Under the pieces are notes generated by a model, which worked only from the letters and a program-made list of their open reading frames with translations, did no database searches and was not told the origin of the DNA. Shown here one piece after another: positions 1 to 64,000 of a DNA stretch of 64,000 nucleotides. This stretch comes from Trypanosoma brucei (taxonomy: Eukaryota), in the NCBI GenBank assembly GCA_000002445.1, contig CH464491.1, positions 4,672,001-4,736,000 on the forward strand, given 5' to 3'. Position 1 is the stretch's first letter, and each line of letters starts with the position of its first letter. Both the position numbers and the translations under genes were made by a program.

Positions 1-656
1 AAATCAATCACTTCTAACGTACATTTATTCTTGTGTATTTCACCTACTCTTTGCACCGTTCTCGCTAAAAAATGCACTAAGAAATTTAGCGACAGCAGCT
101 ACACAGAATTCAAACCAGCTTTTTTAACGCCAACATTGGAAGCAACAAGCACCTATTCACCAGCACCGCTACTAATTTTGCGGCCGACCTCCCCCACTGT
201 TGTGTAAAGACTAGTGATTTTTCTTGCATACAAGCTGATGCTCAATGCCTATTCCCTCGCCATTCGCTGCCGCATATGCCAGCCTTACTGCTACCTTAGG
301 CTCAAACATTGCCGCTTGGGTGCGTATGATATATTTGGTGGAGCTTTCGCACTCACATCAGCTTAAAAGCTTCTTGTAAGGTAAGTCATCCACAAATGCA
401 ATCAAATAGCTTCTGTCACCAGAATGTTGCTCTTCATTCCGTTCTTTTCATCACCGTTCTTATATTAACGATAAAAACTCGCAACACACTCCTATCATTA
501 TCATTACTAATATCTATAAAATAAACAAAATAAACCATATTAAAAAAAACTAAGAACAATGCTCATTTGTAACACCTTATTACCCTACTATTTTACACTT
601 ATAGGGAACTATCATAGAAAATTTCAAAATTTCCAATTTTAAGAGTTTTTACAAAT

Positions 657-672
657 GTGTTAAAATGTATCA
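657..672 (-). promoter_or_regulatory. VSG 3'UTR conserved 16-mer-like element (reverse complement reads TGATACATTTTAACAC)
   Basis: Close match to the conserved VSG 3'UTR 16-mer TGATATATTTTAACAC. It lies ~100 bp downstream of the minus-strand VSG stop at 778. Confidence 0.4.
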
Positions 673-777
673 AATCCTCTCAAAACAGAAAATTTTTAAA
701 ATTTTCATATAATGGAGAAAACATCCTTAGAGTTGTAAAATCATAAAATAATACAGAACTTATAAATGCAGAAACAA

Positions 778-2313
778 TCACAGCAATTTCTTATTCACAA
801 GAAAACTGGAATCTTTGAATTTTTCTTCTATCCATCCGCATTTCTCTTCGACTCCTGTGGCTAGTGCTGCATTCTCGGCCTCACATTCCTTTTTTCGTGT
901 GGTAAGAGCACTTTTTACCTGCTTTGTTTCTTTCTTCTGCTTTTCTGCTTTTTGTTTGCCTTCCTCACTCAATGTGCACTTTTTGCCTTCCACATTACTT
1001 TCATCGTAAGTGCACCCCCTACCTTCTAATTTTTTACAGGCTTCTTTGTCGTCTTTTGCTGAATTGCATTCTTTTTCGGCTTTCTCTGCTTTGCCTTCTT
1101 GTTCTTGACCTTCTTGACCCTGCTCTTTCTTTTTAGGTTGCGTTACTGCGTTGCTGGTCGGTTGAATTGCTAGATGTAAGATTGTCGCTAGGGTTTCGTT
1201 AAGTGCTGTCAGTGTTGTTTCAGCTGTCCTTTGTTCCGCGTTTTCACGCTCTGCTTGCTGAAGAGAGGCTGCGGTTGCTTTTAAGCTGTTAAGCCATTCC
1301 GGTCCCTGTCTGACATTGCTAGCTTTTGTGAATGCGGCACATGCTCCTTTGCCATTTGCCGCCTCGCCATCGCAAGCTGCGGTGTTGCTGCCTGCTTGGA
1401 CGGCACCGATGTAATTGACTTTGCCGTCGTTGCCTTTGGGTTCATTTAATAACGCCCCTAGGTCTGATGCAATCTTCAGTAAATGGCTTGCCGTAAGTAC
1501 AGTCGGTTCTGGTGCTACTGCTTTGCAGTGGTTTTCTATTGTTAGCCAGTCTGCTATGCTACTGCCTTGATTCCAGGCGGTCTGCTGTTGTGTTGCTGTC
1601 GCGTAGCAAGCCGTGTTGCTGGTGTCGTCGCTGTTGCCGCTTGATCATAGGCATGCTATGGTTGCTGCAACCGACTTTGTCGCTGACGCTCCTGCGGTCG
1701 TCGGGCCCGCGCCGCATTGCGTTTGTCTGTCAGCTCCTGCGCCGAGTAATTTGGGTGCATTCTTCTCTTGTCCTCCGTACACTGCTGTTGCCAGCAGCGT
1801 TGCTGTGTCCCTGTCCGTCTCTGTTGTCTGAGTTTGTGGCCTGAGTTTGCTTCCAACGGTTTCTATCGCTTGCACTGTTTTTAGGAGTCGCTCTTTTAGT
1901 CCTGACTTGTCTTTAGCTAGCCGCTCCAGCTTGAGTTGTTCGATTGCTGGAAGGTTCTTGAGGTATTGCGCTGCGCTTTGACATGCCTGCCTTTTGCTCG
2001 TCGCACATGGTTCTGGCAGATTTTGTGCGCTTTGCTCGGCTGAAGATGCGTCGTTACTCTGTTGCGCCAGTTTTGTTATCGCTGCGTTTTCGTTCATGAC
2101 TAACCGCATGTGCGCCGCCATTGCCGCAATCTTTACTGCTTCATTTGACGGACTTTCATACCCCTTGGTTGCTGACGTGCTGGTAACTGCTTGACACAGC
2201 AATGTAAAGGGTTTCCTATTGATGCCGTTGACGGGACCGGCTGCGTGTGTGCGCCGAGCTAGCATTGATGCCACTAGTGCCAACTTTATAATCAGCATTT
2301 TGTTTATTAACAT
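778..2313 (-). pseudogene. VSG: VSG pseudogene (A-type N-terminal domain). One frame is open over 511 codons apart from an internal TGA at 1645-1647 and a premature stop inside the GPI-signal tail.
   Basis: ORFs 1645..2313(-) and 778..993(-) are in the same frame; my codon-by-codon reading found no other stop between them. The N-terminus is a signal peptide (MLINKMLIIKLALVASMLA). The C-terminus has the Cys-rich ...CTLSEEGKQ...KFKDSSFLVNKKLL motif, then a stop where the hydrophobic GPI tail should continue. A 3'UTR 16-mer-like element lies downstream. Confidence 0.75.
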
Positions 2314-3649
2314 TGCGGCTACGTTTACAGTCCGTTTTCTGTTTGTGTTGCGCTAAAGATATGCACAATTTCCCTACTTGTGTTTGTGGGTGTTATTCTT
2401 TTTTACTGGTTGTGGTCTCTGAGGCTGTTGTCTTGCTTCGTCTACTGGATGCTGATCGTATTTGTTTGCACAATGTGCTCATGGAAAAAAAGCCGTTTCC
2501 ACACTGGTTGGTGCTAACGGAGGACTGCTGTTAGACAATTGTTCTCGTTGCTTAAGGTGCGTAGCCAGAAATTAAGTCAATATTTTGCCTTGGGCTCTTT
2601 ATTGCTCTTTGAAATACCACAAAACAACCTTCTACCCATTTTCCCTATCACTCCTATTATATTTATGTTAAGCACTCTTAGCTCCTATACTTTCCGTTAA
2701 TAACATTGTTGAAAAATCCTTACCATTGTCCATGATTCTCAGGAAATGTTTGGAAACTAAGTTAGTCGCTTCATTTTTCCACTGTTGAATGAAATCCCCT
2801 CACTTACAATTTACATTCATTGCTGTTATTCTCCTCATTTGTAGTTCGTATTTTTTTCGGTGTTAATCTTTTATTTAGCTACGCTTCATATATTGTTTCA
2901 TTTTCTGTATTCTCTGTGTTTTTATATGCTCTTGTTGTCGTTGTGTGTGAAACGTCTGCTCGCATTATTTTTGTATGACGCCTCTTTTTCGCGTATAACC
3001 AATTGTTGATAGGTGATAGCTTGTTTTGTAATCCGAACCGGACGTTACCTCCATTTAAACACTTCTAGCTCTTCTTTATCGTCAGTCATCACATTTCCTC
3101 TCTATTCCCTTTATTAGGCAAACAACGCCCCATATTCACTCTATCAACTAGCACCGACTTCTAAACTTAATTCTTAAATTGTAGATCCGCTATCATGACA
3201 AAATACACAGCTGCTACCGCATCAGTTGTTGTATTTATTATTTTCGATTAACGTCCGGCGCTTTATCAACTCCTGTTCTTCTTTATGTATTATTTTCCTC
3301 TGTGTTACGTAGCATCGCGTACACTTGTGTCGTTCTAGATTTCCACTACTTTTTTTTTCCTGACACTGTTTATGAACATAATGTGCAGATTCTATTCGGT
3401 CTGTAGATTGTATACTGCACCCTTTCTCTCCCTCATCTCTCTCCTTATCCTCTGCTTGTTTATTATGATGACAATCTTTATGCTTGTGTTTTCCACTGCT
3501 CATGTTACATCTTCATTTCTGTTTTTGTCTTTCTGCGTTTCCTTATATAATATTCTTTGTACTCTCTTTCACATATTTCCCCACTCACTCCCATTACACC
3601 ATTGCCATTGTTTTTGGTGTTTCCGCATCTGCTGCCAATTGGTTATCAT

Positions 3650-3790
3650 TACTGCTCTTATTATAATATTAGTAGACACACTCACAACACTCTCCTATTA
3701 TTATTATTATTACTGCTCATATTATAGTATTCGTATATAAACACTCACAACAATCGTCCTATTATTCTTGCTACTCTTAATGTTACTGCT
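3650..3790 (-). repeat. 70-bp repeat tract (about 2 units, minus orientation) upstream of the VSG at 778-2313
   Basis: Reverse complement of the canonical unit (TAA/TGA)n-GGAGAGTGTTGTGAGTGTGTATATACGAATATTATAATAAGAG. The plus strand here reads CTCTTATTATAATATT...CACTCACAACACTCTCCTATTATTATTATTA. Confidence 0.8.
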
Positions 3791-4053
3791 ATAACCCAAA
3801 GCAATAACTAAGAATTGGAAGTAAAATTATGGAAAAAATATTACAGAATAGCGGTTTCTTTTAATACCTTATCAACGTCCAATTTCACACCCATAGGTCA
3901 ATTCATACACATTTCTTAATTTTTATAATTCTCAAATTTTCACTAGTTTGCGGTTTTTCATGAAAAGTTTTAAAGCTAATTAAATTTTAGTAGTTGGAGC
4001 ACATTCTCTCAAAATAAGAAATTTCATAAATTTGAGCAAAAATCCTTATATTC

Positions 4054-5520
4054 TTAAAATGCTTTCATACTTATATAAGCAACTGTCATCAGGGAGACTT
4101 TCTTATTGACGAGAAAACTGAAGTCTATGCACTTGTTTTCTTCCTATTTACAATTCTGTGCTTTTTTACAGGCGTCCTGTGTTGAATGGCTGCGCAAACC
4201 TCATCTTTTTTATCCCCGTCTTTCTTGTCTCCTGATTTGTCTTCTGTGCTTGTTTTCTTATCAGATTCTTTTTCCTCATACTTTGAGCCGGTTGCTGTTT
4301 CTTTGGGTTTGAGGAGTTCGGTTTTTCGCAAAACCGCGATCGCTGATCACACTTTAGAGCCTGCCACAATTTTAGACAGTTGCTCACTCCCCGTGTTCTC
4401 GCCGCTTGCATATTGGTATTCTGTTGTTGCCGCTCCCTTGATGTAAGTGCTTTCGAAAGATTCAGTATCCTTTCCAAAAACGTCGTTTAGTATGTTCTCT
4501 GTCTTCGTATTTGTTGCTTTCTTTCTCTCCGTACAACGTTGCTATAGCGTCTTTGATGTGCTGGTTACCAGCTAGGTTATCTAGTTTGATCGCACTTAGC
4601 GCTTGAAGTTGCGCTGATTGTTCTAGGCCCTTGCAGATAACAGCTGTGACTTCGCCGTCAGTTGGCCAAAGCTTCTTAGTGACTCCTTGTAAGTCGCCAC
4701 ACACTTTTGTGCTTCTGCCGGTTTTGAGCTCTGTGTCTGTCCCTGCTAGCGTTGCGAAAAGCTTGTTTGACCACAGTATCAGCCTGATTTTGCGGTTGTT
4801 GGCTCCGGAGGTCTCACCGTCTGAGCACTTCAGGTTGTCGGTGTCTTACCCCCAGTTCTGTCCTGCGTTGTCGGCTTTTGTACATTTGAGTATTGGTTTG
4901 CCAAACAAAGCTAGAGATTTGAGCTTGTCGTCCTTTATTAAGCTTATTTTGGTGGTCTTTGCATCCGCTAGTGTTGTGCCTTCGTGCGTTATTTGTCCTT
5001 TGCCGTCTAGATCACAGTTTAGCACCGCCGCCGGTGTTGGGTTTAAGTTCGAGCTGGATGTCTGGGGTTGCGCTTGGCCAACCGCTGACTGCGTCGATGT
5101 CATCTGAAATTTTGCCTGTGTTCAGTAGCATTTCTTGTGCCACAGCGCCAATTCTACGGTTGATTACTATTGCCGCCGTCGCGGTTGTCTGCTCTAAATT
5201 TGATAGCTTGGTTTACTGTGCTGCATTTTCCGCCTCGTCCATTGCGTGAAGCAGAGCAAATGCAATTCGCTTTTTGCCTGTTGCTTTTAGGCTCGTCGCG
5301 TCCGGTGTTTCGCCTGCCTTTGGTTCGCGCTGAGGGTTTGACGGGCGTCTACAGTTTTCCGCTAGTTGTCTGCTAGCTTTTTTGCTAGATACTGCAGGAG
5401 CCAACAAGGGGTGTTCAGCTTGTTTGAGGGGCTGCTGTCTTCTATCGTTGTTGCAAGTGCTGCCGTAACTACCACTATTGCCACGAGTAATAGCTTTTAC
5501 GTTTGTCTAGTTCGATTCAT
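4054..5520 (-). pseudogene. VSG: VSG pseudogene with multiple frameshifts and an in-frame TAA at codon 8
   Basis: Minus-strand ORF fragments 5213..5407, 4846..5103, 4462..4704 and 4125..4331 lie in VSG-like order. The ATG at 5520 is followed by MNRTRQT, a stop, then KLLLVAIVVVTAALATT (signal peptide). The C-terminus reads ...KCIDFSFLVNKKVSLMTVAYISMKAF with a stop at 4054. Confidence 0.65.
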
Positions 5521-5575
5521 CTGCTTGAATGTGTAACTTGTTAGTTTGATGCTGTATGCTTGCTTGTCTTAGCCA

Positions 5576-7986
5576 CCCTGGCGATGCATGCTACCTCAAC
5601 GTGGTTCCAGGGTCCAGTACCCCGTATCATCGGGGGAAGCCAAGAGCCAGCAGCGTTCCTTTCATGGGGAACACTGCTTTGCTCCGGATACGGCATCATA
5701 CAGCACAGGGATCAGCAGTGTCTTGCTGGGACACCGTTTTTCATTTGTCGGTCCCTGGGCACGCGCCAGCGTACCATCAGCAGTATCATCCGCACTAAGA
5801 TGCTGCTGTCCGGTGATGTGGAAGAGAATCCCGGCCCGTCGTTGCGCGGGATGCAGTGGAACTGCGCCGGGCTATCTCAAGGAGAGAGATTAGCACTCCA
5901 CAAAACCCTTGTTGATGAGCGGATCGCCTTTTGTCTGTTGAGCGAGACAAGGATGACGCCTGGAGAGGCGGCTTGCTTTAGCGTTGCTGGCTACCAACAT
6001 CACGAAATAGCTCGTAACTGCAAAGGAGGTGGTGTATCAATACTAGTGAGGGAGGACCTACCAGTCGAGACCGGTATGGCTGTTGTTGGTCGCATTGAAC
6101 AAGTGCATGCAACAATTCACCTTGCACGTGGAACGGCGCTGACTGTCACGTCGGCATACATCCCACCAAAACACACCTTCACGGCAACTGACCTAGATAC
6201 GCTTCTGACGACTGACGGGGCCCAGCTCATCGGTGTAGAGGCTAACGCACACGCGTTGGCATGGGATCGCGCGAGCCCACCAAATACCAAGGGTGAAACC
6301 CTCACACAGTGGTGCATTGACAACCAGTTTCTGGTCTGCAACACTGGTGAGTGCGCCATTTACACACGCCACCACGGGGAGTCCACCCCTGATGTGACAC
6401 TGTCAAGGAATTGTACAGTGTACACGTGGGCATCGCTGTATTCTTCCGATAGCGATCACCATCACATATTTTTCGAGGTTATCGTTGGAGACGACACAGA
6501 TGCACTGAGTTGCCCGCGGCTTCGAAAGCCCATGTACGCATGGCTAAAAGCTGACTGGAGGAATTTCCGTCTCAAGGTTGACGAGCTCTGCAGGAAAATT
6601 GGTAGAGAGAAGAACGTCAACACCCTGGAACAGAAATTGAGCTCCGCCATCTGCATTGCAACGAAGGTCTCCGTCCCCCGTGGCTGCAGAGTAACGCCAC
6701 CACATTGGACACCTGAGCTCGCGAAACTCGATGAAGAGATCGCTGGATGCGGACCCTCCCACCGAAGGGAAAAGTTGGTAGCCACGCGTAAGCAGATCCT
6801 GGACCGTACCACAAAGAAGAGATGGAGCACGCTATGCTCCAGACTTGCGGTGTCAGACCGCTGCAGTTGGCACATTGTCAAGAAGGTATATGCGCCACGA
6901 CCACTAACCACACCGGCTGTACTTGTTGATAACGCGGCCATCACGGACTACCGTCAAGCTAAGAGGTTCATTAAACTGTACTCGTCCCGCGCAAGAAGGC
7001 ACCCCGACTCACACCCACCGGCACCAATAAAGACGATAGCGAGTGAGTTCAGTCCCATCACGATGGCTGAACTACGGAGATCGATCAAACTGCTACCGAG
7101 TGGATCCGCAGCCGGACCTGATTGCTTATACAACGAGGCACTGCAACATCTCGGCAGAACAGCGCTGAATGTTGTTCTGAGGCTATTCAATGAGAGCCTA
7201 CGAACGGGAGTCGTGCCACCTGCATGGAAGACTGGTGTTATCATCCCCATCCTGAAGGCCGCAAAAAAGGGGGAGGACCTCGAATCTTATAGGCCTGTGA
7301 CGCTCACGAGCTGTCTCTGCAAAGTCATGGAACGCATAATTGCCGCGAGACTTAGAGACACTGTTGAGTCCCAGCTGACGCCGCAGCAATCAGGCTTTCG
7401 CCCCGGATGCTCAACGCTCGAACAACTCCTGCACGTCCGCGCTGCCCTCTGCCGTCCAACGCACCAATATCGTACGGGTGCTGTATTCGTTGACTACGAG
7501 AAGGCATTTGATACAGTAGACCACGACAAAATTGCGAGGGAAATGCACAGAATGAAGGTATCATCCCACATTGTGAAGTGGTGCGTATCATTTCTGAGTA
7601 ACCGAACTGGCAGAGTGAGATTCAAGGAGAAGCTTTCCAGAAGCAGAACATTTGAGCGAGGAGTGCCACAAGGAACTGTCCTTGGCCCAATCATGTTCAT
7701 TATTGTCATGAACTCGTTGAGCCAACGCCTTGCAGAAGTGCCGTTACTGCAGCACGGATTCTTTGCAGACGACCTGACGCTACTTGCGAGGCACACAGAG
7801 AGGAATGTCATCAACCACACAGTACAATGCGGTCTCAACGTGGTGTTACAGTGGTCAAAAAAGGACTTTATGTCTGTCAACGTAGCGAAAACAAAGTGCA
7901 CACTCTTCGGGTGTATAGAGCGCCACCCCCTTACATTACAACTGGACGGCGAAAGAATAGGAGCTGACAGGCACCGAAGCTTCTAG
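5576..7986 (+). pseudogene. ingi #1 ORF fragment: N-terminal 2A-like region, AP-endonuclease and RT domains, ended by a 1-bp deletion near 7965
   Basis: ORF 5560..7986. ingi #2 has GACAGGACACCGAAG where ingi #1 has GACAGGCACCGAAG. The RT motifs are present. Confidence 0.8.
5815..5838 (+). other. 2A-like self-cleaving peptide motif DVEENPGP in the ingi N-terminus
   Basis: GATGTGGAAGAGAATCCCGGCCCG encodes DVEENPGP, which fits the DxExNPGP consensus described for the N-terminus of L1Tc/ingi polyproteins. Confidence 0.75.
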
Positions 7987-8012
7987 GAGTAACATTCCAG
8001 TGTCTGCAAGGA

Positions 8013-8930
8013 ATGGCAACACATGCGGCAGAGACAAGACGCAAGATGGACTTCAGACTACTGCAGATAGCAGCCATCTCAGCTTCTACATGGGGGCCAA
8101 GACGACAAGTACTGAGAGCTTTTTATCTAGCACTCGTACAGGCACATACCATGTATGGCATTGAGGTATGGTACTGGGACGCTTCGAAACGAAGTCGCGA
8201 TCTCCTTGCAGCAGCACAACACAAAGCCAGTCGAATCATAGCTGGCATACCGCATGGGACGCGCAAAGAGGACTCTCTGCTGGAAGCAAACCTCCTGCCA
8301 CTCAAGACGACCACTCTTGTGCGCAGCATGAAATTCATGCTGATGTGTGAGTCACGAGGCGGATGTTTGCGGCGCAGTGCTGAGGAAGTATACCACAGAA
8401 AACACCCAGACAGAGTCTTACATTCCCGCATCATGCGGTCTTATCCCCACCTCCGCATTGAGCCACGCGAGCACCCACTAGAGACATCGACGCTCCGCCA
8501 CAGCTGCCGATCACTATTTCACACGCAGATAAAGCCTGCGTGCGCTGATGACTCTGACGGTGTCAAAAGGGAGGCTTCCGAAAAGTGGATTGCACGGCAT
8601 TTTGCACGGAGGGGGAAGGAGCCACCGCGACGAGAGCACTACGAATTGTGGACTGATGGATCCGTGTCCCTCGGTGAGAAGTCCGGAGCAGCTGCCCTGC
8701 TCTATAGAAACAACACGCTGATTTGTGCACCCAAGACCGGAGCAGGGGAACTCTCATGTAGTTACAGAGCGGAATGCGTAGCATTAGAGATAGGACTGCA
8801 ACGGCTGCTGAAATGGCTTCCGGCATACAGAAGCACACCGAGCAGGTTGTCCATCTTCTCTGACTCGCTGTCAATGTTAACAGCACTGCAGACAGGCCTC
8901 CTAGCCGTAACGGACCCAATTCTAAGATGA
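8013..8930 (+). pseudogene. ingi #1 ORF fragment: RT C-terminal part and RNase H
   Basis: ORF 8013..8930 contains the RNase H-like ELWTDGSVSLGEKSGAAALLYRNNTLICAPKTGAGELSCSYRAECVALEIG. Confidence 0.75.
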
Positions 8931-8987
8931 CTATGGAGGCTTCTGCTTCAAGTTCAGAGAAGGAAGATACGTATCCGACTGCAATTT

Positions 8988-10379
8988 GTGTTTGGCCATT
9001 GTGGCGTGAAACGGAATGAGGTTTGCGATGAAATGGCCAAAAAGGCCGCTGATTTACCACAGCTGCGAGATACATGGATCCCCGACATCATTGCTTATGC
9101 GAAGCGAGTGCTTAGGTCGGAAGAAGTCCATGAGAACACTCATAGGTTTGGTATCACGGGCAACCACTTTCCAACAAAACATAAAGAAGAACTGACGAGG
9201 GAAGAAGAAACGGGACTGGCACGGTTTCGGGTTGGGTCTTCAAGGCACTATGGATGGATGTTGCGAAAGATCAACCCGAGTGTGCCTCCACAGTGCCGAT
9301 GGTGCAACCCGCAACATGTAGCGATAGGGCCAACAATACAAACAGTCCCACCTGTTGCGACACGCACTCTTCAGAGAACCTCCGAACCGACCAAATGTAC
9401 GGAATGTGATGCCACATACCAATGCCGCTCGAGTGCTGTAACGCATATGGTAAACAAACACGTCTTTGTGCGAGCTGATGCCCTCCGGAGGATCAAATAC
9501 GGCGATGCAACACCTGCAGTGGACATCCCCCCGGAGCCCCCTCCAGTGGTGGTGATCGTTCCTCTACCATCGAGCACACGAGTCCCGATGAGACCGTAGG
9601 TGCTTTATTGTACCCTCTGTGCCTCCAAATTCGCAGTGCCAGGCCGACTATTACACCACCTTAGAACAATACATGGCATAGGTAGCGGTAGTTGCCGCGT
9701 GAAAAGGGGGCGAGAGAACGAGGACTCAGTGCAAGGAGATGGTAGATCCCCAGCAGCGCCAGCCTCTCAGGATACACGGAAGCTGCCATTTCAATGTGAC
9801 CTGTGCGAGGCGAGCTTCGGTACACGCTCTTCCCTGTCACTACACAAGAAATTCAAACATAAGAGCATGGTGACGGAGGACGGTACCGTGGTGGTGGTGC
9901 AATTCCCTCGTAAGCGTGCCCGTGAGGGAAACGTTGACGCCCCGGGGAAGGGCGAGGTGCAGTGTGGTGTGTGCCAAAAAGTGCTCAGTTGCAGGGACTC
10001 CCTCATCCGACACTGTAAGGCTTTCCACAAAGGTGAGGGAGTCGAGCTTAAATGCAGCAAAAGCACAAAATTGTGTGCCACTGATTCCCCGCATACAAAC
10101 ACATCCATGTTGGTGTACCCGACATGCGGAAGGCAGTGTGCTAACAAAACTGGCCTCACCCTACATCAAAAGAAGATGCACGGTATGAAGGTAGAGCGCG
10201 CTGTTACCAGCCAACGCGGCGACTGCGAAGAAACGTCGCTGCACTTGATGAGCTGTCCCGGTTTGAAGGAGTTACGTGTCAGTTTTGCGGTAGAAGGTGT
10301 GTGTGTGTGCAGGATGTATGTTTTTCCAAAAGGCTGGTGTAGTTTCTCATTGCGGTTGAACGGAGCCGGCCGCAGGTGA
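8988..10379 (+). pseudogene. ingi #1 ORF fragments: C-terminal C2H2 zinc-finger region
   Basis: ORFs 8988..9599 and 9600..10379 carry the C2H2 fingers LYCTLCASKFAVPGRLLHHLRTIHG, FQCDLCEASFGTRSSLSLHKKFKHK, VQCGVCQKVLSCRDSLIRHCKAFHKGE and CGRQCANKTGLTLHQKKMHG. Confidence 0.75.
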
Positions 10380-10837
10380 AGTCCTCACCTAAGGTAACAG
10401 TCATACAACCCACTCTCCCTTCTGCAACTTCCCCCCTTATTGCCGAGTGTGGAGCTAGCAGGAAAAGCACCGGACGCGGGAGTAGTCCAGACACCCTCAG
10501 AGACAGAGGAGGTATGCAGTCAGCAAGCAACAAAAACAGAAAGAGGGAGAGGGGGAGAGAATAATAAACAAATAACAAAAATCAAAACAAAAGGACTGCT
10601 AATTGACATCTTTTGGAGAGTCCGGGGTGGGGGGCTTCTCGCCCCATCTGCTGTATTCTGTTCAACTGCGGAGCTACAACAAAAATTATAGAGGGTGTGT
10701 TAGGATGAATAAAAAAAGGGAGACTCTGCCACAGTCGCCAGACCGATAGCATCTCAGGGCTCTACGGTGATGGCTGATGGCCGCGCCAGTGGGGGGAAAC
10801 TCTCACGAAGGCACGAAGAAAATTCCAAAAAAAAAAA

Positions 10838-11491
10838 TGAGCTGGGCACCGTCAGTTGTCAGAAGCGTATCTAGGTCAGTTGCCGTGAATGTGTATTTTG
10901 GTGGGATGTATCCCGACGTGACAGTCAGCGCCGTTTCACGTGCAAGGTGAAATGTTGCATGCACTTGTTCAATGCGACCAATAACGGCTATACCGGTCTC
11001 GACTGGTAGGTCCCCCCTCACTAGTATTGATACACCACCTCCTTTGCAGTTACGAGCTATTCCGTGATGTTGGTAGCCAGCAACGCTAAAGCAAGCCGCC
11101 CCTCCAGGCGTCATCCTTGTCTCACTCAACAAACAAAAGGCGATCCGCTCATCAACAAGGGTTTTGTGGAGTGCTAATCTCTTTCCTTGAGATAGCCCGG
11201 CGCAGTTCCACTGCATCCCGCGCGACGACGGGCCGGGATTCTCTTCCACATCACCGGACAGCAGCATCTTAGTGCGGATGATACTGCTGATGACACGCTG
11301 GCACGTGCCCAGGGACCGACAAATGAAAAACGGTGTCCCAGCAAGACGCTGCTGATCCCTGTGCTGTATGATGCCGTAGCCGGAGCAAAGCAGTGTTCCC
11401 CATGAAAGGAGCGCTGCTGGCTCTTGGCTTCCCCCGATGATACGGGGTACTGGACCCTGGCACCACGTTGAGGTGGCCGGCATCGCCAGGG
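10838..11491 (-). mobile_element. Inverted ingi 5' segment (ingi nt 1 to ~655), Pr77-like start through DGAQLI
   Basis: ORF 10803..11483(-) encodes MPATSTWCQGPVPRIIGGSQEPAALLSW...KMLLSGDVEENPGPSSRGMQWN...LLTTDGAQLI, which is collinear with the ingi #1 N-terminus. The reverse complement of 11472-11491 is CCCTGGCGATGCCGGCCACC. The 13-nt GGTGCCCAGCTCA sits at 11492 and in inverted orientation at 10838. Confidence 0.8.
11229..11252 (-). other. 2A-like motif DVEENPGP (intact) in the inverted ingi segment
   Basis: The reverse complement encodes GDVEENPGP. Confidence 0.7.
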
Positions 11492-13951
11492 GGTGCCCAG
11501 CTCATCGGTGCAGACGCTAACGCACACGCTTTGGCATGGGATCGCGCGAGCCCACCAAATACCAAGGGTGAAACCCTCACACAGTGGTGCATTGACAACC
11601 AGTTTCTGGTCTGAAACACTGGTGAGTGCACCAGGTACGCGCGCCACCACGGGGAGTCCACCCCTGATGTGACAATATCAAGGAATTGCACAGTGTACAC
11701 GTGGACATCGCTGTATTCTCCCGATAGTGATCACCATCACATATTTTTTGACGTTATCGTTGGAGACGACACAGATGCACTGAGTTGCCCGCGGCTTCGA
11801 AAGCCCATGTACGCATGGCTAAAAGCTGACTGGAGGAATTTCCGTCTCAAGGTTGACGAGCTCTGCAGGAAAATTGGTAGGGAGAAGAACGTCAACACCC
11901 TGGAACAGAAATTGAGCTCCACCATCCGCATTGTGACGAAGGTTTTCGTCCCCCGTGGCTGCAGAGCAACCCCACCACATTGGACACCTGAGCTCGCGAA
12001 ACTCAATGAAGAGATCGCTGGATGCGGACCCTCCCATCGAAGGGAAAAGTTGGTAGCCACGCGTAAGCAGATACTGGACCGTACCACAAAGAAGAGATGG
12101 AGCACGCTATGCTCCAGACTTGCGGTGTCAGACCGCTGCAGTTGGCACATTGTCAAGAAAGTATATGCGCCACGACCACTAACCACACCGGCTGTACTTG
12201 TTGATAACGCGGCCATCACGGACTACCGTCAAGCTGAGAGGTTCATTAAACTGTACTCGTCTTGCGCAAGAAGACACCCCGACTCACACCCACCGGCACC
12301 CATAAAGACGATATAGCGAGTGAGTTCAGTCCCATCACGATGGCTGAACTATGGAGATCGATCAAACTGCTACCGAGTGGATCCGCAGCAAGAACTGATT
12401 GCTTACACAACGAGGCACTGCAACATCTCGGCAGAACAGCGCTGAATGTTGTTCTGAGGCTATTCAATGAGAGCCTACGAACGGGAGTCGTGTCGCCTCC
12501 ATGGAAGACTGGTGTTATCATCCCCATCCTGAAGGCCGGAAAAAAGGCGGAGGACCTCGAATCTTACAGGCCTGTGACGCTCACGAGCTCTCTTCAAAGT
12601 CATGGAGCGCATCATTGCCACGAGGCTTAGAGACATTGTTGAGTTCCAGCTGACGCCGCAGCAATCAGGCTTTCGCCCCGGATGCTCAACGCTCGAACAA
12701 CTCCTGCACGTCCGCGCTGCCCTCTGCCGTCCCACGCACAAATATCGTACGGGTGCTGTATTTGTCGACTACGAGAAGGCATTTGATACAGTAGAACACA
12801 ACAGAATTGCGAGGGAAATGCACAGAATGAAGGTATCACCCCACATTTTGAAGTGGTGCGTATGATTTCCGAGTAACCGAACTGGCAGAGTGAGATTCAA
12901 GGAGAAGCTTTCCAGAAGCAGAACATTTGAGCGAGGAGTGCCACAAGGAACTGTCCTTGGCCCAATCATGTTCATTATTGTCATGAACTCGTTGAGCCAA
13001 CGCCTTGCAGAAGTGCCGTTACTGCAGCACGGATTCTTTGCAGACGACCTGACGCTACTTGCGAGGCACACAGAGAGGAATGTCATCAACCACACAGTAC
13101 AATGCGGTCTCAACGTGGTGTTACAGTGGTCAAAAAAGGACTTTATGTCTGTCAACGTAGCGAAAACAAAGTGCACACTCTTCGGGTGTATAGAGCGCCA
13201 CCCCCTTACATTACAACTGGACGGCGAAAGAATAGGAGCTGACAGGACACCGAAGCTTCTAGGAGTAACATTCCAGTGTCTGCAAGGAATGGCAACACAT
13301 GCGGCAGAGACAAGACGCAAGATGGACTTCAGACTACTGCAGATAGCAGCCATCTCAGCTTCTACATGGGGGCCAAGACGACAAGTACTGAGAGCTTTTT
13401 ATCTAGCACTCGTACAGGCACACACCATGTATGGCATTGAGGTATGGTACTGGGACGCTTCGGAACGAAGTCGCGATCTCCTTTCAGCAGCACAACACAA
13501 AGCCAGTCGAATCATAGCTGGCATACCGCATGGGACGCGCAAAGAGGACTCTCTGCTGGAAGCAAACCTCCTGCCACTCAAGACGACCACTCTTGTGCGC
13601 AGCATGAAATTCATGCTGATGTGTGAGTCACGAGGCGGATGTTTGCGGCGCAGTGCTGAGGAAGTATACCACAGAAAACACCCAGACAGAGTCTTACATT
13701 CCCGCATCATGCGGTCTTATCCCCACCTCCGCATTGAGCCACGCGAGCACCCACTAGAGACATCGACGCTCCGCCACAGCTGCCGACCGCTATTTCACAC
13801 GCAGATAAAGCCTGTGTGCGCTGATGACTCTGACGGTGTCAAAAGGGAGGCTTCCGAAAAGTGGATTGCACGGCATTTTGCACGGAGGGGGAAGAGCGAC
13901 CGCGGCGAGAGCACTAAGAATTGTGAACTGATGGATCCGGTCCCTCGGGAG

Positions 13952-14051
13952 NNNNNNNNNNNNNNNNNNNNNNNNNNNNNNNNNNNNNNNNNNNNNNNNN
14001 NNNNNNNNNNNNNNNNNNNNNNNNNNNNNNNNNNNNNNNNNNNNNNNNNNN
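13952..14051. other. Assembly gap (100 N) inside ingi #2
   Basis: A run of N plus a single N at 14094. Confidence 1.
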
Positions 14052-15865
14052 CCGCGCCGCCGGAGAGTCATGAGAACCTCATAGGTTTGGTATNCACGGG
14101 CAACCACTTTTCCAACAAAACATAAAGAAGAACTGACGAGGGAAGAAGAAACGGGACTGGAACGCTTTCGGGTTGGGTCTTCAAGACACTATGGATGGAT
14201 GTTGCGAAAGATCAACCCGAGTGTGCCTCCACAGTGCCGATGGTGTAACCCGCAACATGCAGCGATCGGGCCAACAATACAAACAGCCTCAACTGTTGCG
14301 ACACGTACTCTTCAGAGAACCTCCGAACCGACCAAATGTACGGAATGTGATGCCACATACCAATGCCGCTCGAGTGCTGTAACGCATATGGTAAACAAAC
14401 ATGGCTTTATGCGAGCTGATGCCCTCCGGAGGATCAAATACGGCGATGCAACACCTGCAGTGGACATCCCCCCGGAGCCCCCTCCAGTGGTGGCGATTGT
14501 TCCTCTACCATCGAGCACACGAGTCCCGATGAGACCGCAGGTGCTTCATTGTACCCTCTGTGCCTCCAAATTCGCAGTGCCAGGCCGACTATTACACCAC
14601 CTTCAAACAATACATGGCATAGGTAGCGGTAGTTGCCGCGTGGAAAGGGGGCGAGAAAACGAGGACTCATTGCAAGGAGATGGTAGAGCCCCAGCAGCGC
14701 CAGCCCCTCAGGATACACGGAAGCTGCCGTTTCAATGTGACCTGTGCGAGGCGAGCTTCGGTACACGCTCTTCCCTGTCACTACACAAGAAATTCAAACA
14801 TAAGAGCATAGTGACGGAGGACGGTACCGTGGTGGTGGTGCAAATCCCTCGTAAGCGTGCCCGTGAGGGAAACGTTGACGTCCCGGGGAAAGGCGAGGTG
14901 CAGTGTGGTGTGTGCCAAAAAGTGCTCAGTTGCAGGGACTCCCTCATCCGACACTGTAAGGCTTTCCACAAAGGTGAGGGAATCGAGCTTAAATGCAGCA
15001 AAAGCACAAAATTGTGTGCCACTGATTCCCCGCATACAAACGCATCCATGTTGGTGTGCCCGACATGCGGAAGTCAGTGTGCTAGCAAAACTGGCCTCAC
15101 CCTATATCAAAAGAAGATGCACGGTATGAAGGTAGAGCACGCTGTTACCAGCCAACGCGGCGACTGCGAAGAAACGTCACTGCACTTGATGAGCTGTCCC
15201 GGTTTGAAGGAGTTACGTGTCAGGTTTGCGGTAGAAAGTGTGTGTGTGCAGGATGTATGTTTCTTTAAAAGGCTGGCGCAGTTTCTCATTGCGGTTGAAC
15301 GGAGCAGGCCGCAGGTGAAGTCTTCCCCTAATGTAACAGTCATACAACCCACTCTCCCTTCTGCAACTTCCCCCCTTATTGCCGACTGTGGAGCTAGCAG
15401 GAAAAGCACCGGACGCAGGAATAGTCCAGACACCCTCAGAGACAGAGGGGGTATGCAGTCAACAAGCAACAGAAACAGAAAGAGGGGAAGAGAATAATAA
15501 ACGAATAACAAAAATCAAAACAAAAGGATTGCTAATTGACATCTTTTTGAGAGTCCGGGGTGGGGGGCTTCTCGCCCCATCTGCTGTATTCCGTTCAACT
15601 GCGGAAATACAACAAAAATTATAGAGAGTGTGTTAGGCTGAATAAAAAAGGGAGAATCTGCCACAGTCGCCAGACCGATAGCATCTCAGGGCTCTACAGT
15701 GATGGCTGATGGCCGCGCCAGTGGGGGGAAACTCCCACGAAGGCACGAAGAAAATTCCAAAAAAAAAAGTCCGCTGCCAGCCTGTACTTTTTCTGTATCT
15801 TCAGTAGGTCCTGCCTTTGTGTACGCCGCCTGCTGATTCCTGCTGTGAGTTCCTTCTGTAGCTCA

Positions 15866-16030
15866 GTCAAATAAACTCCTCCTTGCGGACGTCCGTTATC
15901 TGGTCCGGGCCAGTGTCAGCATCGGTTATGGCTGCCCCTGCCGCCGGGTCTGTCGCGGACAGCAGTGCTAGCGCCGTTGCAGCCGCGGCCAACAGCTGCT
16001 CCGAGCTTCTTGAGCTTTTTACTTCGTTCA
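15866..16030 (-). pseudogene. VSG: VSG-like N-terminal fragment (signal peptide), 54 codons then a stop; it abuts the 3' end of ingi #2
   Basis: The reverse complement encodes MNEVKSSRSSEQLLAAAATALALLSATDPAAGAAITDADTGPDQITDVRKEEFI and a stop. The hydrophobic leader is VSG-like. It lies ~1.7 kb downstream (on the minus strand) of the minus-oriented 70-bp repeats at 17776-18092. Confidence 0.35.
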
Positions 16031-17775
16031 TCACTTAACCTTCACCTGGATGGTAAATGAATTAATAAATGAACTATGGATTTAGTGCAAGTGTCGATGT
16101 TTTCTCCGCATTTTCCGTAAAAAAAAAACAGATTTCCACTGTGAACCAAAATGTAGGGCAGACATCCAACGCTTTTTCGGAGGCACCTGATATGTTCGTG
16201 GAGCCACTTCTTCAGGTCTTGTTTGCTGGCTGAGTGTGTCGCTTCCTGGATACTGTATCTTGAATATCTGACTCAATCTATTGTCGGGAAAACTGACCTC
16301 TACCTGCCTTGTGCACCTTTTACTTTTGATTGTCGTCTTTGATTTCAGGTTCGTGTATTGTCGTAGAAATTTGTATGTTTTTTGTCTAACTTTACTAGCT
16401 ACTGCAATTGCCTTTCTTCTAAAGAAGAAATTTTCGATAGAAAATTTTGTTAATCTTTGATCCCCAGTTGTTTCAAATTTTCTCTCATTCTGTTTAACCT
16501 TCCTTTTTTTGGTCACCTATTTCCTTTACTCAAGAATTCAGTCTCTACGATTTGAGAGCTACGTTGAGGGTGTCTCCATGGGTGAGAATTCTGTTAAAAA
16601 CACGCAGTTTAATAGCAATTTTTCTGCTTTCTATTGCAATGTGTTTCACTCCGCATCTATATCTATTGCTTCTATTGCTGAATAAGTCTAATTCTTTTCT
16701 GCTATAAAACCTGATTCTTTTATATAAACTTGGTTATTAAAATCTTATGGTTTCTACTGTGGTCTATTTTCCTGTAAATTTGGCTTGTTACTTTTAAATT
16801 CATTTACAATGTAACGTCTGCGCATAGTCCCCGACCGTGCGTCCAGGCTAGGATTCCTTCGAACAACGACTGTTTCGAGGCTGATTGTGCAAGTGGCATT
16901 ATAGTCAATTTTACAACTACCTTGGCTTCTTCGAAACCTTTATTCTAGTTATTAAATGGGTTCAGTTTGAACTTAATATTTAGCGAACAAACATTTTATG
17001 CAGGTTAATCTTTGGACCTGTGCCAGCATGGAAATAGTGTAGATTTTATACCAACTATATCTACTTCACAACCCTTTCCAGAAGATTCATACATGTGCTA
17101 ATTTAATCATTTTCCGCGTCTTTATTCTACTTTTTTGTTTTTCAATGGTAATCAATTAGAATTACTGGTTTCAACATTCTTCTTTCCGATAGAATTATAT
17201 TGTTTTCCACAAATTTTAGTGTGTACTAGTATATCTGATGAAAACATTTCTTTAAATTTACCTGACACTTACCTATTCTCTTTCTCCTTCTCCATTTATT
17301 GATTTTTTTCACAACCGTACATTAGGATCTGACATCAGCTTAAATTTCCATTCAACACCATTTTTGCAGCAACATCTATCCACTTCTGTGTGAAATGTGG
17401 GACATCACAGGTTTATTCTCATGTATTATCTTCTTAGTTCTGGACTCTCATGTCTACTGTCTTTTTATTTAGTTTTTTCTTTCCTTGTCTTCCGTTTTCT
17501 TTCACACACCTTGGGATAACATCACTGCCCCATATGGCATGTACACATTCCACTCTGTCACTCCTTAATCTCATTGTGTATGATGATGCTCATCATCATT
17601 TTTGTGCATGCAACTGTACATATTCTATCTCCTTCATCATATCCCTCTTTGTATTTCGGCGTTTCAACTAATAATATTACACTTTCTTCCTCACTGTATT
17701 ACCACCTTACTGCCATTACACCCTTGTACATTGTTTCAAGTGCATCTTATAGAGGGTCATTTAGCCTACACCACC

Positions 17776-18092
17776 ACTATTATTATAATATTTGTATATA
17801 CTCACTCACAACACTCTCCTATTATTACTATCATCATTATCATTATCATTATTATTATCATTACTGCTGTTATTATAATATTCGTATATGCACTCTCACA
17901 ACACTCTCCTATTATTATTATGATTACTATCATTACTGTTCTTATTATAACATTCGTATATACACTCTCACAACACTTTCCTATTATTATTATCATTATT
18001 ATCATTATTATTATTATTACTGCTCGTATTATAATATTCGTATATACACACTCACCACACTATACTATTATTATTATTACTATTATAATCCT
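17776..18092 (-). repeat. 70-bp repeat tract (about 4-5 units, minus orientation)
   Basis: Tandem units CTCTTATTATAATATTCGTATATACACTCACAACACTCTCCTATTATTA(TCA/TTA)n. The six-frame ORFs 17574..18098 and 17602..18252 are Tyr/Ile-rich artefacts of this tract. Confidence 0.85.
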
Positions 18093-18339
18093 AAATAATA
18101 TCCATAAAATAGACAGAATTTTATATTATCACTCATTTACTATACTCCAATATCATGTTATTTTACACTCATATGCCACTTTCATAGAAATATTTATTAT
18201 TCTAAAATTTTTGACATTTTTATCGATAGTGTTAATATATCGAAAAATTTAGCAAACTTTTTCAAATTCTCACAAACGGATAATTTCACTAATTTCATAA
18301 AATGATTCAAAAAGCTTTTACCAAAAATTCTTTAAAATG

Positions 18340-18722
18340 TTATGCTATAATCAAAAAAGCAAGTACAAGAGGAGCCTTGTTAATTACAAATGAGTTGCTT
18401 CCTGTGGTGTTTGTGTTTTTTCCACCATTCTCTACTTTCGCCCCACCTTTTGCTACGCACTCATCTTCCTTATATTCACATTTATCGCTGTTGCACTCGG
18501 TTGCAGTGTTGCCCTTGCATATCTTAGGTTGCTGTTCTGTTGGCTCCTTCTTGGACTTCGCAACTAACTGCTGAGCCATGTGTTGACCTTGCAAATAGCT
18601 TAGTGCTACATCGCCTTGAGGGGTGCCTGCTAGGCTTTTTATTTTCCCTTTCGCTGCATTGTCCCCCTGGCCGTACACAATCTCTTCGTCTTCGACCGCC
18701 TTAACAAATTTGTTTTGGAAGT
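18340..18722 (-). pseudogene. VSG: VSG C-terminal-domain fragment with GPI-anchor signal, cut at its 5' side by the poly(A) end of ingi #3
   Basis: ORF 18340..18792(-) reads ...CKGNTATECNSDKCEYKEDECVAKGGAKVENGGKNTNTTGSNSFVINKAPLVLAFLIIA and a stop. Upstream of ~18722 the same ORF switches to the reverse complement of the ingi 3' end (…GGNLKKNNFQNK from T9 plus AAATTTCCTTCGTGCC). Confidence 0.7.
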
Positions 18723-18724
18723 TG

Positions 18725-21700
18725 TTTTTTTTTAAATTTCCTTCGTGCCTTCGTGGGAGTTTCCCCCCACTGGCGCGGCCATCAGCCATCACTGTAGAGC
18801 CCTGAGATGCTATCGGTCTGGCGACTGTGGCAGAGTCTCCCTTTTTTATTCAGCCTAACACACTCTCTATAATTTTTGTTGTAGCTCCTCAGTTGAACGG
18901 AATACAGCAGATGGGGCGAGAAGCCCCCCACCCCAGACTCTCTAAAAGATGTCAATTAGCAATCCTTTTGTTTTGATTTTTGTTATTCGTTTATTATTCT
19001 CTTCCCCTCTTTCTGTTTCTGTTGCTTGTTGACTGCATACCCCCTCTGTCTCTGAGGGTGTCTGGACTATTCCTGCGTCCGGTGCTTTTCCTGCTAGCTC
19101 CACGGTCGGCAATAAGGGGGGAAGTTGCAGAAGGGAGAGTGGGTTGTATGACTGTTACATTAGGGGAAGACTTCACCTGCGGCCTGCTCCGTTCAACCGC
19201 AATGAGAAATTGCGCCAGCCTTTTAAAGAAACATACATCCTGCACACACACACTTTCTACCGCAAACCTGACACGTAACTCCTTCAAACCGGGACAGCTC
19301 ATCAAGTGCAGTGACGTTTCTTCGCAGTCGCCGCGTTGGCTGGTAACAGCGTGCTCTACCTTCATACCGTGCATCTTCTTTTGATATAGGGTGAGGCCAG
19401 TTTTGCTAGCACACTGCCTTCCGCATGTCGGGCACACCAACATGGATGCGTTTGTATGCGGGGAATCAGTGGCACACAATTTTGTGCTTTTGCTGCATTT
19501 AAGCTCGATTCCCTCACCTTTGTGGAAAGCCTTACAGTGTCGGATGAGGGAGTCCCTGCAACTGAGCACTTTTTGGCACACACCACACTGCACCTCGCCT
19601 TTCCCCGGGACGTCAACGTTTCCCTCACGGGCACGCTTACGGGGGAATTGCACCACCACCACGGTACCGTCCTCCGTCACTATGCTCTTATGTTTGAATT
19701 TCTTGTGTAGTGACAGGGAAGAGCGTGTACCAATGCTCGCCTCGCACAGGTCACATTGAAACGGCAGCTTCCGTGTATCCTGAGGGGCTGGCGCTGCTGG
19801 GGCTCTACCATCTCCTTGCAATGAGTCCTCGTTCTCTCGCCCCCTTTTGACGCGGCAACTACCGCTGCCTATGCCATGTATTGTTTGAAGGTGGTGTAGT
19901 AGTCGGCCTGGCACTGCGAATTTGGAGGCACAGAGGGTACAATGAAGCACCTGCGGTCTCATCGGGACTCGTGTGCTCGATGGTAGAGGAACAATCGCCA
20001 CCACTGGAGGGGGCTCCGGGGGGATGTCCACTGCAGGTGTTGCATCGCCGTATTTGATCCTCCGGAGGGCATCAGCTCGCATAAAGCCATGTTTGTTTAC
20101 CATATGCGTTACAGCACTCGAGCGGCATTGGTATGTGGCATCACATTCCGTACATTTGGTCGGTTCGGAGGTTCTCTGAAGAGTACGTGTCGCAACAGTT
20201 GAGGCTGTTTGTATTGTTGGCCCGATCGCTGCATGTTGCGGGTTACACCATCGGCACTGTGGAGGCACACTCGGGTTGATCTTTCGCAACATCCATCCAT
20301 AGTGTCTTGAAGACCCAACCCGAAAGCGTTCCAGTCCCGTTTCTTCTTCCCTCGTCAGTTCTTCTTTATGTTTTGTTGGAAAGTGGTTGCCCGTGATACC
20401 AAACCTATGAGTGTTCTCATGGACTTCTTCCGACATAAGCACTCGCTTCGCATAAGCAATGATGTCGGGGATCCATGTGACTCGCAACTGTGGTAAATCA
20501 GCGGCCTTTTTCGCCATTTCGTCACAAACCTCATTCGGTTTCACGCCACAATGGCCAAACACAAATTGCAGTCGGATACGCATCTTTCTTCTCTGAACTT
20601 GAAGCAGAAGCCTCCATAGTCGTCTCAGAATTGGGTCCGTTACGGCTAGAGAGCCTGTCTGCAGTGCTGTTAACATTGACAGCGAGTCAGAGAAGATGGA
20701 CAACCTGCTCGGTGTGCTTCTGTATGCCGGAAGCCATTTCAGCAGCCGTTGCAGTCCTATCTCTAATGCTACGCATTCCGCTCTGTAACTGCATGAGAGT
20801 TCCCCTGCTCCGGTTTTGAGTGCACAAATCAGCGTGTTGTTTCTATAGAGCAGGGCAGCTGCCCCGGACTTCTCACCGAGGGACACGGATTCATCAGTTC
20901 AAAATTCGTAGTGCTCTCGTCGCGGTGACTCCTTCCCCCTCCGTGCAAAATGCCGTGCAATCCACTTCTCAGAAGCCTCCCTTTTGACATCGTCAGGGTC
21001 ATCAGCGCACACAGGCTTTATCTGCGTGTGAAATTGTGGTCAGCAGCTGTGGCGAAGCGTCGATGTCTCTAGTGGGTGCTCGCGTGGCTCAATGTGGAGG
21101 TGGGGATAAGACCGCATGATGCGGGAATGTAAGACTCTGACTGGGTGTTTGCTGTGGTATACTTCCTCACCACTGCGCCGCAAAAATCCGCCTCGTGACT
21201 CACACATCAGCATGAATTTCATGCTGCGCACAAGAGTGGTCGTCTTGAGTGGCAGGAGGTTTGCTTCCAGCAGAGAGTCCTCTTTGCGTGTTCCATGTGG
21301 TATGCCGGCTATGATGCGACTGGCTTTGTTTTGTGCTGATGCAAGGAGGTCGCGACTTCGTTTCGAAGCGTCCCAGTACCATACCTCAATGCCATACATG
21401 GTGTGTGCCTGTACGAGTTCCAGATGAAAAGCTCTCAGTACTTGTCGTCTTGGCCCCCATGTAGAAGCTGAGATGGCTGCTATCTGCAGTAGTCTGAAGT
21501 CCATCTTGCGTCTCGTTTCGGCCGCATGTGTTGCCATCCCCTGCAGACACTGGAATGTTATTCCGAGAAGCTTCGGTGTCCTGTCAGCTCCTATTCTTTC
21601 GCCGTCCAGTTGTAATGTAAGGTGATAGCGCTCTATACACCCGAAGAGTGTGCACTTTGTTTTCGCTACGTTGACAGACATGAAGTACTCTTTTGACCAC

Positions 21701-23186
21701 TGTAACACCACGTTTAGACCGCATTGTAGTGTGTGGTTGATGACATCCCTCTCTGTGTGCCTCGCAAGTAGCGTCAGGTCGTCTGCAAAGAATCCGTGCT
21801 GCAGTAACGGCACTTCTGCAAGGCGTTGGCTCAACGAGTTCATGACAATAATGAACATGATTGGGCCAAGTACAGTTCCTTGTGGCACTCCTCGCTCAAA
21901 TGTTCTGCTGCTGGAAAGCTTCTCCTTGAATCTCACTCTGCCAGTTCGGTTACTCAGAAATGATACGCACCACTTCACAATGTGGGGTGATACCTTCATT
22001 CTGTGCATTTCCCTCGCAATTTTGTCGTGGTCTACTGTATCGAATGCCTTCTCGTAGTCAACGAATACAGCACCCGTACGATATTGGTGCGTGGGGCGGC
22101 AGAGGGCAGTGCGGACGTGCAGGAGTTGTTCGAGCGTTGAGCATCCGTGGCAAAAGCCTGATTGCTGCGTCGTCAGCTGGGACTCAACAGTGTCTCTAAG
22201 CCTCGCGGCAATTATGCGCTCCATGACTTTGCAGAGACAGCTCGTGGGCGTCACAGGCCTGTAAGAATCGAGGTCCTCCGCCTTTTTTCCGGCATTCAGG
22301 ATGGGGATGATAACACCAGTCTTCCATGCAGGCGGCACGACTCCCGTTCGTAGGCTCTCATTGAATAGCCTCAGAACAACATTCAGCGCTGTTCTACCGA
22401 GGTGTTGCAGTGCCTCGTTGTATAAGCAATCAGGTCCGGTTGCGGATCCACTCAGTAGCTGTTTGATCGATCTCCGTAGTTCAGCCATCGTGATGAGACT
22501 GAACTCACTCGCTATCGTCTTTACGGGTGCCGGTGTTGTTAGTGGTCATTGCGCATATACCTTCTTGACAATGTGCCAACTGCAGCGGTCTGACACCGCA
22601 AGTCTGGAGCATAGCGTGCTCCATCTCTTCTTTGTGGTACGGTCCAGGATCTGCTTACGCGTGGCTACCAACTTTTCCCTTCGGTGGGAGGGTCCGCATC
22701 CAGCGATCTCTTCATCGAGTTTCGCGAGCGCAGGTGTCCAATGTGGTGGCGGAGCTCAATTTCTGTTCCAGGGTGTTGACGTTCTTCTCTCTACCAATTT
22801 TCCTGCAGAGCTCGTCAACCTTGAGACGGAAATTCCTCCAGTTAGCTTTTAGCCATGCGTACATGGGCTTTCGAAGCCGCGGGCAACTCAGTGCATCTGT
22901 GTCGTCTCCAACGATAACGTCGAAAAATATGTGATGGTGATCGCTATCGGGAGAATACAGCGATGTCCACGTGTACACTGTGCAATTCCTTGACAGTGTC
23001 ACATCAGGGGTGGACTCCCCGTGGTGGCGCGCGTACCTGGTGCACTCACCAGTGTTGCAGACCAGAAACTGGTTGTCAATGCACCACTGTGTGAGGGTTT
23101 CACCCTTGGTATTTGGTGGGCTCGCTCGATCCCATGCCAACGCGTGTGCGTTAGCGTCTGCACCGATGAGCTGGGCACCGTCAGTC
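18725..23186 (-). mobile_element. ingi #3 (at least 4.46 kb visible), minus strand, degenerate; the 5' ~650 bp is missing or lies in the adjoining 100-N gap
   Basis: The 3' end is read as T9 at 18725-18733. ORFs are 18994..20886(-) 630 aa (RNase H plus C2H2 fingers), 21040..22488(-) RT and 22712..23608(-) endonuclease part (...TDGAQLIGADANAHALAWD). Confidence 0.85.
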
Positions 23187-23286
23187 NNNNNNNNNNNNNN
23201 NNNNNNNNNNNNNNNNNNNNNNNNNNNNNNNNNNNNNNNNNNNNNNNNNNNNNNNNNNNNNNNNNNNNNNNNNNNNNNNNNNNNNN
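23187..23286. other. Assembly gap (100 N)
   Basis: A run of N. Confidence 1.
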
Positions 23287-23484
23287 AATGCTTGCTATGA
23301 TGCTGGCCGCTTGACCTTTGGGCCCCTGCAGATTTTTTTTCGTCAGGTGGGAGGTGAAGAACAACATGGGCACTACCCGGAAGCGCACTGTTTCCCGCGA
23401 CGGTGTGACGCAACGGCCCCAGCGTTTCTCCCGCAAATGTTACAACGGGGAAACCGCATGCAACCGGGCGATTTTCGTTTAAGT

Positions 23485-23990
23485 CCCTGGGGGGGCCGGC
23501 CACCTCAACGTGGTGCCAGGGTGCAGTACCCCGTATCATCGGGGGAAGCCAAGAGCCAACAGCGTTCCTTTCATGGGGAACACTGCTGTGCTCCGGATAC
23601 GGCGTCATACAGCACAGGGATCAGCAGCGTCTTGCTGGGACACCGGTCTTCATTTGTCGGTCCCTGGGCACGTGGCAAGCGTGCCATCGGCACTATCATC
23701 CGCACTAAAATGCTGCTGTCTGGTGATGTGGACCTCAAAAAAAGGATTGCTAATTGACAACTTTTGGAGAGTCTAGGGTGGGGGGCTTCTCGCCCCATCT
23801 GCTGTATTCCGTTCATATGCGGAAATACAACAAAAATTATAGAGGGTGTGTTAGGATGAATGAAAAAGGGAGACTCTGCCACAGTCGCCAGACCGATAGC
23901 ATCTCAGGGCTCTACGGTGATGGCTGATGGCCGCGCCAGTGAGGGGAAACTCCCACGAAGGCACGAAGACAACTTTTAAAAAAAAAAAAA
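23485..23990 (+). mobile_element. RIME (truncated ingi derivative: ~250 bp of 5' end joined to ~250 bp of 3' end)
   Basis: The 5' end is CCCTGGGGGGGCCGGCCACCTCAACGTGGTGCCAGGGTGCAGTACCCCGTATCATCGGGGG. The internal junction sits in the 2A region (…CTGTCTGGTGATGTGGA then CCTCAAAAAAAGGATTGCTAATTGACAAC). The 3' end is ...GGCACGAAGACAACTTTT followed by A13. Confidence 0.85.
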
Positions 23991-24773
23991 GTGAATGTAC
24001 AACGAATCGCACACTCAAAATAATGACTTTCCATCAAATAAATAGTGAACTGGACACCTCGGCTTCTTGCACAGAAACCTTCATACAATCGTATCTGTGC
24101 GCACCTTATGTAACAAATGGTAGAGAAAAATTAGGAGAATACATGAAAAGGTGAAAGGGGCGTCGACGATTAAGAAAAAAAAATATTTCGGGCACATCAC
24201 TCAGTGTAAAATATTAAACACAATATGTGACATCCATCTGGTAGAAATGAAAACCGTAAACGACACGCTCTGTAGGAAATTACGGTTAGGCAGCTAAGTA
24301 TTAATATCTGATGTAAACAATGTTGCAATGTTTTCATTAACACATATGTGCTTCTACAAAAAATGCATATCGTATCTAATGTTAACATCGTTAAGTAATA
24401 AAAAAAACGAATTAAAGTAACCAAATTTTAAAAAGGGATCATACGCTCGTTGTTAACTGTGCTTACTGCCGAGAGGTTAATTTTGATAGAGTCCACAACC
24501 CTCCTAACACAGAGTTATACCGTGACATCACCTGCCGTGATTATTTGTTTCCACACTCTTTTGTTGATGTTTTCCCCGTTTACTCTTCTCCTTCCTCTCT
24601 TTTATTGATTTCCCACAGCCGCTCTTTCATGATTTACATCCATGTCGGTTACTTCCCCTCCCCGCAATATTTTCAATAGCTAACATAGCGACGGTATTAA
24701 CATTAAATTGCACAAGGTAATGTTTCATACTGTTGGCCCAAAATAAATGAACATATTTGCGATCTTCCTCACT

Positions 24774-25545
24774 TCATTTGCCCGCTGTATCGTTGCACAA
24801 TTGTTGGCGTCTCATCTTTCTGACGGCAACATGCTGAGCACAAATAACTCCCCACCCAAATTCATTCATAAAATTTCCCAAAAACATATCCCTATTCGCA
24901 TCACATGTTAGAAGGACAGGATTCTCGAGCATATTAAGGGCTGTTCCTGTTTTGTTATCATGTGATCCAGCAGTTTGGAATTGCAACATCACCACCGTTT
25001 ATTTTTCGTTGATTTTCAACTTCGGTGGTTGTGTCGCAATCCACAACAAACAAGGTATCAAATAGTGGGAAAATGGGTGGGAACCCGTAAAGTTGCATGG
25101 TGTGTGGAGAGTTGATTGTTCCCTCATGGATATTTGGAAGGCGCTGTGCTTTACCGAAGTTCAGGAAAATATCGCTCAGGCGGTTCAACACGCTGACATC
25201 CTGCATCGTTTCCTGTTTCCACTCCGCGGTTGCGGGCAATGACCCTATCATGTCAATAAAAGGAAATAATACCCTGGGAAAATCGAAAGCACTTGCGGCA
25301 TCACCTTCAAAACACAAGACAAAACTGATCTGTATATGAGTGACTCTCCTCACACAATGTTGTCGTGCAACGTCTCTGCGCGACTGGAAAGTTACCACCC
25401 TCAATGCGGATTCAAAGTGCAGCGTGCACACATACGTTTCGGAATCTCCTGTACGATAGATGCGACCAAGGTTGATGAATTTATGCAGCAGCAGTCTTCC
25501 AATCCATTTGCCATATGGGCGCAACGTTCCAAGATACAACACAGA
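24774..25545 (-). pseudogene. C-terminal fragment of an unidentified protein-coding gene (not VSG or ingi), frameshifted, truncated on its 5' side by the ingi #4 insertion
   Basis: ORF 24958..25701(-) reads …YVCTLHFESALRVVTFQSRRDVARQHCVRRVTHIQISFVLCFEGDAASAFDFPRVLFPFIDMIGSLPATAEWKQETMQDVSVLNRLSDIFLNFGKAQRLPNIHEGTINSPHTMQLYGFPPIFPLFDTLFVVDCDTT… and continues in another frame as ORF 24774..24995(-). I cannot assign a family from sequence alone. Confidence 0.35.
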
Positions 25546-25546
25546 C

Positions 25547-25566
25547 ATATATATATATATATATAT
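25547..25566. repeat. (AT)10 dinucleotide microsatellite
   Basis: ATATATATATATATATATAT. Confidence 0.9.
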
Positions 25567-25640
25567 GCATGCATGAACTCCTATAAAATATGCGGTAACA
25601 GGCAATACTCTGGCATCATGCTTTAGTTTGTGAAGGAGAA

Positions 25641-28600
25641 TTTTTTTTTTTANAATTTTCTTCGTGCCTTCGTGGGAGTTTCCCCCCACTGGCGCGGCCA
25701 TCAGCCATCACTGTAGATCCCTGAGATGCTATCGATCTGGCGACTGTGGCAGAGTCTCCATTTTTTTTTCGGCCTAACACACTCTCTATAATTTTTGTTG
25801 TAGCTCCGCAGTTGAACGGAATACAGCAGATGGGGCGAGAAGTCTCCCACCCCAGACTCTCCCAAAGATGTCAATTAGCAATCCTTTTGTTTTGATTTTT
25901 GTTATTCGTTTATTATTCTCTTCCCCTATTTCTGTTTCTGTTGCTTGTTGACTGTATACCCCCTCTGTCTCTGAGGGTGTCTGGACTATTCCTGCGTCCG
26001 GTGCTTTTCCTGCTGGCTCCACACTCGGCAATAAGGGGGGAAGTTGCAGAAGGGAAAGTGGGTTGTATGACTTTTACCTTAGGTGAGGACTTCACCTGTG
26101 GCCGGCTCCGTTCAACCGCAATGAGAAACTGTGCCAGCCTTTTAGAGAAACATACATCCTGCACACACACACCTTCTACCGCAAACCTGACACGTAACTC
26201 CTTCAAACCGGGACAGCTCATCAGGTGCAGCGACGTTTCTTCGCAGTCGCCGCGTTGGCTCGTAACAGTGCGCTCTGCCCCCATACCGTGCATCTTCTTT
26301 TGATGTAGGGTGAGGCCAGTTTTGCTAGCACACTGCCTTCCGCATGTCTGGCACACCAACATGGATGTGTTTGTATGCGGGGAATCAGTGGCACCCAATT
26401 TTGTGATTTTGCTGCATTTAAGCTCGACTCCCTCACCTTAGTGGAAAGCCTTACAGTGTCGGATGAGGGAGGCCCCGCAACTGAGCACTTTTTTGGCACA
26501 CACCACACTGCACCTCGCCCTTCCCCGGGACGTCAACGTTTCCCTCACGGGCACGCTTACGAGGGAATTGCACCAACACCACGGTACCGTCCTCCGTCAC
26601 TATGCTTTTATGTTTGAATTTCTTGTGTAGTGACAGGGAAGAGCGTGTACCGAAGCTCGCCTCGCACAGGTCACATTGAAACGGCAGCTTCCGTGTATCC
26701 TGAGAGGCTGGCGCTGCTGGGGCTCTACCATCTCCTTGCACTGAGTCTTCGTTTTCTCGCCCCCTTTTCACGCGGCAACTACCGCTGCCTATGCCATGTA
26801 TTGTTCTAAGGTGGTGTAATAGTCGGCCTGGCACTGCGAATTTGTAGGCACAGAGGGTACAATGAAGCACCTGCGGTCTCATCGGGACTCGTGTGCTCGA
26901 TGGTAGAGGAACGATCGCCACCACTGGAAGGGGCTCCGGGGGGATGTCCACTGCAGGTCTTGCATCGCCGTATTTGATCCTCCGGAGGGCATCAGCTCGC
27001 ACAAAGCCATGTTTGTTTACCATGTGCGTTACAGCACTCGAGCGGCATTGGTATGTGGCATCACATTCCGTACATTTGGTGGATTCGGAGGTTCTCTGAA
27101 GAGTGCGTGTCGCAACAGGTGTGGTTGTTTGTATTGTTGGCCCTATCGCTGCATGTTGCGGGTTACACCATCGGCACTGTGGAGGCACACTCGGGTTGAT
27201 CTTTCGCAACATCCATCCATAGTGTCTTGAAGACCCAACCCGAAAGCGTGCCAGTGCCGTTTCTTCTTCCCTCGTCAGTTCTTCCTTATTTTTTGTTGGA
27301 AAGTGGTTGCCTGTAATACCAAACCTATGAGTGTTCTCATGGACTTCTTCCGACCTAAGCACTCGCTTCGCGTAAGCAATGATGTCCGTTATCCATGTGT
27401 CTCGCAACTGTGGTAAATCAGCGGCCTTTTTGGCCATGTCATCACAAACCTCATTCCGTTTCACGCCACAATGGCCAAATACAAATTGCAGTCGGATACG
27501 CATCTTCCTTCTCTGAACTTGAAGCAGAAGCCTCCATAGTCGTCTCAGAATTGGGTCCGTTACTGCTAGGGGGCCTGTCTGCAGTGCTGTTAACATTGAC
27601 AGCGAGTCAGAGAAGATGGACAACCTGCTCGGTGTGCTTCTGTATGCCGGAAGCCATTTCAGCAGCCGTTGCAGTCCTATCTCTAATGCTACGCATTCCG
27701 CTCTGTAACTGCATGAGAGTTCCCCTGCTCCTGTCTTGGGTGCACAAATCAGCGTGTTGTTTCTATAGAGCAGGGCAGCTGCTCCGGACTTCTCACCGAG
27801 GGACACGGATCCATCAGTCCACAATTCGTGGTGCTCTCGCCGCGGTGGCTCCTTCCCCCTCCGTGCAAAATTCCGTTCAATCCACTTTTCGGAAGCCTCC
27901 CTTTTGACATCGTCAGGGTCATCAGCGCACACAGGCTTTATCTGCGTGTGAAATATCGGTCGGCAGCTGTGGCGGAGCGTCGATGTCTCTAGTGGGTGCT
28001 CGCGTGGCTCAATGCGGAGGTGGGGGTAGGCCAGCATGATGCGGGAATGTAAGACTCGGCTTGGGTGTTTGCTGTGGTATACTTTTTCAGCACTGCGCCG
28101 AAAAACATCGGCCTCGTGACTCACACATCAGCATGAATTTCATGCTGCGCACAAGAGTGGTCGTCTTGAGTGGCAGGAGGTTTGCTTCCAGCAGAGAGTC
28201 CTCTTTGCGCGTCCCATGTGGTATGCCGGCTATGATGCGACTGGCTTTGTGTTGTGCTGATGCAAGGAGGTCGCGACTTCGTTCCGAAGCGTCCCAGTAC
28301 CATACCTCAATGCCATACATGGTGTGTGCCTGTACGAGTGCTAGATAAAAAGCTCTCAGTACTTGTCGTCTTAGCCCCCATGTAGAAGCTGAGATGGCTG
28401 CTATCTGCAGTAGTCTGAAATCCATCTTGCGTCTCGTTTTGGCCGCATGTGTTGCCATCCCTTGCAGACTCTGGAATGTTACTCCTAGAAGCTTCGGTGT
28501 CCTGTCAGCTCCTATTCTTTCGCCGTCCAGTTGTAATGTAAGGGGGTGACGCTCTATACACCCGAAGAGTGTGCACTTTGTTTTCGCTACGTTGACAGAC

Positions 28601-30791
28601 ATGAAGTACTCTTTTGACCACCGTAACACCACGTTTAGACCGCATTGTAGTGTGTGGTTGATGACATCCCTCTCTGTGTGCCTCGCAAGTAGCGTCAGGT
28701 CGTCTGCAAAGAATCCGTGCTGCAGTAACGGCACTTCTGCAAGGCGTTGGCTCAACGAGTTCATGACAATAATGAACATGATTGGGCCAAGTACAGTTCC
28801 TTGTGGCACTCCTCGCTCAAATGTTCTGCTGCTGGAAAGCTTCTCCTTGAATCTCACTCTGCCAGTTCGGTTACTCAGAAATGATACGCACCACTTCACA
28901 ATGGGGTTATACCTTCATTCTGTGCATTTCCCTCGCAATTTTGTCGTGGTCTACTGTATCAAATGCCTTCTCGTAGTCAACGAATACAGCACCCGTACGA
29001 TATTGGTGCGTGGGACGGCAGAGGGCAGCGCGGATGTGCAGGAGTTGTTCGAGCGTTGAGCATCCGTGGCAAAAGCCTGATTGCTGCGTCGTCAGCTGGG
29101 ACTCAACAGTGTCTCTAAGCCTCGCGGCAATTATGCGCTCCATGACTTTGCAGAGACAGCTCGTGGGCGTCACAGGCCTGTAAGAATCGAGGTCCTCCGC
29201 CTTTTTTCCGGCATTCAGGATGGGGATGATAACACCAGTCTTCCATGCAGGCGGCACGACTCCCGTTCGTAGGCTCTCATTGAATAGCCTCAGAACAACA
29301 TTCAGCGCTGTTCTACCGAGGTGTTGCAGTGCCTCGTTGTATAAGCAATCAGGTCCGGCTGCGGATCCACTCGGTAGCAGTTTGATCGATCTCCGTAGTT
29401 CAGCCATCGTGATGAGACTGAACTCACTCGCTATCGTCTTTATTGGTGCCGGTGTTGTTAGTGGTCATTGCGCATATACCTTCTTGACAATGTGGCAACT
29501 GCAGCGGTCTGACACCGCAAGTCTGGAGCATAGCGTGCTCCATCTCTTCTTTGTGGTACGGTCCAGGACCTGCTTACCCGTGGCTACCAACTTTTCCCTT
29601 CGGTAGGAGGGTCCGCATCCAGCGATCTATTCATAGAGTTTCGCGAGCTCAGGTGTCCAATGTGGTGGCGTTACTCTGCAGCCACGGGGGACGGAGACCT
29701 TCGTTGCAATGCGGATGGCGGAGCTCAATTTCTGTTCCAGGGTGTTGACGTTCTTCTCTCTACCAATTTTCCTGCAGAGCTCGTCAACCTTGAGACGGAA
29801 ATTCCTCCAGTCAGCTTTTAGCCATGCGTACATGGGCTTTCGAAGCCGCGGGCAACTCAGTGCATCTGTGTCGTCTCCAACGATAACCTCGAAAAATATG
29901 TGATGGTGATCGCTATCGGAAGAATACAGCGATGCCCACGTGTACACTGTACAATTCCTTGACAGTGTCACATCAGGGGTGGACTCCCCGTGGTGGCGTG
30001 TGTAAATGGTGCACTCACCAGTGTTGCAGACCAGAAACTGGTTGTCAATGCACCACTGTGTGAGGGTTTCACCCTTGGTATTTGGTGGGCTCGCGCGATC
30101 CCATGCCAACCCGTGTGCGTTAGCGTCTGCACCGATGAGAGCTGGGCACCGTCAGTCGTCAGAAGCGTATCTAGGTCATTTGCCGTGAAGGTGTGTTTTG
30201 GTGGGATGTATGCCGACGTGACAGTCAGCGCCGTTCCACGTGCAAGGTGAATTGTTGCATGCACTTGTTCAATGCGACCAACAACGGCTATACCGGTCTC
30301 GACTGGTAGGTCCCCCCTCACTAGTATTGATACACCACCTCCTTTGCAGTTACGAGCTATTCCGTGATGTTGGTAGCCAGCAACGCTAAAGCAACCCGCC
30401 CTTTCAGGCGTCATCCTTGTCTCACTCAACAAACAAAAGGCGATCCGCTCATCAACAAGGGTTTTGTGGAGTGCTAATCTCTTTCCTTGAGATAGCCCGG
30501 CGCAGTTCCACTGCATCCCGCGCAACGACGGGCTGGGATTCTCTTCCATATCACCGGACAGCAGCATCTTAGTGCGGATGATACTGCTGATGGCACGCTG
30601 GCACGTGCCCAGGGACCGACAAATGAAAAACGGTGTCCCAGCAAGACGCTGCTGATCCCTGTGCTGTATGATGCCGTAGCCGGAGCACAGCAGTGTTCCC
30701 CATGAAAGGAATGCTGCTGGCTCTTGCTTTCCCCGATGATACGGGGTACTGGACCCTGGAACCACGTTGAGGTGGCCGGCATCGCCAGGGA
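25641..30791 (-). mobile_element. ingi #4, full length (~5.15 kb), minus strand, degenerate
   Basis: T11 at 25641-25651 precedes the reverse-complemented ingi 3' end. The 5' end is CGCCAGGG at 30784-30791 (reverse complement CCCTGGCGATGCCGGCCACC). ORFs are 25913..26398, 26451..28124 (557 aa), 28087..28899, 28907..29407, 29627..30109 and 29968..30891(-). A 2-bp insertion sits near 30147. Confidence 0.9.
30529..30552 (-). other. Mutated 2A-like motif in ingi #4: DMEENPSP (the Gly of NPGP replaced by Ser)
   Basis: The reverse complement GACATGGAAGAGAATCCCAGCCCG encodes DMEENPSP in ORF 29968..30891(-). Confidence 0.7.
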
Positions 30792-31327
30792 CCGTGAGGG
30801 GAACCGCCCAACCCGTGGTAGGGTTGTTCGATGCTTTCCGACTTGCAGCCGCTCTTTCCATGGTGATAGCATCTTGGTCTGAAATCGCCAATTTTAGCTC
30901 GTATTTCCGAGCTGCTTTCCTTGCCAGCCTTTAAATGGTCTTCCAAACATAATCGAAGCGGCGTAAATATTGCCTATTCAATCGTTACCTGATCCATTTT
31001 AGCGACAAAGTCTCCACATCCACCTGTTGTAACGGTAACTCCTGTTTCTCAGTATCAGAGGCCACCTTGGTTTGATGGGTGCGTCGGAGAATGCTGTGTC
31101 CCTGAAATAAAGGTCCTGTCCTCTTATTCCTCCTCGTTGGATTTGGAACCTTCCACAGTGACGTAGCCCACTTCCCCTCCGTTTCTACATGAGCGCCGTT
31201 AAATCTACTGACTTGTTTAGTACTGCCACGGACGGTCCCAAATAGCTAACAGTGCTCCGACGAAATTCCATGGGGTCCGTGTGTTTTTCCATCTGGGCAA
31301 GAATGCATGGATAGAGGTCTTTTTGTA

Positions 31328-33122
31328 TCACCGCTGCGGAAACATGAGGTAGAGACCCCCTTTTATAGAATGTACTGTCATTCCGTAAGGTTTCAGAATG
31401 TTTTCCATGCCTCTTGTGCTGATGGTGGTTATTTTTTCTTCATCCGCCCTCTGCCTTACGACTTTCTTCAACTTTTTGGCGTCCTCGCAGGCGATGACCG
31501 CATATCTCGCTGCTCTGTGAATGTCCAACTTGAAGGTCTTTGGGAGGATCACCCAGTCGACGATCAGTGCTCCCTCGACCTAAGGATGAGCGACAAAATT
31601 TTCCTTTTGCAGAGAAGCAATCTCTCCCCAACGGCTGGCAGTGACCCAAGCCAGACGCATGGCTACTCGATCTCTTTCCAGTTCCGTTGTGTCGACTATC
31701 ATGTCCAACTCCTACCTCTGCATGGGGCGGGCCTGCTTTATTGATTTTTCACCACTTTTCTCTGCAAACCCGACAAAAAGATTCTTTCTGGCGTCTTTCA
31801 CTCCACTAGCATCGACAAAAGAGTTCTTGTACACCTCACGGCGCTGCTTTTGGCCAGTTCCAAACTCACAATGAAGATGGGAACATTCTCTTTGCTTGGC
31901 TCCACGTTGTGTTTTGCCGCAAACTCGCAGAATCTTCTGAGAATCGACCGCCGCTGCTCCCAAGTTGACTGTCTCCTCATGACCCTTGCTATGCAATTCG
32001 ATTATGAAGCCCACACCACCATAACCCGATCGTGGGTGGGTGGTTTTATAATGATAACTTCGTTTACCGGTGTTTTCATAGGGAGTAAAACTGTGGATGC
32101 CATTTCTCTTGCTGGCTCTCTTCCCTCTGTGTCCTCCTCTACCCTCGGACATTTCCCAGCATTTCTCCTTTCACTGTCATACACTTGAGGGTCCTTGGCC
32201 CCGTAACCCTGGCCTCCTTAACGAAACATAACGTACTGTAGTGCCACAACTTCCCACATCGGAAGCATCGTATTGTGCAAACTCGGGGAGTCGGTTTTTG
32301 AACTTTTAGGTATGCTTGATGGTATGGATCCTCGTCCCTCCTTGAGTCATGTAGTGCCTTTGCCAACGCTTCCACTCGCACCCCCGGGTGGGCTCTCGCC
32401 GTTTGCAAGACTAGAAGATAAGTGTGAATCGACCTCCCGACTGTTATCCCACCTTCTGAGGGGCCTTCTGCTCCCAATGCAGTTATCCATGTCGCAAATC
32501 GGTCCCAGACGCATTATAACCCGTAATCCGATTTTTGTGCTAACGGAAACAGTTATTTGTGTGCAACTAAAAAACTGTTCCGGTGATATTTCCGTCATGT
32601 ATTCGATCTTCCCTTTAAACGTCCGTATATTTTCTTCAGAGGGAAAACCCTTGTCCACAAAGCTATTTTTTAACCGCCGAATGCCTCTGATTCCCACCTT
32701 GGGGTTCCGTAATTCTGTACCGCTTGATTTCTGTACCAACTATGATTTGTATGACTCAAAAGGGAACTTTATTTCTATTCTACCTTTTCCTTTCGATCTG
32801 ATTCATTCTTCACTCTCTCTTGTTCGAAAACTGGATCCGTTTTATGTGTGGCATCCGTATTTGCTAATATCTTCCAGTGGTGTAACTCAGCTGTTATCGA
32901 TTCAATGACAACGTCCAACCTATTGATATGGAAGAGCATCTGTTCCATTTCCACTCTCAAAGCACAATTTTCTTGCATGAATCTTTCAACTTGCCCATTC
33001 AGTTCCATCGACTGGTTTTGCATTCTCCATCGCTCATCATTCATTTGTGCTCTTGTCATTTCGTACTGTTGGTATAAATTAGACTTATTTGCCTCTAGTG
33101 CTAGACATTCGTTACAAAACAT
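31328..33122 (-). pseudogene. Degenerate Gag-like retroelement remnant: coiled-coil segment, CCHC zinc knuckle (CFRCGKLWHYSTLC) and downstream fragmented ORFs
   Basis: A minus-strand series of collinear frameshifted ORFs: 32775..33122, 32347..32739, 32139..32477 (C-x2-C-x4-H-x4-C at 32226-32267), 31712..32152 and 31328..31552. There is no VSG, ingi or 70-bp signature. Confidence 0.4.
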
Positions 33123-33699
33123 CTATTTTCTTCGAACATAGGCAACAATTCAATGTTTTAGGGCATATTGAAGGAAACAAACGAGGTCCGTAAATCGACG
33201 AAATTTACCTGCCCATTGTCAAAAATCACTCGAAGCTCTCCATTGTCAAGCCTCACCAAACCGTCTACGTGTACCGCTGTATTTCCAAAAGGGGGACGAT
33301 AGTCGAATGAAAATGCAGTCCGACCGCACTATTCCTCAAAAGCCCTTATTTCTTTCAAACTTATTTTCCATTCGGCATCCAATATAGTTGGAGTGGTTTT
33401 CGTTAGCATCTCTCAAAACTTAGAGCGATAACTTACTTTTTAAAAAATTACTTACCTTTTTAAAAAACTGTCCTCCGTAATAGTTTTTCTTTGCATATAT
33501 AAGAAAGGAAAGAACGAATAACAAAGAAAGTGGTAAAGATGGACGATTCCTTTCGCAAGCTCCCAACATTTCAAAAATTAGAATAAATACAAATATATAC
33601 AAATTTGGTATAAAAGTGGCTTGTGGGCATAAAATAGTAGATTGATAGAGCACTAAAATAAGTGCCATTCCAATTTAATTTATTTTGTTTATTACATCG

Positions 33700-33875
33700 A
33701 TATTAGATACGGCTATAATAATAATTTTAATAACTAAATTGATAGTATAGTATTGTAAGTGTGTATATACTAATATTATAATAAGAGCAGTAATGATAGT
33801 AATAATAATAATAATGATAATGATAGGAGTGTGTTGTGACTGTGTATATACGAATAATATTGTAATATGAGTGAT
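33700..33875 (+). repeat. 70-bp repeat tract (plus orientation)
   Basis: …GTGTGTATATACTAATATTATAATAAGAGCAGTAATGATAGTAATAATAATAATAATGATAATGATAGGAGTGTGTTGTGACTGTGTATATACGAATAATATTGTAATATGAG. Confidence 0.85.
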
Positions 33876-35287
33876 GGCAGAGAAAATATTTAGAAAAATA
33901 AATAGGAGCACTGAAAATAATGGCATGTGCGATTTCAAAGTGAGTGAAAAAGGGAGTAGAAGAGCTTGAGTTACATTATTAAAGCAAGCTGAAAAATGAA
34001 AGGAGAATGAGATATGGAATATGCGCGGCGTTACGCACAAACATGACTATGTGTATTATCATACACAAATAGAAGATAGAGGGATAAATAATAAAGGTAC
34101 AGAGTTCTTTGTACGGAACAACTGAGGTTTCTAATCTTTTCGCTGTGGCTGCGACGGAATACGAAAAAGGGGGAAATGAAGAAAATAGAGAGTGAAAAAT
34201 GATATGTAAAACATAAAGGTAAAATGATTGATATGTTTCCGATGGAAGCCGTTATTTAAATGAAAAAGGGACAGACTCTATCGAAGATGTGATGGAGACT
34301 GTAGTTTTTCAATCCCGTGGTGGATACTGATGTCCAGTTTGAAGAAGAGATTGGAAAAAGGGATTGGCCAAATGTAAAGTAGATCGAAGTCTTCTCATCA
34401 GATATATTCAATATGGCCAACAGTTTTAGCACCCAACATTATATTATCTGGGATAGGATTTAAAACTAAGAAATACCCGTGGATTAAACTGGAAAACAAA
34501 GGAAAAACAGAAATCTGATAACTGATTAACATAGTACATGTATGAAATGTTAGTGTAGATTAATATGATTTGTTAAAATTTTGCAACGCTGCGCCAAAAT
34601 CCTTACGAAAATACAGGTTATAGATTAATGCCATTCATAAGACTAGAAAATCATATAAGGATAAGAGCAGGCTAAGCTTTAGCGCAGGAAATAAAGGGGT
34701 CTCATAGAAACATAGATTGCAGATCGGACCAAAATTACCAAGCCTTAATAAAAAAAATGCAGCGACCACGTCAAGATGGTAAAATAAAAGCAGAGGGGTA
34801 GAGGCCCGTTTTCGAAAAGAAGAAGACAGGGATCATTTCAGAGTCGTGTAATGACCTACAAAAATTGCACAAAATAGAACAAACTAAAAGCCGCAAAGGT
34901 TGTGAGGTTAGACTAACATAGTAATATTTTTGATGGTTTGCGGTAATGAAGTGCTGGATAAGCTGGGATGAAGATGGTTGCGGTTTTATAGATAACGAGA
35001 AAATATGGCGTAGAGTTTTCAAAGTCTACTTTAACTGGAATTTTGAGTTTAAAACAACTTCAACCCGCTCAGAATCTTAAATCCATAAAATGCAGGATCA
35101 TACATCAACAAGGACTTATAAACAGAAGTAACCACAAAGACCAGTGTGGAGAACACAAAAACAGATAGGTGTAGGAATTTCAGGGGCGAACTTTAAAAAA
35201 TAAACCGGTTTCGCAATCTCTCAGTCATTCATTGCTCCAAAAGACTTTACCAGTAAGCAAGAACTACTAGGGTAGAAAAGGCAACGT

Positions 35288-36833
35288 ATGCGATCAGAAT
35301 TGCTTGGCGCAGCGGTGCTAATAACAAACTTACTCGCGGAGGCCAACAACCCAGGCCACGGACTCAATCAAGCTGCATGGTCAAAAATCTGCGGCCTCGC
35401 GACCGACCTTGGCAAAGTAAGCAACGAGGCCATGCGAAAAGTTACGACCCTCGCGAGTCTAGCTGACCGACTGGAACAAACACAACTAAGGTGCGGCATT
35501 TTCGCGATAACTTCCGAAGATGAAGAGTCAGCAAAACAGGCAAGGATACTTCAGGTCTACTTTAAAAGAAAGGCAAACGCAGCGGCTGCTCAGCTCGGTA
35601 GAGAGGCTGTAGCAGCAGCGGTTAAGGCGACGCATGCAGCCAGCTACGGACAGGGGCGCCTAACAGAATTTTTAGCGATAGCAGTTCAGACAGCCAGCAG
35701 CGGCAAAAGCTGCATATTAGACAACAGCGGTTCGCCGGTAGCTGCGGCCAAAACGCTAACGGAGCGGATGGAGCCACGTGTTCGCTGGAACTGACCGACG
35801 TGACACCTACGCAGTACGAACTCAATTTAATAGACGACAACGGCTTCAAAAATGCACTGCAGCACCAGAGCGGGTCAACAACACACCAAACACATGGTAG
35901 CAAACAGTGCCCGCTTCTAACGGCCCACGCAGCAGGGCTAGCACAAGCTGGCGCCCTAACCGCGGACGCAGAACTGGCGTTCGGCACCATAACCGTCGAC
36001 AGGACCAGCGATTCACACCTGACAATAACAGAGGTCCATAACGTCAAAACAGAAAAGACCGGAAACAAAGCAAACTGGCACAAAGTGTTTACCGCCCTGA
36101 CGGAACTCAAAAACTCGGACCCCAGCAAGAACAACAACAATACAATAACGGCAGACGATACGGACCTACAAGCAGCAGTTCTAGCCATAGCGCTACGCAA
36201 AGAAAAAACTGAGGGAAAAGACATGAAAAAAGAAGTAGAGAAACTGTTCAGTACGAACCCCGCAGACAAAGTGAACAAACTGCTCCAGACAGTGTACAGT
36301 AAAAAAGTGATAATACCCATTAACAACGGCGTAAAGGAACAAGAACTACACGAAGTAAAGGAAATGAGCAAACTCCAAGAAATTCTGGTGTTGTATGCCC
36401 AAGAAAAAGCAGATAAGCTAGTCAAGGTTACCAAGGACTTGGAAGCGGAGAGGCAAAAAACAGCAACCACCAACTTAGGGGAAACTGAATGCAACAAAAT
36501 GAAAATCGAGGCAGACTGCAATAAAACTGCGGGATGTAGTTTTAATAAAACAGAAACTAACGAAAATAAAAGTGTAAATTAGATGCCAAAAAAGCAACAG
36601 CACAGGGAGTCCCTGTAACACAAACTCAAACTGAAGGAACAACAACTGCCGGTGGTAGTGAGGAAAAGAAAAGCGAAGGCGAGCGCAAATATGATTGTAA
36701 ATTGGAGGGTAAAACATGCAGAGATTCCAGTCTTTACGTCAATAAGAAAGTTTCTCTGATGTTCTCTGCTTTTATTAGTTTAGTTGAATTAAAGTATTCT
36801 AAAATTCTAAGAAATTCTATGAAAAGTTTTTGA
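35288..36833 (+). pseudogene. VSG: VSG pseudogene (A-type); frameshift at ~35795; degenerate C-terminus
   Basis: ORFs 35288..35794 (signal peptide MRSELLGAAVLITNLLAEA) and 35800..36582 are in different frames. The C-terminus reads …DCKLEGKTCRDSSLYVNKKVSLMFSAFISLVEL… with a stop at 36831-36833. Confidence 0.75.
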
Positions 36834-37034
36834 AATTTATGAAATGTTTCTATCATGAAAGAATCTTTTTTCCTCTATATGTTACTTAAATTTAATGGAT
36901 TGTAACACTTTTTTATAGAAATATGAAAATAGTAAAATGTACGTGATAGTGAACTATGGGTGCAGAATAATAGGATAAAAGAGTGAGAAAAATAAGCGTT
37001 ATTGCAATTATTTTTTATTGTCTTTTTAACGGAT

Positions 37035-37232
37035 ATTAGTAATTATTATAATAGTAATAGTAATAGTAATAGTAATAGTAATAGTAATAGTAATAGTAAT
37101 AGTAATAGTAATAGTAATAGTAATAGTAATAGTAATAGTAATAGTAATAGTAATAGTAATAGTAATAGGTGTGTGTTATGAAAGTGTATATATACGAATA
37201 TTATAATAAGAGCAGTAATAAAATAATAGATG
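37035..37232 (+). repeat. 70-bp repeat whose trinucleotide portion is expanded into a (TAATAG)~20 hexamer array (37048-37168)
   Basis: GGATATTAGTAATTATTATAA(TAGTAA)n then TAGGTGTGTGTTATGAAAGTGTATATATACGAATATTATAATAAGAGCAGTAATAA. The poly-Leu ORF 37046..37237(-) is an artefact of this array. Confidence 0.85.
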
Positions 37233-37982
37233 GACACTCAAAATACAAGCACTAAAAGCAGTGGAAAGTGCTCAATGGGAGTATGTGTGTAGGAGGGAAA
37301 GAGAGAGCATGTGGACGGGACCTGAAATATGCGCAGCTTGATGCACAAACATTAGGATGGAAATAACCATACACAAAGAGATGGTGGGGTCGTGAATCCT
37401 GATTGAGACAGAAGACAGTGGACGAGGAAAATGGATCAGATATGTTATCCACAGAAGCAGACGAAGAAGAAAGCAGAGGATAAGTATGGGTCAAATCGAC
37501 TGATTGCGTGACAGTACAGAAGAAAATGATAAAAGAGGAAATTTTGCGCGGTATTTCACGCCATAGTGGATAGATTATGTTCAAGAAACGGTGGTTACCA
37601 TGGTATTTAATCTTATGGCGGATCTTGATGCGAAGATTTCAAATTGGTAAGACAATGCTGCTTCATTGAGTGCGTATTGAATTTTCATGTTATAAACCAA
37701 ACCGACGAACACAGAGAGGGAAAAATTTAATAGTGTGGGATGGGGATTAATTAGGGTATCTGCACCACCGGTAAATAATAGATTTATAGAAGTGAAGGTA
37801 GAGGCTAGCAGGGGGAAGAGAATGACAAACTTCCAACGTAACTACTATCACAAGAAACTACGTCCACAACGTCCTAGTGATGGCGCGTTACTGCTATCTT
37901 ACAACTATTAAAACGGTTCATGACCTTTCACGGCCGGGAACACCGGCACAGCTTAAAGTTTAATAAGCTCAAGGCTTAACAT

Positions 37983-39541
37983 TTGAAGATGCAACCGGAA
38001 GCGGCGCACAAGCACAGCCGGATAGCAGTGGCGGCGTTGCTCTGTATGTTTTGTTACCAGCATACAGCGACAGCAGCGCGATTCAACGCCGTGGCCGGCG
38101 ACTTAAGTACTGGGACATCGACAACATGCCAGCTGAAGACTGTGCTAGGGAAAATAGCAACGCATTATCGCAGCAAGACTGCCAGTGCCGAGAGCACAGC
38201 ACTTCAAGCGAGAAAGATCCTCAGAACTCTGCCTGTCGCCGCAGAAGCAGCTTCAGAAGACGACAAAAAAAGATACTGCGCTTTAGCGGCTTACGTCCAA
38301 GCAAAGGAAGCGGAAGCACAAAAAGCATACAACACTTATAAAGCAGCAACTGACTCAGGAACAGAGATCCTTGGAAGTCACGCCCATTTTCTCGAAGGTC
38401 AAGCAAGGTTAGCCGCGGTGAAACTTGCGCCGACAACTTCGGCTGCCAACAGCGGCGGCAGCAAAAGAGACACACCAATAAGTCTGTCAACGCTACCTAA
38501 AACAAAAAGTGCCTGCACCGAAGCCGTAGAAATCACTGAAACACAGCTGCAGGCCTAGCTAACTGACGAGAAAACAAAGAGGTTTCCCAATATACAAGTA
38601 TCCGAAGATACAACTACAGTGACAACAAAACCAGGCAGGGCGAACATCTGCCACGAAGGATCGAACGGCAGCGAATGCCCCAGCGGCGGCGGGGCACAAA
38701 ACAATGTATACGTAGCAGCGGGGACACTAACGAAAGAAAGCGCCACGGCACTCAATGTAGATGGCACAACAGGTAAGTTCAGAGACGCCTCTGACAAAAC
38801 ACCAGGCGAAGAGACCGACACGGAGAAAGCGCAGAAAGCAAGTCAGGCGATCAGGGATCTTATAGCGGCTCAAGCGCCGCGCCCGACCCCGCTTACCCTA
38901 GACGATGGAGCCGCAATAACAAAGAGCAACGGATTCCGCTCGGCTGTCAAACGGTGCTTCAAAGCGGCAAAGGAGGCGTATAGCGCACCTAAGGAAAAGG
39001 AGGTAATAGACGCACTCATAACCACCAACTACGGAAAAGACGGCGCGGATATCGCAAAAATCTCTGGCCACAAGCGAAAGAAGTGCCAATACCAAAGGAT
39101 GTAATAGGTGCGGCAGCTGACATCACCGCGGAAAATCTTCTTGACGACAGCCAGCTAATCCAAGCTCTCACATATTACAAGGGATTGCAGTTGGTGGCAA
39201 TAGAAAGTGCCCAGAACAAGCAGAGCAGTGCCAACACCACCACAACAGCTTGTGCAACCAAGTTAACCCGAGGTGAATGCACCAATAACGGGTGCAAATG
39301 GGAAGAAAAAGATGGAAAAGGGGAATGCGAACATAAAGAGGGGGACGAGCAAAAAACAGAAGGAAAGACACCAAATGAGAAGGGCAAGAAGTGGTCAGAC
39401 AAGACAAAGCAAGAAGATTTCAAATCTCCAGATTGTAAGTGGGATAGCAAATTGTGTAAATATTCCAGTTTTTACATCAATAATACATTTTCTATGATTT
39501 CTTTCTACTTTAATGGAGATAATAGCATTTTATTATTCTAA
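37983..39541 (+). pseudogene. VSG: VSG pseudogene: in-frame TAG at 38556-38558 and a frameshift at ~39090
   Basis: ORFs 37983..38558 (signal MKMQPEAAHKHSRIAVAALLCMFCYQHTATAA) and 38619..39104 share a frame. ORF 39083..39541 is in another frame. The C-terminus reads …SPDCKWDSKLCKYSSFYINN…. Confidence 0.75.
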
Positions 39542-39590
39542 GAATTCTAAGTACTTTCCCTCAAATTTATGAGTTTTATGAAAATTTTAT

Positions 39591-39608
39591 ACTTTGACAT
39601 ATTTCAAA
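39591..39608 (+). promoter_or_regulatory. VSG 3'UTR 16-mer-like element (TTTGACATATTTCAAAAC)
   Basis: Positioned ~50 bp after the VSG stop; a diverged match to TGATATATTTTAACAC. Confidence 0.3.
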
Positions 39609-39744
39609 ACTTTTTAATGAAAATGTGCATATTAGTTAAATGTGCATCACAGAGATCTACGGCTGTAACATAACAGGATAACAGGATAACAGGTTATGAA
39701 AAACGAGAGCAGGTCTAATTTTGTTTATTTTAAGGATATTATCC

Positions 39745-39945
39745 AGCGTTATGGTTATAATAGTGAAAATTATAATAATGAGGACAATAGTTGTAGGAGT
39801 TTGTTGTGTGTGTGTACACACTAATATTATAATAAGAGATGTAATAATAATGATAATAATAATAATAATGATAATAATGATAATGATAATAATAGGAGAG
39901 TGTTGTGAGTGTGTATATACGAATATTATAACAGTAGTGATAAAA
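39745..39945 (+). repeat. 70-bp repeat tract (about 2 units, plus orientation)
   Basis: GGAGTTTGTTGTGTGTGTGTACACACTAATATTATAATAAGAGATGTAATAATAATGATAATAATAATAATAATGATAATAATGATAATGATAATAATAGGAGAGTGTTGTGAGTGTGTATATACGAATATTATAACAG. Confidence 0.85.
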
Positions 39946-41579
39946 AAGACCGAATAAGGTGGGAAAATAGAACCAATGACAAAAAATATAGTGGTGTAAT
40001 AAGAATAAGTCAGTGAGCTGGAGTGAGTTTGATTGAGTGAGTATGAGTAAGTGAGAAGTGGAATATGCTGAGTTTCAAACATAATGATTGCCATGAATAT
40101 CTACAGGAAGGATTGTTCAACGAGGAAGGGCGGAAGTCCAGTGTACAAGGCAAATGGAGTCGCTGCGCTATCCTTAAAAATAGTGACATAAAATAGAAAA
40201 GTAGTAGTAGAAACATAGAGGGAACTAACTGAACAAAAGCAAGCGCAACAGGAAAGAAAATGACGCATGATAAGCTAATATGTTCCTTATTTCACCTAAA
40301 AATGGAAGGATAATACATTGAAAATATTGGTGGGTGTGCTTATTAGTCTGATGGCCGCTCCTAATATTCAGCTATAAAGAGGAATAAAATCCAGATACAA
40401 AAGGAAAAGATTGGGTAAGTGTGAGGTAATATCGCAGTTTTTCCAATCAGATATAGTGATAATGGTTGATATTTGTGAGCCCTGATATTGTATTGTCTGG
40501 AGAAGGGTTTCCAACTAGAAATAATTATGTATTTCAGCGGACTGTAAGAGAAGATTAAAGACGCGGAAGATGCTTATAATAACACATATACAGTCATGCA
40601 TATTATATCTATTAAATTGGGGAAATTAACAGTGACACTCCTCCACTGCCATATTGATATACGGCTAATAAAGTGGCAGCGGTTAAAGGGCGACTGATTC
40701 AAATAAGAATAAGTGATAATGTATCCCTACTAATACACGTTAGGCGTGCACAAAAGAATGAGAATTAAGTTTGCATCAAAATTACAAAATATTAAGTGCA
40801 GAGACCTGAGAACACCCAGTATGTAAAGAAGGAATGAAAGACAAAAATTGTTTGTGAAATGAAGCAACACCACCTGACCATAAAAGCAGCATACAATACA
40901 GGAGTGCAACCAAATAAAAATGGTAAATGAGCAGTAGATTTGAATATTCATGCATATAAATGTGTTCTTTTTTAAAAAATATAATCACACGCAAGGAACT
41001 GCGGCTGAATTAAATAGAAACGATATATAGATATATAGATACATAAAGCTGAGACCTGGTATTAAAATGCAAATTAGGCCCCTAAATTACGCAACCGTTC
41101 GTAAAAATTCACAGAATAAACAAAATGAACGGCGCAAATATTAAGCAGCTCAGCCCACCATCTTGGCGGAGGGAATAACAGAAACAGGAAAACGGCGTCT
41201 AAAGTGATCAGGTCATCGTAAAAACACATAAGCCGAAATGAAAACAAGTATACTTTCCTGGCGTCGCTAGCGGCATTCAAATGAGAGGCTCATTGACACG
41301 GTCAAGAGCGGAAACGACACAAACACCAACAGCGCCAAGTCTCACCTATAATAGCACCGAAAATTCACTATAAAGAAGACCTCAAAAATACGCACGAAGA
41401 TACGTGCGGTGCAAGCTCCGTCAGATATCCAAAAGCAGCTCGATAGTAGCGTCCCATAACAACCATACAACCTTTTCCACTGCCTTTAAAACTAACTTAA
41501 TGAAGAACTAACCTAAGTAAGCAAGCGAAACAGACAGCCGGCCAATTCTCACATTAATTGTAGCATCTGCGCTTATAAT

Positions 41580-43020
41580 AAACCACAATAGCAGAATAGC
41601 TGCGGCAGCAGCACAGGGAGCAGTGCACCTCACAGCACTAACATAACTTTGCAAAACAGCCAAAGCTGGAAAAACTGTGGCGGCTTTGCTAACAAACAGA
41701 ATATCCAAGATGACAGGTTGGGAAGCAGAATATAGTCTTTTTTTCCAAAAAATAGCGACCGTGCAGGTCATGGAAATGCAGCCTTCAACGTAACTAGCGG
41801 CACTCAAAGAATTCGCGAACAAGACCCTCAGCGCCATCGAATCGGAGTTAGAGGAGCTTGAAAAAGAAGCTCCAGGAACCAGAAGCAAAACAGCATACGC
41901 AGCGGGCCTAATTGACGATTTCGTATCTATTTTCACAAGCACCGGAGACAGCACAGGTACCAACAACGTCTACATAATTAAGGGCGGCAGCGACGATACG
42001 AAAGTCGAGGATTCCGATCTCGGTGATTGTTTCGCCAAACCAATTAGAGCCAAAACAACAAATGACAAACTATCAACTCTGGAAAAAGATAGCTTTAACT
42101 TCGGAAACAAGCAAGCGTTGAAGGGAACCAAGACGTGCAAACTAACTAGCAGCGACGGCGGCGGCTATTCGGGCGGAACAGTCGGACGACTGAAACCAGC
42201 AAGCTGGGGCGGCGGTGTACTTACACTAACTCACACAGGCAGCGAAGCAACACTAAAAACGGAAAAAAGCGGCCTAGCAGCACACGAAGAAGCAAGGAAA
42301 TCAGCCGCCACAATCAAAAGCAAAATCAAAACCGACGAAAACAATCCTGTAACAACCACACAAGACCTGAAAGCGCTACTAATAGCATACTCGGCAGACA
42401 AAACAATCCTAACTACAATAAAGATAGCAACTAACAAGCTAAAGGACAAAGGCTATACACCAACTCGCACAGACGTCGAAAGGATATTCGGCTTCAACGG
42501 CAAACACGAGAATGTACCCTTCATCAAAATCCTGGATAAATACAAGGTACCGATACAAGAGAGCTCGCAAACAAAGCAAACAGAAGTCATGAAACTGACG
42601 GCAACCCAAATTGCAGAAGGCAAAAGATAACCACTGGGCCAATACCAGCAACTCGTCGCCAAAGCGCAGGTTGAAAAAGTCTGCGAGAGCACAGACAAGA
42701 AAACAGCAGAGGATACTTGCAATAAGATCACGGATACAAGCGAACGCAACAACAAGCCTTAGTGCAGTTATAACGAAAGCACAGCTGAGTGTGACAAAAA
42801 GTGCAAATTTAATGAAAAAACCTCAAAAAGCGGAGTGCCTGCAACGCAACATCAAACAGGAGGGACTGAAACAACATCAGAAAATGCAAAGGGAAACCAG
42901 AGAAAGATTGCAAATCTCCGGATTGTAAGTGGGAAGTAAAAGAGTGCAAATATTCCATTTTTTGTCAATAAGAAACTTTCTTTAATGGCTGCTGCTTTTA
43001 TGAGTTTTGTGGCATTTTAG
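41580..43020 (+). pseudogene. VSG: VSG pseudogene (B-type N-domain), several frameshifts; 5' boundary approximate
   Basis: ORF 42118..42630 is a VSG N-domain segment. The C-terminus reads …KSPDCKWEVKECKYSIF, then a 1-bp frameshift, then FVNKKLSLMAAAFMSFVAF and a stop at 43018-43020. The start could not be placed exactly. Confidence 0.65.
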
Positions 43021-43101
43021 CATTCTAAGGGGTTGTGCTCAATTATATGAAAATTATGAAAATTTTCTATTTTGAGAGAACTTTATAAATTTGCTACACT
43101 T

Positions 43102-43117
43102 TGATATGTTTTGACAC
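43102..43117 (+). promoter_or_regulatory. VSG 3'UTR 16-mer-like element TGATATGTTTTGACAC, preceded by TTGCTACACT
   Basis: Matches 13 of 16 positions of TGATATATTTTAACAC, ~80 bp after the VSG stop. Confidence 0.5.
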
Positions 43118-43254
43118 TTTTGGAAAAGTGTAAATTTTTAAAATACGAATTTTTGTATGATGGTGGCTTATGGGTGAAAAGTAGAAAAGCAACAGGGTGA
43201 CAGGGTATAAAAAATAAGTGATATTCCAATTTTCTTTATTGATTATTTTGTTTA

Positions 43255-43350
43255 TTTCATGGATATTAGTAATTAAAATAATAGATATAATGACAATAAT
43301 AATGATTATAAGAGAGTGTTGTGAGTTTGTGTATACTAATATTATGTTAA
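43255..43350 (+). repeat. 70-bp repeat (single unit)
   Basis: …AATGACAATAATAATGATTATAAGAGAGTGTTGTGAGTTTGTGTATACTAATATTATGTTAAG. Confidence 0.8.
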
Positions 43351-44915
43351 GATTTCTTCTGAAGACAAAACAGACAACGAAAGATAGAAGTGCCTAAGAT
43401 ACTGGCACCAGTGCAGTTGGAGTAGGTGAGTAAGGAAGTCGGAATGCGAAAGCGCGAGTAATATTATGAATAAGCAACGTAAAAAGGAAATACATGGAGG
43501 AAAATGAAATATGCAGAGCTTCGTCCACAAATATGAACCTGATAATCTTTATAAACTATAATGTAATGAAGGAACACTAAGGGTGAGCCGTAGTCAAGTG
43601 CACATGCGTAATAGAGTCAGTATGTAACCCGTATGGATTAAAAAAGTTGTCGGAGAAGAGGGAAAGAAAATGTAAGATGAAACAACAAAATGTGAAATAA
43701 TATATCAGTAAAAAAAGAAGTATGAGTCAATGATGCCTAGTGTTTTATTTAAAAATGGATAGATAGCACAGCGTAGATTATTTTTGTGGCTGTGGTTTTT
43801 AATCTGATGGAGGATCCTAATGTTCAGAGGTAAAGAAGAAAGAGGACGTACGGATTGGGTGAGTGTGATGTATTGTCAAAGTCTTCTGTTCTTCATATAT
43901 AGTAATAATGGCTAACACTTGTGGGAAACATTATAATATTATGTATAAAAAAATTTTAAACTATGATTACTAATAGATTACTGTGGAAAGGAAAAGAAGA
44001 GGAAACCAGCGGAAATTGCATGAAATAGTACATATATGAATTGTTAAAGGACAGTTATGAGATACAAAAAATAACTTGGAAGATAACTCCTATTAGATAC
44101 CTTAGAGAGGCTAAACATTATCCGCATTCAATTATCCAGCGCTCAATATTAGGAATAAAGAAGATCCTAGTTTAATGGAGGGAATAAATAAATATAAGCA
44201 GCTAAATAAATTGCAGACAAACCACAAATGGCCACTGCTTAATCGGAACTGCAGGTCAAGTCCTCCAATATATAGAGCGGGTACAAAAGCCGTTATGTTC
44301 TCATGAAAACCACAGCTGTTCATTATCATTCCACCGGAAAGTGGTGCATGAAAATAAGAACAAAATAGGATCCATTAAAACAATAAATGAAAGATGCTTT
44401 ATATATATGGAGTTTCTCACTGGTCTATAGAAATAGAAGGTTGATCTGGTGGAAAAACAGATGGGTATTTGGTAGGTGAGGAGTCAGGATGGCCAAGAAT
44501 TTTGTAAACGGATATTTCCAGGTTTCGCAGAAGCAAACTGACAGGCAGCTTGTAGCACTTCTCATTTTATGTTTGTGGGTAATACAGCACAACTCTCTAA
44601 CAAAAAAGCACCACTTTACAAACATTTACGACACAACTACGCCGGTCTGTAGGCACTGAAGCTACATAAGGCTGGCTGCCTACGACAATAACCACGCCAC
44701 AGACCAAACACAGACAAAGTGAAACGCAGGAAATCAAGGCCAAAAAACCACCACCACCTCAACAGAGCTAAGCTACAGGAATAATACCGCCGCAAATATC
44801 TCAGTGAATTCCACGGCGATAGGAAGGGTCACGTAAACCACAGCCAGTGCCACTACCGGCGGAGAAGCAGGCACATTCAAGTGGATCAAAAGCTTACTTT
44901 TTCTGCACAGCAAAT

Positions 44916-46340
44916 ATGCACCAGTGGATAGCGCTGATACTGCTACTTTGCGCTGCGGCAACCCGGGACCAAGTAAAAGGAACCAACGACAAAGCACTCA
45001 CAAAGAATGGCTTGGAGCACGTTTGCGATATTGCGGCAGAAGTCAGAGCAAAGGAGCATGTTCACGCCGATGGCCTAACAGCGGCAGCAGACAAGCTAGC
45101 GGCGAACCAAGCCGTCTTGGCCAAGGTACGGATACTAATAGCAGCAGCTTCGACCGCCCAAGAGGCACTACAACTACAAGCAATCAGCGCCGCCCTGCAC
45201 AGAACAGCAGCAGAGGAAGAAGCCAAGTTTACTAAAGCAACCGCAATGACGGCAATAGAAGCTATAAGGCACAGCAGCTACTTGCTTGGCGGCCTCTACG
45301 AGTATCTGCATATAGCCGGACAAGCGAAAGACGGGACCAACAACGGCTGTTTTGCAGATGACGAAAACGCAGGAAGTTTTTACACAACTGAGCAACTGAA
45401 AAACCAAGTGCAAAATTGCAAAGCTGTAGATCTCGACGAGAAAGCAGGCTGGGCCGACAAACAGGTGCATAAACCTGACGGATACAAACGCAAAACAGAC
45501 AAAAACAACCTATGGTCGACCAACGCAAAAGGCTGCAAAATACACGGCGGCGGTAACAACAACGGCCCGGTAGAAAGCGCAACCTACGGCGCCAACAACC
45601 ACGTAGCTATGGGGCTCATCAGTCTAAGCAGCACGGACGCCCAACTCACGGACCTCAGCAGCCTAGCAGGGGCAGAAGGCGATTCTAAGAAAAGGCATGC
45701 CGCAAAAGCATTCAACACACTGTCGAAACCGGCACTTAAAGTAAACACCATCGAGCTTCCCGACAAAAATGCCCTGAAAAACCTTGCCAACTTTGACGCC
45801 ACGCTTGCAGCAGCCGTTGGCGCCAGCAAACCCTTCAGCGGACAGGAAAAAGAGCAAGCAATGGAAAAACTGTACGGCAGCAAAGACCCAGATCCAACAA
45901 CAATGTTCTGGCAAAAACTGAAAGGACTGAAATTATCAACAGATTCCCACGGTGTTACGAAGGGTACGAAACTTGATGAGATCCGTAACCTACCCTTACT
46001 CACTGAACTAGAAACAAACTACACGATCAGCAAAGCCATTCAAAGAAACAGCCTTGCAGCCGCTGATGCTTGCAACTGTCCGACAGCCCACCCGAAACCA
46101 GAGGAGAAACTATGCAATGATGCGACAGGTGACGAAGGAAAATGTGAAACTCTAAAGGAGAAAGGCTGTATATTTGATAGAAACACCAAAAAGTGTGAGT
46201 TAAACAAGGATGTGAAAGCACAACTAGAAAAAGCAAACCAAGAAACAGGAGGAAATGATGGGAAAGATACAAACACCACAGGGAGCAATTCTATTGTCAT
46301 TTATAAGGTTTCTCTTTTGCTTGCATTTATACTTCTATAA
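44916..46340 (+). CDS. VSG: Variant surface glycoprotein, apparently intact (474 aa plus stop; signal peptide, N-domain, Cys-rich C-domain, GPI signal)
   Basis: ORF 44847..46340 is uninterrupted. The likely start is the Met at 44916 (MHQWIALILLLCAAATRDQ). The C-terminus reads …CNCPTAHPKPEEKLCNDATGDEGKCETLKEKGCIFDRNTKKCEL…GKDTNTTGSNSIVIYKVSLLLAFILL and a stop. A 70-bp repeat lies ~1.5 kb upstream and a 16-mer-like element downstream. Confidence 0.85.
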   Translation: MHQWIALILLLCAAATRDQVKGTNDKALTKNGLEHVCDIAAEVRAKEHVHADGLTAAADKLAANQAVLAKVRILIAAASTAQEALQLQAISAALHRTAAEEEAKFTKATAMTAIEAIRHSSYLLGGLYEYLHIAGQAKDGTNNGCFADDENAGSFYTTEQLKNQVQNCKAVDLDEKAGWADKQVHKPDGYKRKTDKNNLWSTNAKGCKIHGGGNNNGPVESATYGANNHVAMGLISLSSTDAQLTDLSSLAGAEGDSKKRHAAKAFNTLSKPALKVNTIELPDKNALKNLANFDATLAAAVGASKPFSGQEKEQAMEKLYGSKDPDPTTMFWQKLKGLKLSTDSHGVTKGTKLDEIRNLPLLTELETNYTISKAIQRNSLAAADACNCPTAHPKPEEKLCNDATGDEGKCETLKEKGCIFDRNTKKCELNKDVKAQLEKANQETGGNDGKDTNTTGSNSIVIYKVSLLLAFILL

Positions 46341-46387
46341 TTAAATTTATGAAATGTTTTTTGCTGAATTTTATAATTTTTTGAAAT

Positions 46388-46403
46388 TGATATATATTAA
46401 CTC
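46388..46403 (+). promoter_or_regulatory. VSG 3'UTR 16-mer-like element TGATATATATTAACTC
   Basis: Close match to TGATATATTTTAACAC, ~50 bp after the stop of the intact VSG. Confidence 0.5.
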
Positions 46404-46544
46404 TATATGATGAAAATATGCGAATTAGTAACTTTTTAAAGCTGAACACATGCACTTTCTGGATGATTCTGAACTATGGGTGCACGTTCGTATCGTTAGA
46501 GGGCATGGAAAATAAGAGCATTTTAAATTTTGATTATTTTGTTT

Positions 46545-46645
46545 ATTTTATGCATATTAGTTATAATAATAATAATAAGAATAAGAATAAGAATAATGGT
46601 AAAGTGTTGTGAGTGTGCAAATACGAATATTATAATAAGAGTTGT
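46545..46645 (+). repeat. 70-bp repeat (single unit)
   Basis: ATAATAATAATAATAAGAATAAGAATAAGAATAATGGTAAAGTGTTGTGAGTGTGCAAATACGAATATTATAATAAGAG. Confidence 0.85.
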
Positions 46646-47578
46646 GGTGCACACCGGCTGGAGACCGAAAATAGAATATAGTAAGCAATATTCATTATGC
46701 TGTTGGAGTAGATGAGAGAAAAGACGAGGAATATATTTAATGGAATCGCAAAGAACAAGGAAAGGAGTGGATTTTGCTTATCTTCAAACACAAACATTAC
46801 TTTGGGCATCACCATACTCACAGAGACGGTGGAGAGAATATTGAGGGAGAGACAGAGTCCAGCGTACAGGCCTAATGGTATCACTGCGTTATCCATACCA
46901 ACAGAGAGATGGGGGAAAATATGTGAAGAAACAGCAGAATGAAGACACCACTGCACAAAACAGACGACTATGAGGCATGAACATTAGTCGATGATGCCCG
47001 TATTTCTCACATAAATTTATAGGTGAACAGCAGAGATGACGACGACTGTATTTGTGGACTTGATGAAAGATCTGAGTATTAAGACGTATATGGATACGTC
47101 GCCAATCCTAAATTGACTGTGAGTGCATTGAAAGAAAAGTGTATAGAGAAACTTCAGTGGGAAGACGAATACGAATTAAAGCCTGTGGAAGCTAATACAC
47201 TGTAGTAAACAAATGAAAGCAACTCTTTCCCAAATGGACTTCCAAGTTGTATTTCCAAACAGAATTTAAAGTTACTTCGGAAACAGGCCAATACAAAAAC
47301 ATAGCAGTCGATTTTATTTTGAAAATGTGTTTTCAATGCGAAAGCAAATCGACGAAGGCTATCCATTTTTCTCTTACAAAATAAACAGACGACATTCATC
47401 GTGTTCTATCAAACTGCTACCGATGCAAAGATAGGCACGGAAGTGCCATTAATGGCTCTTATGAGGAGGCAAACACCTCCATGGCCTGTCAAACTAGCGA
47501 TGTGAACGGGTGCGATTTTCTTACGAACGGCTATATTTCTAAAAGTAAACGACAGCAGAGCCACAAAGTTGTATAGGC

Positions 47579-49091
47579 ATGCCACCTCGAACGGTGCACA
47601 CACTTACAGCATTTGTTGCTGTTATAACCCAACTTTTGACGCGGGGCGCAGTTGCCACAGCAGGCGACGAAAACGACAATCAGCCGGAATTTTCCATGCT
47701 GTGTCATTTAATCCGTGCAGCGCAAACTGGATTTAAGGAGCAGCCGGTAAAACTAAGCGGCAGCGCAAACAGCGCCTTCAACAGTATTCAGCAAATACAC
47801 ATCCTAGCAGGAAACAACGATACCAAAATATCCGAAGACATAGCAAAAGCAGTACCTGAACAAGCCAAGCGACCAAAACATATCCCTCACACAAGCAATG
47901 GCGACCAGGCAAAGGCAAAAATAAACGAAACATACGCGATCGCAAAGAAAATAAAGGAGAAAGTCGAAGAGGAAGGTCAAAAAAACAAGGATGCAATAGA
48001 AAAGGCAAACAAATTATTAGCAGAAGCGTTAACAGGCGATGAAAGCAAACAGCAAGACGAAGCAGACAGCGGAGCTTATTTCGCCACCGCGACGGACAAC
48101 AAAATGTTTGGTGCGTCTCCGGACGTCGACAAGACCTGCGACGGCACCGGTGGCGGAGCCGGACAGGGCGACAACGCAGGGGTAACGCTTATCAACGACC
48201 TACTGTGCTTATGCGTCATCGGCCCCAGCTCAACAGACCAAAAGATCTGCGCAGGGACAGCCAACTCCGTCAGCGGCTCGGCCGTGAATTACGGCACTCC
48301 GGCGACGACATTCAAAACACATTACAGCGCCCTCATCAAAAAATGCCCACCAACAAGCAGCCTTCTGACACCCACAACACTAGCCACACCTCTAATGACG
48401 TTCACCACCTACCTGGGGCGGCATGGCAAAGGCGCAACCACTGTGGACGCGAATTCGCCCTATATTTTAGGCCTAGCGGCCAGCACGACAACAGGATGCA
48501 CAACAAGCAGCCAGCAGACATGCGTAAATTACAAAGTACAACTTTCAGGCGGGCAACCCAAAGGCATCCCATGGCTGAACAAAATGCAGCAGGCAGTCGA
48601 CAAAGCAGGCGAGGCGACACCGGGTGTATCAACGCGAGCGGATGAAACCGCCCTAATCAAACTAAACGCCACGATCTGGAACCAGTACAAAAACGCCTTC
48701 GTGGCGCAGACAGCACTAGTCGACCCTGGAAACCCCTCACCCAAACTTCTGGATCCAAAGAAAGCAGAAGAATGCAAAATACACAAACCAAAAAAGGAGT
48801 GTGAAGAAAACAACTGCAAATGGGATGGAAAAACTGAAACAGATGGAGAATGCAAACCTAAAGCAGGATCAGAAGGAACAGAAAAAGAGGGACAGCTTCA
48901 ACTGGGTGTGCAGCGCACAATGATCAAACCGCTTGTGAAAAAATGAATGAAGGAAAAGAGAAACCTGTTTGCGCCTGGAAAAAAGGTGGCGAAGGCGACA
49001 AGGACAAAGACGAGTTTAGGTGCCGAAATGGTAGTTTTCTAGTAAGTGAGAAATTGGCTCTGATGGCTGCTACTTCTGTGAGCTTGGTATA
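47579..49091 (+). pseudogene. VSG: VSG (B-type) with one apparent frameshift near 48890 before the C-terminal domain; otherwise complete
   Basis: ORF 47579..48946 is 455 aa with signal MPPRTVHTLTAFVAVITQLLTRGAVATA. The C-terminal domain continues in the +1 frame as …NDQTACEKMNEGKEKPVCAWKKGGEGDKDKDEFRCRNGSFLVSEKLALMAATSVSLV, with a stop at 49089-49091. Confidence 0.75.
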
Positions 49092-49161
49092 ATTTTAGAA
49101 CTCTAAGGATTTTCGCCCAATTTTATGAAATTTATGAAATTTTTCAAAAATTGCTAAACCT

Positions 49162-49177
49162 TGATATATTTAATATA
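49162..49177 (+). promoter_or_regulatory. VSG 3'UTR 16-mer-like element TGATATATTTAATATA, preceded by TTGCTAAACC
   Basis: The first 10 nt match TGATATATTT exactly. Confidence 0.45.
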
Positions 49178-49299
49178 CTTTTAAATACATTTGCAAATCA
49201 ACAAAAAAATGCATTAAAGTATACAATGAGTGTATAATTATACGAAAATATATTATAAAAAATAAGTGTTATTCTAATTTTCTTTATTGATTTTTTTAT

Positions 49300-49390
49300 G
49301 AATATTAGTTAAGGTTATAACAGTAATACTAATAATGATAATGAAAGTAGAGTGTTGTGAGTGTGCATATACTTATATCATAATAATGTT
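49300..49390 (+). repeat. 70-bp repeat (single unit)
   Basis: AATACTAATAATGATAATGAAAGTAGAGTGTTGTGAGTGTGCATATACTTATATCATAATAATG. Confidence 0.8.
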
Positions 49391-50957
49391 GGTTGGAACG
49401 TTAAATAGTCAGCACCAAGAAAAACAACTGAAAAAATATTAGCAGTGTGTGAAATTCAGTGAGTAACACATGATTGACGAGGTAAAACAGAAATATTGTT
49501 GTAAAGGAAAATTCCGGGAGGGTAGGATTAGTGGGACTGTAAAGTACGGAAATGATTAATGGCTAATCGTATGACATAGTATAGAGTGGTTATCATGAAA
49601 GTACAAAGTACAATTAGTGCAAAACAATGTATCTAAAGAATTTCATATAACGCCAGTAGAGACGAATGTATTAACTAATGATTCACAAAAAATCCTGTGA
49701 ACAGAAGAAAAGCCATTGTATATATACCAGTGCATTTTCTATATGAAGTAAATAGAATAAACAGCGATATCCCTCCAATTTCGTAGTTTTATGCGTGCCA
49801 TACATTAAGGAATTTGAAGGAGAGAGTAATCCATTTAAGGGTAGTCGCTGATACGAAAGTAACGGACAGTATTAAAAAACAGAGCCGGAAAAATGAGCAC
49901 TTTCGATACCTATATCTCCCGCTTTTAAGCATCTTTAACCCATAGCAAAGCAATGATTTCCGCATAAAACAATGAAAGGAATCTCTTCACCCAAATGCTC
50001 ACATTTTTTCATGTTACAGCGGCGGTACGCGGAGATGAAACTGTGCAAAATATAAGCGGATGGAAACTATAAAGGTTGAAATATTATATATAGATAGTTT
50101 CCTAATGGTTTGTGGCAATAGAAAGTTTGAATTATAGACCATAGATGGGAATTTTATGCATGCCGAAAATGACGTTTTCTAATTTTATAAATGGAGGTAA
50201 CTTGTGGTTTTGATTACAAAACAGGCTTTCACCTGTTGAAAATTGGTTATTGACTAGTAAGAGGCCGATATAAAATTAATCTCAAAAGCAGTATCAAAAA
50301 CAAAAAAAGACCATATAAATCCACATAGAGTACAAAAAATAGCGCATTCTATTAAACGCATCTAACTTTGAGATTAGCTTTAGTCGTGGCGCACAAGCTC
50401 TAATAAAAAAATACGATTAACGGTAATGCGGGCACACTTTAGTCGGTCGTGGGTAACCGAAAGAGAAATAGTAGGGCTAAGAGCGATAGTAACTGAGAAA
50501 GATATTCCTGAAGTGCTTTGATCTGTAAGTCCTAAACAATGAAGGAGTTTAGAAAGGGCAGACTACACATAGTAGAGGGAACATGACGCACATGTTATTT
50601 TGAGATAATTTTGGTAGGGTTATAGTGACACTAAAGCAATATAAGTGGAGAATGAGAATCAGCGAAATGCAAGCAGAAACACGACGAAACTGACAAAGCG
50701 AAAAAAGAGGCGAAACTTCAATATTAACGCAAAAAGAGGCTGGAAAACAGCGAAGAGTAAAGTAAAGCGACGGTTAAGGAAGAATAAAATTATACCGGTT
50801 TCAAGACAACTCATAGAGACACGACTCTCTCAAAAAAAACGCAAAACGAAAAGGTATCCACCGCTGCTCTACACCGTTTTACCCCCAACAAAAGTTTTAA
50901 CGAAGCAACTTTCACCTCATCCAACACAGTAGGCGCAAAGAGCGAAAACCAAAAAAA

Positions 50958-52379
50958 ATGTCAAAAGCAAAGCAAGCCGACATCAAGCGTATCTTTAAGC
51001 TAGTGCCGCTGTTCGCTTTAATACTCAGTCTAAATGATGCTATAACGGCAGAGGCCGCAGCGCCCGACGCCGGCGACAATAAACATAACTCTCGATGGGC
51101 CAGAAAGCGTTGCATACCTCATCACCAACGAAGAAAACGAACACAAAGACATAAAAATCGGCACACTTCAAAGCAAAAACTGCGGCGGTGAAAAATGGGC
51201 ATTCTGCAAACGCGGGACAAAGAAAGCCAAATCAATCAAAGATAACGCAGAATACAAAGCATGGGTCAATAAACACAAAGATTTAACAACGGCCAAGCAA
51301 ATAAAAGACATAGTTCAACAAGAGGTAAAAACAGAAAGTGAGCTAAAGAATCAGCAAGCAGCAGCCGCAGAAACTTCCATACAAGCAGACTTCAACAAAG
51401 CACTGCACGGCGCAACGGGAAAAGAAAAAAGATCACGGTGTGTGACAGCAATAGCAACAGGAAGACGGCTTGCGGTGACACCGGAACCGCCTCCAAACGC
51501 ACGCTAGCAGGCAAAAGCCTGGCGCAGGACGCCTTATGTCTGTGTGTTCAATGCACCACGCAAACCGAAGCAGAAGCTTGCAGCAAATACGCCGACGATG
51601 CGTTGTCTATAACAGCCAACGGCACCATAGACGCCAAGAAAGACTGGATAAAGTTACAAACAGCGTGCAAACGCCAACGAGCGAGTTACAGCTTAACCGG
51701 AAGCAACGTAAGACGAGCGATCGCGACGTTCGCGGCACATATAGCAAAGCCACAGAGTACAGGCAAAACAATCAATGTCCTTAGGAAACTTAACGGCAAT
51801 GGTGGCACCGGCTGTGACGGCGGAACTGACTCGCACGGTGGAGCCTGCGTCTATTACGGAACGGAAAACAGCGGCGGAATAAAGAACATACACTGGTTAA
51901 AACTGATGCTGACAGCGGCGGACAAACTTGATAACGCCAGACAAGCGGCGGCAAAAGCACATGCCCTAGAACAGCACCTTATATCGCTAAACAAAGCACT
52001 AGCAACCCTAGCTAAAGGAACCACCGCTGCAGAAACCAACAAAACAGACACGCAGCCAGGCACAAAACAAGACAAACAGCAAGACACGGGGAAACAGAAA
52101 GAATGCGAAAAACATACCGATAAGACTGCAGAGCAATGCAAAAGCCTCGGCTGCGATTACGATGCTGATAATAAAAAATGCAAATCTAAAGCAGGAACAG
52201 CAAACACAGCGGAAGAAACAGGAGGTGACAAGACAGAGGAGAAATGTGCAAGAAAAGAGCAAAAAGACTGTAAAGATGGATGCAAATGTGACAGCAAAAC
52301 TTTAAAATATTTCATATTTCTCGTTAATAACAAGTCTACTCAGATTTCTGCTGCTTCTATGAGTTTGGTAACACTTTAA
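50958..52379 (+). pseudogene. VSG: VSG pseudogene (B-type), several frameshifts
   Basis: ORF 50958..51191 has signal MSKAKQADIKRIFKLVPLFALILSLNDAITA. ORF 51438..52379 reads …ALCLCVQCTTQTE…CEKHTDKTAEQCKSLGCDYDADNKKCKSK…CKDGCKCDSKTLKY…. A 16-mer-like element sits at 52444-52458. Confidence 0.75.
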
Positions 52380-52443
52380 GAAATTTTTATCAATTATATG
52401 AAATTTGCTTTTTTTAGATATTTTCCTAAATATATTATAATTT

Positions 52444-52458
52444 GAAATATTTTAACAC
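52444..52458 (+). promoter_or_regulatory. VSG 3'UTR 16-mer-like element GAAATATTTTAACAC
   Basis: 11-nt exact match to ATATTTTAACAC. Confidence 0.5.
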
Positions 52459-52619
52459 TATTGAATGTAAATATGCAAATTGTTGAAATTTTTAAGAATT
52501 TAAAAAATACAAATTTTGTATGAAAGTGGCCTATGAGTGCAAAGTGTTAGAGTGCTAAGATATAGAAAATGCATGCCGTCATGAATTGTGACTATTTCGT
52601 TTACAATATGTATATTCAG

Positions 52620-52621
52620 TG

Positions 52622-52661
<40 letters not shown>

Positions 52662-52715
52662 GCAGTAGTAATAGTAGGAGAGTTTGTTGTGAGTATATAC
52701 TAATATTATACTAAA
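52620..52715 (+). repeat. 70-bp repeat with a (TAA)14 tract
   Basis: GGGTAATAATAATAATAATAATAATAATAATAATAATAGCAGTAGTAATAGTAGGAGAGTTTGTTGTGAGTATATACTAATATTATACTAAATGG. Confidence 0.85.
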
Positions 52716-53752
52716 TGGTTGCTGGGACCAGATTGCAGACAAAAATGCAAGCACTTAAAACAGTAGGAAGACAGAAATGTGGTTATGTGAGTGCATGCAA
52801 GTACGTGAGAGAGCACGAGGAACATTATTAAAGGAGCTTTAAAAATGAAGAAAGGACGAAAGGACGAAAGAAGTTACTAAGAAATATGCACAGTTCAAAA
52901 GCACAAACATTACTGTGGGCACAGTAATACAAAAGGAGGTAACGAAGGGAACAATGAGGAAGAAAATACAGTATTTATTGTGCAAGCTAAATAGTGTTAA
53001 AATGTTCACAGCAGATGCAGCAATAGAGCAGAAAAAAGTGACGGAAGTATTGAAATGAAATAACTAGAATTACGATAGCATACCCTAGAGGAAAGTGATA
53101 CAGAAGGAGGAGCCAATAATGCTCCTTTTTTTGAAAATTAGATGGATGTGATTTGATAAATAGCAGTGGCTATTGGAGCTTGAAATATTATAGGAGATAC
53201 AAACGTAAATCACTGAGAGAAAAAGTCAGCGATTAATTGGTCTAATGTGACTGTTTTTAGTTTAGGGGAAGATAACATCGCAAGAGAAAAGGTTTATTCT
53301 ATGAGAAGCAAATATAGGTTAGAATATTGTAGAAGTCTGTAACTTAAAAGTATAAAAAGGGAGTAGAAGACAACCCTTAAACGCAGGTGGTTAGCGATAA
53401 CCAAAGGAGGGTCTCAGATTTTTTTATGTTTCAGCATAAATCTAGACAACCTATTTCCGCAAATAAAAGATCTACTACACAGCATGAACATGCTAACAGC
53501 GCAGTGACAGCCGAACATCGGGACACGCGTGGAACCAAGATGTCCCATGAGGTCAGGAACTCTGTAAAATCATCAAGTATCACAACTGTGGCCGAGACAA
53601 ACAGACAACCAAGCTGTGGAATTTTTTTAAGGGAAAGTAAGCCCTGCCACTGACAAACCAAGAGGATTTTCTAACTTAAAAAGACCCAATAAAGGCAAAG
53701 GTCCATGCGATACAAACAAGAAGAGATATTGCTTATGTTGTAAAGTGTCTGG

Positions 53753-55184
53753 TTGTCACCGGCGCATGTGACAGCAGACTCAGACTATGGCACGGCAGGC
53801 GACGCCGTCAAAAGCGTCTGTAACGAAGCAGCATACTTTAAAGCTAGCAGCAAAGCGGCGGCTGAATCACTTCAGCAGCGGATTAGGGACATTGAAGTCC
53901 GACGACAGCAAGCAATTTTCTGGCATCTCTCAGCGGTGCACGCGCCTGCAGGTAACTTCCAGCAGCAACTGCGGGCGCTGGCGATATTCGCAGACAAAAC
54001 AGCTCAGGATGCAGAACAGACCCTTGTAACCGCAGCAACCGCAGTTTCTGACTACACCACCATAGCAAACACATGGACAGGTGCCCTGGTGACAGCAGAG
54101 CGAGCATCGAAACTAGAACACAAGTCAACTGGGAAAAGCACTGATGCCGACACAGGCAGATCGGCAACAGTAAAGCTAGCGCTAACCAAAAAAGCAGACA
54201 TCTGCACAGAAACCGAACTAAAAGACGACCACAACAGGGCACTAACAGTAACACTGCATGGCATGAAAAAATCAAAATAAGCACAGCAGCAGCGCACAAC
54301 TTAGAAGGCCATTCGTACACATTAACACTCAAAGCTTGCAATGGCGATGCCCAAGCACACGCAAACTGCGACCAAAATGACGGCTTCGGCGCCGCGGCAG
54401 CCACAAACGACGTTATTATGTTACACAACTCAGCAAACAGCAAATCTTTTAGAATATCAGAAAGGTCAGCGACGCCAAGGGTATACTCGGGATCCACAGG
54501 CACTGATATAGGAGCCACGACTGAAACATCACAAACTTGCCGCAGCAGTCATACCTATTCTAAAACTTTCATATCATCAGCAACGGATATCGCAAATGCG
54601 CCGTGCAAAGCTACAGAGGCACTGCAAGTGGCCAGTCCCGCTTCCCTTTCAAACAGCGGGGCGGAACTAGCCAATAGTAAAGACTTCATGGAAATAGTCA
54701 GCAACCTTCGAGCGGTCAGCGACAACAGGTACGACCTGGACAAAGCAGACGAACTAGCTAAACTACAACAGCTCATAAAAACTGCGTACGGCGAACAAGC
54801 AAACGCCTTCGAATCCAAATACAAAACGAATGTCGGTAAAGAAATAATTATCTACAGAACTGGAAGTAACCCAAAGAAAGGCAGTATCAACGACTTGGCT
54901 CCAAAACCCGAAGCTGCTCTAGCTCTTAGTTTTTTGAAAGGAAAAAACCTAATGCAAAAACTATGCCAAAACGAAGACCTCGTCGCAAAAAAGGCAGAAC
55001 TTGCTTGCACAGACAAAGGAAAAGATGACTGTACAAGCGAAAATGTGAATTCAAAGAAGGAAATTGCGTAGAAAAAGAGGGAGTGAAAGCGGAGGAGACA
55101 GGTGCGACAAACACAAACACCACAGGAAACAATTCTTTTGTCATTAACAGGGAACCTCTTTTGCTTGCATTTTTGATTCTATGA
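53753..55184 (+). pseudogene. VSG: VSG pseudogene, apparently 5'-truncated (no signal peptide) and frameshifted; typical C-terminus
   Basis: ORFs 53753..54280 and 54418..55071 are in different frames. The C-terminus reads …CEFKEGNCVEKEGVKAEETGATNTNTTGNNSFVINREPLLLAFLIL with a stop at 55182-55184. Confidence 0.7.
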
Positions 55185-55246
55185 TTAAGTTTAAAAAATA
55201 TTTTTTCTTAGTTTTATGAAAATTATGAAAATTTTTAAAAAATTAC

Positions 55247-55259
55247 TACATTTTAACAC
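55247..55259 (+). promoter_or_regulatory. VSG 3'UTR 16-mer-like element (TACATTTTAACAC)
   Basis: Contains ATTTTAACAC ~65 bp after the stop. Confidence 0.4.
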
Positions 55260-55444
55260 CTTTTGACGAAAATGTAAAAACCATTGAAAAACTCGAAAGT
55301 ATGAAAATTTTAAGAATTTGAAATATATGAAATTTTAGTATAATATGTATGATAGGGACGTGTCAGCGTAAAGTAGAAGGATGATAGGGCTTGAAAATGC
55401 GTGACATTCTGAAATTTAATTTGGTTTATTTTATGAGCATGGTT

Positions 55445-55535
55445 TAGAGTTGCAATAATTGTGATAATGATGATTATAGTAATTATAGGAGAATGTTGTG
55501 AGTGTGTATATGCTAATATTGTAATAAGAGTGGTG
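55445..55535 (+). repeat. 70-bp repeat (single unit)
   Basis: ATAATGATGATTATAGTAATTATAGGAGAATGTTGTGAGTGTGTATATGCTAATATTGTAATAAGAGTGG. Confidence 0.8.
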
Positions 55536-56424
55536 ATTTATATGAAAGGGGTGGCGATAATGAAAGAAATTAAAGCAATGCTAATGGAGCGGTGAGAGGG
55601 GGTGAGTGAGTCAGTGAGCACAAAAAATATTATTAAAGGAAGGGCAGATATAGTAGGTACAGTGACAAACACAAGCATAAAGGTTGCAATCAGTGCACAC
55701 GAGGACGTTGGATGGAGAAATGAGGGAAGGAGAAAGTTCAGTGTAGTGGACAAATCGACTTGCTATGTTATATGTAGTGGCAAATGTGGAATACGACAGA
55801 AAGAACTTATGCAATAAAACAGATGGATACGGAAAAGATGGGCACACGAAGGCAAGATGCAGCCGATTATGATGCACCGTATTTCGCCCACAGTTAGATG
55901 GATGTACCAACGAAGATAATAGTGGAAACTGTAACTTTTTAATCTGATGATGGATGACATTGTAAAGCGCCGACCTCAAAGTTGCACCAATTTTTTGGAT
56001 GTTATGTTCCTTTCCTTCTGGATACGAAGCGCGGAACGGGTTTAAATTTTGAGATTTTGGTGTCTGTATGTGACGGATTAAAATTTTTAACGCCTGTTAA
56101 TTATCATTTGAAGTACAAAAAAAGAACAGACGGGGAAACATGACTCTGTGTTAACGAGCCTGCCACTAAGCCGGCAGGTTTCCTAGAGGTGCTTGAAAAT
56201 TGTGAAGGGCGGCGAGTGTTTGGAAGAACTGGAAGAACTGGAAGAACATCGCGAGCACAAGAAAGAAATCAACACTTTTACAAACATGAACGAGTTCAGC
56301 GCACGAAACTAGCCAACAAGAGGGAAGCTGCGGGAAACACGGTAGCGAAAACGTAAATATTTGACCAGAACTCAAAAGTCTATATTTTATATTTTCCTTG
56401 ACAAAGCAGTAAGCCAGTGCCAAG

Positions 56425-58776
56425 ATGGCCACAGATATGCCACAAATTAGCACAGTAGGTCAACAACGTCGTTTAGTATTAGCATCGATAACAGTCATGC
56501 TAATGGCAAGCGCAACTAGGCAAGTAGGGGCAGTCAACACCGAAGCAGTAAGCATGGAGGAATTAAATGCTGTCTGCAAGGTAGTTCATCCACCCAGCGG
56601 CGACACCAACGATTTGCCAAAACAAAGCCTTAGCGACGACGATATAACCGTCATAAGAGCATTAATCATTTCAGTCGCGGACCAGGAGTGGACAAAGCAT
56701 TTTCCATCGGAACCGCCAAGAAATCAACCAGAAGTCGACCCATACGCGACGAAGCCCGACGATAAGAAGTGTAAGCCAGACTGGAAAGCGCTGGCAAACG
56801 AAAAAAGTCAAAGCAGCCAGCAAGGGCATGCAAGCTATGTAGCCAAAGAGGCTGCAATACTTACTAGGATGCAAAGAACATGCTATTTTTCCGAACAGAA
56901 ACCAGTATAGACGGTGGAAAATGTCACTAAATAATCATCCCGCGGTACGCGCAGCAGCTAATAACAACAGTTGAGAGATTGAGAACGACCACTCACTAAT
57001 CTGCCAGATGATAAACTAAATAAGACACAAACACAAGCAGACCACTCAAATGAGAAAGATCCATAAAAAACACCACACCCGTACTCCACATGTTTGATAC
57101 CTAAAAAATCCATAGCACACAGACCAACAAGGCCCACTGTAGCAAATCTCCCAATTCCGCAAACACTGTTAGAACTAAGCGGCGCGCGACTTGCGCTGGT
57201 ATTAGTTTCGTTTATGACGTTGCCTCGTTGCGGTAACGCAGTATGGGCTGGCTCATAGAATGACAAACTTCTGGAGCCCCTATGTGCATTATTGCAACTA
57301 GCGGACGGTGTACCGACACCTCCAGCTATAGCAGCAGCCGGCGACCCGCTCATCACAGATCTCAGGAAGCTAAACATGTCACAATCAACAGGCGACTGGC
57401 AGGGATTGTTTGAGGAAAAACAAAGGAAGGCAAAAACATGGAAAGATCTAAAATCAGATGTACAAGTAACCTACAACAACCTGGCAGAAGGCTGGGACGG
57501 ATGAACCGCAGATAAAGCGGCACTGAAAGCAGACGCAAAGTTCAGTGAGCATATAACAGCAAGTGGCTTCACTGGACTTCCCCACCAAATGCTGCCGTTT
57601 TCACGAAGGCAAACAGCGCTTGCAGCAGCGAACGCTGTCACAATCGGCGGCTCACTTGACGCACTCAAAGCAAGTGGAATCACTTCCACAAAGAAACAAA
57701 TTAAAGAAATTCTAAACAACGCGGTTTACGGCAACAAAGATGACGAAGGGGACTATGCCAAAAGCCAACAACCGACAGAGGCTGCGCGACGGACGCCGGG
57801 TGCTTGCAAATCCGGCACCAAAATCGCAGACAAAGAGGAATTAGCATACACGTTCCTCTGCATTTGTCCAACGGATAGCGGACAGACGACCGCCAAACCA
57901 TGCCACAAAGACGTAACGAACACTTACGACTGGAGCACAGCGACCTCAGACATGCAAAAAGTATGGGGTGATATGCGGAAGCTTTGTCCCAAATCATCGG
58001 CAGCCAAAACAACAGCAGCGTTAATTCACGCTTCTCTAGCCCGGCTGCGTGCGTCAATTCAGTATAAAACGGACGCCGGCTAGTTGGGGAACAAACACGG
58101 CACCGACTGCGACAGTTCTTCGACCGGCAGCCTTTGCGTAAAGTACACTACGATAACTGCATCCAGCATTGACGCCTTTCACGAAATCGCATGGGTCAAA
58201 GCGTACGAAAGCGCAGCTGAAAAGCTAGAAACAGCCACGTCGGCTGCGATCAAGTACGACGCCCTGCTGCACCGTCTCAAAGACATCAACTCATCAGCGT
58301 GGGCAATTCCAGCCTTAGTGCGAACCCTACCGCAAGCGACAGCAGCCCAAGGAGAAACTTGGCTATCTGGTCAAGGCGATAAGCAGGAGTCAACAGAAGC
58401 GGTGGCTACCAAAGAGAAAGAATGCAATTCCGCCAAAAACGAAACCGAATGGAAAACTAAAAGTGGTTGCCATTACGTTGAGGAAAATAAGGATAGCAAA
58501 AAGTGAACATTGAATGAGAAAGGGAAGGAAGCAAAAAAATAAGAATGAGAAAATAAGGGAAGATAGGAAAAAAGAACCAAAGTGTTACAAACATACTAAA
58601 GAAAATATCGAGGCTGAAAACAAGAATGTAAAATCAGGTGAAAAAGCTGTTTGTGGATGGATTGACAACAAATGAAAAGATTACAGTATTCTCGTAAATA
58701 AGAATGTTGCTCTGAGTATGGCTTATTTTTTTGTGAGTTTGATAGAAATTTATAATTCCAAGGAGTTTTCTCAATA
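56425..58776 (+). pseudogene. VSG: Compound VSG pseudogene (~2.35 kb): a 5' VSG fragment with signal peptide (56425-56910), a ~380-bp non-VSG interruption, then a near full-length frameshifted VSG body
   Basis: ORFs 56425..56910 (MATDMPQISTVGQQRRLVLASITVMLMASATRQVGA), 57292..57504, 57589..58083 and 58084..58506. The degenerate C-terminus reads …CGWIDNK, a stop, then KDYSILVNKNVALSMAYFFVSLI. The total is too long for a single VSG. Confidence 0.6.
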
Positions 58777-58815
58777 ATATGAAATTTATGAAAAAATGAT
58801 ATTATGAAATAATTT

Positions 58816-58830
58816 GCTATAATTTAACAC
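58816..58830 (+). promoter_or_regulatory. VSG 3'UTR 16-mer-like element (GCTATAATTTAACAC)
   Basis: AATTTAACAC preceded by TTGCTAT. Confidence 0.4.
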
Positions 58831-58914
58831 TTTTTGATTAAAATTTTCAAATTAGTAAAATGTTTATAAGAGTGGCATATGGGTGTAAAGTGTAGAGTGA
58901 TAAAATATTAAAAA

Positions 58915-58990
58915 TGAGTGATATTCTAATATGTTATTTTAATAGTAATAGTAAGAGAGTATTTTAAGCGTATTTACTAACATTATGAGG
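58915..58990 (+). repeat. Degenerate 70-bp repeat
   Basis: AATAGTAATAGTAAGAGAGTATTTTAAGCGTATTTACTAACATTATGAGG preceded by the conserved AATGAGTGATATTCTAATATGTTATTTT element. Confidence 0.5.
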
Positions 58991-61102
58991 AAAGTGCATT
59001 TAAGTATCGAATGGAGAGACGAAATCAAAGCTTTGGAAAAAGTTTCCATGATGCGATGAGGGTAAGTGAATGAGTGGTTCAGTGATTACGACATGGAGAA
59101 GGCACAAAGAATACTATTTAAGAAAAGAAAAAAGGGGATATAGATAAAATATGCGCAGTTTAAAACTCGAAAGTGGCGATATAGCATTGATAGCACACAA
59201 AGAGATGAGGAAAAGGCAGGGAAAACGAAAAGTGCGAAGGCTAAATGAAGTCGCTTCGTATTCTGTGTAAGAAACAACAGAAGAGTTAAAATCTGCAATG
59301 AATATATGGAGTACAACACACAGTGCAACATCCAGAAACGAAGTAAATATTACATAGGAGAAGGTTGTGCTCTAAAATGTACTAAAAAATGGATAGATTT
59401 TTCTACGGAGGTGATTGTAAAAACAACAATAGAAGTGGTTCAGAAAGCCATGCTTATGGGAAAAACTTGGCGATAGCGGATAATCGGGGTAGTCATCAAG
59501 CGAGGGTGAAAAACTTATACCATATCAGAATTAATCATTGTAACTAGATAGGTTCATTCCAATAAAAATGCATAGACACCAATTTTCAATGCAGAAAGGC
59601 AACTGAATACATATATTGTGCGGAACTATGTGTGACTTAAGGGAACGTTTTAAACAAAACCATAGGTACGAGGTCAAAAATAAGTTGCATACACTGAGAA
59701 TACACACATCATCACATGCATCATAAGTATCTCAAGGAATTACTCGTATAAGTAAACAACTAAGTGGCGCAACTGACATCTTCTATTAAGCTTCCAATGT
59801 TTTTTCTCATAGCACTTTCAAATGTTAAACGTACATTAAGGCATGATGTTTATTATCTTTAAATCTTCACTATTACCGTTGATTTAACATTAAGTGTGTT
59901 TAAGCTCAATATTTCTTTAAGCGGACACAACGGGAAATGTAACAGAGAATGATCCTAAGAAGCCCAGAGTGTTTGTGGTTGTAGTTCAAGCTCATGCAAC
60001 TCAAGGATGATGTAGGCTAATATTGAGTGCCAAACTAGGTAATGTTAAATTATTACAATTGTAATGGAAGGTTTGTATAGAAATGTTCAGAGACCTATGT
60101 GAGTTATGTAATATTTATAAAAACAGAATCCAAGTGATGAGGATGTTGTAGTTCATTTAGGTGGATCCGATGCTATTGCTTCTGACAGAGATAATTATGA
60201 AAAGACAGTGGAGTACTTTATACAGAATACTGCTAAAAGTAAAGAAAAATTTAGTGGAGAAGATATTTTAAAAGAGAAGAAAATTCCCCCTATTTTATTC
60301 ATGACAACATCAGAGTGTTATGCACGGAAGTTAGACTTAACTTTTAACTAAGAACACAGGGATCATATGGAGAGATGCTACTGGTTTTTTAGTAATGGAG
60401 ACAGAAAAGAAGAGGATAAAAAGCTACCGCATTTACTAAAATCACCTCCTAGTGGAAACCCCTATCTTAGTGGTGGTGGTTTAATAGCTAGGGTTTGGGT
60501 ATTTGATAAGTTTGATAAATAGTTTAATGGGATGCTTGAAATGAGTGATGAATGATTTTCAGGGCAGAATATTTACAAACCTCTACTAATATGAAGTGCA
60601 GTTCAGGAAGAAGCTGTTGGAGATCGATTTTTTTTTTTTGAGGAGAGGAATGATTGGTCTGGATTATGAAGAGCGATTTTTCTCTATTCCGCCCAGTGAT
60701 GTAGTTGGAACGGCACCATTTATTCATTTTCCAGTTCAACAAGTTGCATGGGAGGAGGAAGCGAATTAGGTTGTGAAAATATTACTTGGAATAATTAGTT
60801 GAAAATGAGGAAATTTGGTACGAAAAACTTTGGAAGAATTAAAGCTTATACGATAAATGGTAAAAAATGGGTCGTTGAATATGAGAATATTTGTGGCAAT
60901 GTGTTTAAAGAATTGGATTTGTTTAAAGCTAAGAAACTGTAACCATCAGCCCCATGAAGAAGTTAAACAATAAGCAGAAGCTCGTAGCGTGGCCAGAAGA
61001 GTCCCCACGCCAGGAAACAAAAACTAAACCTCAACTCGTTTTTTACAAGGTAATTTACAAGACAATGTTAGTTTTTTTATCCGACTCGTCTTTGCGGCAA
61101 TA

Positions 61103-62183
61103 ATGGCGACCAAGGGTAGATCGAGTACAACAAACGAAAATCGTCCAGACTTTCTAGCACTTTGTCAAGTTTATACGGCGGCACGAGCCTTGAGGAAAAC
61201 AGTATATTCTAGCATTACCGTGGATTTCGACATCGCTGACATTCTTAACTACAATATTTCAGTTGCAACGGAGGAGTGGGGGAATCTGTTCGGGAAATCA
61301 GGGGATAAAAAAGGCTGGAATGCATACAAGAAAAGCCAAGGAGCAAAACTTGGCGACGTAAACTGGGAAAGGGAATGGGATTCTTGGGAAGCGCAAAAAG
61401 AAGCAGCCAAAGATTCAGAGCAAGGTTTGAACAAGGAACGTAATATCCAAAAAAACGAGGCGGGAAAAGAGTAATTAAGGAGTTACGCCAAAGACACAGC
61501 CTTCGAAGCGCTAAAAACCAAACAAGCAGCCGAAACGTTTCCTCAGACTCCGAAAGGCGCCGCGCAAGCGGCACTGAAAATGAAAAAATATATGCGGCGC
61601 TATGCGCGACGCCGCTTAAACCGCAAAGCAGCAGAAGCGAATGCAAACGCACAAGCGCGGCAGTCGAAAAAACAGCGATGTGCACACCGGGCAATGCGGG
61701 TTCGTCACTGACCTCCGACATCCTCTGCCTGCGCGGCAAAAAAGCGGCCAACGAATGCACTGGGAGCGACCCGGGATCGCCAGCGACGAGCACCAACAAT
61801 TTCGCTGCTCGCACAAATACTATTTTCATCACGCAGTGCGGCGACGATCCGCCAAAAGGAACAGCATTGGAAGCACTCAAACAAGAAATGGAAGCAGTAC
61901 GAGCAAAGGTAGGGCACACGCCCGCAGCGACAACTGCGAAAAAAATCATGCTTGGTGCGACATCGCAAACCAACTCACGAACAGCCACGAAGGCAGCGTG
62001 CATCGACTACTCCGCCAAATTTGCCAACAAGCAGACAGGCCACCGGGCGATCCCATGGGCTGAAAATCTATATAGCGCCATACAAATCGCCCAACTAATT
62101 GCCGCCGACAGCCGAACGAAAATAGAAGCGGTGCATAAAATAAAAGCATATGCAACTAAACTGAAGAGGGAATACAAACTGAT
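61103..62183 (+). pseudogene. VSG: VSG pseudogene fragment (B-type N-domain), frameshifted and 3'-truncated by the ingi #5 insertion
   Basis: ORF 61103..61474 is followed by ORF 61678..62253, which reads …ILCLRGKKAANECTGSDPGS…AIPWAENLYSAIQIAQLIAADSRTKIEAVHKIKAYATKLKREYKL. It then runs directly into the reverse-complemented ingi 3' end at ~62184 and shows no C-terminal domain. Confidence 0.6.
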
Positions 62184-64000
62184 TTTTTGGAATTTTCTTC
62201 GTGCCTTCGTGGGAGTTTCCCCCCACTGGCGCGGCCATCAGCCATCACTGTAGAGCCCTGAGATGCTATCGGTCTGGCGACTGTGGCAGAGTCTCCCTTT
62301 TTTATTCAGCCTAACACACTCTCTATAATTTTTGTTGTAGCTCCTCAGTTGAACGGAATACAGCAGATGGGGCGAGAAGCCCCCCACCCCAGACTCTCTA
62401 AAAGATGTCAATTAGCAATCCTTTTGTTTTGATTTTTGTTATTCGTTTATTATTCTCTTCCCCTCTTTCTGTTTCTGTTGCTTGTTGACTGCATATCCCC
62501 TCTGTCTCTGAGAGTGTCTGGACTATTCCTGCGTCCAGTGCTTTTCCTGCTAGCTCCACACTCGGCAATAAGGGGGGAAGTTGCAGAAGGGAGAGTGGGT
62601 TGTATGACTGTTACATTAGGGGAAGACTTCACCTGCGGCCTGCTCCGTTCAACCGCAATGAGAAATTGCGCCAGCCTTTTGGAGAATCATATATCCTGCA
62701 CACACACACTTTCTACCGCAAACCTGACACGTAACTCCTTCAAACCGGGACAGCTCATCAAGTGCAGCGACGTTTCTTCGCAGCCGCCGCGTTGGCTGGT
62801 AACAGCGCGCTCTACCTTCATACCGTGCATCTTCTTTTGATATAGGGTGAGGCCAGTTTTGCTAGCACACTGCCTTCCGCATGTCTGGCACACCAACATG
62901 GATGTGTTTGTATGCGGGGAATCAGTGGCACACAATTTTGTGCTTTTGCTGCATTTAAGCTCGACTCCCTCACCTTTGTGGAAAGCCTCACAGTGTCGGA
63001 TGAGGGAGTCCCTGCAACTGAGCACTTTTTGGCACACACCACACTGCACCTCGCCTTTCCCCGGGACGTCAACGTTTCCCTCACGGGCACGCTTACGGGG
63101 GAATTGCACCACCACCACGGTACCGTCCTCCGTCACTATGCTCTTATGTTTGAATTTCTTGTGTAGTGACAGGGAAGAGCGTGTACCGAAGCTCGCCTCG
63201 CACAGGTCACATTGAAACGGCAGCTTCCGTGTATCCTGAGAGGCTGGCGCTGCTGGGGCTCTACCATCTCCTTGCAATGAGTCTTCGTTTTCTCGCCCCC
63301 TTTTCACGCGCCCACTACCGGTACCTATGCCATGTATTGTTCTAAGGTGGTGTAATAGTCGGCCTGGCACTGCGAATTTGGAGGCACAGAGGGTACAATG
63401 AAGCACATGTGCTCTCATCGGGACTCGTGTGCTCGATGGTAGAGGAATGGTCGCCACCACCGGAATGGGCTCCGGGGGGATGTCCACTGCAGGTGTTGCA
63501 TCGCCGTATTTGATCCTCCGGAGGGCATCAACTCGCACAAAGCCATGTTTGTTTACCATATGCGTTACAGCACTCGAGCGGCATTGGTATGTGGCATCAT
63601 ATTCCGTACATTTGTTTGGGTCTGAGGTTCTCTGAAGAGTACGTGTCGCAACAGTTGAGGCTGTTTGTATTGTTGGCCCTATCGCTGCATGTTGCGGGTT
63701 ACACCATCGGCACTGTGGAGGCACACTCGGGTTGATCTTTCGCAACATCCATCCATAGTGTCTTGAAGACCCAACCCGAAAGCGTGCCAGTGCCGTTTCT
63801 TCTTCCCTCGTCAGTTCTTCTTTATGTTTTGTTGGAAAGTGGTTGCCCGTTATACCAAACCTATGAGTGTTCTCATGGACTTCTTCCGACCTAAGCACTC
63901 GCTTCGCATAAGCAATGATGTCGGGGATCCATGTGTCTCGCAACTGTGGTAACTCTGCGGCCTTTTTGGCCATTTCATCACAAACCTCATTCCGTTTCAC
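62184..64000 (-). mobile_element. ingi #5, 3' ~1.8 kb (the element continues beyond the window), minus strand
   Basis: T6 at 62184-62189 precedes the reverse-complemented ingi 3' end (GGAATTTTCTTCGTGCCTTCGTGGGAGTTTCCCCCCACTGGCGCGGCCATCAGCC). ORF 62687..64000(-) covers the RNase H and C2H2 finger region. Confidence 0.85.

What the first reader, a model, noticed from the sequence alone, without database searches (positions are those of the whole stretch)
5576..30791. Convergent ingi copies form multi-kb inverted repeats at the switch point between two divergent VSG arrays
ingi #1 and #2 are on the plus strand and ingi #3 and #4 on the minus strand, with ~90-95% visible identity. The arrangement is therefore a pair of convergent ~4.5-5 kb inverted repeats: #2 versus #3 separated by only ~3 kb, and #1 versus #4 further out. 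On the left the VSGs are all minus-strand (778-5520, 15866-18722). On the right all nine are plus-strand (35288-62183). The retroelement block thus sits exactly at the array orientation switch. Long inverted ingi pairs are natural substrates for hairpin transcripts and for siRNA production; in T. brucei siRNAs are known to derive largely from ingi and SLACS. They are also substrates for inversion or deletion by homologous recombination. That could explain both the strand switch and the VSG fragments stranded between #2 and #3.
Basis: partly seen in the sequence, partly recalled or inferred. Interest (0 to 1): 0.5.

Follow-up and report, generated by a model that had tools for sequence, protein, structure and literature searches.

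The report
Inverted ingi retrotransposons in VSG array
Four broken copies of the trypanosome retrotransposon ingi do lie as inverted repeats beside the point where two silent surface-antigen gene arrays change direction, but this is the ordinary, already documented pile-up of retroelements at such sites, and parts of the picture are shaped by assembly gaps.

Summary
The core observation holds. Two plus-strand ingi (5576-10837, 10838-15768) face two minus-strand ingi (18725-23186, 25641-30790). Pairwise identity is 95-97%, and the inner 1.7-kb arms are 98.5% identical across a 2,956-nt spacer.

Several details need correcting:
- ingi #3 "ends" at a 100-N scaffold gap, and ingi #2 contains a second gap.
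- The first 654 nt of #2 are inverted relative to the rest of the element.
- A RIME, a tyrosine-recombinase-like pseudogene and a fifth ingi were not part of the description.
- The VSG orientation switch lies between 18.7 and 33.65 kb. ingi #1 and #2 therefore sit inside the minus-strand array, not at the switch.
- The "VSG" between #2 and #3 is two VSG fragments plus the intergenic 70-bp repeats.

No target-site duplications survive, either own or swapped. The flanks are not contiguous in either orientation. The four copies are block-wise mosaics. So recombination has scarred the locus, but nothing shows that an ingi-ingi inversion created the switch.

The siRNA/hairpin idea cannot be tested here and follows from known biology. 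Published surveys already report that T. brucei retroposons concentrate in subtelomeres and strand-switch regions.

Verdict: real, ordinary, low interest. The most interesting by-product is a twin-priming-like 5' inversion in ingi #2.

The parts
600..3787 (-). Minus-strand VSG cassette: B-type VSG pseudogene, 3'UTR motif at 658-671, upstream 70-bp repeats at 3643-3787
   Evidence: Pfam VSG_B hit in ORF 1645-2313(-); 14-mer match; 70-bp repeat; conceptual translation
3767..5520 (-). Minus-strand A-type-like VSG pseudogene with its own start and signal peptide near 5520. ingi #1 begins 55 nt upstream of that start codon.
   Evidence: Conceptual translation shows MNRTRQT*KLLLVAIVVVTAALATT... followed by VSG-like N-terminal sequence. 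A 180-aa excerpt of the reading gave no Pfam hit, so the VSG call rests on reading the translation.
5576..10837 (+). ingi #1: full length (5,262 nt), A11 tail, coding region broken into at least 4 ORF pieces
   Evidence: Self-BLAST; end sequences; Pfam endonuclease, RT and zinc-finger hits; ORF list
10838..11491 (-). Inverted 5' segment of ingi #2: reverse complement of ingi positions 1-654, directly abutting the poly(A) tail of #1
   Evidence: Self-BLAST rows 5576-6230 vs 11491-10837 and 10839-11491 vs 30139-30790; junction sequences
11492..15768 (+). Direct part of ingi #2 (ingi position 642 to the A10 tail). It contains a 100-N scaffold gap at 13952-14051, which replaces about 440 nt of element. 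The 13-nt GGTGCCCAGCTCA is duplicated in inverted orientation at 10838-10850 and 11492-11504.
15769..16029 (-). 5' fragment (about 87 codons, one frameshift) of an A-type VSG, truncated by the 3' end of ingi #2
   Evidence: Sequence and reading: MNEVKSSRSSEQLLAAAATALALLSATDPAAGAAITDADTGPDQITDV.KEEF/YLTELQKELTAG...; GC content rises to 53-55% here
17777..18120 (-). 70-bp repeats in minus orientation, belonging to the cassette whose VSG start is at 16029
   Evidence: Tandem repeat finder; low-stringency self-BLAST to all other 70-bp blocks
18340..18724 (-). C-terminal fragment of another VSG (ends ...TGSNSFVINKAPLVLAFLIIA*), truncated by the poly(A) end of ingi #3
   Evidence: Translation; tblastn hit to the C-terminus of the intact VSG at 44916-46340; DNA similarity to other VSG 3' ends
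18725..23186 (-). ingi #3, assembled from its poly(A) end up to ingi position 634, where the contig ends
   Evidence: Pfam RT and RNase H hits
23187..23286 (.). 100-N scaffold gap hiding the 5' end of ingi #3 and its flank
23485..23990 (+). RIME element: the 5' and 3' halves of ingi joined, with an A13 tail
   Evidence: Self-BLAST rows 5590-5822 vs 23499-23732 and 10585-10837 vs 23737-23988; end sequences
23991..25640 (.). 1.65 kb of unidentified unique sequence between the RIME and ingi #4
   Evidence: No Pfam hit in any of six frames; no repeat elsewhere in the window
25641..30790 (-). ingi #4: full length (5,150 nt), A11 tail, coding region broken
31188..32109 (-). Tyrosine-recombinase-like pseudogene (2 frameshifts), probably a remnant of a VIPER-type retroelement, about 400 nt from the 5' end of ingi #4
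   Evidence: 48-59% identity over the whole length of a 319-aa T. theileri protein and to T. grayi proteins; sub-threshold matches to Pfam Phage_integrase (E 0.069) and to PDB integrase 5c6k (E 0.1)
33655..33908 (+). First plus-oriented 70-bp repeat block. It marks the start of the right-hand VSG array, whose first VSG is at 35288-36582.
   Evidence: Pfam Trypan_glycop hits in 35288-35794 and 35800-36582
62183..64000 (-). ingi #5 (3' 1.8 kb, runs off the window). Its poly(A) end abuts a plus-strand VSG that lacks its C-terminus.

Best explanation
This is a retroelement-rich patch in a silent subtelomeric VSG array of Trypanosoma brucei.

Degenerate ingi copies, a RIME and a tyrosine-recombinase element remnant accumulated by separate insertions in and next to the 15-kb VSG-free interval where a minus-strand array and a plus-strand array diverge. 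The ++/-- orientation, and hence the inverted repeats, is an incidental result of several insertions landing close together.

After insertion the copies exchanged sequence with each other or with other ingi by gene conversion or crossing-over. At least one event, at the #1/#2 junction, removed or rearranged flanking DNA.

Shown here: the anatomy, the degeneracy of the copies, the lack of target-site duplications, the mosaic relationships and the non-contiguous flanks. Inferred: the order of events. The locus can in principle give double-stranded ingi RNA through convergent read-through, as can any ingi transcribed from both strands, but nothing marks it as a special source.
For: Element identity and layout:
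- No copy has the single 1,657-aa ORF of a functional ingi (ORF lists; the reference figure is in PMC3447711).
- The organism is T. brucei: the closest VSG homologues are T. brucei VSGs, at 89% identity.
- The switch interval 18725-33654 contains no VSG. It holds ingi #3, a gap, a RIME, 1.65 kb of unknown sequence, ingi #4 and a recombinase-like pseudogene.

Rearrangement scars:
- No own or swapped 12-bp target-site duplication exceeds chance. The best match is 8/12, and about 7% of random flank pairs reach that.
- Two-against-two variable sites form blocks. #1=#4 and #2=#3 at ingi positions 784-902 and 3076-4872 (33 sites). #1=#2 and #3=#4 at positions 1321-2985 (34 sites). Only 4 sites show the third pattern.
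- The tandem's left flank lies 55 nt upstream of one VSG start. Its right flank lies inside codon ~87 of another VSG.

Published background:
- 60.1% of T. brucei retroposons are subtelomeric, and strand-switch regions have the highest retroposon density (PMC2323293).
- Retroelements accumulate in strand-switch regions (PMC4748587).
- ingi occur within subtelomeric VSG arrays (PMC3553974).
- ingi and RIME recombine and cause rearrangements (PMC2854126).
- Tandem ingi are frequent (PMC3820030).
Against: - The mirror pairs (#1,#4) and (#2,#3) share derived sites in the 3' 1.8 kb relative to #5 (10 and 13 sites). That is not what fully independent insertions of unrelated masters would give. It suggests local arm-to-arm exchange, or insertions from two shared masters.
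- The jump in #2-#3 identity, from about 94-96% to 98.5%, coincides with a scaffold gap. Part of the pattern could therefore reflect the assembly.
- No expression or small-RNA data could be examined, so a special role is not excluded.
Confidence: 0.75

Rival explanations
1. Homologous recombination between oppositely oriented ingi copies inverted a block of the array. That event created the VSG strand switch and stranded the VSG fragments between #2 and #3.
For: - Inverted kb-long repeats at 95-99% identity are adequate substrates.
- The mosaic pattern can be produced by reciprocal exchange between a plus and a minus copy, for example #2 with #4.
- Target-site duplications are missing.
- ingi-mediated rearrangements are documented (PMC2854126).
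Against: - The predicted signature is that the 5' flank of one element matches the 3' flank of its inverted partner. This is not seen for any pair.
- The spacer between #2 and #3 has the same orientation as the array on its left.
- Flipping the spacer does not make either VSG fragment contiguous with anything next to #1, #2 or #3.
- The switch interval starts only at 18725, so #1 and #2 are not at it.
- The mosaic could equally pre-date insertion, or arise by non-crossover gene conversion.
- The left boundary of any large inversion lies outside the window.
Confidence: 0.1
2. The convergent pair, especially #2 and #3 with their 3-kb spacer, is transcribed through and folds into a long hairpin. 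This would make the locus a preferential siRNA source compared with solitary ingi.
For: - The arms are 1.7 kb at 98.5% identity, with exact complementary runs of up to 483 nt.
- ingi 5' ends carry an internal promoter in this clade (PMC4748587), and the copies point at each other.
Against: - Those seven repeats are 99-100% identical non-retroposon pairs.
- ingi siRNAs are already abundant, and evenly sense and antisense along the whole element, without invoking hairpins.
- VSG pseudogene arrays gave no small-RNA enrichment in procyclic cells.
- #2's promoter-bearing 5' end is inverted, so it points away from #3.
- No expression data are available here.
- Most 24-mers of these copies are not even unique within the window.
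Confidence: 0.12
3. Part of the arrangement is an assembly artefact. The three contigs (1-13951, 14052-23186, 23287-64000) were joined inside repeats, so ingi #2 may be a chimera of two elements, or the inverted 5' piece of #2 may be a mis-join.
For: - There are two 100-N gaps, both inside ingi copies, and single N bases at 14094 and 25653.
- #2's similarity to #3 changes exactly across the first gap.
- Contig 2 ends at ingi position 634, only 8 nt from #2's inversion junction at position 642.
Against: - The inner inverted pair and its spacer lie wholly within one contig (14052-23186).
- Element coordinates continue collinearly across the first gap (position ~3100 to ~3540). Flipping contig 2 would break that.
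- Both novel junctions of #2 lie inside contig 1 and share no repeat that could cause a mis-join.
- The inverted piece is not identical to any other copy in the window (95.9-96.8%).
Confidence: 0.12
4. The block is the remnant of one large inverted (palindromic) duplication of an ingi-ingi tandem, so that #4 is the copy of #1 and #3 the copy of #2.
For: The mirror pairs are sisters in the 5' block (positions 784-902) and the 3' block (positions 3076-4872), and share derived sites relative to #5.
Against: - The central 1.7 kb groups same-strand neighbours instead.
- #1 and #2 abut directly, whereas #3 and #4 are separated by at least 2.4 kb of unrelated sequence plus a RIME.
- #3 has the canonical sequence where #2 has its inversion junction.
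- No flanking sequence is mirrored.
Confidence: 0.05

Closest known systems
Tbingi/RIME non-LTR retrotransposons (ingi clade) in T. brucei subtelomeres and strand-switch regions
   Same: - Length about 5.2 kb, with RIME-like ends.
- CCCTGGCG... 5' end and a poly(A) tail.
- Domain order endonuclease, RT, RNase H, zinc finger.
- Tandem arrangement.
- Location in a subtelomeric VSG array and at a strand switch.
   Different: - All copies here are coding-dead.
- None keeps the 12-bp target-site duplication.
- The tandem pair is not separated by a target-site duplication, as published tandems are.
- One copy has an inverted 5' end.
siRNA-producing long inverted repeats of T. brucei (IR1-IR7; Tschudi et al. 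2012, PMC3447711)
   Same: kb-scale inverted arms separated by a few kb; potential to form fold-back RNA.
   Different: - The published repeats are 99-100% identical and are not retroposons, and their small RNAs were measured.
- Here the arms are 95-97% identical overall (98.5% over the inner 1.7 kb) and belong to a multi-copy family.
- No small-RNA evidence exists for this locus.
Twin-priming 5' inversions of mammalian LINE-1 (Ostertag and Kazazian 2001; cited from my own knowledge, not read here)
   Same: In ingi #2, the inverted segment and the direct segment are adjacent in element coordinates (1-654 and 642-end). There is a short (13-nt) duplication at the junction and a normal poly(A) end.
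   Different: - The element is an ingi-clade retroposon in a kinetoplastid.
- The inverted cDNA reaches element position 1.
- No flanking target-site duplication is present.
- The 5' junction is the poly(A) tail of a neighbouring ingi.
- The held literature has no paper with both 'ingi' and 'twin priming'.
VIPER / DIRS-like tyrosine-recombinase retroelements of trypanosomes
   Same: A recombinase-like reading frame is conserved at 48-59% identity with T. theileri and T. grayi proteins, degenerate in T. brucei. VIPER is reported in T. brucei as an extinct element (PMC6681497).
   Different: Only sub-threshold profile matches to integrases were found. No reverse transcriptase or RNase H part was found. 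No VIPER reference sequence was available to compare.

Membership tests
Tbingi (ingi-clade non-LTR retrotransposon) | About 5.25-kb element whose first and last ~250 nt correspond to the two halves of RIME | tested here: met
   #1 is 5,262 nt and #4 is 5,150 nt. The RIME at 23485-23990 aligns to the first ~250 nt and the last ~250 nt of the ingi copies. Reference lengths are in PMC3447711.
Tbingi (ingi-clade non-LTR retrotransposon) | Endonuclease, reverse transcriptase, RNase H and C2H2 zinc-finger domains, in that order | tested here: met
   Pfam Exo_endo_phos, RVT_1, RNase_H and zf-C2H2 hits in successive ORF pieces of the copies
Tbingi (ingi-clade non-LTR retrotransposon) | 3' poly(A) tail and a conserved 5' signature of about 79 nt | tested here: met
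   Tails of A6 to A13 at every 3' end. The 5' ends of #1, #2 (inverted), #4 and the RIME share CCCTGGCGATGCCGGCCACCTCAACGTGG.... The published consensus itself was not available for comparison.
Tbingi (ingi-clade non-LTR retrotransposon) | Single long ORF of 1,657 aa (required for a functional copy) | tested here: not met
   The longest ORF piece is 808 aa, and every copy is split into several pieces. These are degenerate copies.
Tbingi (ingi-clade non-LTR retrotransposon) | 12-bp target-site duplication flanking the element | tested here: not met
   The best anchored match for any own or swapped flank pair is 8/12, which about 7% of random pairs reach. The 12-bp rule is from PMC3820030.
Silent subtelomeric VSG array cassette | VSG N-terminal domain, C-terminal/GPI signal, upstream 70-bp repeats and a conserved 3'UTR motif, all in one orientation per array | tested here: met
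   Pfam VSG_B, Trypan_glycop and Trypan_glycop_C hits; 70-bp blocks in minus orientation at 3643-3787 and 17777-18120 and in plus orientation at eight sites from 33655 to 55535; 14-mer matches
siRNA-generating inverted repeat locus (Tschudi IR class) | Long inverted repeat with essentially identical arms | tested here: inconclusive
   Arms are 95-97% identical overall and 98.5% over the inner 1.7 kb. The published class is 99-100% identical.
siRNA-generating inverted repeat locus (Tschudi IR class) | Dicer-dependent 24-26-nt RNAs mapping to the arms and spacer | not testable with these tools
   No read data are accessible. Only 9-37% of 24-mers in the copies are unique even within the window, against 99% in the spacer.
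Twin-priming 5' inversion (LINE-type) | Inverted 5' segment and direct 3' segment that are contiguous in element coordinates, with a small duplication or deletion at the junction | tested here: met
   Reverse complement of positions 1-654 followed by positions 642-end; 13-nt duplication GGTGCCCAGCTCA
Twin-priming 5' inversion (LINE-type) | Target-site duplication flanking the whole inverted and direct insertion | tested here: not met
   The 5' flank is the A11 tail of ingi #1 and the 3' flank is GTCCGCTGCCAG. An A-run duplication hidden in the tails cannot be excluded.
Tyrosine-recombinase retroelement (VIPER-like) | Tyrosine recombinase catalytic domain | tested here: inconclusive
   Pfam Phage_integrase E 0.069, below the curated cut-off; PDB integrase 5c6k E 0.1. 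The homologues are annotated 'trans-sialidase' by their sources.

The most novel reading that the evidence does not exclude
The convergent ingi pair works as a double-stranded-RNA and siRNA-generating boundary between two divergent silent VSG arrays. Its inner arms would be kept alike by arm-to-arm gene conversion (98.5% against about 96% elsewhere), and it would contribute to silencing or insulation of the arrays.
Probability: 0.06. Interest if true: 0.55.

Novelty: already known. Interest (0 to 1): 0.18.

Why it matters
It would matter if inverted ingi pairs were shown to drive array inversions or to act as small-RNA-producing boundaries. That would link retroelement layout to the evolution and silencing of the antigen gene archive that underlies trypanosome immune evasion.

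As it stands, the locus is one more example of a documented pattern: retroposons enriched in subtelomeres and strand-switch regions, and recombining there.

The practical value of this check is threefold. It gives a corrected map of the locus. It warns that two element "ends" are really assembly gaps. It also turns up a possible twin-priming insertion, which would extend a LINE-1 integration mechanism to a very distant eukaryote.

Tried and rejected
1. Synteny in other strains. Exact-protein look-ups for two intact VSGs of the window found no encoding contig. The DNA collections on offer are bacterial, viral or metagenomic. The inversion could therefore not be tested by comparison.

2. Target-site duplication test for own and swapped flanks. 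Nothing exceeded chance, so the test is inconclusive rather than negative. A gapped resemblance around #4 (TTCCCCT-CAC against TTCTCCTTCAC) and one around the #1/#2 tandem (GTC-TTAGCCA against GTCCGCTGCCA) were judged not significant.

3. The idea that the #1/#2 tandem simply splits one VSG. Rejected, because the VSG to the left has its own start codon and signal peptide at about 5520, and the fragment to the right is the start of a different VSG.

4. Palindromic duplication of an ingi tandem. Rejected, because the central block, the unequal spacing and the junctions do not fit it.

5. Identity of 23287-23484, 23991-25640 and 32110-33650. No Pfam hit was found: six frames were searched for 23989-25640 and the longer ORFs for 30.8-34 kb. 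23287-23484 and 23991-25640 have no repeat elsewhere in the window. They remain unidentified.

6. Rfam scan of the whole window at gathering thresholds. No hits, so no curated ribozyme or other RNA family was detected at the ingi 5' ends.

It was replaced by ORF pieces and X-masked translations.

8. Bringaud et al. 2002 (PMC118050) could not be read.

Full report
**What is in the sequence**

The window is Trypanosoma brucei subtelomeric DNA. Its intact VSG reading frames carry Pfam VSG domains. The closest database relatives are T. brucei VSGs, at 89% identity.

Self-comparison shows five copies of one ~5.2-kb element:
- #1 at 5576-10837 (+)
- #2 at 10838-15768 (+)
- #3 at 18725-23186 (-)
- #4 at 25641-30790 (-)
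- #5 from 62183 to the window end (-)

There is also a 0.5-kb RIME (+) at 23485-23990, which matches the two ends of the long element. The ORF pieces of the long copies carry endonuclease, reverse transcriptase, RNase H and C2H2 zinc-finger domains. Every 3' end has an A6-A13 tail, and the 5' ends share the CCCTGGCG... start. These are ingi elements.

None is coding-competent. The longest piece is 808 aa, against the 1,657-aa ORF of a functional copy (PMC3447711). Overall pairwise identity is 95.3-96.8%.

**Checking the observation**

The ++/-- layout is real, and so is the 2,956-nt spacing of the inner pair. The inner arms (14066-15767 against 20425-18725) are 98.5% identical, with exact runs of up to 483 nt. 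Five points differ from the finding.

1. The window contains two 100-N scaffold gaps, at 13952-14051 inside #2 and at 23187-23286. The contig simply stops at ingi position 634. The true 5' end and flank of #3 are unknown.

2. Positions 10838-11491 of #2 are the reverse complement of ingi positions 1-654. They are followed at 11492 by ingi position 642 onward.

3. The "VSG" at 15866-18722 is not a gene. Read on the minus strand, the spacer holds:
   - a VSG C-terminal fragment ending in a GPI signal (18724->18340);
   - its 3' region;
   - 70-bp repeats (18120->17777);
   - an AT-rich upstream region;
   - the first ~87 codons of a different A-type VSG (16029->15769).

   Both fragments are cut off by ingi poly(A) ends.

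4. 70-bp repeats are minus-oriented at 3643-3787 and 17777-18120. They are plus-oriented at eight sites from 33655 to 55535. The orientation switch therefore lies between 18725 and 33654. ingi #1 and #2 are embedded in the minus-strand array, and only #3 and #4 lie in the switch interval.

5. That 15-kb interval contains no VSG at all. Besides #3, the RIME and #4 it holds 1.65 kb of unidentified sequence. It also holds, at 31188-32109 (-), a frameshifted reading frame 48-59% identical to 319-aa-class proteins of T. theileri and T. grayi. That frame shows sub-threshold integrase similarity, so it is probably a VIPER-type remnant.

**Did recombination between the inverted copies make the switch?**

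A crossover between a plus and a minus element inverts what lies between them and swaps flanks. The 5' flank of one element should then match the 3' flank of its partner.

I compared every available 5' flank (#1, #4, RIME) with every 3' flank (#1-#5, RIME), allowing small offsets. The best score was 8/12. About 7% of random flank pairs from the window reach that score. So no target-site duplication is recognisable, whether own or swapped. The test neither supports nor excludes an inversion.

Flank content is more informative. The left flank of the #1/#2 tandem lies 55 nt upstream of the start codon of a complete VSG pseudogene. The right flank lies inside codon ~87 of another VSG. About 3 kb that should lie between them is missing: the rest of that VSG, its 3' region, the 70-bp repeats and the upstream region. 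Flipping the #2-#3 spacer does not restore continuity for either fragment. The spacer also already has the orientation of the array to its left.

The locus has therefore been rearranged, with a deletion at least. Nothing ties the strand switch to an ingi-ingi inversion.

**Sequence exchange between copies**

Sites where the four copies split two against two fall into clean blocks:
- #1=#4 and #2=#3 at positions 784-902 and 3076-4872 (33 sites);
- #1=#2 and #3=#4 at positions 1321-2985 (34 sites);
- only 4 sites show the third pattern.

All four combinations of outer-block and central-block type are present, so recombination has occurred somewhere in the ancestry of these copies. With #5 as a fifth copy, (#2,#3) share 13 derived sites and (#1,#4) share 10 in the 3' 1.8 kb.

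This fits local gene conversion or exchange between oppositely oriented copies. It fits equally well insertion of pre-existing mosaic masters. Without a genome-wide ingi set the two cannot be separated.

One caveat applies. The rise in #2-#3 identity coincides with the first scaffold gap.

**The siRNA idea**

It cannot be tested with sequence. The relevant background is published:
- ingi-family elements give 52% of TbAGO1-bound small RNAs, spread evenly along the element with similar sense and antisense counts.
- Seven non-retroposon inverted repeats of 99-100% identity also give small RNAs, including from the region between their arms.
- VSG pseudogenes showed no enrichment in procyclic cells (all from PMC3447711).
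- H3.V loss raises siRNAs at all these classes (PMC4721609).

A convergent ingi pair could give double-stranded RNA by read-through, but so can any ingi transcribed from both sides. In addition, #2's promoter-bearing 5' end points the wrong way. Only 9-37% of 24-mers in these copies are unique even within the window, against 99% in the spacer. The only informative target for read mapping is therefore the spacer and the novel junctions.

**Comparison with what is known**

- 60.1% of T. brucei retroposons are subtelomeric, and strand-switch regions have the highest retroposon density (PMC2323293).
- Accumulation of retroelements in strand-switch regions is treated as established (PMC4748587).
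- ingi are known to lie within VSG arrays (PMC3553974).
- ingi and RIME are known to recombine and cause rearrangements (PMC2854126).
- Tandem ingi are frequent (PMC3820030).

With several ingi clustered together, oppositely oriented neighbours are expected. For four independently oriented elements, 14 of the 16 orientation patterns contain at least one inverted pair (my inference). The finding is therefore a correct description of an ordinary, already documented kind of locus.

**By-product: the 5' end of ingi #2**

The structure is: A11 tail of #1, then the reverse complement of positions 654..1, then positions 642..end with an A10 tail. The 13-nt GGTGCCCAGCTCA is present at both ends of the inverted piece. 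This is the arrangement that twin priming produces in mammalian LINE-1: inversion of the upstream part plus a short junction duplication (my own knowledge, not read here).

Arguments that this was one event:
- Two independent events ending within 13 nt of each other in a 5.2-kb element would be a coincidence of under about 1%.
- Both junctions lie inside one contig and share no repeat that could cause a mis-join.

Arguments against a textbook case:
- There is no flanking target-site duplication, unless it is an A-run hidden in the tails.
- The flanks are non-contiguous, which would need an accompanying target deletion.
- Contig 2 ends only 8 nt from the same element position. I read this as the assembler stumbling over conflicting reads, but it keeps an artefact possible.

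No held paper contains both "ingi" and "twin priming". I rate twin priming at about 45% likely.

**Verdict**

- Novelty: already known.
- Interest: low.

Noticed in passing
window 10838-11504: The first 654 nt of ingi #2 are inverted and followed by positions 642-end. A 13-nt duplication (GGTGCCCAGCTCA) sits at both ends, and the piece directly abuts the poly(A) tail of ingi #1 with no target-site duplication. This is the signature of twin priming known from LINE-1. The held literature has no paper linking it to ingi.
   Followed up: partly
window 13952-14051 and 23187-23286 (also single N at 14094 and 25653): There are two 100-N scaffold gaps, both inside ingi copies. The second hides the 5' end of ingi #3. 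The contig ends at ingi position 634, 8 nt from the position of #2's inversion junction.
   Followed up: yes
window 23485-23990 (+): A RIME element with an A13 tail lies between ingi #3 and #4, in the opposite orientation to both. It has no recognisable target-site duplication.
   Followed up: partly
window 31188-32109 (-): A frameshifted reading frame is 48-59% identical to proteins of T. theileri and T. grayi that their sources call 'trans-sialidase'. Those proteins have no sialidase domain and weak integrase similarity. It is probably a tyrosine-recombinase (VIPER-like) retroelement remnant, and the source names look like misannotations.
   Followed up: partly
window 23287-23484 and 23991-25640: GC-rich 198 nt and 1.65 kb of unique sequence flank the RIME. 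The 1.65 kb gave no Pfam hit in any frame (the 198 nt was not scanned), and neither has a repeat elsewhere in the window. Both remain unidentified.
   Followed up: partly
window 61654-64000: A fifth ingi (-) starts at 62183. Its poly(A) end cuts off the C-terminus of the last plus-strand VSG. As with #1 and #2, the element is antisense to the array it sits in.
   Followed up: partly
ingi positions 784-902, 1321-2985 and 3076-4872 across copies #1-#4: There is a block-wise mosaic. The mirror pairs (#1,#4) and (#2,#3) are alike in the outer blocks. Same-strand neighbours (#1,#2) and (#3,#4) are alike in the central 1.7 kb. This fails the four-gamete test, so the lineages have recombined.
   Followed up: partly
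window 5576-6230 versus 10837-11491: Because #2's 5' end is inverted, ingi #1 is itself bracketed by a 655-nt inverted repeat (95.9% identity, 4.6 kb apart).
   Followed up: no
window 44916-46340 (+) and 47579-48946 (+): There are two apparently intact VSG reading frames, A-type of 474 aa and B-type of 455 aa, among mostly pseudogenic neighbours. Neither exact protein is in the contig index. The B-type is 89% identical to an EATRO1125 VSG.
   Followed up: partly

What the first reader, a model, noticed from the sequence alone, without database searches (positions are those of the whole stretch)
31328..33122. Gag-like remnant with a retroviral-type CCHC zinc knuckle next to ingi #4
Between the 5' end of ingi #4 (30791) and the first plus-strand 70-bp repeat (33700) lies a ~2 kb segment with no VSG, ingi or 70-bp signatures. 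Its minus strand carries a collinear series of frameshifted ORFs: a coiled-coil-like segment (32775-33122), a middle segment (32347-32739), a perfect C-x2-C-x4-H-x4-C knuckle CFRCGKLWHYSTLC (32226-32267), and further fragments down to 31328. A coiled-coil, then a CCHC nucleocapsid knuckle, then downstream ORFs is the order found in Gag or Gag-Pol of LTR/DIRS/VIPER-type elements. ingi itself has C2H2 fingers, not CCHC. This may therefore be a degenerate member of a second retroelement family, possibly VIPER/SIRE-like, truncated by the ingi #4 insertion. Alternatively it could be a degenerate CCHC RNA-binding protein gene.
Basis: seen in the sequence. Interest (0 to 1): 0.6.

Follow-up and report, generated by a model that had tools for sequence, protein, structure and literature searches.

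The report
Dead VIPER retroelement cut by ingi
The zinc-knuckle segment is the decayed front half of a VIPER retrotransposon, a known tyrosine-recombinase mobile element of trypanosomes. It is cut off at its reverse-transcriptase gene by an ingi element, so it is an ordinary, already catalogued kind of genomic fossil.

Summary
The minus strand carries CFRCGKLWHYSTLC at 32226-32267 within a collinear series of broken ORFs.

The remnant is larger than stated, running from about 33561 to 30791:
- Gag-like ORF1 lies at 33409-32139. It is homologous to ORF1 of a published T. theileri VIPER copy and to a T. grayi protein, and the four knuckle residues are invariant.
- The "further fragments" are ORF2, a tyrosine recombinase (32109-31185). 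It matches T. theileri VIPER YR at E=3e-91 and T. cruzi VIPER YR at E=2e-23. A family profile hits Cre at E=3e-9, and the predicted fold matches only tyrosine recombinases.
- ORF3 survives only as its pre-RT N-terminus (to 30791). Its homology stops at the first base of the ingi Pr77 (30790).

No VIPER RT/RH sequence exists elsewhere in the window, and the ingi 3' flank is unrelated. The copy carries at least 12 in-frame stops and 5 frameshifts, so it is dead. It is not TATE, not an LTR element, and not a cellular CCHC gene.

Degenerate VIPER copies in T. brucei, and the CCHC box in VIPER Gag, are both published. Interest is low.

The parts
33410..33561 (-). 5' leader of the VIPER remnant, upstream of the Gag-like ATG. 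The true 5' end lies somewhere between 33561 and the 70-bp repeats at 33715.
   Evidence: Block 33561-33519 matches T. grayi contig L002 159-200 (79% over 43 nt, E=0.004). It sits at the same distance upstream of the Gag-like start in both sequences. The support is weak and the 5' terminus is not defined.
32139..33409 (-). Gag-like ORF1 remnant, about 423 codons. It comprises an N-terminal segment (33409-33122), a coiled-coil-like segment (33122-32775), a conserved middle block (32739-32554), and a C-terminal block with the knuckle (32552-32139, stop included). It carries 5 in-frame stops and 3 frameshifts.
   Evidence: tblastn with T. theileri VIPER ORF1 aa 8-412 gives 33412-32217, E=1.4e-24. 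T. grayi P0018 matches at E=9e-41 and 47% identity over the C-terminal 38%. The three-way alignment is A4.
32226..32267 (-). CX2CX4HX4C zinc knuckle, CFRCGKLWHYSTLC, near the C-terminus of ORF1.
   Evidence: It aligns with CYRCGRIGHYSSTC (T. theileri) and CFRCGRTGHYSTTC (T. grayi), and C, C, H, C are invariant. The T. theileri knuckle passes the Pfam zf-CCHC cut-off (21.2 bits against 20.8). The window copy does not score, because GH has become WH.
31185..32109 (-). Tyrosine recombinase ORF2 remnant, about 308 codons read across three frames, with 4 in-frame stops and 2 frameshifts. The catalytic signature is still readable:
- box-I Arg in RLAWVTASRWGEIASL (31657-31610)
- Lys in LPKTFKLD (31546-31523)
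- HSIK|RG, split by a frameshift (31381-31329)
- His in EKHTDP (31289-31272)
- Tyr in STVSYLG (31256-31236)

The stop is at 31185-31187, the same position as in T. theileri.
   Evidence: The conceptual protein hits T. theileri P0001 at E=3e-91 and 56% identity over 100% of the query, and also hits T. grayi and T. vivax. T. cruzi Dm28c VIPER YR matches at E=2e-23. A 62-member family profile hits Cre at E=3e-9. The AF2 model (pLDDT 90) matches only tyrosine recombinases.
30791..31272 (-). N-terminal, pre-RT part of ORF3 (RT/RNase H). It has 3 in-frame stops and ends in PTTGWAVPLTV at 30822-30790. Further upstream, ORF3 overlaps ORF2 in another frame, back to about 32065.
   Evidence: tblastn with T. 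theileri ORF3 aa 347-504 gives 31272-30790 at 40% identity. Upstream HSPs run back to 32065, with a combined E=5e-49. T. grayi L002 also matches. The break falls about 20 residues into the RT_like domain annotated in that copy.
25641..30790 (-). ingi #4. It is itself degenerate, and it bounds and truncates the VIPER remnant. It is not part of VIPER.
   Evidence: There is an exact Pr77 match at 30790-30761. 5' ends of the window's ingi copies are aligned. Its ORFs carry EN, RNase H and C2H2 domains. The poly(A) ends at about 25641.

Best explanation
The segment from about 33561 to 30791 on the minus strand is the 5' ~2.7 kb of a degenerate VIPER element. VIPER is the kinetoplastid tyrosine-recombinase retrotransposon, placed in the DIRS order as 'VIPER-like'. 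The window is an African-trypanosome VSG-array region.

The remnant keeps three parts in order:
1. A complete-length Gag-like ORF1, with a coiled-coil-like middle and a C-terminal CCHC knuckle.
2. A complete-length tyrosine-recombinase ORF2.
3. The first part of the overlapping RT/RNase H ORF3.

It ends abruptly at the first nucleotide of an ingi non-LTR retrotransposon, just as the RT domain begins. The RT/RH domains and the 3' split direct repeats are absent from the window.

What is inferred from the family rather than shown here: in a functional element the knuckle-bearing Gag-like protein would bind the element's RNA, ORF3 would reverse-transcribe it, and the Cre-like recombinase would integrate a circular DNA copy.

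What is shown here: this copy cannot do any of that. It has at least 12 in-frame stops and 5 frameshifts and lacks RT/RH. It is an inert fossil.

The truncation is associated with the ingi. The cause is either an insertion followed by loss or rearrangement of the downstream part, or an ingi-mediated recombination. That step is inferred and not resolved.
For: - **Collinear homology.** All three ORFs match T. theileri locus L001 in order: ORF1 at E=1.4e-24, ORF2 at E=4e-61 (conceptual protein against L001, E=1.8e-92), and ORF3 at E=5e-49.
- **Link to the published family.** L001 is NBCO01000001.1:184039-200881. The supplement of PMC6681497 lists it as a VIPER copy with a 421-aa ORF1 'CHbox', a 319-aa ORF2 and an RT_like ORF3.
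- **Link to the type element.** The T. cruzi Dm28c VIPER YR block hits 31660-31236 at E=2e-23. The TATE YR block gives nothing.
- **Same order in a third species.** T. grayi contig L002 shows Gag, then YR, then the ORF3 N-terminus.
- **Knuckle conservation.** The knuckle residues are invariant in the three Gag-likes. The T. theileri knuckle passes the Pfam zf-CCHC cut-off.
- **Tyrosine-recombinase identity.** 521 relatives were found. R, K, H..K.G, H and Y are nearly invariant among 62 of them. The profile hits Cre at E=3e-9, with the catalytic Arg, Lys and HxxR aligned. The AF2 model has pLDDT 90.2, and all 38 Foldseek PDB hits at E<=1e-3 are tyrosine recombinases.
- **Truncation point.** VIPER homology ends at 30790/30791, and the ingi Pr77 begins at 30790.
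- **Literature.** VIPER is degenerate in T. brucei, where all analysed copies are listed as 'degenerated', with 36 YR and 58 RT hits in TREU927. About 76 copies are reported (PMC12278014). The CX2CX4HX4C box in VIPER Gag is known (PMC6681497).
Against: - No terminal split direct repeats were found, and the 3' end is missing. A defining structural feature therefore cannot be checked, and the 5' terminus is not defined.
- Pfam does not recognise the YR of this clade. The best score is E~0.006-0.08, below the cut-off.
- The first structure model, built from a shallow alignment, failed.
- Gag-like homology is low (24-33% identity) and rests on only two relatives.
- No T. brucei VIPER consensus or T. 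brucei genome was available for a direct comparison.
- The ingi 3' flank is not VIPER. The flanks share only an imperfect TTCCCCTCAC / TTCTCCTTCAC similarity, so a simple insertion is not demonstrated.
Confidence: 0.95

Rival explanations
1. The segment is a degenerate cellular CCHC zinc-knuckle RNA-binding protein gene.
For: An isolated CCHC knuckle is common in trypanosomatid RNA-binding proteins (general knowledge). Pfam finds no retroelement domain in the knuckle ORF itself.
Against: The only homologues of the knuckle-bearing ORF are ORF1 of a curated VIPER copy and a T. grayi ORF. Both are followed by a YR and an RT ORF. In the window the knuckle is followed directly by a tyrosine recombinase and the start of ORF3.
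Confidence: 0.01
2. The segment is a remnant of an LTR-type (Ty3/Ty1/retrovirus-like) Gag-Pol element, with protease, RT and DDE integrase.
For: A coiled-coil followed by a CCHC knuckle, in that order, resembles Gag/nucleocapsid. There is one weak hit of the knuckle peptide to zf-CCHC_5, a viral Gag finger, at E=0.028.
Against: The ORF downstream of Gag is a Cre-like tyrosine recombinase, not a protease or DDE integrase. There are no RVP, rve or LTR signals. No typical LTR elements are reported in trypanosomatids (PMC12278014).
Confidence: 0.01
3. The segment is a copy of TATE, the sister tyrosine-recombinase retroelement of kinetoplastids, rather than VIPER.
For: TATE has the same Gag-like, YR, RT/RH layout.
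Against: The T. theileri TATE YR block gives no hit in the window (best E=2.4, elsewhere), whereas the VIPER YR blocks give E=3e-33 and 2e-23. TATE counts are zero in T. brucei. The YR here is ~300 aa as in VIPER, not the 800+ aa seen in TATE.
Confidence: 0.02
4. The segment is a domesticated or still-expressed VIPER-derived host gene, like the VIPER-derived gene reported in Leishmania (Viannia), Leptomonas and Crithidia.
For: VIPER domestication has a precedent (PMC5146736). The catalytic YR residues and the knuckle cysteines are still readable.
Against: There are at least 12 in-frame stops and 5 frameshifts across the three ORFs. The longest intact ORF is 146 aa and lies in a non-homologous frame. 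The location is a subtelomeric VSG/ingi junkyard. No T. brucei protein of this family is annotated.
Confidence: 0.01

Closest known systems
VIPER (vestigial interposed retroelement) of Trypanosoma. The type element is from T. cruzi (Vazquez 2000; Lorenzi 2006). The closest sequenced relative used here is the T. theileri copy NBCO01000001.1:184039-200881 (Ribeiro 2019).
   Same: - The ORF order is the same: Gag-like with a C-terminal CX2CX4HX4C box, then a ~300-aa tyrosine recombinase, then an overlapping RT/RH ORF.
- The YR is 56% identical to the T. theileri copy and ~43% identical to T. cruzi.
- The ORF2 stop codon is at the same position.
- The copy is degenerate, as published for all analysed T. 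brucei copies.
   Different: - This copy is truncated ~20 residues into the RT domain by an ingi and lacks RT/RH and the 3' split direct repeats.
- It is riddled with stops and frameshifts.
- The knuckle has GH changed to WH.
- No SIRE-like or A1 terminal repeat could be identified.
DIRS-order tyrosine-recombinase retrotransposons (DIRS1, Ngaro, PAT) and Crypton YR transposons
   Same: They use a Cre-like tyrosine recombinase instead of a DDE integrase or endonuclease. They have a Gag-like ORF1, sometimes with a CCHC box. Their YR and RT ORFs overlap.
   Different: Homology at sequence level was only detectable to VIPER-clade proteins and, by profile, to Cre. No direct test against DIRS1, Ngaro or Crypton sequences was run here. 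No methyltransferase or hydrolase domain is present.
Cre recombinase and other prokaryotic tyrosine recombinases (Xer, Tn1549 Int, lambda Int)
   Same: The VIPER-YR family profile aligns with the Cre N-terminal domain, the catalytic Arg, the Lys in TKT, and HxxR (E=3e-9). The predicted two-domain fold matches Cre/Tre, Xer and Int structures.
   Different: Sequence identity is only ~15%. The protein is encoded inside a eukaryotic retroelement. The window copy is a pseudogene.

Membership tests
VIPER (VIPER-like subgroup of DIRS-order retrotransposons) | ORF1 is homologous to the VIPER Gag-like protein, with a CX2CX4HX4C box in Trypanosoma copies. | tested here: met
   tblastn with T. theileri VIPER ORF1 gives E=1.4e-24 over aa 8-412. 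The knuckle aligns and C/C/H/C are invariant. The CH-box in VIPER Gag is documented in PMC6681497.
VIPER (VIPER-like subgroup of DIRS-order retrotransposons) | ORF2 is homologous to the VIPER tyrosine recombinase, including that of the T. cruzi type element. | tested here: met
   The match to T. theileri VIPER YR is E=3e-91. The matches to the T. cruzi Dm28c and T. theileri VIPER YR blocks are E=2e-23 and 3e-33. The TATE block gives no hit.
VIPER (VIPER-like subgroup of DIRS-order retrotransposons) | ORF3 lies downstream of ORF2, overlaps it, and is homologous to VIPER ORF3. | tested here: met
   T. theileri ORF3 aa 82-504 maps to 32065-30790 in frames offset from ORF2, with a combined E=5e-49. 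T. grayi also matches.
VIPER (VIPER-like subgroup of DIRS-order retrotransposons) | Reverse transcriptase and RNase H domains are present in ORF3. | tested here: inconclusive
   The copy ends at the start of the RT domain. No VIPER RT/RH is found anywhere in the window with T. theileri probes at E<=1. The absence is explained by truncation at the ingi, so it does not argue against membership.
VIPER (VIPER-like subgroup of DIRS-order retrotransposons) | Split direct repeats are present: A1 at the 5' end, and B1-A2-B2 at the 3' end. | tested here: inconclusive
   No direct repeats of 20 nt or more flank or lie within 30000-35000 apart from the 70-bp repeats. The 3' end is missing, so the pairing cannot be tested.
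Tyrosine recombinase superfamily (Cre/Int/Xer) | The catalytic R...K...HxxR...H/W...Y signature occurs in order, within a two-domain fold. | tested here: met
   - Among 62 relatives, R171, K202, H258, K261, G263, H288 and Y301 are nearly invariant.
- The profile hits Cre at E=3e-9.
- The AF2 model has pLDDT 90.2, and the top Foldseek hits are all Cre, Xer or Int, with probability 1.0.
- In the window copy all the motifs are readable, but HSIK|RG is split by a frameshift.
- Pfam Phage_integrase is not reached.
Pfam zf-CCHC (PF00098) retroviral-type zinc knuckle | The score reaches the family gathering threshold. The canonical form is C-x2-C-G-x2-G-H-x4-C. | tested here: not met
   The window knuckle does not score, because the Gly before the His is Trp. 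The orthologous T. theileri knuckle passes (21.2 bits against 20.8), and the T. grayi knuckle is just below (16.5 bits). The window motif is therefore a decayed descendant of a genuine zf-CCHC.
LTR retrotransposons / retroviruses (Ty3, Ty1, Bel-Pao) | An aspartic protease, a DDE integrase and flanking LTRs are present. | tested here: not met
   There are no Pfam RVP, rve or RVT hits in the fragments. There are no long terminal direct repeats. The enzyme after Gag is a tyrosine recombinase.
TATE | The YR and RT are homologous to TATE proteins, and the YR ORF is long (more than 400-800 aa). | tested here: not met
   The TATE YR block finds nothing in the window. ORF2 is ~300 aa.

The most novel reading that the evidence does not exclude
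The exact abutment of the first Pr77 base of the ingi on VIPER ORF3 might not be a one-off accident. There is no VIPER continuation and no clean target-site duplication. The junction could reflect a recurrent ingi insertion or recombination hot spot at the start of the VIPER RT domain, or a template-switch chimera. If other T. brucei VIPER copies are broken at the same codon, that would point to systematic inactivation of VIPER by ingi in African trypanosomes.

A milder reading also remains open. T. brucei VIPER copies may retain a full-length, alignable Gag-like ORF, although a 2019 survey recorded zero Gag hits in T. brucei.
Probability: 0.07. Interest if true: 0.3.

Novelty: already known. 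Interest (0 to 1): 0.1.

Why it matters
It matters little beyond annotation. The result correctly labels ~2.7 kb of otherwise unexplained sequence in a VSG array as a VIPER fossil. It explains the isolated CCHC knuckle. It also shows that ingi postdates VIPER decay or truncation at this locus.

The copy could contribute to reconstructing an ancestral African-trypanosome VIPER Gag and YR. Its Gag-like ORF is complete in length, and published surveys detected no Gag hits in T. brucei with T. cruzi queries.

One practical point for annotators: several intact VIPER YR genes in T. theileri and T. grayi are deposited under the name 'trans-sialidase', which is a misannotation.

Tried and rejected
- **Pfam on fragments.** Scans of the individual ORF fragments and of the conceptual YR gave only sub-threshold hits, with Phage_integrase at E~0.08. 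Ten distant family members likewise gave a best E of 0.006.
- **PDB searches with shallow input.** phmmer with the single conceptual YR gave only P2 integrase at E=0.19. The shallow 11-sequence profile gave nothing. Only the 62-sequence profile reached Cre.
- **First AF2 run.** With the 14-sequence alignment it failed (pLDDT 38), and I did not use it for fold search.
- **Search for the missing VIPER 3' half.** I looked beyond the ingi poly(A) and across the whole window and found none.
- **Test for a 12-bp ingi target-site duplication.** I found only an imperfect, gapped similarity, so the result is not conclusive.
- **The ORF beyond the ingi.** It is an orphan, found only in 99%-identical read assemblies, and is uninformative.
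- **Identifying the window's source.** An exact look-up of a VSG ORF found nothing on record.
- **T. brucei VIPER DNA in the paper supplements.** None is held. A literature search for 'TbVIPER' gave nothing.
- **Flanking or split repeats.** None were found.
Full report
**Observation**

They include CFRCGKLWHYSTLC at exactly 32226-32267. A CX2CX4HX4C match occurs only twice in all six frames of the 64-kb window, against 0.06 expected from shuffles.

- An ingi whose Pr77 5' end begins at 30790. It has EN, RNase H and C2H2 ORFs, and its poly(A) ends near 25641.
- 70-bp-type repeats at 33715-33876.
- A VSG (Pfam Trypan_glycop) further on.

**What the downstream fragments are**

Joining the three frames between about 32109 and 31185 gives a ~300-residue conceptual protein. 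It hits a 319-aa T. theileri protein at E=3e-91, with 56% identity over 100% of the query. It also hits proteins from T. grayi, T. vivax and T. melophagium. Several of these are deposited under the wrong name 'trans-sialidase'.

The T. theileri gene lies between a 421-aa ORF and an RVT_1-bearing ORF. That locus, NBCO01000001.1:184039-200881, appears in the supplement of Ribeiro et al. 2019 (PMC6681497). There it is listed as a VIPER copy with ORF1 421 aa 'CHbox', ORF2 319 aa, and ORF3 RT_like.

The YR block of the T. cruzi Dm28c VIPER, taken from the same supplement, hits 31660-31236 at E=2e-23. The block from the sister element TATE gives nothing.

**Collinearity**

tblastn with the three T. 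theileri ORFs tiles the window segment in order on the minus strand:
- ORF1 aa 8-412 maps to 33412-32217 (E=1.4e-24).
- ORF2 maps to 32109-31188.
- ORF3 aa 82-504 maps to 32065-30790, in frames offset from ORF2. This is the overlapping arrangement described for VIPER.

A T. grayi contig shows the same order. It also shares a short block 110-150 nt upstream of the Gag start, at window 33561-33519.

**The Gag-like ORF and the knuckle**

Only two relatives of ORF1 were found: the T. theileri VIPER ORF1 and T. grayi P0018 (E=9e-41). In the three-way alignment the knuckle Cys, Cys, His and Cys are invariant, and the motif sits near the C-terminus in all three.

The T. theileri knuckle reaches the Pfam zf-CCHC threshold (21.2 bits against 20.8). 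The window copy does not, because the conserved Gly before the His has become Trp.

The 'coiled-coil-like' segment is plausible but weakly supported. The evidence is a heptad test at p~0.04, plus weak myosin-tail, striatin and SKA2-type hits over the homologous part of the intact relatives.

Only 32739-32554 is in the homologous frame.

**Tyrosine-recombinase identity**

Pfam does not recognise this clade. A profile search of 1.8 billion representative proteins nevertheless found 521 relatives. Across 62 diverse members the nearly invariant residues are R, K, H-S-x-K-x-G, H and Y, in the order expected for tyrosine recombinases.

That profile hits Cre recombinase at E=3e-9. The alignment covers the N-terminal domain, the catalytic Arg, the TKT lysine and HxxR. 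An AlphaFold2 model of the T. theileri protein built with this alignment has pLDDT 90.2. All 38 of its Foldseek PDB matches at E<=1e-3 are tyrosine recombinases: Cre/Tre, Xer, Tn1549 Int and a mycobacteriophage Int.

In the window copy every motif is still readable. The positions are ASRWGE, PKTFK, HSIK|RG, KHTDP and VSYLG, with coordinates.

**State of the copy**

Disabling mutations by ORF:

| ORF | In-frame stops | Frameshifts |
|---|---|---|
| ORF1 (Gag-like) | 5 | 3 |
| ORF2 (YR) | 4 | 2 (one splits HSIK\|RG) |
| Surviving ORF3 part | 3 | not counted separately |

The copy is therefore dead. ORF3 homology ends in PTTGWAVPLTV, whose last codon includes base 30790. That base is the first base of the ingi Pr77, and the break falls about 20 residues into the annotated RT domain.

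No VIPER RT/RH sequence is present anywhere else in the window. The sequence beyond the ingi poly(A) is unrelated. It is an orphan ORF known only from 99%-identical read assemblies.

The two ingi flanks share only TTCCCCTCAC / TTCTCCTTCAC. So the truncation is associated with the ingi, but a simple insertion with a 12-bp duplication is not demonstrated. Later deletion or ingi-mediated recombination is equally possible, and this is inference.

**Comparison with what is known**

VIPER is described as Gag-like (446 aa), YR (335 aa) and overlapping RT/RH (942 aa) (PMC5146736). A CX2CX4HX4C box is reported in the Gag-like protein of T. cruzi, T. theileri and Leptomonas copies (PMC6681497). VIPER has been reported in T. 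brucei and T. vivax since Lorenzi et al. 2006.

All T. brucei copies analysed by Ribeiro et al. are 'degenerated', with 36 YR and 58 RT hits but 0 Gag hits in TREU927. A 2025 survey counts about 76 VIPER copies in T. brucei (PMC12278014).

The finding is thus one more copy of a known, catalogued fossil family.

**Rivals**

- A cellular CCHC gene is excluded by the collinear YR and ORF3 homology.
- A Ty3/Ty1-type Gag-Pol is excluded because the enzyme after Gag is a tyrosine recombinase, and no protease, DDE integrase or LTR is present.
- TATE is excluded.
- A domesticated VIPER gene is excluded by the density of stops and frameshifts.

**Verdict**

Novelty is 'already known', and interest is low.

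Three points remain open:
- the exact 5' terminus and whether a terminal repeat is present
- the mechanism of truncation
- whether the ingi/VIPER junction recurs elsewhere in the genome

All three need the T. brucei genome and the Repbase consensus, which were not available here.

Noticed in passing
window 23485-24005 (+): This is a RIME-like short element. It has a Pr77-type 5' end (3 mismatches) at 23485, and an ingi/RIME 3' tail with poly(A) near 23990-24005. It lies head-to-head with the 5' region of another minus-strand ingi, whose EN ORF is at 22712-23608, RT at 21040-22488, and RNase H/C2H2 at 18994-20886.
   Followed up: partly
window 24006-25640 (-): The segment between the RIME and the ingi #4 poly(A) holds an orphan ORF of ~188 codons (24958-25520). 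It has no Pfam hit. Its only homologues are 99%-identical ORFs in read-assembly (Logan) contigs, and one such contig covers window 25671-23990 at 98.8% identity. A (TA)n microsatellite sits at about 25545-25570. The nature of the segment is unknown.
   Followed up: partly
window 30791-30809 (-) and 23466-23484 (+): The 19 nt immediately upstream of the Pr77 start of ingi #4 (GGGCGGTTCCCCTCACGGT, which is VIPER ORF3 sequence) and of the RIME at 23485 (GGGCGATTTTCGTTTAAGT) agree at 11 of 19 positions. This may be chance or an ingi/RIME insertion-site preference.
   Followed up: no
window 2340-2381 (+): This is the only other CX2CX4HX4C match in the six-frame translation of the window, CLCCAKDMHNFPTC. 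It is probably a chance match in Cys-rich coding sequence.
   Followed up: no
L001 8001-8960 (T. theileri) and T. grayi proteins P0002, P0006, P0008: Intact or partial VIPER tyrosine-recombinase genes are deposited in public databases under the name 'trans-sialidase'. This is a misannotation that could propagate.
   Followed up: partly
window 33420-33463 (-): There is a short imperfect duplication or palindrome, aaaaggtaagtaatttttt / aaaaagtaagttatcgct, just upstream of the Gag-like ATG in the VIPER leader. Its significance is unknown.
   Followed up: no
window ~25653: There is an ambiguous base (N) in the A-rich tail of ingi #4.
   Followed up: no
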